A stretch of DNA of 64,000 nucleotides, from positions 886,247 through 950,246 of the forward strand of contig CM082594.2 of the NCBI GenBank assembly GCA_040954595.2. The letters run 5' to 3'. The position numbers were made by a program, and so were the translations under genes. The notes below the pieces were generated by a model. It saw only the letters and a list, made by a program, of their open reading frames with translations. It did no database searches and was not told where the DNA came from. Each line of letters starts with the position of its first letter. Position 1 is the first letter of the stretch. Source of the stretch: Balanoglossus misakiensis. Its lineage: Eukaryota > Animalia > Hemichordata. Below, in pieces: positions 1 to 64,000 of this stretch.

Positions 1-3000
1 CCCGTCATTGGCACAAACAGTCTCAGGAAGTAAGCTTTCAGCCTACCAATGTAGCTATTATATTTTCCACTTTTTGTAAGTGAAGCCTGACTGTCGCCTG
101 TCTTAGGTCACCACTTCATAAGCGGTCTTACCCGTCATTGGCACAAACAGTCTCAGGAAGTAAGCTTTCAGCCTACCAATGTAGCTATTATATTTTCCAC
201 TTTTTGTAAGTGAAGCCTGACTGTCGCCTGTCTTAGGTCACCACTTCATAAGCGGTCTTACCCGTCATTGGCACAAACAGTCTCAGGAAGTAAGCTTTCA
301 GCCTACCAATGTAGCTATTATATTTTCCACTTTTTGTAAGTGAAGCCTGACTGTTGCCTGTCTTAGGTCACCACTCCATAAGTGTTCTTACCCGTCATTG
401 GCACAAACAGTCTCAGGAAGTAAGCTTTCAGCCTACCAATTTAGCTATTATATTTTCAACTTTTTGTAAGTGAAGCCTGACTGTCGCCTGTCTTAGGTCA
501 CCACTTCATAAGAGGTCTTACCCGTCATTGGCACAAACAGTCTCAGGAAGTAAGCTTTCAGCCTACCAATGTAGCTATTATATTTTCCACTTTTTGTAAG
601 TGAAGCCTGACTGTCGCCTGTCTTAGGTCACCACTTCATAAGCGGTCTTACCCGTCATTGGCACAAACAGTCTCAGGAAGTAAGCTTTCAGCCTACCAAT
701 GTAGCTATTGTATTTTCCACTTTTTGTAAGTGAAGCCTGACTGTCGCCTGTCTTAGGTCACCACTTCATAAGCGGTCTTACCCGTCATTGGCACAAACAG
801 TCTCAGGAAGTAAGCTTTCAGCCTACCAATGTAGCTATTGTATTTTCCACTTTTTGTAAGTGAAGCCTGACTGTCGCCTGTCTTAGGTCACCACTTCATA
901 AGTGTTCTTACCCGTCATTGGCACAAACAGTCTCAGGAAGTAAGCTTTCAGCCTACCAATGTAGCTATTATATTTTCCACTTTTTGTAAGTGAAGCCTGA
1001 CTGTCGCCTGTCTTAGGTCACCACTTCATAAGCGGTCTTACCCGTCATTGGCACATACAGTCTCAGGAAGTTAGCTTTCAGCCTACCAATGTAGCTATTA
1101 TATTTTCCACTTTTTGTAAGTGAAGCCTTACTGTCGCCTGTCTTAGGTCACCACTTCATAAGAGGTCTTACCCGTCATTGGCACAAACAGTCTCAGGAAG
1201 TAAGCTTTCAGCCTACCAATGTAGCTATTGTATTTTCAACTTTTTGTAAGTGAAGCCTGACTGTCGCCTGTCTTAGGTCACCACTTCATAAGCGGTCTTA
1301 CCCGTCATTGGCACAAACAGTCTCAGGAAGTAAGCTTTCAGCCTACCAATGTAGCTATTGTATTTTCCACTTTTTGTAAGTGAAGCCTGACTGTCGCCTG
1401 TCTTAGGTCACCACTTCATAAGTGTTCTTACCCGTCATTGGCACAAACAGTCTCAGGAAGTAAGCTTTCAGCCTACCAATGTAGCTATTATATTTTCCAC
1501 TTTTTGTAAGTGAAGCCTGACTGTCGCCTGTCTTAGGTCACCACTTCATAAGCGGTCTTACCCGTCATTGGCACATACAGTCTCAGGAAGTTAGCTTTCA
1601 GCCTACCAATGTAGCTATTATATTTTCCACTTTTTGTAAGTGAAGCCTTACTGTCGCCTGTCTTAGGTCACCACTTCATAAGAGGTCTTACCCGTCATTG
1701 GCACAAACAGTCTCAGGAAGTAAGCTTTCAGCCTACCAATGTAGCTATTGTATTTTCAACTTTTTGTAAGTGAAGCCTGACTGTCGCCTGTCTTAGGTCA
1801 CCACTTCATAAGAGGTCTTACCCGTCATTGGCACAAACAGACAGGAAGTAAGCTTTCAGCCTACCAATGTAGCTTTTGTATTTTCAACTGTTTGTAAGTG
1901 AAGCCTGACTGTCGCCTGTCTTAGGTCACCACTTCATAAGCGGTCTTACCCGTCATTGGCACAAACAGTCTCAGGAAGTAAGCTTTCAGCCTACCAATGT
2001 AGCTATTGTATTTTCCACTTTTTGTAAGTGAAGCCTGCCTGTTGCCTGTCTTAGGTCACCACTTCATAAGTGTTCTTACCCGTCATTGGCACAAACAGTC
2101 TCAGGAAGTAAGCTTTCAGCCTACCAATGTAGCTATTATATTTTCCACTTTTTGTAAGTGAAGCCTGACTGTCGCCTGTCTTAGGTCACCACTTCATAAG
2201 CGGTCTTACCCGTCATTGGCACAAACAGTCTCAGGAAGTTAGCTTTCAGCCTACCAATGTAGCTATTATATTTTCCACTTTTTGTAAGTGAAGCCTGACT
2301 GTCGCCTGTCTTAGGTCACCACTTCATAAGAGGTCTTACCCGTCATTGGCACAAACAGTCTCAGGAAGTAAGCTTTCAGCCTACCAATGTAGCTATTGTA
2401 TTTTCAACTTTTTGTAAGTGAAGCCTGACTGTCGCCTGTCTTAGGTCACCACTTCATAAGAGGTCTTATCCGTCATTGGCACAAACAGACAGGAAATAAG
2501 CTTTCAGCCTACCAATGTAGCTATTGTATTTTCCACTTTTTGTAAGTGAAGCCTGACTGTCGCCTGTCTTAGGTCACCACTTCATAAGAGGTCTTACCCG
2601 TCATTGGCACAAACAGTCTCAGGAAGTAAGCTTTCAGCCTACCAATGTAGCTATTATATTTTCCACTTTTTGTAAGTGAAGCCTGACTGTCGCCTGTCTT
2701 AGGTCACCACTTCATAAGCGGTCTTACCCGTCATTGGCACAAACAGTCTCAGGAAGTAAGCTTTCAGCCTACCAATGTAGCTATTGTATTTTCCACTTTT
2801 TGTAAGTGAAGCCTGACTGTCGCCTGTCTTAGGTCACCACTTCATAAGCGGTCTTACCCGTCATTGGCACAAACAGTCTCAGGAAGTAAGCTTTCAGCCT
2901 ACCAATGTAGCTATTGTATTTTCCACTTTTTGTAAGTGAAGCCTGACTGTCGCCTGTCTTAGGTCACCACTTCATAAGAGGTCTTACCCGTCATTGGCAC

Positions 3001-6000
3001 AAACAGTCTCAGGAAGTAAGCTTTCAGCCTACCAATGTAGCTATTATATTTTCCACTTTTTGTAAGTGAAGCCTGACTGTCGCCTGTCTTAGGTCACCAC
3101 TTCATAAGAGGTCTTACCCGTCATTGGCACAAACAGACAGGAAGTAAGCTTTCAGCCTACCAATGTAGCTTTTGTATTTTCAACTGTTTGTAAGTGAAGC
3201 CTGACTGTCGCCTGTCTTAGGTCACCACTTCATAAGAGGTCTTACCCGTCATTGGCACAAACAGTCTCAGGAAGTAAGCTTTCAGCCTACCAATGTAGCT
3301 ATTATATTTTCCACTTTTTGTAAGTGAAGCCTGACTGTCGCCTGTCTTAGGTCACCACTTCATAAGCGGTCTTACCCGTCATTGGCACAAACAGTCTCAG
3401 GAAGTAAGCTTTCAGCCTACCAATGTAGCTATTATATTTTCCACTTTTTGTAAGTGAAGCCTGACTGTCGCCTGTCTTAGGTCACCACTCCATAAGTGTT
3501 CTTACCCGTCATTGGCACAAACAGTCTCAGGAAGTAAGCTTTCAGCCTACCAATTTAGCTATTATATTTTCCACTTTTTGTAAGTGAAGCCTGACTGTCG
3601 CCTGTCTTAGGTCACCACTTCATAAGCGGTCTTACCCGTCATTGGCACAAACAGTCTCAGGAAGTAAGCTTTCAGCCTACCAATGTAGCTATTGTATTTT
3701 CCACTTTTTGTAAGTGAAGCCTGACTGTCGCCTGTCTTAGGTCACCACTTCATAAGAGGTCTTACCCGTCATTGGCACAAACAGTCTCAGGAAGTAAGCT
3801 TTCAGCCTACCAATGTAGCTATTATATTTTCCACTTTTTGTAAGTGAAGCCTGACTGTCGCCTGTCTTAGGTCACCACTTCATAAGAGGTCTTACCCGTC
3901 ATTGGCACAAACAGACAGGAAGTAAGCTTTCAGCCTACCAATGTAGCTTTTGTATTTTCAACTGTTTGTAAGTGAAGCCTGACTGTCGCCTGTCTTAGGT
4001 CACCACTTCATAAGAGGTCTTACCCGTCATTGGCACAAACAGTCTCAGGAAGTAAGCTTTCAGCCTACCAATGTAGCTATTATATTTTCCACTTTTTGTA
4101 AGTGAAGCCTGACTGTCGCCTGTCTTAGGTCACCACTTCATAAGCGGTCTTACCCGTCATTGGCACAAACAGTCTCAGGAAGTGAGCTTTCAGCCTACCA
4201 ATGTAGCTATTATATTTTCCACTTTTTGTAAGTGAAGCCTGACTGTTGCCTGTCTTAGGTCACCACTCCATAAGTGTTCTTACCCGTCATTGGCACAAAC
4301 AGTCTCAGGAAGTAAGCTTTCAGCCTACCAATTTAGCTATTATATTTTCAACTTTTTGTAAGTGAAGCCTGACTGTCGCCTGTCTTAGGTCACCACTTCA
4401 TAAGAGGTCTTACCCGTCATTGGCACAAACAGTCTCAGGAAGTAAGCTTTCAGCCTACCAATGTAGCTATTATATTTTCCACTTTTTGTAAGTGAAGCCT
4501 GACTGTCGCCTGTCTTAGGTCACCACTTCATAAGCGGTCTTACCCGTCATTGGCACAAACAGTCTCAGGAAGTAAGCTTTCAGCCTACCAATGTAGCTAT
4601 TGTATTTTCCACTTTTTGTAAGTGAAGCCTGACTGTCGCCTGTCTTAGGTCACCACTTCATAAGCGGTCTTACCCGTCATTGGCACAAACAGTCTCAGGA
4701 AGTAAGCTTTCAGCCTACCAATGTAGCTATTGTATTTTCCACTTTTTGTAAGTGAAGCCTGACTGTCGCCTGTCTTAGGTCACCACTTCATAAGTGTTCT
4801 TACCCGTCATTGGCACAAACAGTCTCAGGAAGTAAGCTTTCAGCCTACCAATGTAGCTATTATATTTTCCACTTTTTGTAAGTGAAGCCTGACTGTCGCC
4901 TGTCTTAGGTCACCACTTCATAAGCGGTCTTACCCGTCATTGGCACAAACAGTCTCAGGAAGTAAGCTTTCAGCCTACCAATGTAGCTATTGTATTTTCC
5001 ACTTTTTGTAAGTGAAGCCTGACTGTCGCCTGTCTTAGGTCACCACTTCATAAGAGGTCTTACCCGTCATTGGCACAAACAGTCTCAGGAAGTAAGCTTT
5101 CAGCCTACCAATGTAGCTATTATATTTTCCACTTTTTGTAAGTGAAGCCTGACTGTCGCCTGTCTTAGGTCACCACTTCATAAGAGGTCTTACCCGTCAT
5201 TGGCACAAACAGACAGGAAGTAAGCTTTCAGCCTACCAATGTAGCTTTTGTATTTTCAACTGTTTGTAAGTGAAGCCTGACTGTCGCCTGTCTTAGGTCA
5301 CCACTTCATAAGAGGTCTTACCCGTCATTGGCACAAACAGTCTCAGGAAGTAAGCTTTCAGCCTACCAATGTAGCTATTATATTTTCCACTTTTTGTAAG
5401 TGAAGCCTGACTGTCGCCTGTCTTAGGTCACCACTTCATAAGCGGTCTTACCCGTCATTGGCACAAACAGTCTCAGGAAGTAAGCTTTCAGCCTACCAAT
5501 GTAGCTATTATATTTTCCACTTTTTGTAAGTGAAGCCTGACTGTTGCCTGTCTTAGGTCACCACTCCATAAGTGTTCTTACCCGTCATTGGCACAAACAG
5601 TCTCAGGAAGTAAGCTTTCAGCCTACCAATTTAGCTATTATATTTTCAACTTTTTGTAAGTGAAGCCTGACTGTCGCCTGTCTTAGGTCACCACTTCATA
5701 AGAGGTCTTACCCGTCATTGGCACAAACAGTCTCAGGAAGTAAGCTTTCAGCCTACCAATGTAGCTATTATATTTTCCACTTTTTGTAAGTGAAGCCTGA
5801 CTGTCGCCTGTCTTAGGTCACCACTTCATAAGCGGTCTTACCCGTCATTGGCACAAACAGTCTCAGGAAGTAAGCTTTCAGCCTACCAATGTAGCTATTG
5901 TATTTTCCACTTTTTGTAAGTGAAGCCTGACTGTCGCCTGTCTTAGGTCACCACTTCATAAGCGGTCTTACCCGTCATTGGCACAAACAGTCTCAGGAAG

Positions 6001-9000
6001 TAAGCTTTCAGCCTACCAATGTAGCTATTGTATTTTCCACTTTTTGTAAGTGAAGCCTGACTGTCGCCTGTCTTAGGTCACCACTTCATAAGTGTTCTTA
6101 CCCGTCATTGGCACAAACAGTCTCAGGAAGTAAGCTTTCAGCCTACCAATGTAGCTATTATATTTTCCACTTTTTGTAAGTGAAGCCTGACTGTCGCCTG
6201 TCTTAGGTCACCACTTCATAAGCGGTCTTACCCGTCATTGGCACATACAGTCTCAGGAAGTTAGCTTTCAGCCTACCAATGTAGCTATTATATTTTCCAC
6301 TTTTTGTAAGTGAAGCCTTACTGTCGCCTGTCTTAGGTCACCACTTCATAAGAGGTCTTACCCGTCATTGGCACAAACAGTCTCAGGAAGTAAGCTTTCA
6401 GCCTACCAATGTAGCTATTGTATTTTCAACTTTTTGTAAGTGAAGCCTGACTGTCGCCTGTCTTAGGTCACCACTTCATAAGCGGTCTTACCCGTCATTG
6501 GCACAAACAGTCTCAGGAAGTAAGCTTTCAGCCTACCAATGTAGCTATTGTATTTTCCACTTTTTGTAAGTGAAGCCTGACTGTCGCCTGTCTTAGGTCA
6601 CCACTTCATAAGTGTTCTTACCCGTCATTGGCACAAACAGTCTCAGGAAGTAAGCTTTCAGCCTACCAATGTAGCTATTATATTTTCCACTTTTTGTAAG
6701 TGAAGCCTGACTGTCGCCTGTCTTAGGTCACCACTTCATAAGCGGTCTTACCCGTCATTGGCACATACAGTCTCAGGAAGTTAGCTTTCAGCCTACCAAT
6801 GTAGCTATTATATTTTCCACTTTTTGTAAGTGAAGCCTTACTGTCGCCTGTCTTAGGTCACCACTTCATAAGAGGTCTTACCCGTCATTGGCACAAACAG
6901 TCTCAGGAAGTAAGCTTTCAGCCTACCAATGTAGCTATTGTATTTTCAACTTTTTGTAAGTGAAGCCTGACTGTCGCCTGTCTTAGGTCACCACTTCATA
7001 AGAGGTCTTACCCGTCATTGGCACAAACAGACAGGAAGTAAGCTTTCAGCCTACCAATGTAGCTTTTGTATTTTCAACTGTTTGTAAGTGAAGCCTGACT
7101 GTCGCCTGTCTTAGGTCACCACTTCATAAGCGGTCTTACCCGTCATTGGCACAAACAGTCTCAGGAAGTAAGCTTTCAGCCTACCAATGTAGCTATTGTA
7201 TTTTCCACTTTTTGTAAGTGAAGCCTGCCTGTTGCCTGTCTTAGGTCACCACTTCATAAGTGTTCTTACCCGTCATTGGCACAAACAGTCTCAGGAAGTA
7301 AGCTTTCAGCCTACCAATGTAGCTATTATATTTTCCACTTTTTGTAAGTGAAGCCTGACTGTCGCCTGTCTTAGGTCACCACTTCATAAGCGGTCTTACC
7401 CGTCATTGGCACAAACAGTCTCAGGAAGTTAGCTTTCAGCCTACCAATGTAGCTATTATATTTTCCACTTTTTGTAAGTGAAGCCTGACTGTCGCCTGTC
7501 TTAGGTCACCACTTCATAAGCGGTCTTACCCGTCATTGGCACAAACAGTCTCAGGAAGTAAGCTTTCAGCCTACCAATGTAGCTATTATATTTTCCACTT
7601 TTTGTAAGTGAAGCCTGACTGTCGCCTGTCTTAGGTCACCACTTCATAAGCGGTCTTACCCGTCATTGGCACAAACAGTCTCAGGAAGTAAGCTTTCAGC
7701 CTACCAATGTAGCTATTGTATTTTCCACTTTTTGTAAGTGAAGCCTGACTGTCGCCTGTCTTAGGTCACCACTTCATAAGAGGTCTTACCCGTCATTGGC
7801 ACAAACAGTCTCAGGAAGTAAGCTTTCAGCCTACCAATGTAGCTATTATATTTTCCACTTTTTGTAAGTGAAGCCTGACTGTCGCCTGTCTTAGGTCACC
7901 ACTTCATAAGAGGTCTTACCCGTCATTGGCACAAACAGACAGGAAGTAAGCTTTCAGCCTACCAATGTAGCTTTTGTATTTTCAACTGTTTGTAAGTGAA
8001 GCCTGACTGTCGCCTGTCTTAGGTCACCACTTCATAAGAGGTCTTACCCGTCATTGGCACAAACAGTCTCAGGAAGTAAGCTTTCAGCCTACCAATGTAG
8101 CTATTATATTTTCCACTTTTTGTAAGTGAAGCCTGACTGTCGCCTGTCTTAGGTCACCACTTCATAAGCGGTCTTACCCGTCATTGGCACAAACAGTCTC
8201 AGGAAGTAAGCTTTCAGCCTACCAATGTAGCTATTGTATTTTCCACTTTTTGTAAGTGAAGCCTGACTGTCGCCTGTCTTAGGTCACCACTTCATAAGCG
8301 GTCTTACCCGACATTGGCACAAACAGTCTCAGGAAGTAAGCTTTCAGCCTACCAATGTAGCTATTGTATTTTCCACTTTTTGTAAGTGAAGCCTGACTGT
8401 CGCCTGTCTTAGGTCACCACTTCATAAGTGTTCTTACCCGTCATTGGCACAAACAGTCTCAGGAAGTAAGCTTTCAGCCTACCAATGTAGCTATTATATT
8501 TTCCACTTTTTGTAAGTGAAGCCTGACTGTCGCCTGTCTTAGGTCACCACTTCATAAGCGGTCTTACCCGTCATTGGCACATACAGTCTCAGGAAGTTAG
8601 CTTTCAGCCTACCAATGTAGCTATTATATTTTCCACTTTTTGTAAGTGAAGCCTTACTGTCGCCTGTCTTAGGTTACCACTTCATAAGAGGTCTTACCCG
8701 TCATTGGCACAAACAGTCTCAGGAAGTAAGCTTTCAGCCTACCAATGTAGCTATTGTATTTTCAACTTTTTGTAAGTGAAGCCTGACTGTCGCCTGTCTT
8801 AGGTCACCACTTCATAAGAGGTCTTACCCGTCATTGGCACAAACAGACAGGAAGTAAGCTTTCAGCCTACCAATGTAGCTTTTGTATTTTCAACTGTTTG
8901 TAAGTGAAGCCTGACTGTCGCCTGTCTTAGGTCACCACTTCATAAGCGGTCTTACCCGTCATTGGCACAAACAGTCTCAGGAAGTAAGCTTTCAGCCTAC

Positions 9001-12000
9001 CAATGTAGCTATTGTATTTTCCACTTTTTGTAAGTGAAGCCTGACTGTTGCCTGTCTTAGGTCACCACTTCATAAGTGTTCTTACCCGTCATTGGCACAA
9101 ACAGTCTCAGGAAGTAAGCTTTCAGCCTACCAATGTAGCTATTATATTTTCCACTTTTTGTAAGTGAAGCCTGACTGTCGCCTGTCTTAGGTCACCACTT
9201 CATAAGCGGTCTTACCCGTCATTGGCACAAACAGTCTCAGGAAGTTAGCTTTCAGCCTACCAATGTAGCTATTATATTTTCCACTTTTTGTAAGTGAAGC
9301 CTGACTGTCGCCTGTCTTAGGTCGCCACTTCATAAGAGGTCTTACCCGTCATTGGCACAAACAGTCTCAGGAAGTAAGCTTTCAGCCTACCAATGTAGCT
9401 ATTGTATTTTCAACTTTTTGTAAGTGAAGCCTGACTGTCGCCTGTCTTAGGTCACCACTTCATAAGAGGTCTTACCCGTCATTGGCACAAACAGACAGGA
9501 AATAAGCTTTCAGCCTACCAATGTAGCTATTGTATTTTCCACTTTTTGTAAGTGAAGTCTGACTGTCGCCTGTCTTAGGTCACCACTTCATAAGAGGTCT
9601 TACCCGTCATTGGCACAAACAGTCTCAGGAAGTAAGCTTTCAGCCTACCAATGTAGCTATTATATTTTCCACTTTTTGTAAGTGAAGCCTGACTGTCGCC
9701 TGTCTTAGGTCACCACTTCATAAGCGGTCTTACCCGTCATTGGCACAAACAGTCTCAGGAAGTAAGCTTTCAGCCTACCAATGTAGCTATTGTATTTTCC
9801 ACTTTTTGTAAGTGAAGCCTGACTGTCGGCTGTCTTAGGTCACCACTTCATAAGCGGTCTTACCCGTCATTGGCACAAACAGTCTCAGGAAGTAAGCTTT
9901 CAGCCTACCAATGTAGCTATTGTATTTTCCACTTTTTGTAAGTGAAGCCTGACTGTCGCCTGTCTTAGGTCACCACTTCATAAGTGTTCTTACCCGTCAT
10001 TGGCACAAACAGTCTCAGGAAGTAAGCTTTCAGCCTACCAATGTAGCTATTATATTTTCCACTTTTTGTAAGTGAAGCCTGACTGTCGCCTGTCTTAGGT
10101 CACCACTTCATAAGCGGTCTTACCCGTCATTGGCACAAACAGTCTCAGGAAGTTAGCTTTCAGCCTACCAATGTAGCTATTATATTTTCCACTTTTTATA
10201 AGTGAAGCCTGACTGTCGCCTGTCTTAGGTCACCACTTCATAAGAGGTCTTACCCGTCATTGGCACAAACAGTCTCAGGAAGTAAGCTTTCAGCCTACCA
10301 ATGTAGCTATTGTATTTTCAACTTTTTGTAAGTGAAGCCTGACTGTCGCCTGTCTTAGGTCACCACTTCATAAGAGGTCTTACCCGTCATTGGCACAAAC
10401 AGACAGGAAATAAGCTTTCAGCCTACCAATGTAGCTATTGTATTTTCCACTTTTTGTAAGTGAAGCCTGACTGTCGCCTGTCTTAGGTCACCACTTCATA
10501 AGAGGTCTTACCCGTCATTGGCACAAACAGTCTCAGGAAGTAAGCTTTCAGCCTACCAATGTAGCTATTATATTTTCCACTTTTTGTAAGTGAAGCCTGA
10601 CTGTCGCCTGTCTTAGGTCACCACTTCATAAGCGGTCTTACCCGTCATTGGCACAAACAGTCTCAGGAAGTAAGCTTTCAGCCTACCAATGTAGCTATTG
10701 TATTTTCCACTTTTTGTAAGTGAAGCCTGACTGTCGCCTGTCTTAGGTCACCACTTCATAAGCGGTCTTACCCGTCATTGGCACAAACAGTCTCAGGAAG
10801 TAAGCTTTCAGCCTACCAATGTAGCTATTGTATTTTCCACTTTTTGTAAGTGAAGCCTGACTGTCGCCTGTCTTAGGTCACCACTTCATAAGAGGTCTTA
10901 CCCGTCATTGGCACAAACAGTCTCAGGAAGTAAGCTTTCAGCCTACCAATGTAGCTATTATATTTTACACTTTTTGTAAGTGAAGCCTGACTGTCGCCTG
11001 TCTTAGGTCACCACTTCATAAGAGGTCTTACCCGTCATTGGCACAAACAGACAGGAAGTAAGCTTTCAGCCTACCAATGTAGCTTTTGTATTTTCAACTG
11101 TTTGTAAGTGAAGCCTGACTGTCGCCTGTCTTAGGTCACCACTTCATAAGAGGTCTTACCCGTCATTGGCACAAACAGTCTCAGGAAGTAAGCTTTCAGC
11201 CTACCAATGTAGCTATTATATTTTCCACTTTTTGTAAGTGAAGCCTGACTGTCGCCTGTCTTAGGTCACCACTTCATAAGCGGTCTTACCCGTCATTGGC
11301 ACAAGCAGTCTCAGGAAGTAAGCTTTCAGCCTACCTATGTAGCTATTGTATTTTCCACTTTTTGTAAGTGAAGCCTGACTGTCGCCTGTCTTAGGTCACC
11401 ACTTCATAAGCGGTCTTACCCGTCATTGGCACAAACAGTCTCAGGAAGTAAGCTTTCAGCCTACCAATGTAGCTATTGTATTTTCCACTTTTTGTAAGTG
11501 AAGCCTGACTGTCGCCTGTCTTAGGTCACCACTTCATAAGTGTTCTTACCCGTCATTGGCACAAACAGTCTCAGGAAGTAAGCTTTCAGCCTACCAATGT
11601 AGCTATTATATTTTCCACTTTTTGTAAGTGAAGCCTGACTGTCGCCTGTCTTAGGTCACCACTTCATAAGCGGTCTTACCCGTCATTGGCACATACAGTC
11701 TCAGGAAGTTAGCTTTCAGCCTACCAATGTAGCTATTATATTTTCCACTTTTTGTAAGTGAAGCCTTACTGTCGCCTGTCTTAGGTTACCACTTCATAAG
11801 AGGTCTTACCCGTCATTGGCACAAACAGTCTCAGGAAGTAAGCTTTCAGCCTACCAATGTAGCTATTGTATTTTCCACTTTTTGTAAGTGAAGCCTGACT
11901 GTCGCCTGTCTTAGGTCACCACTTCATAAGAGGTCTTACCCGTCATTGGCACAAACAGACAGGAAGTAAGCTTTCAGCCTACCAATGTAGCTTTTGTATT

Positions 12001-15000
12001 TTCAACTGTTTGTAAGTGAAGCCTGACTGTCGCCTGTCTTAGGTCACCACTTCATAAGCGGTCTTACCCGTCATTGGCACAAACAGTCTCAGGAAGTAAG
12101 CTTTCAGCCTACCAATGTAGCTATTGTATTTTCCACTTTTTGTAAGTGAAGCCTGACTGTTGCCTGTCTTAGGTCACCACTTCATAAGTGTTCTTACCCG
12201 TCATTGGCACAAACAGTCTCAGGAAGTAAGCTTTCAGCCTACCAATGTAGCTATTATATTTTCCACTTTTTGTAAGTGAAGCCTGACTGTCGCCTGTCTT
12301 AGGTCACCACTTCATAAGCGGTCTTACCCGTCATTGGCACAAACAGTCTCAGGAAGTTAGCTTTCAGCCTACCAATGTAGCTATTATATTTTCCACTTTT
12401 TGTAAGTGAAGCCTGACTGTCGCCTGTCTTAGGTCACCACTTCATAAGAGGTCTTACCCGTCATTGGCACAAACAGTCTCAGGAAGTAAGCTTTCAGCCT
12501 ACCAATGTAGCTATTGTATTTTCAACTTTTTGTAAGTGAAGCCTGACTGTCGCCTGTCTTAGGTCACCACTTCATAAGAGGTCTTACCCGTCATTGGCAC
12601 AAACAGACAGGAAATAAGCTTTCAGCCTACCAATGTAGCTATTGTATTTTCCACTTTTTGTAAGTGAAGTCTGACTGTCGCCTGTCTTAGGTCACCACTT
12701 CATAAGAGGTCTTACCCGTCATTGGCACAAACAGTCTCAGGAAGTAAGCTTTCAGCCTACCAATGTAGCTATTATATTTTCCACTTTTTGTAAGTGAAGC
12801 CTGACTGTCGCCTGTCTTAGGTCACCACTTCATAAGCGGTCTTACCCGTCATTGGCACAAACAGTCTCAGGAAGTAAGCTTTCAGCCTACCAATGTAGCT
12901 ATTGTATTTTCCACTTTTTGTAAGTGAAGCCTGACTGTCGGCTGTCTTAGGTCACCACTTCATAAGCGGTCTTACCCGTCATTGGCACAAACAGTCTCAG
13001 GAAGTAAGCTTTCAGCCTACCAATGTAGCTATTGTATTTTCCACTTTTTGTAAGTGAAGCCTGACTGTCGCCTGTCTTAGGTCACCACTTCATAAGAGGT
13101 CTTACCCGTCATTGGCACAAACAGACAGGAAGTAAGCTTTCAGCCTACCAATGTAGCTTTTGTATTTTCAACTGTTTGTAAGTGAAGCCTGACTGTCGCC
13201 TGTCTTAGGTCACCACTTCATAAGCGGTCTTACCCGTCATTGGCACAAACAGTCTCAGGAAGTAAGCTTTCAGCCTACCAATGTAGCTATTGTATTTTCC
13301 ACTTTTTGTAAGTGAAGCCTGCCTGTTGCCTGTCTTAGGTCACCACTTCATAAGTGTTCTTACCCGTCATTGGCACAAACAGTCTCAGGAAGTAAGCTTT
13401 CAGCCTACCAATGTAGCTATTATATTTTCCACTTTTTGTAAGTGAAGCCTGACTGTCGCCTGTCTTAGGTCACCACTTCATAAGCGGTCTTACCCGTCAT
13501 TGGCACAAACAGTCTCAGGAAGTTAGCTTTCAGCCTACCAATGTAGCTATTATATTTTCCACTTTTTGTAAGTGAAGCCTGACTGTCGCCTGTCTTAGGT
13601 CACCACTTCATAAGAGGTCTTACCCGTCATTGGCACAAACAGACAGGAAATAAGCTTTCAGCCTACCAATGTAGCTATTGTATTTTCAACTTTTTGTAAG
13701 TGAAGCCTGACTGTCGCCTGTCTTAGGTCACCACTTCATAAGAGGTCTTATCCGTCATTGGCACAAACAGACAGGAAATAAGCTTTCAGCCTACCAATGT
13801 AGCTATTGTATTTTCCACTTTTTGTAAGTGAAGCCTGACTGTCGCCTGTCTTAGGTCACCACTTCATAAGAGGTCTTACCCGTCATTGGCACAAACAGTC
13901 TCAGGAAGTAAGCTTTCAGCCTACCAATGTAGCTATTATATTTTCCACTTTTTGTAAGTGAAGCCTGACTGTCGCCTGTCTTAGGTCACCACTTCATAAG
14001 CGGTCTTACCCGTCATTGGCACAAACAGTCTCAGGAAGTAAGCTTTCAGCCTACCAATGTAGCTATTGTATTTTCCACTTTTTGTAAGTGAAGCCTGACT
14101 GTCGCCTGTCTTAGGTCACCACTTCATAAGCGGTCTTACCCGTCATTGGCACAAACAGTCTCAGGAAGTAAGCTTTCAGCCTACCAATGTAGCTATTGTA
14201 TTTTCCACTTTTTGTAAGTGAAGCCTGACTGTCGCCTGTCCTAGGTCACCACTTCATAAGAGGTCTTACCCGTCATTGGCACAAACAGTCTCAGGAAGTA
14301 AGCTTTCAGCCTACCAATGTAGCTATTATATTTTCCACTTTTTGTAAGTGAAGCCTGACTGTCGCCTGTCTTAGGTCACCACTTCATAAGAGGTCTTACC
14401 CGTCATTGGCACAAACAGACAGGAAGTAAGCTTTCAGCCTACCAATGTAGCTTTTGTATTTTCAACTGTTTGTAAGTGAAGCCTGACTGTCGCCTGTCTT
14501 AGGTCACCACTTCATAAGAGGTCTTACCCGTCATTGGCACAAACAGTCTCAGGAAGTAAGCTTTCAGCCTACCAATGTAGCTATTATATTTTCCACTTTT
14601 TGTAAGTGAAGCCTGACTGTCGCCTGTCTTAGGTCACCACTTCATAAGCGGTCTTACCCGTCATTGGCACAAACAGTCTCAGGAAGTAAGCTTTCAGCCT
14701 ACCAATGTAGCTATTGTATTTTCCACTTTTTGTAAGTGAAGCCTGACTGTCGCCTGTCTTAGGTCACCACTTCATAAGCGGTCTTACCCGACATTGGCAC
14801 AAACAGTCTCAGGAAGTAAGCTTTCAGCCTACCAATGTAGCTATTGTATTTTCCACTTTTTGTAAGTGAAGCCTGACTGTCGCCTGTCTTAGGTCACCAC
14901 TTCATAAGTGTTCTTACCCGTCATTGGCACAAACAGTCTCAGGAAGTAAGCTTTCAGCCTACCAATGTAGCTATTATATTTTCCACTTTTTGTAAGTGAA

Positions 15001-18000
15001 GCCTGACTGTCGCCTGTCTTAGGTCACCACTTCATAAGCGGTCTTACCCGTCATTGGCACATACAGTCTCAGGAAGTTAGCTTTCAGCCTACCAATGTAG
15101 CTATTATATTTTCCACTTTTTGTAAGTGAAGCCTTACTGTCGCCTGTCTTAGGTTACCACTTCATAAGAGGTCTTACCCGTCATTGGCACAAACAGTCTC
15201 AGGAAGTAAGCTTTCAGCCTACCAATGTAGCTATTGTATTTTCAACTTTTTGTAAGTGAAGCCTGACTGTCGCCTGTCTTAGGTCACCACTTCATAAGAG
15301 GTCTTACCCGTCATTGGCACAAACAGACAGGAAGTAAGCTTTCAGCCTACCAATGTAGCTTTTGTATTTTCAACTGTTTGTAAGTGAAGCCTGACTGTCG
15401 CCTGTCTTAGGTCACCACTTCATAAGCGGTCTTACCCGTCATTGGCACAAACAGTCTCAGGAAGTAAGCTTTCAGCCTACCAATGTAGCTATTGTATTTT
15501 CCACTTTTTGTAAGTGAAGCCTGACTGTTGCCTGTCTTAGGTCACCACTTCATAAGTGTTCTTACCCGTCATTGGCACAAACAGTCTCAGGAAGTAAGCT
15601 TTCAGCCTACCAATGTAGCTATTATATTTTCCACTTTTTGTAAGTGAAGCCTGACTGTCGCCTGTCTTAGGTCACCACTTCATAAGCGGTCTTACCCGTC
15701 ATTGGCACAAACAGTCTCAGGAAGTTAGCTTTCAGCCTACCAATGTAGCTATTATATTTTCCACTTTTTGTAAGTGAAGCCTGACTGTCGCCTGTCTTAG
15801 GTCACCACTTCATAAGAGGTCTTACCCGTCATTGGCACAAACAGTCTCAGGAAGTAAGCTTTCAGCCTACCAATGTAGCTATTGTATTTTCAACTTTTTG
15901 TAAGTGAAGCCTGACTGTCGCCTGTCTTAGGTCACCACTTCATAAGAGGTCTTACCCGTCATTGGCACAAACAGACAGGAAATAAGCTTTCAGCCTACCA
16001 ATGTAGCTATTGTATTTTCCACTTTTTGTAAGTGAAGTCTGACTGTCGCCTGTCTTAGGTCACCACTTCATAAGAGGTCTTACCCGTCATTGGCACAAAC
16101 AGTCTCAGGAAGTAAGCTTTCAGCCTACCAATGTAGCTATTATATTTTCCACTTTTTGTAAGTGAAGCCTGACTGTCGCCTGTCTTAGGTCACCACTTCA
16201 TAAGCGGTCTTACCCGTCATTGGCACAAACAGTCTCAGGAAGTAAGCTTTCAGCCTACCAATGTAGCTATTGTATTTTCCACTTTTTGTAAGTGAAGCCT
16301 GACTGTCGGCTGTCTTAGGTCACCACTTCATAAGCGGTCTTACCCGTCATTGGCACAAACAGTCTCAGGAAGTAAGCTTTCAGCCTACCAATGTAGCTAT
16401 TGTATTTTCCACTTTTTGTAAGTGAAGCCTGACTGTCGCCTGTCTTAGGTCACCACTTCATAAGTGTTCTTACCCGTCATTGGCACAAACAGTCTCAGGA
16501 AGTAAGCTTTCAGCCTACCAATGTAGCTATTATATTTTCCACTTTTTGTAAGTGAAGCCTGACTGTCGCCTGTCTTAGGTCACCACTTCATAAGCGGTCT
16601 TACCCGTCATTGGCACAAACAGTCTCAGGAAGTTAGCTTTCAGCCTACCAATGTAGCTATTATATTTTCCACTTTTTGTAAGTGAAGCCTGACTGTCGCC
16701 TGTCTTAGGTCACCACTTCATAAGAGGTCTTACCCGTCATTGGCACAAACAGTCTCAGGAAGTAAGCTTTCAGCCTACCAATGTAGCTATTGTATTTTCA
16801 ACTTTTTGTAAGTGAAGCCTGACTGTCGCCTGTCTTAGGTCACCACTTCATAAGAGGTCTTACCCGTCATTGGCACAAACAGACAGGAAATAAGCTTTCA
16901 GCCTACCAATGTAGCTATTGTATTTTCCACTTTTTGTAAGTGAAGCCTGACTGTCGCCTGTCTTAGGTCACCACTTCATAAGAGGTCTTACCCGTCATTG
17001 GCACAAACAGTCTCAGGAAGTAAGCTTTCAGCCTACCAATGTAGCTATTATATTTTCCACTTTTTGTAAGTGAAGCCTGACTGTCGCCTGTCTTAGGTCA
17101 CCACTTCATAAGCGGTCTTACCCGTCATTGGCACAAACAGTCTCAGGAAGTAAGCTTTCAGCCTACCAATGTAGCTATTGTATTTTCCACTTTTTGTAAG
17201 TGAAGCCTGACTGTCGCCTGTCTTAGGTCACCACTTCATAAGCGGTCTTACCCGTCATTGGCACAAACAGTCTCAGGAAGTAAGCTTTCAGCCTACCAAT
17301 GTAGCTATTGTATTTTCCACTTTTTGTAAGTGAAGCCTGACTGTCGCCTGTCTTAGGTCACCACTTCATAAGAGGTCTTACCCGTCATTGGCACAAACAG
17401 TCTCAGGAAGTAAGCTTTCAGCCTACCAATGTAGCTATTATATTTTCCACTTTTTGTAAGTGAAGCCTGACTGTCGCCTGTCTTAGGTCACCACTTCATA
17501 AGAGGTCTTACCCGTCATTGGCACAAACAGACAGGAAGTAAGCTTTCAGCCTACCAATGTAGCTTTTGTATTTTCAACTGTTTGTAAGTGAAGCCTGACT
17601 GTCGCCTGTCTTAGGTCACCACTTCATAAGAGGTCTTACCCGTCATTGGCACAAACAGTCTCAGGAAGTAAGCTTTCAGCCTACCAATGTAGCTATTATA
17701 TTTTCCACTTTTTGTAAGTGAAGCCTGACTGTCGCCTGTCTTAGGTCACCACTTCATAAGCGGTCTTACCCGTCATTGGCACAAGCAGTCTCAGGAAGTA
17801 AGCTTTCAGCCTACCTATGTAGCTATTGTATTTTCCACTTTTTGTAAGTGAAGCCTGACTGTCGCCTGTCTTAGGTCACCACTTCATAAGCGGTCTTACC
17901 CGTCATTGGCACAAACAGTCTCAGGAAGTAAGCTTTCAGCCTACCAATGTAGCTATTGTATTTTCCACTTTTTGTAAGTGAAGCCTGACTGTCGCCTGTC

Positions 18001-19703
18001 TTAGGTCACCACTTCATAAGTGTTCTTACCCGTCATTGGCACAAACAGTCTCAGGAAGTAAGCTTTCAGCCTACCAATGTAGCTATTATATTTTCCACTT
18101 TTTGTAAGTGAAGCCTGACTGTCGCCTGTCTTAGGTCACCACTTCATAAGCGGTCTTACCCGTCATTGGCACATACAGTCTCAGGAAGTTAGCTTTCAGC
18201 CTACCAATGTAGCTATTATATTTTCCACTTTTTGTAAGTGAAGCCTTACTGTCGCCTGTCTTAGGTTACCACTTCATAAGAGGTCTTACCCGTCATTGGC
18301 ACAAACAGTCTCAGGAAGTAAGCTTTCAGCCTACCAATGTAGCTATTGTATTTTCCACTTTTTGTAAGTGAAGCCTGACTGTCGCCTGTCTTAGGTCACC
18401 ACTTCATAAGAGGTCTTACCCGTCATTGGCACAAACAGACAGGAAGTAAGCTTTCAGCCTACCAATGTAGCTTTTGTATTTTCAACTGTTTGTAAGTGAA
18501 GCCTGACTGTCGCCTGTCTTAGGTCACCACTTCATAAGCGGTCTTACCCGTCATTGGCACAAACAGTCTCAGGAAGTAAGCTTTCAGCCTACCAATGTAG
18601 CTATTGTATTTTCCACTTTTTGTAAGTGAAGCCTGACTGTTGCCTGTCTTAGGTCACCACTTCATAAGTGTTCTTACCCGTCATTGGCACAAACAGTCTC
18701 AGGAAGTAAGCTTTCAGCCTACCAATGTAGCTATTATATTTTCCACTTTTTGTAAGTGAAGCCTGACTGTCGCCTGTCTTAGGTCACCACTTCATAAGCG
18801 GTCTTACCCGTCATTGGCACAAACAGTCTCAGGAAGTTAGCTTTCAGCCTACCAATGTAGCTATTATATTTTCCACTTTTTGTAAGTGAAGCCTGACTGT
18901 CGCCTGTCTTAGGTCACCACTTCATAAGAGGTCTTACCCGTCATTGGCACAAACAGTCTCAGGAAGTAAGCTTTCAGCCTACCAATGTAGCTATTGTATT
19001 TTCAACTTTTTGTAAGTGAAGCCTGACTGTCGCCTGTCTTAGGTCACCACTTCATAAGAGGTCTTACCCGTCATTGGCACAAACAGACAGGAAATAAGCT
19101 TTCAGCCTACCAATGTAGCTATTGTATTTTCCACTTTTTGTAAGTGAAGTCTGACTGTCGCCTGTCTTAGGTCACCACTTCATAAGAGGTCTTACCCGTC
19201 ATTGGCACAAACAGTCTCAGGAAGTAAGCTTTCAGCCTACCAATGTAGCTATTATATTTTCCACTTTTTGTAAGTGAAGCCTGACTGTCGCCTGTCTTAG
19301 GTCACCACTTCATAAGCGGTCTTACCCGTCATTGGCACAAACAGTCTCAGGAAGTAAGCTTTCAGCCTACCAATGTAGCTATTGTATTTTCCACTTTTTG
19401 TAAGTGAAGCCTGACTGTCGGCTGTCTTAGGTCACCACTTCATAAGCGGTCTTACCCGTCATTGGCACAAACAGTCTCAGGAAGTAAGCTTTCAGCCTAC
19501 CAATGTAGCTATTGTATTTTCCACTTTTTGTAAGTGAAGCCTGACTGTCGCCTGTCTTAGGTCACCACTTCATAAGTGTTCTTACCCGTCATTGGCACAA
19601 ACAGTCTCAGGAAGTAAGCTTTCAGCCTACCAATGTAGCTATTATATTTTCCACTTTTTGTAAGTGAAGCCTGACTGTCGCCTGTCTTAGGTCACCACTT
19701 CAT
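1..19703. repeat. 130-bp tandem satellite array, domain A
   Basis: Monomer CCCGTCATTGGCACAAACAGTCTCAGGAAGTAAGCTTTCAGCCTACCAATGTAGCTATTATATTTTCCACTTTTTGTAAGTGAAGCCTGACTGTCGCCTGTCTTAGGTCACCACTTCATAAGCGGTCTTA recurs at 1, 131, 261 and onward with few substitutions. A 128-bp variant (AAACAGACAGGAA) recurs on average about every 5 monomers from ~1830. Confidence 0.99.
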
Positions 19704-20184
19704 GAAACAGTATAGAAAACATTTTCCAATTTCCGAAAAGTAGCCGTTTTTTAAACTTTTTTCAAGGAAATTAGTGTTTTGTTCACAGTACAATATATTT
19801 CGATATTTTTCTATGATTATTTTCAAGATGTTTGCGAGTGTGCAGAAAGAAAAGAATAAACTGTGAAATTTCCATAGAAATAATGAAGGAGCCATCTTTA
19901 GGTTGTATGGATTTGAATATTTCATTGAAAAAAACTAATAACTAAATTATGAATTCAATTAATAGTACAATTTGCAAAAAATTGCTAGTCACTCCAGAAG
20001 GGTCAGTGCTTGTAAATGTGAGAGCCTGGAAATTTCCAAGCACTGACAAGGGTCAGTGGTCGGAAATTTCCAGACACTCAGGGAATGTGAGAGCCTGGAA
20101 ATTTCCAAGCACTGACAAGGGTCAGTGGTCGGAAATTTCCAGACACTCAGGGAATGTGAGAGCTTAGAAATTTCCAAGCACTGA
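19704..20184 (+). mobile_element. Truncated copy of the left end of the TIR element (left TIR, AT-rich segment, ~2.5 copies of the 69-bp unit)
   Basis: Matches 22484-22964 apart from one SNP that I saw (CTTGTAAATG vs CTTGGAAATG). It has the same CACTTCAT|GAAACAGT junction and ends abruptly at GCACTGA|AGGAAGTAAGC back into satellite. Confidence 0.93.
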
Positions 20185-22483
20185 AGGAAGTAAGCTTTCA
20201 GCCTACCAATGTAGCTATTGTATTTTCCACTTTTTGTAAGTGAAGCCTGACTGTCGCCTGTCTTAGGTCACCACTTCATAAGAGGTCTTACCCGTCATTG
20301 GCACAAACAGTCTCAGGAAGTAAGCTTTCAGCCTACCAATGTAGCTATTATATTTTCCACTTTTTGTAAGTGAAGCCTGACTGTCGCCTGTCTTAGGTCA
20401 CCACTTCATAAGAGGTCTTACCCGTCATTGGCACAAACAGACAGGAAGTAAGCTTTCAGCCTACCAATGTAGCTTTTGTATTTTCAACTGTTTGTAAGTG
20501 AAGCCTGACTGTCGCCTGTCTTAGGTCACCACTTCATAAGAGGTCTTACCCGTCATTGGCACAAACAGTCTCAGGAAGTAAGCTTTCAGCCTACCAATGT
20601 AGCTATTATATTTTCCACTTTTTGTAAGTGAAGCCTGACTGTCGCCTGTCTTAGGTCACCACTTCATAATCGGTCTTACCCGTCATTGGCACAAACAGTC
20701 TCAGGAAGTAAGCTTTCAGCCTACCAATGTAGCTATTGTATTTTCCACTTTTTGTAAGTGAAGCCTGACTGTCGCCTGTCTTAGGTCACCACTTCATAAG
20801 CGGTCTTACCCGTCATTGGCACAAACAGTCTCAGGAAGTAAGCTTTCAGCCTACCAATGTAGCTATTGTATTTTCCACTTTTTGTAAGTGAAGCCTGACT
20901 GTCGCCTGTCTTAGGTCACCACTTCATAAGTGTTCTTACCCGTCATTGGCACAAACAGTCTCAGGAAGTAAGCTTTCAGCCTACCAATGTAGCTATTATA
21001 TTTTCCACTTTTTGTAAGTGAAGCCTGACTGTCGCCTGTCTTAGGTCACCACTTCATAAGCGGTCTTACCCGTCATTGGCACATACAGTCTCAGGAAGTT
21101 AGCTTTCAGCCTACCAATGTAGCTATTATATTTTCCACTTTTTGTAAGTGAAGCCTTACTGTCGCCTGTCTTAGGTCACCACTTCATAAGAAGTCTTACC
21201 CGTCATTGGCACAAACAGTCTCAGGAAGTAAGCTTTCAGCCTACCAATGTAGCTATTGTATTTTCAACTTTTTGTAAGTGAAGCCTGACTGTCGCCTGTC
21301 TTAGGTCACCACTTCATAAGAGGTCTTACCCGTCATTGGCACAAACAGACAGGAAGTAAGCTTTCAGCCTACCAATGTAGCTTTTGTATTTTCAACTGTT
21401 TGTAAGTGAAGCCTGACTGTCGCCTGTCTTAGGTCACCACTTCATAAGCGGTCTTACCCGTCATTGGCACAAACAGTCTCAGGAAGTAAGCTTTCAGCCT
21501 ACCAATGTAGCTATTGTATTTTCCACTTTTTGTAAGTGAAGCCTGACTGTTGCCTGTCTTAGGTCACCACTTCATAAGTGTTCTTACCCGTCATTGGCAC
21601 AAACAGTCTCAGGAAGTAAGCTTTCAGCCTACCAATGTAGCTATTATATTTTCCACTTTTTGTAAGTGAAGCCTGACTGTCGCCTGTCTTAGGTCACCAC
21701 TTCATAAGCGGTCTTACCCGTCATTGGCACAAACAGTCTCAGGAAGTTAGCTTTCAGCCTACCAATGTAGCTATTGTATTTTCCACTTTTTGTAAGTGAA
21801 GCCTGACTGTCGCCTGTCTTAGGTCACCACTTCATAAGAGGTCTTACCCGTCATTGGCACAAACAGTCTCAGGAAGTAAGCTTTCAGCCTACCAATGTAG
21901 CTATTGTATTTTCAACTTTTTGTAAGTGAAGCCTGACTGTCGCCTGTCTTAGGTCACCACTTCATAAGAGGTCTTACCCGTCATTGGCACAAACAGACAG
22001 GAAATAAGCTTTCAGCCTACCAATGTAGCTATTGTATTTTCCACTTTTTGTAAGTGAAGTCTGACTGTCGCCTGTCTTAGGTCACCACTTCATAAGAGGT
22101 CTTACCCGTCATTGGCACAAACAGTCTCAGGAAGTAAGCTTTCAGCCTACCAATGTAGCTATTATATTTTCCACTTTTTGTAAGTGAAGCCTGACTGTCG
22201 CCTGTCTTAGGTCACCACTTCATAAGCGGTCTTACCCGTCATTGGCACAAACAGTCTCAGGAAGTAAGCTTTCAGCCTACCAATGTAGCTATTGTATTTT
22301 CCACTTTTTGTAAGTGAAGCCTGACTGTCGGCTGTCTTAGGTCACCACTTCATAAGCGGTCTTACCCGTCATTGGCACAAACAGTCTCAGGAAGTAAGCT
22401 TTCAGCCTACCAATGTAGCTATTATATTTTCCACTTTTTGTAAGTGAAGCCTGACTGTCGCCTGTCTTAGGTCACCACTTCAT
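20185..22483. repeat. 130-bp satellite block between the two TIR-element copies (domain A variants)
   Basis: Same monomer. The order of variants parallels ~17275-19703. Confidence 0.98.
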
Positions 22484-22485
22484 GA

Positions 22486-22519
22486 AACAGTATAGAAAAC
22501 ATTTTCCAATTTCCGAAAA
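22486..22519 (+). repeat. Left TIR (34 bp) AACAGTATAGAAAACATTTTCCAATTTCCGAAAA
   Basis: Exact reverse complement of 25322-25355. A second copy lies at 19706-19739. Confidence 0.95.
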
Positions 22520-22777
22520 GTAGCCGTTTTTTAAACTTTTTTCAAGGAAATTAGTGTTTTGTTCACAGTACAATATATTTCGATATTTTTCTATGATTAT
22601 TTTCAAGATGTTTGCGAGTGTGCAGAAAGAAAAGAATAAACTGTGAAATTTCCATAGAAATAATGAAGGAGCCATCTTTAGGTTGTATGGATTTGAATAT
22701 TTCATTGAAAAAAACTAATAACTAAATTATGAATTCAATTAATAGTACAATTTGCAAAAAATTGCTAGTCACTCCAG

Positions 22778-23464
22778 AAGGGTCAGTGCTTGGAAATGTG
22801 AGAGCCTGGAAATTTCCAAGCACTGACAAGGGTCAGTGGTCGGAAATTTCCAGACACTCAGGGAATGTGAGAGCCTGGAAATTTCCAAGCACTGACAAGG
22901 GTCAGTGGTCGGAAATTTCCAGACACTCAGGGAATGTGAGAGCTTAGAAATTTCCAAGCACTGACAAGGGTCAGTGGTCGGAAATTTCCAGACACTCAGG
23001 GAATGTGAGAGCCTGGAAATTTCCAAGCACTGACAAGGGTCAGTGGTCGGAAATTTCCAGACACTCAGGGAATGTGAGAGCCTGGAAATTTCCAAGCACT
23101 GACAAGGGTCAGTGGTCGGAAATTTCCAGACACTCAGGGAATGTGAGAGCTTAGAAATTTCCAAGCACTGACAAGGGTCAGTGGTCGGAAATTTCCAGAC
23201 ACTCAGGGAATGTGAGAGCCTAGAAATTTCCAAGCACTGACAGGGTTAGTGGCCGGAAATATCCAGTCACTCGGGGAATGTGAGAGCCTGGAAATTTCCA
23301 AGCACTGACAGGGTCAGTGGCCGGAAATATCCAGACACTCAGGGAATGTGAGAGCTTAGAAATTTCCAAGCACTGACAGGGTCAGTGGTCGGAAATTTCC
23401 AGACACTCGGGGAATGTGAGAGCCTGGAAATTTCCAAGCATTGACAGGGTCAGTGCTTGGAAAT
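22778..23464 (+). repeat. Left internal tandem array, ~10 copies of a 69-bp unit
   Basis: Unit GGGAATGTGAGAGCCTGGAAATTTCCAAGCACTGACAAGGGTCAGTGGTCGGAAATTTCCAGACACTCA recurs at 22861, 22930, 22999 and onward. The inner copies are 68 bp and more diverged. Confidence 0.96.
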
Positions 23465-23465
23465 C

Positions 23466-23620
23466 TTGAGTTTCTCTATCATGTTTCAAATTATGGCCTT
23501 TAGGAAAACGATCTGTTGAGGAACTTCGCCTGTATTTATATCTTCAACCCTACGGATGAGTTTGGTCGTTTGACTGCGGTGGCCTCTTCTGCTGTTCTTC
23601 TCTCTCTCCATGCCCGACAT
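23466..23620 (-). pseudogene. Putative BEL/Pao gag N-terminal fragment
   Basis: An ATG overlapping the PBS end (CCAGG-ATG) reads MSGMEREKNSRRGHRSQTTKLIRRVEDINTGEVPQQIVFLKAII*NMIEKLK. The RxGHRxxxTKL pattern resembles BEL/Pao Gag N-termini as I recall them (not database-checked). It is cut off by the 69-bp array. Confidence 0.5.
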
Positions 23621-23636
23621 CCTGGTCTCGGCACCA
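23619..23636 (-). other. Putative tRNA-His primer-binding site (TGGTGCCGAGACCAGGAT)
   Basis: An 18-nt TGG-initiated motif on the minus strand, 5 nt after a ...GGTACA LTR-like 3' end. The plus strand ATCCTGGTCTCGGCACCA resembles a tRNA-His 3' end (..CACGGCACCA). Confidence 0.65.
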
Positions 23637-23641
23637 ACAAA

Positions 23642-23904
23642 TGTACCGCGTACACTTGGGAATAGGTTCGGAATGAAGAGAGAGGGGCGGGATGGCCAAT
23701 ACTTCTTTATATACAGTGGTTTGAACTGTGACATTTGGTAACACTGCATAATTCAAGAACAATAGCATTTGGTAGTTGTGAAGTTGTGACTTTGTATACA
23801 GAGTAGAAAGAACAATTGTGTCAGATAAACAATACCAATTCCCAATAAACAACTAGTGTATGGGCTAACTCAGAGGAGTTGGTAGGCGAAGCCTGTCATG
23901 AACA
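23642..23904 (-). mobile_element. Putative 5' LTR remnant upstream of the PBS (far boundary uncertain; could extend to ~24351)
   Basis: The minus strand ends in ACA just before the PBS, with a TATATAAAG polyA/TATA-like motif ~60 nt upstream. Candidate TGT starts are at 23904 or 24351. There is no second LTR in the window to confirm it. Confidence 0.35.
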
Positions 23905-23914
23905 TTGTGACGCT

Positions 23915-24302
23915 AAGGCTCCTTAGACAAACCTGGTGCGTCTGCGGTCCAGATCCGTACCAGAGCTTTTCGCCGAAATTCGTTTTTATCGGGAGAATAT
24001 CCTTTCCCTGTCTACTAACCGGTTATAACTGCGATTGACTTCTTCTAACATCCGAACCGCTCGCTTTCTGAAACTTTTGTGTTTACCCATTGAGATAACC
24101 TCACTGTATTCAATATGGCGATCTCAACAGGTAAACACAAGAGAAAATCAGAAAGCGAGCGGCTCGGAAGTTAATTACATCATATTTGGAGTCATTTGTG
24201 GGTAGACGGGGGAAAGATTCCCCCCGATAAAATCCAATCTCGGCCGAAAAGCTGCTGTCCGGATCCGGATCTCAGACGAATCAGTTTTGTCCATGGAGCC
24301 TT
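23915..24302. repeat. ~390-bp imperfect palindrome (diverged MITE-like foldback) inside the TIR element
   Basis: The arms pair as AAGGCTCC/GGAGCCTT, AGCTTTTCG/CGAAAAGCT, TTTTATCGGG/CCCGATAAAA, CCGCTCGCTTTCTGA/TCAGAAAGCGAGCGG, TTGTGTTTACC/GGTAAACACAA and TTGAGAT/ATCTCAA around a 24-nt loop (24097-24120). Confidence 0.88.
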
Positions 24303-24370
24303 GCAGAGATGTGGTGGAAGCCGTGTATTAAACGCCGGGAGAACGCAGACATGTACGGAGGACTACCACG

Positions 24371-24830
24371 ACCCTGTCAGTGCTTGGAAAGTTCAAGGCT
24401 CTCACATTCCCTGAGTGTCTGGAAATTTCCGACCACTGACCCTTGTCTGTGCTTGGAAATTTCTAAGCTCTCACATTCCCTGAGTGTTTGGAAATTTCCG
24501 ACCACTGACCCTTGTCAGTGCTTGGAAATTTCCAGGCTCTCATATTCCCTGAGTGTCTGGAAATTTCCGACCACTGACCCTTGTCAGTGCTTGGAAATTT
24601 CCAGGCTCTCACATTCCCTGAGTGTCTGGAAATTTCCGACCACTGACCCTTGTCAGTGCTTGGAAATTTCCAGGCTCTCACATTCCCTGAGTGTCTGGAA
24701 ATTTCCGACCACTGACCCTTGTCAGTGCTTGGAAATTTCCAGACTCTCACATTCCCTGAGTGTCTGGAAATTTCCGACCACTGACCCTTGTCAGTACTTG
24801 GAAATTTCCAAGCTCTCACATGCCACTGAC
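24371..24830 (-). repeat. Right internal tandem array, ~7 copies of the 69-bp unit in inverted orientation
   Basis: Reverse complement of the left array (CTCTCACATTCCCTGAGTGTCTGGAAATTTCCGACCACTGACCCTTGTCAGTGCTTGGAAATTTCC), period 69. Confidence 0.96.
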
Positions 24831-25321
24831 TCTTTCCAAGTATTTTAGCCGCAAAATATGGATTTGTCAATGAGCAGTGCTTATTTCCTAAAATTCATAC
24901 GAAATCCAACGGATTTGTGTGATACGGATATTAATCTAACAATTCTTGTAATAAATATTGGGTTTCAGATTTACTTTTTGATGCTATTGTTTTTTCTGGC
25001 GAAATTTTACAAACAATTCACACACTTGCAAATTTTCAATAGAAATATTACTCATGATAAACATGGAGACAAAATTTCATTAGAAAAAAATCAAAAGGAC
25101 TGTCATGTACGTGGCTTTGAAGGAGACTCAGTTTTTTCACAGATAAATTTTAATTTTAGTTTAAAGCCAAAATATGACAAAATGCATTTTTCCTGCTGTA
25201 CAGCTGCAGGAAAGAGACTAAGAATACCATTATGTAATTTTTTCATTAGAAATTGGCAAAGAATGGGGAATATTTTCATAAATTTCTAACTTTTTCAGCA
25301 GTAATTATGTAAAAAAGAGGT

Positions 25322-25355
25322 TTTTCGGAAATTGGAAAATGTTTTCTATACTGTT
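25322..25355 (-). repeat. Right TIR (34 bp)
   Basis: TTTTCGGAAATTGGAAAATGTTTTCTATACTGTT, followed directly by satellite ATAAGCGG. Confidence 0.95.
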
Positions 25356-28300
25356 ATAAGCGGTCTTACCCGTCATTGGCACATACAGTCTCAGGAAGTT
25401 AGCTTTCAATCTACCAATGTAGCTATTATATTTTCCACTTTTTGTAAGTGAAGCCTGACTGTCGCCTGTCTTAGGTCACCACTTCATAAGAGGTCTTACC
25501 CGTCATTGGCACAAACAGTCTCAGGAAGTAAGCTTTCAGCCTACCAATGTAGCTATTGTATTTTCAACTTTTTGTAAGTGAAGCCTGACTGTCGCCTGTC
25601 TTAGGTCACCACTTCATAAGAGGTCTTACCCGTCATTGGCACAAACAGACAGGAAGTAAGCTTTCAGCCTACCAATGTAGCTTTTGTATTTTCAACTGTT
25701 TGTAAGTGAAGCCTGACTGTCGCCTGTCTTAGGTCACCACTTCATAAGAGGTCTTACCCGTCATTGGCACAAACAGTCTCAGGAAGTAAGCTTTCAGCCT
25801 ACCAATGTAGCTATTATATTTTCCACTTTTTGTAAGTGAAGCCTGAGTGTCGCCTGTCTTAGGTCACCACTTCATAAGAGGTCTTACCCGTCATTGGCAC
25901 AAACAGTCTCAGGAAGTAAGCTTTCAGCCTACCAATGTAGCTATTGTATTTTCAACTTTTTGTTAGTGAAGCCTGACTGTTGCCTGTCTTAGGTCACCAC
26001 TTCATAAGAGGTCTTACCCGTCATTGTCACAAACAGACTCAGGAAGTAAGCTTTCAGCCTACCAATGTAGCTATTGTATTTTCAACTTTTTGTAAGTGAA
26101 GCCTGACTGTCGCCTGTCTTAGGTCACCACTTCATAAGAGGTCTTACCCGTCATTGGCACAAACAGTCTCCGGAAGTAAGCTTTCAGCCTACCAATGTAG
26201 CTATTGTATTTTCCACTTTTTGTAAGTGAAGCCTGACTATCACCTGTCTTAGGTCACCACTTCATAAGCGGTCTTACCCGTCATTGGCACAAACAGTCTC
26301 AGGAAGTAAGCTTTCAGCCTACCAATGTAGCTATTATATTTTCCACTTTTTGTAAGTGAAGCCTGACTGTCGCCTGTCTTAGTTCACCACTTCATAAGCG
26401 GTCTTACCCGTCATTGGCACAAACAGTCTCAGGAATTAAGCTTTCAGCATACCAATGTAGCTATTATATTTTCCACTTTTTGTAAGTGAAGCCTGACTGT
26501 CGCCTGTCTTAGGTCACCACCTCATAAGCGGTCTTACCCGTCATTGCCACAAACAGTCTCAGGAAGTTAGCTTTCAGCCTACCAATGAAGCTATTATATT
26601 TTCCACTTTTTGTAAGTGAAGCCTGACTGTCGCCTGTCTTAGGTCACCGACTCATAAGCGGTCTTACCCGTCATTGGCACAAACAGTCTCAGGAAGTAAG
26701 CTTTCAGCCTACCAATGTAGCTATTATATTTTCCACTTTTTGTAAGTGAAGCCTGACTGTCGCCTGTCTTAGGTCACCACTTCATAAGCGGTCTTACCCG
26801 TCATTGGCACAAACAGTCTCAGGAAGTAAGCTTTCAGCCTACCAATGTAGCTATTGTATTTTCCACTTTTTGTAAGTGAAGCCTGACTGTCGCCTGTCTT
26901 AGGTCACTACTTTATAAGCGGTCTTACCCGTCATAGGCACAAACAGTCTCGGGAAGCAAGCTTTCAGCCTACCAATGTAGCTATTGTATTTTCCACTTTT
27001 TGTAAGTGAAGCCTGACTGTCGCCTTTCTTAGGTCACCACTTCATAAGAGGTCTTACCCGTCATTGGCACAAACAGTCTCAGGAAGTAAGCTTTCAGCCT
27101 ACCAATGTAGCTATTATATTTTCTACTTTTTGTAAGTGAAGCCTGACTGTCGCCTGTCTTAGGTCACCTCTTCATAAGCGGTCTTACCCGTCATTGGCAC
27201 AAACAGTCTCAGGAAGTAAGCTTTCAGCCTACCAATGTAGCTATTAAATGTTTTACTTTTTGTAAGTGAAGCCTGACTGTCGCCTGTCTTAGGTCACCAC
27301 CTCATAAGCGGTCTTACCCGTCATTGGCACAAACAGTCTCAGGAAGTAAGCTTTCAGCCTACCAATGTAGCTATTATATTTTCCACTTTTTATAAGTGAA
27401 GCCTGACTGTCGCCTGTCTTAGGTCACCACTTCATAAGCGGTCTTACCCGTCATTGGCACAAACAGTCTCAGGAAGTAAGCTTTCAGCCTACCAATGTAG
27501 CTATTATATTTTCCACTTTTTGTAAGTGAAGCCTGACTGTCACCTGTCTTAGGTCACCACTTCATAAGTGGTCTTACCCGTCATTGGCACAAACAGTCTC
27601 AGGAAGTAAGCTTTCAGCCTACCAATGTAGCTATTGTATTTTCCACTTTTTGTAAGTGAAGCCTGACTGTCGCCTGTCTTAGGTCACCACTTCATAAGCG
27701 GTCTTACCCGTCATAGGCACAAACAGTCTCAGGAAGTAAGCTTTCAGCCTACCAATGTAGCTATTATATTTTCCACTTTTTGTAAGTGAAGCCTGACTGT
27801 CGCCTGTCTTAGGTCACCACTTCATAAGAGGTCTTACCCGTCATTGGCACAAACAGTCTCAGGAAGTAAGCTTTCAGCCTACCAATGTAGCTATTGTATT
27901 TTCAACTTTTTGTAAGTGAAGCCTGAGTGTCGCCTGTCTTAGGTCACCACTTCATAAGAGGTCTTACCCGTCATTGGCACAAACAGTCTCAGGAAGTAAG
28001 CTTTCAGCCTACCAATGTAGCTATTGTATTTTCAACTTTTTGTAAGTGAAGCCTGACTGTCGCCTGTCTTAGGTCACCACTTCATAAGAGGTCTTACCCG
28101 TCATTGGCACAAACAGACTCAGGAAGTAAGCTTTCAGCCTACCAATGTAGCTATTGTATTTTCAACTTTTTGTAAGTGAAGCCTGACTGTCGCCTGTCTT
28201 AGGTCACCACTTCATAAGAGGTCTTACCCGTCATTGGCACAAACAGTCTCCGGAAGTAAGCTTTCAGCCTACCAATGTAGCTATTGTATTTTCCACTTTT

Positions 28301-31300
28301 TGTAAGTGAAGCCTGACTGTCGCCTGTCTTAGGTCACCACTTCATAAGCGGTCTTACCCGTCATTGGCACAAACAGTCTCAGGAAGTAAGCTTTCAGCCT
28401 ACCAATGTAGCTATTATGTTTTCCACTTTTTGTAAGTGAAGCCTGACTGTCGCCTGTCTTAGTTCACCACTTCATAAGCGGTCTTACCCGTCATTGGCAC
28501 ATACAGTCTCAGGAATTAAGCTTTCAGCATACCAATGTAGCTATTATATTTTCCACTTTTTGTAAGTGAAGCCTGACTGTCGCCTGTCTTAGGTCACCAC
28601 CTCATAAGCGGTCTTACCCGTCATTGGCACAAACAGTCTCAGGAAGTTAGCTTTCAGCTTACCAATGAAGCTATTGTATTTTCCACTTTTTGTAAGTGAA
28701 GCCTGACTGTCGCCTGTCTTAGGTCACCACTTCATAAGCGGTCTTACCCGTCATTGGCACAAACAGTCTCAGGAAGTAAGCTTTCAGCCTACCAATGTAG
28801 CTATTATGTTTTCCACTTTTTGTAAGTGAAGCCTGACTGTCGCCTGTCTTAGTTCACCACTTCATAAGCGGTCTTACCCGTCATTGGCACAAACAGTCTC
28901 AGGAATTAAGCTTTCAGCATACCAATGTAGCTATTATATTTTCCACTTTTTGTAAGTGAAGCCTGACTGTCGCCTGTCTTAGGTCACCACTTCATAAGCG
29001 GTCTTACCCGTCATTGGCACAAACAGTCTCAGGAAGTTAGCTTTCAGCTTACCAATGAAGCTATTATATTTTCCACTTTTTGTAAGTGAAGCCTGACTGT
29101 CGCCTGTCTTAGGTCACCGACTCATAAGCGGTCTTACCCGTCATTGGCACAAACAGTCTCAGGAAGTAAGCTTTCAGCCTACCAATGTAGCTATTATATT
29201 TTCCACTTTTTGTAAGTGAAGCCTGACTGTCGCCTGTCTTAGGTCACCACTTCATAAGCGGTCTTACCTGTCATTGGCACAAACAGTCTCAGGAAGTAAG
29301 CTTTCAGCCTACCAATGTAGCTATTATATTTTCCACTTTTTGTAAGTGAAGCCTGACTGTCGCCTGTCTTAGGTCACCACTTCATAAGCGGTCTTACCCG
29401 TCATTGGCACAAACAGTCTCAGGAAGTAAGCTTTCAGCCTACCAATGTAGCTATTGTATTTTCCACTTTTTGTAAGTGAAGCCTGACTGTCGCCTGTCTT
29501 AGGTCACCACTTTATAAGCGGTCTTACCCGTCATAGGCACAAACAGTCTCGGGAAGTAAGCTTTCAGCCTACCAATGTAGCTATTGTATTTTCCACTTTT
29601 TGTAAGTGAAGCCTGACTGTCGCCTTTCTTAGGTCACCACTTCATAAGAGGTCTTACCCGTCATTGGCACAAACAGTCTCAGGAAGTAAGCTTTCAGCCT
29701 ACCAATGTAGCTATTATGTTTTCCACTTTTTGTAAGTGAAGCCTGACTGTCGCCTGTCTTAGTTCACCACTTCATAAGCGGTCTTACCCGTCATTGGCAC
29801 AAACAGTCTCAGGAATTAAGCTTTCAGCATACCAATGTGGCTATTATATTTTCCACTTTTTGTAAGTGAAGCCTGACTGTCGCCTGTCTTAGGTCACCAC
29901 TTCATAAGAGGTCTTACCCGTCATTGGCACAAACAGTCTCAGGAAGTTAGCTTTCAGCCTACCAATGAAGCTATTGTATTTTCAACTTTTTGTAAGTGAA
30001 GCCTGAGTGTCGCCTGTCTTAGGTCACCACTTCATAAGAGGTCTTACCCGTCATTGGCACAAACAGACTCAGGAAGTAAGCTTTCAGCCTACCAATGTAG
30101 CTATTGTATTTTCAACTTTTTGTAAGTGAAGCCTGACTGTCGCCTGTCTTAGGTCACCACTTCATAAGAAGTCTTACCCGTCATTGGCACAAACAGTCTC
30201 CGGAAGTAAGCTTTCAGCCTACCAATGTAGCTATTGTATTTTCCACTTTTTGTAAGTGAAGCCTGACTGTCGCCTGTCTTAGGTCACCACTTCATAAGCG
30301 GTCTTACCCGTCATTGGCACAAACAGTCTCAGGAAGTAAGCTTTCAGCCTACCAATGTAGCTATTATGTTTTCCACTTTTTGTAAGTGAAGCCTGACTGT
30401 CGCCTGTCTTAGTTCACCACTTCATAAGCGGTCTTACCCGTCATTGGCACAAACAGTCTCAGGAATTAAGCTTTCAGCATACCAATGTAGCTATTATATT
30501 TTCCACTTTTTGTAAGTGAAGCCTGACTGTCGCCTGTCTTAGGTCACCACCTCATAAGCGGTCTTACCCGTCATTGGCACAAACAGTCTCAGGAAGTTAG
30601 CTTTCAGCTTACCAATGAAGCTATTATATTTTCCACTTTTTGTAAGTGAAGCCTGACTGTCGCCTGTCTTAGGTCACCGACTCATAAGCGGTCTTACCCG
30701 TCATTGGCACAAACAGTCTCAGGAAGTAAGCTTTCAGCCTACCAATGTAGCTATTATATTTTCCACTTTTTGTAAGTGAAGCCTGACTGTCGCCTGTCTT
30801 AGGTCACCACTTCATAAGCGGTCTTACCCGTCATTGGCACAAACAGTCTCAGGAAGTAAGCTTTCAGCCTACCAATGTAGCTATTGTATTTTCCACTTTT
30901 TGTAAGTGAAGCCTGACTGTCGCCTGTCTTAGGTCACCACTTTATAAGCGGTCTTACCCGTCATAGGCACAAACAGTCTCGGGAAGTAAGCTTTCAGCCT
31001 ACCAATGTAGCTATTGTATTTTCCACTTTTTATAAGTGAAGCCTGACTGTCGCCTTTCTTAGGTCACCACTTCATAAGAGGTCTTACCCGTCATTGGCAC
31101 AAACAGTCTCAGGAAGTAAGCTTTCAGCCTACCAATGTAGCTATTATGTTTTCCACTTTTTGTAAGTGAAGCCTGACTGTCGCCTGTCTTAGTTCACCAC
31201 TTCATAAGCGGTCTTACCCGTCATTGGCACAAACAGTCTCAGGAATTAAGCTTTCAGCATACCAATGTAGCTATTATATTTTCCACTTTTTGTAAGTGAA

Positions 31301-34300
31301 GCCTGACTGTCGCCTGTCTTAGGTCACCACCTCATAAGCGGTCTTACCCGTCATTGGCACAAACAGTCTCAGGAAGTTAGCTTTCAGCCTACCAATGAAG
31401 CTATTATATTTTCCACTTTTTGTAAGTGAAGCCTGACTGTGGCCTGTCTTAGGTCACCGACTCATAAGCGGTCTTACCCGTCATTGGCACAAACAGTCTC
31501 AGGAAGTAAGCTTTCAGCCTACCAATGTAGCTATTATATTTTCCACTTTTTGTAAGTGAAGCCTGACTGTCGCCTGTCTTAGGTCACCACTTCATAAGCG
31601 GTCTTACCTGTCATTGGCACAAACAGTCTCAGGAAGTAAGCTTTCAGCCTACCAATGTAGCTATTATATTTTCCACTTTTTGTAAGTGAAGCCTGACTGT
31701 CGCCTGTCTTAGGTCACCACTTCATAAGCGGTCTTACCCGTCATTGGCACAAACAGTCTCAGGAAGTAAGCTTTCAGCCTACCAATGTAGCTATTGTATT
31801 TTCCACTTTTTGTAAGTGAAGCCTGACTGTCGCCTGTCTTAGGTCACCACTTTATAAGCGGTCTTACCCGTCATAGGCACAAACAGTCTCGGGAAGTAAG
31901 CTTTCAGCCTACCAATGTAGCTATTGTATTTTCCACTTTTTGTAAGTGAAGCCTGACTGTCGCCTTTCTTAGGTCACCACTTCATAAGAGGTCTTACCCG
32001 TCATTGGCACAAACAGTCTCAGGAGGTAAGCTTTCAGCCTACCAATGTAGCTATTGTATTTTCCACTTTTTGTAAGTGAAGCCTGACTGTCGCCTGTCTT
32101 AGGTCACCACTTCATAAGAGGTCTTACCCGTCATTGGCACAAACAGTCTCAGGAAGTAAGCTTTCAGCCTACCAATGTAGCTATTATATTTTCCACTTTT
32201 TGTAAGTGAAGCCTGACTGTCGCCTGTCTTAGGTCACCTCTTCATAAGCGGTCTTACCCGTCATTGGCACAAACAGTCTCAGGAAGTAAGCTTTCAGCCT
32301 ACCAATGTAGCTATTAAATTTTTTACTTTTTGTAAGTGAAGCCTGACTGTCGCCTGTCTTAGGTCACCACCTCATAAGCGGTCTTACCCGTCATTGGCAC
32401 AAACAGTCTCAGGAAGTAAGCTTTCAGCCTACCAATGTAGCTATTATATTTTCCACTTTTTGTAAGTGAAGCCTGACTGTCGCCTGTCTTAGGTCACCAC
32501 TTCATAAGCGGTCTTACCCGTCATTGGCACAAACAGTCTCAGGAAGTAAGCTTTCATCCTACCAATGTAGCTATTATATTTTCCACTTTTTGTAAGTGAA
32601 GCCTGACTGTCGCCTGTCTTAGGTCACCACTTCATAAGTGGTCTTACCCGTCATTGGCACAAACAGTCTCAGGAAGTAAGCTTTCAGCCTACCAATGTAG
32701 CTATTGTATTTTCCACTTTTTGTAAGTGAAGCCTGACTGTCGCCTGTCTTAGGTCACCACTTCATAAGCGGTCTTACCCGTCATAGGCACAAACAGTCTC
32801 AGGAAGTAAGCTTTCAGCCTACCAATGTAGCTATTATATTTTCCACTTTTTGTAAGTGAAGCCTGACTGTCGCCTGTCTTAGGTCACCACTTCATAAGAG
32901 GTCTTACCCGTCATTGGCACAAACAGTCTCAGGAAGTAAGCTTTCAGCCTACCAATGTAGCTATTGTATTTTCAACTTTTTGTAAGTGAAGCCTGACTGT
33001 CGCCTGTCTTAGGTCACCACTTCATAAGAGGTCTTACTCGTCATTGGCACAAACAGACTCAGGACGTAAGCTTTCAGCCTACCAATGTAGCTATTGTATT
33101 TTCCACTTTTTGTAAGTGAAGTCTGACTGTCGCCTGTCTTAGGTCACCACTTCATAAGAGGTCTTACCCGTCATTGGCACAAACAGTCTCAGGAAGTAAG
33201 CTTTCAGCCTACCAATGTAGCTATTGTATTTTCCACTTTTTGTAAGTGAAGCCTGACTGTCGCCTGTCTTAGGTCACCACTTCATAAGAGGTCTTACCCG
33301 TCATTGGCACAAACAGTCTCAGGAAGTAAGCTTTCAGCCTACCAATGTAGCTATTATATTTTCCACTTTTTGTAAGTGAAGCCTGACTGTCGCCTGTCTT
33401 AGGTCACCACTTCATAAGCGGTCTTACCCGTCATAGGCACAAACAGTCTCAGGAAGTAAGCTTTCAGCCTACCAATGTAGCTATTATATTTTCCACTATT
33501 TGTAAGTGAAGCCTGACTGTCGCCTGTCTTAGGTCACCACTTCATAAGAGGTCTTACCCGTCATTGGCACAAACAGTCTCAGGAAGTAAGCTTTCAGCCT
33601 ACCAATGTAGCTATTGTATTTTTAACTTTTTGTAAGTGAAGCCTGACTGTCGCCTGTCTTAGGTCACCACTTCATAAGAGGTCTTACTCGTCATTGGCAC
33701 AAACAGACTCAGGACGTAAGCTTTCAGCCTACCAATGTAGCTATTGTATTTTCCACTTTTTGTAAGTGAAGTCTGACTGTCGCCTGTCTTAGGTCACCAC
33801 TTCATAAGAGGTCTTACCCGTCATTGGCACAAACAGTCTTAGGAAGTAAGCTTTCAGCCTACCAATGTAGCTATTGTATTTTCCACTTTTTGTAAGTGAA
33901 GCCTGACTGTCGCCTGTCTTAGGTCACCACTTCATAAGAGGTCTTACCCGTCATTGGCACAAACAGTCTCAGGAAGTAAGCTTTCAGCCTACCAATGTAG
34001 CTATTATATTTTCCACTTTTTGTAAGTGAAGCCTGACTGTCGCCTGTCTTAGGTCACCACTTCATAAGTGTTCTTACCCGTCATTGGCACAAACAGTCTC
34101 AGGAAGTAAGCTTTCAGCCTACCAATATAGCTATTATATTTTCCACTTTTTGTAAGTGAAGCCTGACTGTCGCCTGTCTTAGGTCACCACTTCATAAGCG
34201 GTCTTACCCGTCATTGGCACAAACAGTCTCAGGAAGTTAGCTTTCAGCCTACCAATGTAGCTATTGTATTTTCCACTTTTTGTAAGTGAAGCCTGACTGT

Positions 34301-37300
34301 CGCCTGTCTTAGGTCACCACTTCATAAGAGGTCTTACCCGTCATTGGCACAAACAGTCTCAGGAAGTAAGCTTTCAGCCTACCAATGTAGCTATTGTATT
34401 TTCAACTTTTTGTAAGTGAAGCCTGACTGTCGCCTGTCTTAGGTCACCACTTCATAAGAGGTCTTACTCGTCATTGGCACAAACAGACTCAGGACGTAAG
34501 CTTTCAGCCTACCAATGTAGCTATTGTATTTTCCACTTTTTGTAAGTGAAGTCTGACTGTCGCCTGTCTTAGGTCACCACTTCATAAGAGGTCTTACCCG
34601 TCATTGGCACAAACAGTCTCAGGAAGTAAGCTTTCAGCCTACCAATGTAGCTATTGTATTTTCCACTTTTTGTAAGTGAAGCCTGACTGTCGCCTGTCTT
34701 AGGTCACCACTTCATAAGAGGTCTTACCCGTCATTGGCACAAACAGTCTCAGGAAGTAAGCTTTCAGCCTACCAATGTAGCTATTATATTTTCCACTTTT
34801 TGTAAGTGAAGCCTGACTGTCGCCTGTCTTAGGTCACCACTTCATAAGTGTTCTTACCCGTCATTGGCACAAACAGTCTCAGGAAGTAAGCTTTCAGCCT
34901 ACCAATATAGCTATTATATTTTCCACTTTTTGTAAGTGAAGCCTGACTGTCGCCTGTCTTAGGTCACCACTTCATAAGAGGTCTTACCCGTCATTGGCAC
35001 AAACAGTCTCAGGAAGTAAGCTTTCAGCCTACCAATGTAGCTATTATATTTTCCACTTTTTGTAAGTGAAGCCTGACTGTCGCCTGTCTTAGGTCACCAC
35101 TTCATAAGCGGTCTTACCCGTCATTGGCACAAACAGTCTCAGGAAGTTAGCTTTCAGCCTACCAATGTAGCTATTATATTTTCCACTTTTTGTAAGTGAA
35201 GCCTGACTGTCGCCTGTCTTAGGTCACCACTTCATAAGAGGTCTTACCCGTCATTGGCACAAACAGTCTCAGGAAGTAAGCTTTCAGCCTACCAATGTAG
35301 CTATTGTATTTTCCACTTTTTGTAAGTGAAGTCTGACTGTCGCCTGTCTTAGGTCACCACTTCATAAGAGGTCTTACCCGTCATTGGCACAAACAGTCTC
35401 AGGAAGTAAGCTTTCAGCCTACCAATGTAGCTATTGTATTTTCCACTTTTTGTAAGTGAAGCCTGACTGTCGCCTGTCTTAGGTCACCACTTCATAAGAG
35501 GTCTTACCCGTCATTGGCACAAACAGTCTCAGGAAGTAAGCTTTCAGCCTACCAATGTAGCTATTATATTTTCCACTTTTTGTAAGTGAAGCCTGACTGT
35601 CGCCTGTCTTAGGTCACCACTTCATAAGTGTTCTTACCCGTCATTGGCACAAACAGTCTCAGGAAGTAAGCTTTCAGCCTACCAATATAGCTATTATATT
35701 TTCCACTTTTTGTAAGTGAAGCCTGACTGTCGCCTGTCTTAGGTCACCACTTCATAAGCGGTCTTACCCGTCATTGGCACAAACAGTCTCAGGAAGTTAG
35801 CTTTCAGCCTACCAATGTAGCTATTGTATTTTCCACTTTTTGTAAGTGAAGCCTGACTGTCGCCTGTCTTAGGTCACCACTTCATAAGAGGTCTTACCCG
35901 TCATTGGCACAAACAGTCTCAGGAAGTAAGCTTTCAGCCTACCAATGTAGCTATTGTATTTTCAACTTTTTGTAAGTGAAGCCTGACTGTCGCCTGTCTT
36001 AGGTCACCACTTCATAAGAGGTCTTACTCGTCATTGGCACAAACAGACTCAGGACGTAAGCTTTCAGCCTACCAATGTAGCTATTGTATTTTCCACTTTT
36101 TGTAAGTGAAGTCTGACTGTCGCCTGTCTTAGGTCACCACTTCATAAGAGGTCTTACCCGTCATTGGCACAAACAGTCTCAGGAAGTAAGCTTTCAGCCT
36201 ACCAATGTAGCTATTGTATTTTCCACTTTTTGTAAGTGAAGCCTGACTGTCGCCTGTCTTAGGTCACCACTTCATAAGAGGTCTTACCCGTCATTGGCAC
36301 AAACAGTCTCAGGAAGTAAGCTTTCAGCCTACCAATGTAGCTATTATATTTTCCACTTTTTGTAAGTGAAGCCTGACTGTCGCCTGTCTTAGGTCACCAC
36401 TTCATAAGTGTTCTTACCCGTCATTGGCACAAACAGTCTCAGGAAGTAAGCTTTCAGCCTACCAATATAGCTATTATATTTTCCACTTTTTGTAAGTGAA
36501 GCCTGACTGTCGCCTGTCTTAGGTCACCACTTCATAAGAGGTCTTACCCGTCATTGGCACAAACAGTCTCAGGAAGTAAGCTTTCAGCCTACCAATGTAG
36601 CTATTATATTTTCCACTTTTTGTAAGTGAAGCCTGACTGTCGCCTGTCTTAGGTCACCACTTCATAAGCGGTCTTACCCGTCATTGGCACAAACAGTCTC
36701 AGGAAGTTAGCTTTCAGCCTACCAATGTAGCTATTATATTTTCCACTTTTTGTAAGTGAAGCCTGACTGTCGCCTGTCTTAGGTCACCACTTCATAAGAG
36801 GTCTTACCCGTCATTGGCACAAACAGTCTCAGGAAGTAAGCTTTCAGCCTACCAATGTAGCTATTGTATTTTCAACTTTTTGTAAGTGAAGCCTGACTGT
36901 CGCCTGTCTTAGGTCACCACTTCATAAGAGGTCTTACCCGTCATTGGCACAAACAGACTCAGGAAGTAAGCTTTCAGCCTACCAATGTAGCTATTGTATT
37001 TTCAACTTTTTGTAAGTGAAGCCTGACTGTCGCCTGTCTTAGGTCACCACTTCATAAGAGGTCTTACCCGTCATTGGCACAAACAGTCTCAGGAAGTAAG
37101 CTTTCAGCCTACCAATGTAACTATTGTATTTTCCACTTTTTGTAAGTGAAGCCTGACTGTCGCCTGTCTTAGGTCACCACTTCATAAGCGGTCTTACCCG
37201 TCATTGGCACAAACAGTCTCAGGAAGTAAGCTTTCAGCCTACCAATGTAGCTATTATATTTTCCACTTTTTGTAAGTGAAGCCTGACTGTCGCCTGTCTT

Positions 37301-37837
37301 AGGTCCCCACCTCACAAGCGGTCTTACCCGTCATTGGCACAAACAGTCTCAGGAAGTTAGCTTTCAGCCTACCAATGAAGCTATTATATTTTCCACTTTT
37401 TGTAAGTGAAGCCTGACTGTCGCCTGTCTTAGGTCACTGACTCATAAGCGGTCTTACCCGTCATTGGCACAAACAGTTGCAGGAAGTAAGCTTTCAGCCT
37501 ACCAATGTAGCTATTATATTTTCCACTTTTTTTGTAAGTGAAGCCTGACTGTCGCCTGTCTTAGGTCACCACTTCATAAGCGGTCTTACCCGTCATTGGC
37601 ACAAACAGTCTCAGGAAGTTAGCTTTCAGCCTACCAATGTAGCTATTATATTTTCCACTTTTTGTAAGTGAAGCCTGACTGTCGCCTGTCTTAGGTCACC
37701 ACTTCATAAGCGGTCTTACCCATCATTGGCACAAACAGTCTCAGGAAGTAAGCTTTCAGCCTACCAATGTAGCTATTGTATTTTCCACTTTTTGTAAGTG
37801 AAGCCTGACTGTCGCCTGTCTTAGGTCACCACTTCAT
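25356..37837. repeat. 130-bp satellite array, domain B
   Basis: Same monomer. The 128-bp variant is last seen at ~25650. Characteristic variants are AGGAATTAAG..CAT, CACCGACTC, TCATAGGCAC and ACTCG..GACGTAAG. Confidence 0.99.
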
Positions 37838-38148
37838 TTACCGTTGCAGAGAAGCTACCGAAATTGCGAAGTGTTTTTGTGAGCCGTCTTACTCCAGATA
37901 CAAGCATTGATCAGGTCAAGACTTTTATTAATGACAAGTGTGGTCCTTCAACATTTCAAGATGGCGTCAAATTGAAAACACGCTATGACACATATTCATC
38001 GTTCAGAATCGATGTTAATGACAGTTGTATTGAAAATGTCCTCTGTCCTGAATTGTGGCCAACAGGAGTTTTCGTGAAACCGTATTATCTCTCGAAGTCG
38101 GAGTTGATCGCAAAGTCTAAGAAAGGTTCGTCACAAGTAGGAATTTAA
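37838..38148 (+). pseudogene. LINE ORF1, C-terminal fragment
   Basis: The frame is open from the satellite junction (TVAEKLPKLRSVFVSRLTPDT...YSSFRI...PELWPTGVFVKPY), and the FVSRL/WPxGV motifs are typical of invertebrate LINE ORF1 C-termini. The predicted TTG start is not a real start. The stop lies 10 nt before the ORF2 ATG. Confidence 0.8.
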
Positions 38149-38158
38149 GAAACTCATA

Positions 38159-40948
38159 ATGGATTCTATTAACATTGCCAGTTACAACTTAAGAGGTTTA
38201 AACTCCTCCCGTGGTTCTCTTGACGTTTTGCTTAATTCTTGTGATATTATCTTGGTTCATATTATCTTGGTTCAAGAGCATTGGCTTGATAAGGAAAAAT
38301 TATCTGTTCTCGGTGCTTTGCATAATGAGTTTACCTCAACATGTGTGAGTGCCATTGACAGTTCACATGGTGTTCTCACCGGCTGACCCTACGGGGGTGT
38401 TGGTATTCTTTGGCGTAAAAATCTTAGTGGTATCTCTCCTATCCTATTTGATGGAGAAAGCCGTGTTGTAGGTATTCGTATTAAAATGTCAGATAAGCCA
38501 GATGTTGTAATTTTCAATGTGTATCTGCCAACTGCAAACTCTGATTGTGATGAATATCAGCGGATCTTAGGCTTGTTACAAGTTACAATCAATGATTTAG
38601 ATACTTGCTGTTGTCTTATTTCTGGCGATTTTAATGCAGACCCAACGAGAAATCAACATGAGTTCACCCTTTTAGATAATTTTGTGAAAGATAATAAGTT
38701 CGTCTTTTCAGACATTGAACGCCTGCCCCCTGAAACGTTTACATATTTAAGTGATTCGTGTTCAGCCAGAAGTTGGCTTGATCACATTATATGCTCATCA
38801 TCGTCTGATACTATAGTTGATTCTGTTAAGGTAAACTATGATTTCATTTCATCTGATCACTTCCCTGTAATGTTCACTTTGAAGACTCATTTGCTACCAA
38901 GGATTAGTATTTCGTCACCAGCTGAAATACATAGTCCTAGTTGGAACAAAGCGTTCTCTTGTCAACTTGAAAACTATAAAGTGTATTGTGATAGACTTTT
39001 ATCTGAAGTTTATATTCCTGTTGAAGCACTAGCATGTACTGATCCAGACTGCTGTATACATTCAGAGTCGATTGACACTTTTTACAATGATATTATTTCT
39101 GTACTTTTAACCGCAGCGGATATGACTCTTCCTAAAATTACACACTCAAATAAGCATGCAATTCCTGGTTGGAATGCTCTAGTCAAAGATTATTATGACA
39201 AAGCTCGCACTGATTTTTTAATCTGGAAGGATAATGGCTCCCCTAAATTTGGTCCCTTCTTTGAACTTATGCGCAGGTCCAGAGCTCAATTTAAAAGGCA
39301 GTTAGCAAATTGTAAGAAGGCAGAAAAAGAAATGCGCGCAAATGCCCTGGCTGTAAAATTAAAGAAAGACTCCAAGGCGTACTGGAAAGATGTCAGTAAA
39401 CGGAAAGGTAGATCAATATCTCCATCATCTATTGATGGTCATTCGGGTGATGTTGAAGTGGTTAATATGTGGAAAGACCATTACGAGAATATTTTGACAA
39501 AAACTGGAAAAGAGTCCGCACCTGATTTTATGAACATTGAGTACTGTGATGACATGATTGTACACCATGAAGAAATTTGTGAATTAATTAAGAACCTTAA
39601 GACAGGTGCATCGTCGGGTATCGACATGGTGTCACCTGAGCACTTGAAGTATGCGCCATACAGAGTCAGTGTTCTACTTTCCCTCTGTTTCACGGCTATG
39701 TTAATTCATGGCATTGTTCCCAAACAATTGATGACTACGGTTTTGGTTCCCATTCCAAAAAACCCAGGTGGTGACATTTGTGACAAATCGAAGTACCGTC
39801 CTGTTGCTGTTGCAACAACGATATCTAAACTGTTAGAGAGAGTTTGGTTAAATCGCTGCATGGATTGTCTAACGACTAGCGAGCACCAGTTTGGATTTAA
39901 ACCAGGCCATGGTACCGATATGTCAATTTTTGTTCTTAAAGAAATTTTGAATTATTACAAGCGTTGTAACACTCCTGTTTTTGTCACTTTTATGGATGCA
40001 TCCAAAGCTTTTGATTATGTTCGTCACGATATTCTCTTTGTAAAATTTTTGGCGAGGGGTGTCAATCCTTATCTCATTAAGATTTTGTCATACATGTATA
40101 GGCACCAAGATTTTGTGGTGAGATGGAATGGGTTGTTATCTAAACCTTTTCACTCAAAGAATGGGGTTAAACAGGGGGGAATTACGTCACCTATATTTTT
40201 CACAGTCTACTTGGATGATATCAGCAAAAATCTTTCCGCTCTTCCGTATGGCTGCCTTGTAGGGGACTATAAGGTTAATCATTTAATTTACGCCGATGAT
40301 TTGGTTATTATATCTACTGGAGCCTATGGCCAGCAGATGCTTGTTGATACTTGTGGTCATTATGGCAGCATTAACTCAATTTTCTTCAATGAGAAAAAAA
40401 CAGTCTGTATGTTAATTCAGCCAAGTATGCGTAGGCTCAGACACGTTCCAATTTATCTGAACGGCCGAATGCTGAATTATGTCAATGTTTATAAATATCT
40501 TGGTCACCTTATCACTTGTGACCTTAGGGATAATGAGGACATTCTAGCTCAAACGCGACAATTTTATGTTCGCGGTAATGCGATTATTCGTGATTTTAAA
40601 TTTGCGTCTATCTCTGTTAAATGTCATTTGTTTTCTGTATTTTGTGATATCCCGTATTGCTCTTACTTATGGAATGCTTTTTCTGTGTGTATTTTTAATG
40701 CAGTTAGGAGAGCTTACTCCCAGGTTTTCCGTAAATTGTCTGGATTTAAACATTCTTTTATTCAGAGCAACAGTGCGATGTTTGTTAATCTTTCCATTTT
40801 AACTTTTGATGAAATACTCCGGAAAAAATCATTCAGCTTTTTAAGCAGACTCCACCTCTCAAGTAATCCACTTGTAGCCAGTGTTTTATCACTATCAGAG
40901 TTCTCAAATAGTGGACTTTGGAAGGTTTGGAGTAGACGATTGTTTTGA
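38159..40948 (+). pseudogene. LINE ORF2 (apurinic endonuclease + reverse transcriptase) with one in-frame stop
   Basis: The 75-aa and 820-aa ORFs are in the same frame (offset 327 nt) and are separated by TGA at 38384-38386 in G*PYGG. APE motifs: SYNLRG, VQEHWL, NVYLP, GDFNAD, LDHI, SDHFPV. RT motifs: YRPVA, QFGFK, DASKAFD, GVKQGGITSP, YADD, YKYLG. Confidence 0.95.
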
Positions 40949-40994
40949 TGTTTTTATGGTATTTTGTTTTGCTATGGATTATTTTATAATCTGA

Positions 40995-41025
40995 AATAAA
41001 GATGAAATAATAATAATAATAATAA
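40995..41025 (+). terminator. LINE 3' end: AATAAA signal and (TAA)6 tail
   Basis: AATAAA at 40995-41000 and TAA x6 at 41008-41025. The last ATAA is shared with the satellite target. Confidence 0.85.
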
Positions 41026-44000
41026 GCGGTCTTACCCGTCATTGCCACAAACAGTCTCAGGAAGTAAGCTTTCAGCCTACCAATGTAGCTATTGTATTTT
41101 CCACTTTTTTGTAAGTGAAGCCTGACTGTCGTCGGTCTTAGGTCACCACTTCATAAGAGGTCTTACCCGTCATTGGCACAAACAGTCTCAGGAAGTAAGC
41201 TTTCAGCCTACCAATGTAGCTATTGTATTTTCCACTTTTTGTAAGTGAAGCCTGACTGTCGCCTGTCTTAGGTCACCACTTCATAAGAGGTCTTACCCGT
41301 CATTGGCACAAACAGTCTCAGGAAGTAAGCTTTCAGCCTACCAATGTAGCTATTATATTTTCCACTTTTTGTAAGTGAAGCCTGACTGTCGCCTGTCTTA
41401 GGTCACCACTTCATAAGAGGTATTACCCGTCATTGGCACAAACAGTCTCAGGAAGTAAGCTTTCAGCCTACCAATGTAGCTATTGTATTTTCCACTTTTT
41501 GTAAGTGAAGCCTGACTGTCGCCTGTCTTAGGTCACCACTTCATGAGCGGTCTTACCCGTCATTGGCAGAAACAGTCTCAGGAAGTAAGCTTTCAGCCTA
41601 CCAATGTAGCTATTATATTTTCCACTTTTTGTAAGTGAAGCCTGACTGTCGCCTGTCTTAGGTCACCACTTCATAAGAGGTCTTACCCGTCATTGGCACA
41701 AACAGTCTCAGGAAGTAAGCTTTCAGCCTACCAATGTAGCTATTGTATTTTCCACTTTTTGTAAGTGAAGCCTGACTGTCGCCTGTATTAGGTCACCACT
41801 TCATAAGCGTTCTTACCCGTCATTGGCACAAACAGTCTCAGGAAGTAAGCTTTCAGACTACCAATGTAGCTATTGTATTTTCCACTTTTTGTAAGTGAAG
41901 CCTGACTGTCGCCTGTCTTAGGTCACCACTTCATAAGCGGTCTTACCCGGCATTGGCACAAACAGTCTCCGGAAGTAAGCTTTCAGCCTACCAATGTAGC
42001 TATTATATTTTCCACTTTTTGTAAGTGAAGCCTGACTGTCGCCTGTCTTAGGTCACCACTTCATAAGCGGTCTTACCCGTTATTGGCACAAACAGTCTCA
42101 GGAAGTAAGCTTTCAGCCTACCAATGTAGCTATTATATTTTCCACTTTTTGTAAGTGAAGCCTGACTGTCGCCTGTCTTAGGTCACCACTTCATAAACGG
42201 TCTTACCCGTCATTTGCACAAACAGTCTCAGGAAGTAAGCTTTCAGCCTACCAATGTAGCTATTATATTTTCCACTTTTTGTAAGTGAAGCCTGACTGCC
42301 GCCTGTCTTAGGTCACCACTTAATAAGCGGTCTTACCCGTTATTGGCACAAACAGTCTCAGGAAGTAAGCTTTCAGCCTACCAATGTAGCTATTATATTT
42401 TCCACTTTTTGTAAGTGAAGCCTGGCTGTCGCCTGTCTTAGGTCACCACTTCATAAGCGGTCTTATCCGTCATTGGCACAAACAGTCTCGGGAAGTAAGC
42501 TTTCAGCCTACCAATGTAGCTATTATATTTTCCACTTTTTGTAAGTGAAGCCTGACTGTCGCCTGTCTTAGGTCACCACTTCATAAGCGGTCCTACCCGT
42601 CATTGGCACAAACAGTCTCAGGAAGTAAGCTTTCAGCCTACCAATGTAGCTATTATATTTTCCACTTTTTGTAAGTGAAGCCTGGCTGTCGCCTGTCTTA
42701 GGTCACCACTTCATAAGCGGTCTTATCCGTTATTGGCACAAACAGTCTCGGGAAGTAAGCTTTCAGCCTACCAATGTAGCTATTATATTTTCCACTTTTT
42801 GTAAGTGAAGCCTGACTGTCGCCTGTCTTAGGTCACCACTTTATAAACGGTCTTACCCGTCATTTGCACAAACAGTCTCAGGAAGTAAGCTTTCAGCCTA
42901 CCAATGTAGCTATTATATTTTCCACTTTTTGTAAGTGAAGCCTGACTGTCGCCTGTCTTAGGTCACCACTTCATAAACGGTCTTACCCGTCATTGGCACA
43001 AACAGTCTCAGGAGGTAAGCTTTCAGCCTACCAATGTAGCTATTATATTTTCCACTTTTTGTAAGTGAGGCCTGAGTGTCGCCTGTCTTAGGTCACCACT
43101 TCATAAGAGGTCTTACCCGTCATTGGCGCAAATAGTCTAAGGAAGTAATCTTTCAGCCTACCAATGTAGCTATTATATTTTCCACTTTTTGTAAGTGAAG
43201 CCTGAGTGTCGCCTGTCTTAGGTCACCACTTCATTAGCAGTCATACCCGTCATTGGCACAAACAGTCTCAGGAAGTAAGCTTCCAGCCTTCCGATGTAGC
43301 TATTATATTTTCCACTTTTTGTAAGTGAAGCCTGACTGTCGCCTGTCTTAGGTCAACACTTCATAAGCGGTCTTACCCGTTATTGGCACAAACAGTCTCA
43401 GGAAGTAAGCTTTCAGCCTACCAATGTAGCTATTATATTTTCCACTTTTTGTAAGTGAAGCCTGGCTGTCGCCTGTCTTAGGTCACCACTTCATAAGCGG
43501 TCTTATCCGTCATTGGCACAAACAGTCTCGGGAAGTAAGCTTTCAGCCTACCAATGTAGCTATTATATTTTCCACTTTTTGTAAGTGACGCCTGAGTGTC
43601 GCCTGTCTTAGGTCACCACTTCATAAGAGGTCTTACCCGTCATTGGCGCAAATAGTCTAAGGAAGTAATCTTTCAGCCTACCAATGTAGCTATTATATTT
43701 TCCACTTTTTGTAAGTGAAGCCTGAGTGTCGCCTGTCTTAGGTCACCACTTCATTAGCAGTCATACCCGTCATTGGCACAAACAGTCTCAGGAAGTAAGC
43801 TTCCAGCCTACCGATGTAGCTATTATATTTTCCACTTTTTGTAAGTGAAGCCTGACTGTCGCCTGTCTTAGGTCACCACTTCATAAGCGGTCTTACCCGT
43901 TATTGGCACAAACAGTCTCAGGAAGTAAGCTTTCAGCCTACCAATGTAGCTATTATATTTTCCACTTTTTGTAAGTGAAGCCTGGCTGTCGCCTGTCTTA

Positions 44001-47000
44001 GGTCACCACTTCATAAGCGGTCTTACCCGTCATTGGCACAAACAGTCTCAGGAAGTAAGCTTTCAGCCTACCAATGTAGCTATTATATTTTCCACTTTTT
44101 GTAAGTGAGGCCTGAGTGTCGCCTGTCTTAGGTCACCACTTCATAAGAGGTCTTACCCGTCATTGGCGCAAATAGTCTAAGGAAGTAATCTTTCAGCCTA
44201 CCAATGTAGCTATTATATTTTCCACTTTTTGTAAGTGAAGCCTGAGTTTCACCTGTCTTAGGTCACCACTTCATTAGCAGTCATACCCGTCATTGGCACA
44301 AACAGTCTCAGGAAGTAAGCTTCCAGCCTACCGATGTAGCTATTATATTTTCCACTTTTTGTAAGTGAAGCCTGACTGTCGCCTGTCTTAGGTCACCACT
44401 TCATATACGGTCTTACCCGTCATTGGCACAAACAGTCTCAGGAAGTAAGCTTTCAGCCTACCAATGTAGCTATTATATTTTCCACTTTTTGTAAGTGAAG
44501 CCTGAGTGTCGCCTGTCTTAGGTCACCACTTCATAAGAGGTCTTACCCGTTATTGGCACAAACAGTCTCAGGAAGTAAGCTTTCAGCCTACCAATGTAGC
44601 TATTGTATTTTCCACTTTTTGTAAGTGAAGCCTGACTGTCGCCTGTATTAGGTCACCACTTCATAAGCGTTCTTACCCGTCATTGGCACAAACAGTCTCA
44701 GGAAGTAAGCTTTCAGCCTACCAATGTAGCTATTGTATTTTCCACTTTTTGTAAGTGAAGCCTGACTGTCGCCTGTCTTAGGTCACCACTTAATAAGCGG
44801 TCTTACCCGTTATTGGCACAAACAGTCTCAGGAAGTAAGCTTTCAGCCTACCAATGTAGCTATTATATTTTCCACTTTTTGTAAGTGAAGCCTGACTGTC
44901 GCCTGTCTTAGGTCACCACTTTATAAACGGTCTTACCCGTCATTTGCACAAACAGTCTCAGGAAGTAAGCTTTCAGCCTACCAATGTAGCTATTATATTT
45001 TCCACTTTTTGTAAGTGAAGCCTGACTGTCGCCTGTCTTAGGTCACCACTTCATAAACGGTCTTACCCGTCATTGGCACAAACAGTCTCAGGAAGTAAGC
45101 TTTCAGCCTACCAATGTAGCTATTATATTTTCCACTTTTTGTAAGTGAGGCCTGAGTGTAGCCTGTCTTAGGTCACCACTTCATAAGAGGTCTTACCCGT
45201 CATTGGCGCAAATAGTCTAAGGAAGTAATCTTTCAGCCTACCAATGTAGCTATTATATTTTCCACTTTTTGTAAGTGAAGCCTGAGTGTCGCCTGTCTTA
45301 GGTCACCACTTCATTAGCAGTCATACCCGTCATTGGCACAAACAGTCTCAGGAAGTAAGCTTCCAGCCTTCCGATGTAGCTATTATATTTTCCACTTTTT
45401 GTAAGTGAAGCCTGACTGTCGCCTGTCTTAGGTCAACACTTCATAAGCGGTCTTACCCGTTATTGGCACAAACAGTCTCAGGAAGTAAGCTTTCAGCCTA
45501 CCAATGTAGCTATTATATTTTCCACTTTTTGTAAGTGAAGCCTGGCTGTCGCCTGTCTTAGGTCACCACTTCATAAGCGGTCTTATCCGTCATTGGCACA
45601 AACAGTCTCGGGAAGTAAGCTTTCAGCCTACCAATGTAGCTATTATATTTTCCACTTTTTGTAAGTGAGGCCTGAGTGTCGCCTGTCTTAGGTCACCACT
45701 TCATAAGAGGTCTTACCCGTCATTGGCGCAAATAGTCTAAGGAAGTAATCTTTCTGCCTACCAATGTAGCTATTATATTTTCCACTTTTTGTAAGTGAAG
45801 CCTGAGTGTCGCCTGTCTTAGGTCACCACTTCATTAGCAGTCATACCCGTCATTGGCACAAACAGTCTCAGGAAGTAAGCTTCCAGCCTACCGATGTAGC
45901 TATTATATTTTCCACTTTTTGTAAGTGAAGCCTGACTGTCGCCTGTCTTAGGTCACCACTTCATAAGCGGTCTTACCCGTTATTGGCACAAACAGTCTCA
46001 GGAAGTAAGCTTTCAGCCTACCAATGTAGCTATTATATTTTCCACTTTTTGTAAGTGAAGCCTGGCTGTCGCCTGTCTTAGGTCACCACTTCATAAGCGG
46101 TCTTACCCGTCATTGGCACAAACAGTCTCAGGAAGTAAGCTTTCAGCCTACCAATGTAGCTATTATATTTTCCACTTTTTGTAAGTGAGGCCTGAGTGTC
46201 GCCTGTCTTAGGTCACCACTTCATAAGAGGTCTTACCCGTCATTGGCGCAAATAGTCTAAGGAAGTAATCTTTCAGCCTACCAATGTAGCTATTATATTT
46301 TCCACTTTTTGTAAGTGAAGCCTGAGTTTCACCTGTCTTAGGTCACCACTTCATTAGCAGTCATACCCGTCATTGGCACAAACAGTCTCAGGAAGTAAGC
46401 TTCCAGCCTACCGATGTAGCTATTATATTTTCCACTTTTTGTAAGTGAAGCCTGACTGTCGCCTGTCTTAGGTCACCACTTCATATACGGTCTTACCCGT
46501 CATTGGCACAAACAGTCTCAGGAAGTAAGCTTTCAGCCTACCAATGTAGCTATTATATTTTCCACTTTTTGTAAGTGAAGCCTGAGTGTCGCCTGTCTTA
46601 GGTCACCACTTCATAAGAGGTCTTACCCGTTATTGGCACAAACAGTCTCAGGAAGTAAGCTTTCAGCCTACCAATGTAGCTATTATATTTTCCACTTTTT
46701 GTAAGTGAAGCCTGAGTGTCGCCTGTCTTAGGTCACCACTTCATAAGCGGTCTTACCCGTCATTGGCACAAACAGTCTCAGGAAATAAGCTTTCAGCCTA
46801 CCAATGTAGCTATTATATTTTCCACTTTTTGTAAGTGAAGCCTGACTGTCGCCTGTCTTAGATCACCACTTCATAAACGGTCTTACCCGTCATTGGCACA
46901 AACAGTCTCAGGAAGTAAGCTTTCAGCCTACAAATGTAGCTATTATATTTTACACTTTTTGTAAGTGAAGCCTGAGTGTCACCTGTCTTAGGTCACCACT

Positions 47001-50000
47001 TCATAAGCGGTCTTACCCGTCATTGGCGCAAACAGTCTCAGGAAGTAATCTTTCAGCCTACCAATGTAGCTATTATATTTTCCACTTTTTGTAAGTGAAG
47101 CCTGAGTGTCGCCTGTCTTAGGTCACCACTTCATAAGCGGTCTTACCCGTCATTGGCACAAACAGTCTCAGGAAGTAATCTTTCAGCCTACCAATGTAGC
47201 TATTATATTTTCCACTTTTTGTAAGTGAAGCCTGACTGTCGCCTGTCTTAGGTCACCACTTCATAAGCGGTCTTACCCGTCATTGGCACAAACAGTCTCA
47301 GGAAGTAAGCTTTTAGCCTACCAATGTAGCTATTGTATTTTCCACTTTTTTGTAAGTGAAGCCTGACTGTCGTCGGTCTTAGGTCACCACTTCATAAGAG
47401 GTCTTACCCGTCATTGGCACAAACAGTCTCAGGAAGTAAGCTTTCAGCCTACCAATGTAGCTATTGTATTTTCCACTTTTTTTAAGTGAAGCCTGACTGT
47501 CGCCTGTCTTAGGTCACCACTTCATAAGAGGTCTTACCCGTCATTGGCACAAACAGTCTCAGGAAGTAAGCTTTCAGCCTACCAATGTAGCTATTATATT
47601 TTCCACTTTTTGTAAGTGAAGCCTGGCTGTCGCCTGTCTTAGGTCACCACTTCATAAGCGGTCTTATCCGTTATTGGCACAAACAGTCTCGGGAAGTAAG
47701 CTTTCAGCCTACCAATGTAGCTATTATATTTTCCACTTTTTGTAAGTGAAGCCTGACTGTCGCCTGTCTTAGGTCACCACTTTATAAACGGTCTTACCCG
47801 TCATTTGCACAAACAGTCTCAGGAAGTAAGCTTTCAGCCTACCAATGTAGCTATTATATTTTCCACTTTTTGTAAGTGAAGCCTGACTGTCGCCTGTCTT
47901 AGGTCACCACTTCATAAACGGTCTTACCCGTCATTGGCACAAACAGTCTCAGGAGGTAAGCTTTCAGCCTACCAATGTAGCTATTATATTTTCCACTTTT
48001 TGTAAGTGAGGCCTGAGTGTCGCCTGTCTTAGGTCACCACTTCATAAGAGGTCTTACCCGTCATTGGCGCAAATAGTCTAAGGAAGTAATCTTTCAGCCT
48101 ACCAATGTAGCTATTATATTTTCCACTTTTTGTAAGTGAAGCCTGAGTGTCGCCTGTCTTAGGTCACCACTTCATTAGCAGTCATACCCGTCATTGGCAC
48201 AAACAGTCTCAGGAAGTAAGCTTCCAGCCTTCCGATGTAGCTATTATATTTTCCACTTTTTGTAAGTGAAGCCTGACTGTCGCCTGTCTTAGGTCAACAC
48301 TTCATAAGCGGTCTTACCCGTTATTGGCACAAACAGTCTCAGGAAGTAAGCTTTCAGCCTACCAATGTAGCTATTATATTTTCCACTTTTTGTAAGTGAA
48401 GCCTGGCTGTCGCCTGTCTTAGGTCACCACTTCATAAGCGGTCTTATCCGTCATTGGCACAAACAGTCTCGGGAAGTAAGCTTTCAGCCTACCAATGTAG
48501 CTATTATATTTTCCACTTTTTGTAAGTGACGCCTGAGTGTCGCCTGTCTTAGGTCACCACTTCATAAGAGGTCTTACCCGTCATTGGCGCAAATAGTCTA
48601 AGGAAGTAATCTTTCAGCCTACCAATGTAGCTATTATATTTTCCACTTTTTGTAAGTGAAGCCTGAGTGTCGCCTGTCTTAGGTCACCACTTCATTAGCA
48701 GTCATACCCGTCATTGGCACAAACAGTCTCAGGAAGTAAGCTTCCAGCCTACCGATGTAGCTATTATATTTTCCACTTTTTGTAAGTGAAGCCTGACTGT
48801 CGCCTGTCTTAGGTCACCACTTCATAAGCGGTCTTACCCGTTATTGGCACAAACAGTCTCAGGAAGTAAGCTTTCAGCCTACCAATGTAGCTATTATATT
48901 TTCCACTTTTTGTAAGTGAAGCCTGGCTGTCGCCTGTCTTAGGTCACCACTTCATAAGCGGTCTTACCCGTCATTGGCACAAACAGTCTCAGGAAGTAAG
49001 CTTTCAGCCTACCAATGTAGCTATTATATTTTCCACTTTTTGTAAGTGAGGCCTGAGTGTCGCCTGTCTTAGGTCACCACTTCATAAGAGGTCTTACCCG
49101 TCATTGGCGCAAATAGTCTAAGGAAGTAATCTTTCAGCCTACCAATGTAGCTATTATATTTTCCACTTTTTGTAAGTGAAGCCTGAGTTTCACCTGTCTT
49201 AGGTCACCACTTCATTAGCAGTCATACCCGTCATTGGCACAAACAGTCTCAGGAAGTAAGCTTCCAGCCTACCGATGTAGCTATTATATTTTCCACTTTT
49301 TGTAAGTGAAGCCTGACTGTCGCCTGTCTTAGGTCACCACTTCATATACGGTCTTACCCGTCATTGGCACAAACAGTCTCAGGAAGTAAGCTTTCAGCCT
49401 ACCAATGTAGCTATTATATTTTCCACTTTTTGTAAGTGAAGCCTGAGTGTCGCCTGTCTTAGGTCACCACTTCATAAGAGGTCTTACCCGTTATTGGCAC
49501 AAACAGTCTCAGGAAGTAAGCTTTCAGCCTACCAATGTAGCTATTGTATTTTCCACTTTTTGTAAGTGAAGCCTGACTGTCGCCTGTATTAGGTCACCAC
49601 TTCATAAGCGTTCTTACCCGTCATTGGCACAAACAGTCTCAGGAAGTAAGCTTTCAGCCTACCAATGTAGCTATTGTATTTTCCACTTTTTGTAAGTGAA
49701 GCCTGACTGTCGCCTGTCTTAGGTCACCACTTAATAAGCGGTCTTACCCGTTATTGGCACAAACAGTCTCAGGAAGTAAGCTTTCAGCCTACCAATGTAG
49801 CTATTATATTTTCCACTTTTTGTAAGTGAAGCCTGACTGTCGCCTGTCTTAGGTCACCACTTTATAAACGGTCTTACCCGTCATTTGCACAAACAGTCTC
49901 AGGAAGTAAGCTTTCAGCCTACCAATGTAGCTATTATATTTTCCACTTTTTGTAAGTGAAGCCTGACTGTCGCCTGTCTTAGGTCACCACTTCATAAACG

Positions 50001-53000
50001 GTCTTACCCGTCATTGGCACAAACAGTCTCAGGAAGTAAGCTTTCAGCCTACCAATGTAGCTATTATATTTTCCACTTTTTGTAAGTGAGGCCTGAGTGT
50101 AGCCTGTCTTAGGTCACCACTTCATAAGAGGTCTTACCCGTCATTGGCGCAAATAGTCTAAGGAAGTAATCTTTCAGCCTACCAATGTAGCTATTATATT
50201 TTCCACTTTTTGTAAGTGAAGCCTGAGTGTCGCCTGTCTTAGGTCACCACTTCATTAGCAGTCATACCCGTCATTGGCACAAACAGTCTCAGGAAGTAAG
50301 CTTCCAGCCTTCCGATGTAGCTATTATATTTTCCACTTTTTGTAAGTGAAGCCTGACTGTCGCCTGTCTTAGGTCAACACTTCATAAGCGGTCTTACCCG
50401 TTATTGGCACAAACAGTCTCAGGAAGTAAGCTTTCAGCCTACCAATGTAGCTATTATATTTTCCACTTTTTGTAAGTGAAGCCTGGCTGTCGCCTGTCTT
50501 AGGTCACCACTTCATAAGCGGTCTTATCCGTCATTGGCACAAACAGTCTCGGGAAGTAAGCTTTCAGCCTACCAATGTAGCTATTATATTTTCCACTTTT
50601 TGTAAGTGAGGCCTGAGTGTCGCCTGTCTTAGGTCACCACTTCATAAGAGGTCTTACCCGTCATTGGCGCAAATAGTCTAAGGAAGTAATCTTTCTGCCT
50701 ACCAATGTAGCTATTATATTTTCCACTTTTTGTAAGTGAAGCCTGAGTGTCGCCTGTCTTAGGTCACCACTTCATTAGCAGTCATACCCGTCATTGGCAC
50801 AAACAGTCTCAGGAAGTAAGCTTCCAGCCTACCGATGTAGCTATTATATTTTCCACTTTTTGTAAGTGAAGCCTGACTGTCGCCTGTCTTAGGTCACCAC
50901 TTCATAAGCGGTCTTACCCGTTATTGGCACAAACAGTCTCAGGAAGTAAGCTTTCAGCCTACCAATGTAGCTATTATATTTTCCACTTTTTGTAAGTGAA
51001 GCCTGGCTGTCGCCTGTCTTAGGTCACCACTTCATAAGCGGTCTTACCCGTCATTGGCACAAACAGTCTCAGGAAGTAAGCTTTCAGCCTACCAATGTAG
51101 CTATTATATTTTCCACTTTTTGTAAGTGAGGCCTGAGTGTCGCCTGTCTTAGGTCACCACTTCATAAGAGGTCTTACCCGTCATTGGCGCAAATAGTCTA
51201 AGGAAGTAATCTTTCAGCCTACCAATGTAGCTATTATATTTTCCACTTTTTGTAAGTGAAGCCTGAGTTTCACCTGTCTTAGGTCACCACTTCATTAGCA
51301 GTCATACCCGTCATTGGCACAAACAGTCTCAGGAAGTAAGCTTCCAGCCTACCGATGTAGCTATTATATTTTCCACTTTTTGTAAGTGAAGCCTGACTGT
51401 CGCCTGTCTTAGGTCACCACTTCATATACGGTCTTACCCGTCATTGGCACAAACAGTCTCAGGAAGTAAGCTTTCAGCCTACCAATGTAGCTATTATATT
51501 TTCCACTTTTTGTAAGTGAAGCCTGAGTGTCGCCTGTCTTAGGTCACCACTTCATAAGAGGTCTTACCCGTTATTGGCACAAACAGTCTCAGGAAGTAAG
51601 CTTTCAGCCTACCAATGTAGCTATTATATTTTCCACTTTTTGTAAGTGAAGCCTGAGTGTCGCCTGTCTTAGGTCACCACTTCATAAGCGGTCTTACCCG
51701 TCATTGGCACAAACAGTCTCAGGAAATAAGCTTTCAGCCTACCAATGTAGCTATTATATTTTCCACTTTTTGTAAGTGAAGCCTGACTGTCGCCTGTCTT
51801 AGATCACCACTTCATAAACGGTCTTACCCGTCATTGGCACAAACAGTCTCAGGAAGTAAGCTTTCAGCCTACAAATGTAGCTATTATATTTTACACTTTT
51901 TGTAAGTGAAGCCTGAGTGTCACCTGTCTTAGGTCACCACTTCATAAGCGGTCTTACCCGTCATTGGCGCAAACAGTCTCAGGAAGTAATCTTTCAGCCT
52001 ACCAATGTAGCTATTATATTTTCCACTTTTTGTAAGTGAAGCCTGAGTGTCGCCTGTCTTAGGTCACCACTGCATAAGCGGTCTTACCCGTCATTGGCAC
52101 AAACAGTCTCAGGAAGTAATCTTTCAGCCTACCAATGTAGCTATTATATTTTCCACTTTTTGTAAGTGAAGCCTGACTGTCGCCTGTCTTAGGTCACCAC
52201 TTCATAAGCGGTCTTACCCGTCATTGGCACAAACAGTCTCAGGAAGTAAGCTTTTAGCCTACCAATGTAGCTATTGTATTTTCCACTTTTTTGTAAGTGA
52301 AGCCTGACTGTCGTCGGTCTTAGGTCACCACTTCATAAGAGGTCTTACCCGTCATTGGCACAAACAGTCTCAGGAAGTAAGCTTTCAGCCTACCAATGTA
52401 GCTATTGTATTTTCCACTTTTTTTAAGTGAAGCCTGACTGTCGCCTGTCTTAGGTCACCACTTCATAAGAGGTCTTACCCGTCATTGGCACAAACAGTCT
52501 CAGGAAGTAAGCTTTCAGCCTACCAATGTAGCTATTATATTTTCCACTTTTTGTAAGTGAAGCCTGACTGTCGCCTGTCTTAGGTCACCACTTCATAAGA
52601 GGTCTTACCCGTCATTGGCACAAACAGTCTCAGGAAGTAAGCTTTCAGCCTACCAATGTAGCTATTGTATTTTCCACTTTTTGTAAGTGAAGCCTGACTG
52701 TCGCCTGTATTAGGTCACCACTTCATAAGCGTTCTTACCCGTCATTGGCACAAACAGTCTCAGGAAGTAATCTTTCAGCCTACCAATGTAGCTATTATAT
52801 TTTCCACTTTTTGTAAGTGATGCCTGACTGTCGCCTGTCTTAGGTCACCACTTCATAAGCGGTCTTACCTGTCATTGGCACAAACAGTCTCAGGACGTAA
52901 GCTTTCAGCCTACCATTGTAGCTATTATATTTTCCACTTTTTGTAAGTGAAGCCTGACTGTCGCCTGTCTTAGGTCACCACTTCATAAGCGGTCTTACCC

Positions 53001-56000
53001 GGCATTGGCACAAACAGTCTCCGGAAGTAAGCTTTCAGCCTACCAATGTAGCTATTATATTTTCCACTTTTTGTAAGTGAAGCCTGAGTTTCACCTGTCT
53101 TAGGTCACCACTTCATTAGCAGTCATACCCGTCATTGGCACAAACAGTCTCAGGAAGTAAGCTTCCAGCCTACCGATGTAGCTATTATATTTTCCACTTT
53201 TTGTAAGTGAAGCCTGAGTGTCGCCTGTCTTAGGTCACCACTTCATAAGAGGTCTTACCCGTTATTGGCACAAACAGTCTCAGGAAGTAAGCTTTCAGCC
53301 TACCAATGTAGCTATTATATTTTCCACTTTTTGTAAGTGAAGCCTGAGTGTCGCCTGTCTTAGGTCACCACTTCATAAGCGGTCTTACCCGTCATTGGCA
53401 CAAACAGTCTCAGGAAGTAAGCTTTCAGCCTACCAATGTAGCTATTATATTTTCCACTTTTTGTAAGTGAAGCCCGAGTGTCGCCTGTCTTAGGTCACCA
53501 CTTCATAAGAGGTCTTACCCGTTATTGGCACAAACAGTCTCAGGAAGTAAGCTTTCAGCCTACCAATGTAGCTATTATATTTTCCACTTTTTGTAAGTGA
53601 AGCCTGACTGTCGCCTGTCTTAGGTCACCACTTCATAAGCGGTCTTACCCGTCATTGGCACAAACAGTCTCAGGAAATAAGCTTTCAGCCTACCAATGTA
53701 GCTATTATATTTTCCACTTTTTGTAAGTGAAGCCTGACTGTCGCCTGTCTTAGATCACCACTTCATAAACGGTCTTACCCGTCATTGGCACAAACAGTCT
53801 CAGGAAGTAAGCTTTCAGCCTACCAATGTAGCTATTATATTTTACACTTTTTGTAAGTGAAGCCTGAGTGTCGCCTGTCTTAGGTCACCACTTCATAAGC
53901 GGTCTTACCCGTCATTGGCACAAACAGTCTCAGGAAGTAATCTTTCAGCCTACCAATGTAGCTATTATATTTTCCACTTTTTGTAAGTGAAGCCTGACTG
54001 TCGCCTGTCTTAGGTCCCCACTTCACAAGCGGTCTTACCCGTCATTTGCACAAACAGTCTCAGGAAGTAAGCTTTCAGCCTACCAATGTAGCTATTATAG
54101 TTTCCACTTTTTGTAAGTGAAGCCTGAGTGTCGCCTGTCTTAGGTCACCACTTCATAAGATGTCTTACCCGTCATTGGCACAAACAGTCTCAGGAAGTAA
54201 GCTTTCAGCCTACCAATGTAGCTATCATATTTTCCACTTTTTGTAAGTGAAGCCTGACTGTCGCCTGTCTTAGGTCACCACTTCATAAGCGGTCTTACCC
54301 GTCATTGGCACAACAGTCTCAGGAAGTAAACTTTCAGCCAACCAATGTAGCTATTATATTTTCCACTTTTTGTAAGTGACGCCTGAGTGTCGCCTGTCTT
54401 AGGTCACCAATTCATAAGCGGTCTTACCCGTCATTGGCACAAACAGTCTCAGGAAGTAAGCTTTCAGCCTACCAATGTAGCTATTATATTTTCCACTTTT
54501 TGTAAGTGAAGCCTGACTGTCGCCTGTCTTAGATCACCACTTCATAAACGGTCTTACCCGTCATTGGCACAAACAGTCTCAGGAAGTAAGCTTTCAGCCT
54601 ACCAATGTAGCTATTATATTTTACACTTTTTGTAAGTGAAGCCTGAGTGTCACCTGTCTTAGGTCACCACTTCATAAGCGCGGTCTTACCCGTCATTGGC
54701 ACAAACAGTCTCAGGAAGTAATCTTTCAGCCTACCAATGTAGCTTTTATATTTTCCACTTTTTGTAAGTGAAGCCTGAGTGTCGCCTGTCTTAGGTCACC
54801 ACTTCATAAGCGGTCTTACCCGTCATTGGCACAAACAGTCTCAGGAAGTAATCTTTCAGCCTACCAATGTAGCTATTATATTTTCCACTTTTTGTAAGTG
54901 AAGCCTGACTGTCGCCTGTCTTAGGTCCCCACTTCATAAGCGGTCTTACCCGTCATTTGCACAAACAGTCTCAGGAAGTAAGCTTTCAGCCTACCAATGT
55001 AGCTATTATAGTTTCCACTTTTTGTAAGTGAAGCCTGAGTGTCGCCTGTCTTAGGTCACCACTTCATAAGATGTCTTACCCGTCATTGGCACAAACAGTC
55101 TCAGGAAGTAAGCTTTCAGCCTACCAATGTAGCTATCATATTTTCCACTTTTTGTAAGTGAAGCCTGACTGTCGCCTGTCTTAGGTCACCACTTCATAAG
55201 CGGTCTTACCCGTCATTGGCACAACAGTCTCAGGAAGTAAACTTTCAGCCAACCAATGTAGCTATTATATTTTCCACTTTTTGTAAGTGACGCCTGAGTG
55301 TCGCCTGTCTTAGGTCACCAATTCATAAGCGGTCTTACCCGTCATTGGCACAAACAGTCTCAGGAAGTAAGCTTTCAGCCTACCAATGTAGCTATTATAT
55401 TTTCCACTTTTTGTAAGTGAAGCTGAGTGTCGCCTGTCTTAGGTCACCACTTCATAAGCGGTCTTACCCGTCATTGGCACAAACAGTCTCAGGAAGTAAG
55501 CTTTCAGCCTACCAATGTAGCTATTATATTTTCCACTTTTTGTAAGTGAAGCCTGAGTGTCGCCTGTCTTAGGTCACCACTTCATAAGAGGTCTTACCCG
55601 TCATTGGCACAAACAGTCTCAGGAAGTAAGCTTTCAGCCTACCAATGTAGCATTTATATTTTCCACTTTTTGTAAGTGAAGCCTGAGTGTCGCCTGTCTT
55701 AGGTCACCACTTCATAAGAGGTCTTACCCGTTATTGGCACAAACAGTCTCAGGAAGTAATCTTTCAGCCTACCAATGTAGCTTTTATATTTTCCACTTTT
55801 TGTAAGTGAAGCCTGAGTGTCGCCTGTCTTAGGTCACCACTTCATAAGCGGTCTTAACCGTCATTGGCACAAACAGTCTCAGGAAGTAATCTTTCAGCCT
55901 ACCAATGTAGCTATTATATTTTCCACTTTTTGTAAGTGAAGCCTGACTGTCGCCTGTCTTAGGTCCCCACTTCATAAGCGGTCTTACCCGTCATTTGCAC

Positions 56001-59000
56001 AAACAGTCTCAGGAAGTAAGCTTTCAGCCTACCAATGTAGCTATTATAGTTTCCACTTTTTGTAAGTGAAGCCTGAGTGTCGCCTGTCTTAGGTCACCAC
56101 TTCATAAGATGTCTTACCCGTCATTGGCACAAACAGTCTCAGGAAGTAAGCTTTCAGCCTACCAATGTAGCTATCATATTTTCCACTTTTTGTAAGTGAA
56201 GCCTGACTGTCGCCTGTCTTAGGTCACCACTTCATAAGCGGTCTTACCCGTCATTGGCACAACAGTCTCAGGAAGTAAACTTTCAGCCAACCAATGTAGC
56301 TATTATATTTTCCACTTTTTGTAAGTGACACCTGAGTGTCGCCTGTCTTAGGTCACCAATTCATAAGCGGTCTTACCCGTCATTGGCACAAACAGTCTCA
56401 GGAAGTAAGCTTTCAGCCTACCAATGTAGCTATTATATTTTCCACTTTTTGTAAGTGAAGCTGAGTGTCGCCTGTCTTAGGTCACCACTTCATAAGCGGT
56501 CTTACCCGTCATTGGCACAAACAGTCTCAGGAAGTAAGCTTTCAGCCTACCAATGTAGCTATTATATTTTCCACTTTTTGTAAGTGAAGCCTGAGTGTCG
56601 CCTGTCTTAGGTCACCACTTCATAAGAGGTCTTACCCGTCATTGGCACAAACAGTCTCAGGAAGTAAGCTTTCAGCCTACCAATGTAGCATTTATATTTT
56701 CCACTTTTTGTAAGTGAAGCCTGAGTGTCGCCTGTCTTAGGTCACCACTTCATAAGAGGTCTTACCCGTTATTGGCACAAACAGTCTCAGGAAGTAAGCT
56801 TTCAGCCTACCAATGTAGCTATTATATTTTCCACTTTTTGTAAGTGAAGCCTGAGTGTCGCCTGTCTTAGGTCACTACTTCATAAGCGGTCTTACCCGTC
56901 CTGGGCACAAACAGTCTCAGGAAGTAAGCTTTCAGCCTACCAATGTAGCTATTATATTTTCCACTTTTTGTAAGTGAAGCCTGAGTGTCGCCTGTCTTAG
57001 GACACCACTTCATGAGAGGTCTTACCCATCATTGGCACAAACAGACTCAGGAAGTAAGCTTTCAGCCTACCAATGTAGCTATTATATTTTCCACTTTTTG
57101 TAAGTGAAGCCTGAGTGTCGCCTGTCTTAGGTCACCACTTCATAAACGGTCTTACCCGTCATTGGCACAAACAGTCTCAGGAAGTAAGCCTTCAGCCTAC
57201 CAATGTAGCATTTATATTTTCCACTTTTTGTAAGTCAAGCCTGTGTGTCGCCTGTCTTAGGTCACCACTTCATAAGAGGTCTTACCCGTTATTGGCACAA
57301 ACAGTCTCAGGAAGTAAGCTTTCAGCCTACCAATGTAGCTATTATATTTTCCACTTTTTGTAAGTGAAGCCTGAGTGTCGCCTGTCTTAGGTCACCACTT
57401 CATAAGCGGTCTTACCCGTCCTGGGCACAAACAGTCTCAGGAAGTAAGCTTTCAGCCTACCAATGTAGCTATTATATTTTCCACTTTTTGTAAGTGAAGC
57501 CTGACTGTCGCCTGTCTTAGATCACCACTTCATAAACGGTCTTACCCGTCATTGGCACAAACAGTCTCAGGAAGTAAGCTTTCAGCCTACCAATGTAGCT
57601 ATTATATTTTACACTTTTTGTAAGTGAAGCCTGAGTGTCACCTGTCTTAGGTCACCACTTCATAAGCGCGGTCTTACCCGTCATTGGCACAAACAGTCTC
57701 AGGAAGTAATCTTTCAGCCTACCAATGTAGCTATTATATTTTCCACTTTTTGTAAGTGAAGCCTGAGTGTCGCCTGTCTTAGGTCACCACTTCATAAGCG
57801 GTCTTACCCGTCATTGGCACAAACAGTCTCAGGAAGTAATCTTTCAGCCTACCAATGTAGCTATTATATTTTCCACTTTTTGTAAGTGAAGCCTGACTGT
57901 CGCCTGTCTTAGGTCCCCACTTCATAAGCGGTCTTACCCGTCATTGGCACAAACAGTCTCAGGAAGTAAGCTTTCAGCCTACCAATGTAGCTATTATAGT
58001 TTCCACTTTTTGTAAGTGAAGCCTGAGTGTCGCCTGTCTTAGGTCACCACTTCATAAGATGTCTTACCCGTCATTGGCACAAACAGTCTCAGGAAGTAAG
58101 CTTTCAGCCAACCAATGTAGCTATTATATTTTCCACTTTTTGTAAGTGACGCCTGAGTGTCGCCTGTCTTAGGTCACCAATTCATAAGCGGTCTTACCCG
58201 TCATTGGCACAAACAGTCTCAGGAAGTAAGCTTTCAGCCTACCAATGTAGCTATTTTCCACTTTTTGTAAGTGAAGCTGAGTGTCGCCTGTCTTAGGTCA
58301 CCACTTCATAAGCGGTCTTACCCGTCATTGGCACAAACAGTCTCAGGAAGTAAGCTTTCAGCCTACCAATGTAGCTATTATATTTTCCACTTTTTGTAAG
58401 TGAAGCTGAGTGTCGCCTGTCTTAGGTCACCACTTCATAAGCGGTCTTACCCGTCATTGGCACAAACAGTCTCAGGAAGTAAGCTTTCAGCCTACCAATG
58501 TAGCTATTATATTTTCCACTTTTTGTAAGTGAAGCCTGAGTGTCGCCTGTCTTAGGTCACCACTTCATAAGAGGTCTTACCCGTCATTGGCACAAACAGT
58601 CTCAGGAAGTAAGCTTTCAGCCTACCAATGTAGCATTTATATTTTCCACTTTTTGTAAGTGAAGCCTGAGTGTCGCCTGTCTTAGGTCACCACTTCATAA
58701 GAGGTCTTACCCGTTATTGGCACAAACAGTCTCAGGAAGTAAGCTTTCAGCCTACCAATGTAGCTATTATATTTTCCACTTTTTGTAAGTGAAGCCTGAG
58801 TGTCGCCTGTCTTAGGTCACTACTTCATAAGCGGTCTTACCCGTCCTGGGCACAAACAGTCTCAGGAAGTAAGCTTTCAGCCTACCAATGTAGCTATTAT
58901 ATTTTCCACTTTTTGTAAGTGAAGCGTGACTGTCGCCTGTCTTAGGTCACCACTTCATAAACGGTCTTACCCGTCATTGGCACAAACAGTCTCAGGAAGT

Positions 59001-62000
59001 AAGCTTTCAGCCTACCAATGTAGCTATTATATTTTCCACTTTTTGTAAGTGAAGCCTGAGTGTCGCCTGTCTTAGGTCACCACTTCATAAGAGGTCATAC
59101 CCGTCATTGGCACAAACAGTCTCAGGAAGTAAGCTTTCAGCCTACCAATGTAGCTATTATATTTTCCACTTTTTGTAAGTGAAGCCTGACTGTCGCCTGT
59201 CTTAAGTCACCACTTCATAAGCGGTCTTACCCGTCATTGGCACAAACAGTCTCAGGAAGTAAGCTTTCAGCCTACCAATGTAGCTATTATATTTTCCACT
59301 TTTTGTAAGTGAAGCCTGAGTGTCGCCTGTCTTAGGGCACCACTTCATGAGAGGTCTTACCCATCATTGGCACAAACAGACTCAGGAAGTAAGCTTTCAG
59401 CCTACCAATGTAGCTATTATATTTTCCACTTTTTGTAAGTGAAGCCTGAGTGTCGCCTGTCTTAGGTCACCACTTCATAAACGGTCTTACCCGTCATTGG
59501 CACAAACAGTCTCAGGAAGTAAGCTTTCAGCCTACCAATGTAGCATTTATATTTTCCACTTTTTGTAAGTGAAGCCTGTGTGTCGCCTGTCTTAGGTCAC
59601 CACTTCATAAGAGGTCTTACCCGTTATTGGCACAAACAGTCTCAGGAAGTAAGCTTTCAGCCTACCAATGTAGCTATTATATTTTCCACTTTTTGTAAGT
59701 GAAGCCTGAGTGTCGCCTGTCTTAGGTCACCACTTCATAAGCGGTCTTACCCGTCCTGGGCACAAACAGTCTCAGGAAGTAAGCTTTCAGCCTACCAATG
59801 TAGCTATTATATTTTCCACTTTTTGTAAGTGAAGCCTGAGTGTCGCCTGTCTTAGGTCACCACTTCATAAGCGGTCTTACCCGTCATTGGCACAAACAGT
59901 CTCAGGAAGTAAGCTTTCAGCCTACCAATGTAGCTATTATATTTTCCACTTTTTGTAAGTGAAGCCTGAGTGTCGCCTGTCTTAGGTCACCACTTCATAA
60001 GAGGTCTTACCCGTCATTGGCACAAACAGTCTCAGGAAGTAAGCTTTCAGCCTACCAATGTAGCATTTATATATTCCACTTTTTGTAAGTGAAGCCTGAG
60101 TGTCGCCTGTCTTAGGTCACCACTTCATAAGAGGTCTTACCCGTTATTGGCACAAACAGTCTCAGGAAGTAAGCTTTCAGCCTACCAATGTAGCTATTGT
60201 ATTTTCCACTTTTTGTAAGTGAAGCCTGAGTGTCGCCTGTCTTAGGTCACCACTTCATAAGCGGTCTTACCCGTCATTGGCACAAACAGTCTCAGGAAGT
60301 AAGCTTTCAGCCTACCAATGTAGCTATTATATTTTCCACTTTTTGTAAGTGAAGCCTGAGTGTCGCCTGTCTTAGGTCACCACTTCATAAGCGGTCTAAC
60401 CCGTCATTGGCACAAACAGTCTCAGGAAGTAAGCTTTCAGCCTACCAATGTAGCTATTATATTTTCCACTTTTTGTAAGTGAAGCCTGACGGTCACCTGT
60501 CTTAGGTCCCCACTTCATAAGCGGTCTTACCTGTCATTGGCACAAACAGTCTCAGGAAGTAAGCTTTCAGCCTACCAATGTAGCTATTATATTTTCCACT
60601 TTTTGTAAGTGAAGCGTGACTGTCGCCTGTCTTAGGTCACCACTTCATAAACGGTATTACCCGTCATTGGTACAAACAGTCTCAGGAAGTAAGCTTTCAG
60701 CCTACCAATGTAGCTATTATATTTTCCACTTTTTGTAAGTGAAGCCTGAGTGTCGCCTGTCTTAGGTCACCACTTCATAAGAGGTCTTACCCGTTATTGG
60801 CACAAACAGTCTCAGGAAGTAAGCTTTCAGCCTACCAATGTAGCTATTGTATTTTCCACTTTTTGTAAGTGAAGCCTGAGTGTCGCCTGTCTTAGGTCAC
60901 CACTTCATAAGCGGTCTTACCCGTCATTGGCACAAACAGTCTCAGGAAGTAAGCTTTCAGCCTACCAATGTAGCTATTATATTTTCCACTTTTTGTAAGT
61001 GAAGCCTGAGTGTCGCCTGTCTTAGGTCACCACTTCATAAGCGGTCTAACCCGTCATTGGCACAAACAGTCTCAGGAAGTAAGCTTTCAGCCTACCAATG
61101 TAGCTATTATATTTTCCACTTTTTGTAAGTGAAGCCTGACGGTCGCCTGTCTTAGGTCCCCACTTCATAAGCGGTCTTACCTGTCATTGGCACAAACAGT
61201 CTCAGGAAGTAAGCTTTCAGCCTACCAATGTAGCTATTATATTTTCCACTTTTTGTAAGTGAAGCGTGACTGTCGCCTGTCTTAGGTCACCACTTCATAA
61301 ACGGTATTACCCGACATTGGTACAAACAGTCTCAGGAAGTAAGCTTTCAGCCTACCAATGTAGCTATTATATTTTCCACTTTTTGTAAGTGAAGCCTGAG
61401 TGTCGCCTGTCTTAGGTCACCACTTCATAAGAGGTCATACCCGTCATTGGCACAAACAGTCTCAGGAAGTAAGCTTTCAGCCTACCAATGTAGCTATTAT
61501 ATTTTCCACTTTTTGTAAGTGAAGCCTGACTGTCGCCTGTCTTAGGTCACCACTTCATAAGCGGACTTACCCGTCATTGGCACAAACAGTCTCAGGAAGT
61601 AAGCTTTCAGCCTACCAATGTAGCTATTATATTTTCCACTTTTTGTAAGTGAAGCCTGAGTGTCGCCTGTCTTAGGTCACCACTTCATAAAAGGTCTTAC
61701 CCGTCATTGGCACAAACAGTCTCAGGAAGTAAGCTTTCAGCCTACCAATGTAGCTATTATATTTTCCACTTTTTGTAAGTGAAGCCTGAGTGTCGCCTGT
61801 CTTAGGTCACCACTTCATAAACGGTCTTACCCGTCATTGGCACAAACAGTCTCAGGAAGTAAGCTTTCAGCCTACCAATGTAGCTATTATATTTTCCACT
61901 TTTTGTAAGTGAAGCCTGAGTGTCGCCTGTCTTAGGTCACCACTTCATAAGAGGTCTTACCCGTCATTGCCACAAACAGTCTCAGGAAGTAAGCTTTCAG

Positions 62001-64000
62001 CCTACCAATGTAGCTATTATATTTTCCACTTTTTGTAAGTGAAGCCTGACTGTCGCCTTTCTTAGGTCACCATTTCATAAGCGGTCTTACCCGTCATTGG
62101 CACAAACAGTTTCAGGAAGTAAGCTTTCAGCCTACCAATGTAGCTATTATATTTTCAACTTTTTGTAAGTGAAGCCTGACTGTCGCCTGTCTTAGGTCAC
62201 CACTTCATAAGCGGTCTTACCCGTCATTGGCACAAACAGTCTCAGGAAGTTAGCTTTCAGCCTACCAATGTAGCATTTATATTTTCCACTTTTTGTAAGT
62301 GAAGCCTGAGTGTCGCCTGTCTTAGGTCACCACTTCATAAGAGGTCTTACCCGTTATTGGCACAAACAGTCTCAGGAAGTAAGCTTTCAGCCTACCAATG
62401 TAGCTATTATATTTTCCACTTTTTGTAAGTGAAGCCTGAGTGTCGCCTGTCTTAGGTCACCACTTCATAAGCGGTCTTACCCGTCCTGGGCACAAACAGT
62501 CTCAGGAAGTAAGCTTTCAGCCTACCAATGTAGCTATTATATTTTCCACTTTTTGTAAGTGAAGCCTGAGTGTCGCCTGTCTTAGGTCACCACTTCATAA
62601 GCGGTCTTACCCGTCATTGGCACAAACAGTCTCAGGAAGTAAGCTTTCAGCCTACCAATGTAGCTATTATATTTTCCACTTTTTGTAAGTGAAGCCTGAG
62701 TGTCGCCTGTCTTAGGTCACCACTTCATAAGAGGTCTTACCCGTCATTGGCACAAACAGTCTCAGGAAGTAAGCTTTCAGCCTACCAATGTAGCATTTAT
62801 ATATTCCACTTTTTGTAAGTGAAGCCTGAGTGTCGCCTGTCTTAGGTCACCACTTCATAAGAGGTCTTACCCGTTATTGGCACAAACAGTCTCAGGAAGT
62901 AAGCTTTCAGCCTACCAATGTAGCTATTGTATTTTCCACTTTTTGTAAGTGAAGCCTGAGTGTCGCCTGTCTTAGGTCACCACTTCATAAGCGGTCTTAC
63001 CCGTCATTGGCACAAACAGTCTCAGGAAGTAAGCTTTCAGCCTACCAATGTAGCTATTATATTTTCCACTTTTTGTAAGTGAAGCCTGAGTGTCGCCTGT
63101 CTTAGGTCACCACTTCATAAGCGGTCTAACCCGTCATTGGCACAAACAGTCTCAGGAAGTAAGCTTTCAGCCTACCAATGTAGCTATTATATTTTCCACT
63201 TTTTGTAAGTGAAGCCTGACTGTCGCCTGTCTTAGGTCCCCACTTCATAAGCGGTCTTACCCGTCATTGGCACAAACAGTCTCAGGAAGTAAGCTTTCAG
63301 CCTACCAATGTAGCTATTATATTTTCCACTTTTTGTAAGTGAAGCATGACTGTCGCCTGTCTTAGGTCACCACTTCATAAACGGTATTACCCGTCATTGG
63401 TACAAACAGTCTCAGGAAGTAAGCTTTCAGCCTACCAATGTAGCTATTATATTTTCCACTTTTTGTAAGTGAAGCCTGAGTGTCGCCTGTCTTAGGTCAC
63501 CACTTCATAAGAGGTCATACCCGTCATTGGCACAAACAGTCTCAGGAAGTAAGCTTTCAGCCTACCAATGTAGCTATTATATTTTCCACTTTTTGTAAGT
63601 GAAGCCTGACTGTCGCCTGTCTTAGGTCACCACTTCATAAGCGGACTTACCCGTCATTGGCACAAACAGTCTCAGGAAGTAAGCTTTCAGCCTACCAATG
63701 TAGCTATTATATTTTCCACTTTTTGTAAGTGAAGCCTGAGTGTCGCCTGTCTTAGGTCACCACTTCATAAGAGGTCTTACCCGTCATTGGCACAAACAGT
63801 CTCAGGAAGTAAGCTTTCAGCCTACCAATGTAGCTATTATATTTTCCACTTTTTGTAAGTGAAGCCTGAGTGTCGCCTGTCTTAGGTCACCACTTCATGA
63901 GAGGTCTTACCCATCATTGGCACAAACAGTCTCAGGAAGTAAGCTTTCAGCCTACCAATGTAGCTATTATATTTTCCACTTTTTGTAAGTGAAGCCTGAG
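41024..64000. repeat. 130-bp satellite array, domains C and D
   Basis: Same monomer, with more diverse variants (GGCGCAAATAGTCTAA, TCATTAGCAGTCATAC, TTCCAGCC..CCGATG, CCTGGGCAC). CCTGAGTGTC becomes common from ~43 kb. Confidence 0.99.

What the first reader, a model, noticed from the sequence alone, without database searches (positions are those of the whole stretch)
22480..41030. Two unrelated mobile elements inserted at the identical nucleotide of the satellite monomer
Seen: the TIR element (left junction CACTTCAT|GAAACAG at 22483, right CTGTT|ATAAGCGG at 25356) and the LINE (left CACTTCAT|TTACCG at 37837, right ..TA|ATAAGCGG at 41022) both leave the monomer after T119 and rejoin at ATAAGCGG. 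One is presumably cut-and-paste and the other uses target-primed reverse transcription. Inference: the site may be a structural or chromatin hotspot (linker of a phased nucleosome, base of a hairpin, recurrent nick or break), or both families may be satellite-targeted. Caveat: there are only two independent events, ATAA occurs once per plus-strand monomer, and a (TAA)n-tailed LINE can pick it by simple tail annealing.
Basis: partly seen in the sequence, partly recalled or inferred. Interest (0 to 1): 0.8.

Follow-up and report, generated by a model that had tools for sequence, protein, structure and literature searches.

The report
Two transposons share one satellite ATAA
Two unrelated jumping genes sit in the same four-base word (ATAA) of a 130-base satellite repeat, but copies of the DNA transposon, and likely of the retrotransposon, also lie outside the satellite and a third element likely entered it elsewhere, so this is likely an ordinary overlap of their A/T target preferences rather than a special landing site.

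Summary
Both insertions are real and overlap ATAA at monomer 118-121, but 'identical nucleotide' does not hold as stated. The DNA element's perfect 34-bp inverted ends start at 22486, not 22484; the best parse is a 4-bp duplication (ATGA left, ATAA right). Contigs of public runs show the DNA element beside non-satellite DNA (7 contigs in 5 of 14 rows shown), the LINE as a likely dispersed, 5'-truncated family, and a likely third element at monomer 103-105. With the few usable A/T words in the monomer, two such elements would share a word 6-21% of the time. Satellite targeting is not supported. A mild hotspot stays open at about 0.25. No genome was held, so insertions could not be counted across the array. 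Earlier notes of this scan report other transposons in satellites of this genome, none on this coincidence.

The parts
1..63999 (+). 130-bp satellite array with higher-order variant patterns, host of the insertions
19702..19705 (+). left flank ATGA (monomer 118-121 with A120G) of the truncated copy
19706..20184 (+). truncated left end of the DNA element; rejoins the satellite at monomer position 25; likely duplicate of the 22486 insertion, cut by a deletion
   Evidence: 1 difference in 481 bp
22482..22485 (+). left copy of the inferred 4-bp target duplication, ATGA
22486..22519 (+). left terminal inverted repeat, 34 bp, perfect
22795..23464 (+). 69-bp tandem array, 9.8 copies, inside the DNA element
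23915..24302 (.). diverged 388-bp foldback (72% self-complementary), likely an older nested element
24365..24829 (-). 69-bp tandem array, 6.8 copies, opposed to the first
25322..25355 (-). right terminal inverted repeat, 34 bp
25356..25359 (+). right copy of the inferred target duplication, ATAA (monomer 118-121)
37837..37837 (+). T shared by satellite (T119) and LINE: 1-bp microhomology at the 5' truncation
   Evidence: record 1 and loose end at 37837
37838..38148 (+). 3' remnant of a likely LINE ORF1 (no Pfam match)
38159..40948 (+). LINE ORF2: APE-type endonuclease plus reverse transcriptase; one in-frame TGA at codon 76 and a 15-bp duplication
41008..41025 (+). (TAA)6 tail; its last four bases ATAA are also monomer 118-121
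37828..37834 (+). left arm (monomer 110-116) of the imperfect dyad centred on A118; right arm is monomer 120-126; present in most monomers

Best explanation
Two unrelated elements sit in the same ATAA word of the satellite monomer, likely through independent insertions that each picked one of the monomer's few A/T-rich words by its own sequence preference. The non-coding DNA element likely moved by cut-and-paste with a borrowed transposase, made a 4-bp staggered cut and duplicated ATAA; the left copy later changed to ATGA, and a local duplication plus deletion likely made the truncated second copy. The LINE likely nicked the bottom strand at the same word, primed on its TAA tail where the tail matches ATAA, stopped early in ORF1 and joined through a 1-bp microhomology with little or no duplication. 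Shown: sequences, ends, microhomologies, non-satellite flanks of the DNA element. Inferred: cut positions, tail annealing, order of events.
For: All 5 loose-end rows just outside the DNA element's end (of 14 rows shown, 9 not shown; 7 contigs) lie on nothing in a stretch that held two monomers, and all 5 read A/T then T after the end, 4 of 5 with TA in the middle (2 of the 5 rows are mixed consensus of two contigs). LINE depth rises from about 90 near the 5' end to about 800-1300 near the 3' end in X1; a longer copy runs 914 bases further 5'; 5 further X1 loose ends look unlike the monomer by eye. The monomer offers 8-15 words for the DNA element and 3-10 for the LINE tail; chance of the same word is 0.06-0.21, and of at least one shared word among three elements 0.26-0.37. 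Two X2 contigs show matching 26-bp inverted ends around a duplicated TTA at monomer 103-105, though TAA at 119-121 was one of 6 such words. The variant order of monomers continues across the DNA element. Short duplications, blunt joins, target truncations and 5' microhomology are described for LINEs (PMC4245944, PMC2666801, passages).
Against: The shared word lies at the loop of 1 of only 3 dyads with 7-bp arms in the monomer and at the strongest 21-nt bottom-strand hairpin of 130 positions (-3.6 to -3.8 kcal/mol); 4% of TA sites in 1000 shuffles have such a dyad within 2 bp. All three sites lie within a 15.5-bp arc, chance 0.06-0.10. The LINE's best tail match is at 56-61 on the minus strand, not here. 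The target motif rests on 5 rows and was chosen after seeing them. The tool skipped the tail region, so no 3' flank of another LINE copy was seen. The third element is seen only in X2, which looks like a proximity-ligation library.
Confidence: 0.62

Rival explanations
1. A mild shared hotspot: the imperfect dyad centred on A118, or an exposed segment at about monomer 100-125 such as a phased linker, raises insertion there for several unrelated families on top of their sequence preferences. The bottom-strand hairpin loop would offer a nick or free end when the DNA is unwound.
For: Dyad and hairpin position; the bottom strand is the one a plus-oriented LINE would nick first (established priming mechanism); three sites within 15.5 bp, chance 0.06-0.10; the LINE passed over a longer tail match. 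One of the five possible LINE priming positions coincides with the inferred bottom-strand cut of the DNA element (cut polarity recalled).
Against: Whole-monomer folding is unremarkable on the plus strand (z -0.44, -0.58) and weak on the minus strand (z -1.22, -2.19). Dyads of this size are common: 66% of shuffles hold at least one. The hairpin is too weak to form in intact duplex (inference). Only 2 events at the word and 1 elsewhere. No chromatin data.
Confidence: 0.25
2. One or both families are targeted to this satellite by sequence or by centromeric chromatin, as R2 is to one rDNA position or Tal1 to CENH3 arrays.
For: Both window copies are in the satellite. Precedents exist (PMC5932611, PMC11735389, passages). 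The share of copies inside the satellite was not measured.
Against: 7 contigs show non-satellite flanks for the DNA element; LINE loose ends look unlike the monomer; only 2 independent insertions in about 440 monomers; the DNA element has no long reading frame in its unique parts.
Confidence: 0.05
3. The LINE piece was not retrotransposed here but was joined by repair or recombination through microhomology, or the LINE marks an assembly join between two array blocks.
For: The longer copy has 0 differences over 37837-38485, so it shares the stop codon and the 15-bp duplication. Variant spectra differ across the LINE: 91G is 3% on the left and 40% on the right. No listed contig bridges the junctions.
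Against: 5' truncation plus intact tail is the usual retrotransposition product; the monomer register is kept to within 3 bases across the LINE, which a random join would seldom give.
Confidence: 0.08

Closest known systems
Kolobok non-autonomous elements, e.g. Xenopus T2-MITE Xmix/Xstir (PMC9587614, PMC6004289; passages)
   Same: RR...YY ends (AA...TT), inferred 4-bp duplication, no transposase, amplified internal tandem repeat
   Different: Kolobok is TTAA-specific; here TTAA appears in 1 of 5 flank rows (a mixed consensus) and the window site is ATAA. Ends are AAC, not AGG. No transposase was available to test.
APE-type LINEs with short-repeat tails: zebrafish ZfL2-1/ZfL2-2 (PMC4245944, PMC2666801; passages); RTEX clade (resemblance recalled)
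   Same: APE plus RT, 5' truncation with microhomology, very short or no duplication, short-repeat tail
   Different: Clade not established. Best hit 79% over 73% of ORF2, the rest at most 38%; none of the 106 hits carries a clade name.
Site-specific or centrophilic elements: R1/R2 in rDNA (PMC5932611), Tal1 in CENH3 arrays (PMC11735389)
   Same: Mobile elements inside a tandem array; reuse of one position of a repeat unit
   Different: Those are single families with encoded targeting. Here two unrelated families with copies elsewhere meet at a generic four-base word.
Repeated use of one site through insertion-site preference, Drosophila TE dimers (PMC5932611, passages)
   Same: Sequence preference alone brings insertions to the same site far more often than uniform placement would
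   Different: There it is one family at one locus; here two families in different monomers 15 kb apart.

Membership tests
Kolobok | RR...YY termini | tested here: met
   ends AA...TT; feature from PMC9587614
Kolobok | 4-bp target duplication | tested here: inconclusive
   ATGA/ATAA, 3 of 4 match, one locus; other copies seen on one side only
Kolobok | TTAA-specific target | tested here: not met
   window site ATAA; TTAA in 1 of 5 flank rows. Not filed as Kolobok.
Kolobok | DDE transposase with THAP and H2CH motifs | not testable with these tools
   unique parts have 3-16 stops per frame; the 2 longest frames scanned had no Pfam match; no autonomous partner available
Tc1/mariner | TA duplication directly outside the inverted repeats | tested here: not met
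   bases next to the repeats are GA left and AT right; contigs end at the repeat edge, against an extra fixed terminal base
Sola and other 4-bp-duplication superfamilies | terminal signature and target word | not tested
   defining paper not held
non-LTR retrotransposon (APE-type LINE) | APE endonuclease plus reverse transcriptase in ORF2 | tested here: met
   RVT_1 1.5e-30 above cut-off; Exo_endo_phos 9.6e-07 above cut-off
non-LTR retrotransposon (APE-type LINE) | simple-repeat 3' tail and 5'-truncated copies | tested here: met
   (TAA)6 tail; depth gradient and longer copy
RTEX clade | RT phylogeny with named RTEX members | not testable with these tools
   no labelled reference among 106 hits; assignment is recalled only
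RTEX clade | substantial ORF1, unlike RTE | tested here: inconclusive
   open frame of about 100 codons before ORF2 and 914 more bases in a longer copy, not read; contrast from PMC3905857
site-specific or satellite-targeted element | copies confined to the target repeat | tested here: not met
   non-satellite flanks for the DNA element; weaker, by-eye evidence for the LINE
site-specific or satellite-targeted element | enrichment in the repeat over the genome average | not testable with these tools
   no genome held; contig depth is no copy number

The most novel reading that the evidence does not exclude
A short dyad at monomer 110-126, inside a phased exposed segment of this satellite, draws insertions from a cut-and-paste family, a LINE and a third DNA transposon family alike, so insertion positions modulo 130 would read out the satellite's structure or nucleosome phasing from sequence alone.
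Probability: 0.2. Interest if true: 0.5.

Novelty: already known. Interest (0 to 1): 0.18.

Why it matters
Under the best reading it is ordinary: short A/T target preferences funnel unrelated elements to the same few words of a repeat unit. It is a caution that junction microhomology and one changed base in a target duplication can fake an identical insertion base. If the hotspot reading held, a large satellite would act as a natural replicated target whose insertion map reveals DNA structure or chromatin phasing. Searches returned no paper on two unrelated families at one monomer position (0 papers; 2 papers not on point); the library lacks most subscription journals.

Tried and rejected
No genome is held, so the decisive count was impossible. 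The 19706 copy was rejected as a third independent event. The one metagenome match to a 22-base end motif (L001) is a chance match inside a coding region with no further likeness; rejected. No LINE relative in viral contigs. In one search, 5 of 6 X2 loose-end rows carry GATC or ATC at the joint and were dropped as likely ligation products; the sixth repeats an X1 row. In one search, the loose ends at 25544 (X1) and 25418 (X2) look like diverged monomers or are too short and were not counted; rows at 25269 and 25322 are internal to the element family. A 2-bp AT duplication with a fixed GA end, and a TA duplication with an extra terminal base, were both considered and disfavoured because contigs stop at the repeat edge; they are not strictly excluded. 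Three motif counts failed through a script error and were redone. No six-frame Pfam scan of the DNA element was obtained; only 2 open frames were scanned. A recalled DOI gave an unrelated paper. PMC4455052, PMC3747384, PMC5199201, PMC5753468 and PMC10984392 (passages) gave no per-family target table or per-monomer insertion map. Sequence, word and nearby look-ups of earlier findings were empty. No supplements were read.
Full report
The array. The window is one 130-bp satellite. A monomer built from 269 exact-length units gave 443 hits and three large gaps: 19704-20184, 22484-25355 and 37838-41021. ATAA at monomer 118-121 is intact in 416 of 439 monomers that cover it. No genome is held. An earlier unchecked note calls the host a likely acorn worm; I did not test this.

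The DNA element. It has perfect 34-bp inverted ends at 22486-22519 and 25322-25355, two opposed 69-bp arrays, a nested diverged foldback and 3-16 stops in every frame of its unique parts. The symmetric end is 22486, which leaves ATGA on the left and ATAA on the right: a 4-bp duplication of monomer 118-121 with one transition. A120G occurs in 3 intact monomers of the window too. Contigs support this end: a deep X2 contig and a shallow left-end contig in X5 and X6 (one sample) stop exactly at the repeat edge (records 9, 18, 21), as expected where copies stop sharing sequence. This is an inference from assembly behaviour. The left junction is therefore best placed after position 121, not 119. The order of monomer variants continues across the element, as for a true insertion. 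The copy at 19706 shares the ATGA flank and differs at 1 of 481 bases, so it is likely the same event duplicated and then cut.

The LINE. ORF2 carries an APE-type endonuclease and a reverse transcriptase, with a stop at codon 76. Its 106 database relatives carry no clade name; an RTEX likeness is recalled only. A 1563-base X1 contig matches 37837-38485 without a difference and runs 914 bases further 5', so the window copy is 5'-truncated and T119 belongs to both sides. The (TAA)6 tail ends in ATAA, which is also 118-121. Such short alterations and 5' microhomology are described for zebrafish L2 elements (PMC4245944, PMC2666801; passages).

Are the families dispersed? For the DNA element, yes. 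Of 14 loose-end rows shown (9 not shown), 5 lie just outside its end; they stand for 7 contigs from X1 and X2 (one sample) and fit nothing in a stretch that held two monomers. All 5 read A/T then T; 4 of 5 have TA in the middle. Body contigs have depth about 2300-2400 against 60 for one contig with such a flank, which suggests tens of copies, though the tool warns that depth is no copy number. For the LINE the evidence is weaker. X1 depth climbs from about 90 to about 800-1300 towards the 3' end. Of 12 rows shown (13 not shown), 6 are from X1: the longer copy and 5 joints to sequence unlike the monomer by eye. Five X2 rows were dropped as likely ligation products. The tail region was skipped, so no other 3' target was seen. 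The share of copies inside the satellite is unknown for both families.

A third insertion. Two X2 contigs show 26 foreign bases, reverse complements of each other, leaving after 25473 and returning before 25471: a duplicated TTA at monomer 103-105. A three-base TWA duplication recalls PIF/Harbinger elements (recalled). The site is also a restriction word used in some ligation kits (recalled), but the partner does not begin with such an overhang and both sides carry matching ends, so a real insertion is likely.

Chance. The monomer holds 8, 10 or 15 words for the DNA element, by motif, and 10 words (3 of at least 4 bases) matching the LINE tail on either strand. The chance that both pick one word is 0.06-0.21 over 12 settings, against 0.008 for a uniform exact match. 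With three elements, at least one pair shares a word in 0.26-0.37 of cases. The motifs were chosen after seeing few flanks, so these are rough.

Results against this reading. The three sites lie within 15.5 bp, chance 0.06-0.10. The shared word sits at the loop of an imperfect dyad (arms 110-116 and 120-126, one mismatch), 1 of 3 such dyads in the monomer (shuffle mean 1.4). It gives the best 21-nt bottom-strand hairpin of 130 positions, -3.6 to -3.8 kcal/mol, and only 4% of TA sites in 1000 shuffles have such a dyad within 2 bp. The LINE also passed over a 6-base tail match at 56-61.

Comparison. The DNA element works like a non-autonomous cut-and-paste element with internal tandem repeats, closest to Kolobok T2-MITEs (PMC6004289, PMC9587614; passages), but fails TTAA specificity and is not filed there. 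Targeted elements such as R2 and Tal1 (PMC5932611, PMC11735389; passages) are single families with encoded targeting, unlike this pair. Reuse of one site through sequence preference is documented (PMC5932611).

Verdict. Real insertions, the same four-base word, not shown to be the same base. Most likely a coincidence narrowed by target preference (0.62), with a mild structural or chromatin hotspot as the live rival (0.25). Interest 0.18.

Noticed in passing
window 1-64000: Satellite variant domains change at the insertions: the 2-bp deletion at monomer 23-24 is in 15-17% of monomers left of the DNA element, 1% between the elements and 0% right of the LINE; 91G is 0%, 3% and 40-66%. The insertions may bound homogenisation domains.
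   Followed up: partly
window 23915-24302: A diverged 388-bp foldback nested in the middle of the DNA element.
   Followed up: no
window 37837-38485: A longer LINE copy is identical over 649 bases, so it shares the ORF2 stop codon and the 15-bp duplication; a defective source copy may have spread.
   Followed up: partly
monomer 103-105 (laid at window 25471-25473): Likely third DNA transposon in this satellite elsewhere in the genome, with a TTA duplication and matching 26-bp ends (X2 only).
   Followed up: partly
window 25269-25355: A deep contig shares the last 87 bases of the DNA element but has a different interior: a related subfamily with the same end (record 9).
   Followed up: no
window 20184-20185: The truncated copy rejoins the satellite at monomer position 25 with no clear microhomology, a deletion from inside the 69-bp array.
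   Followed up: partly
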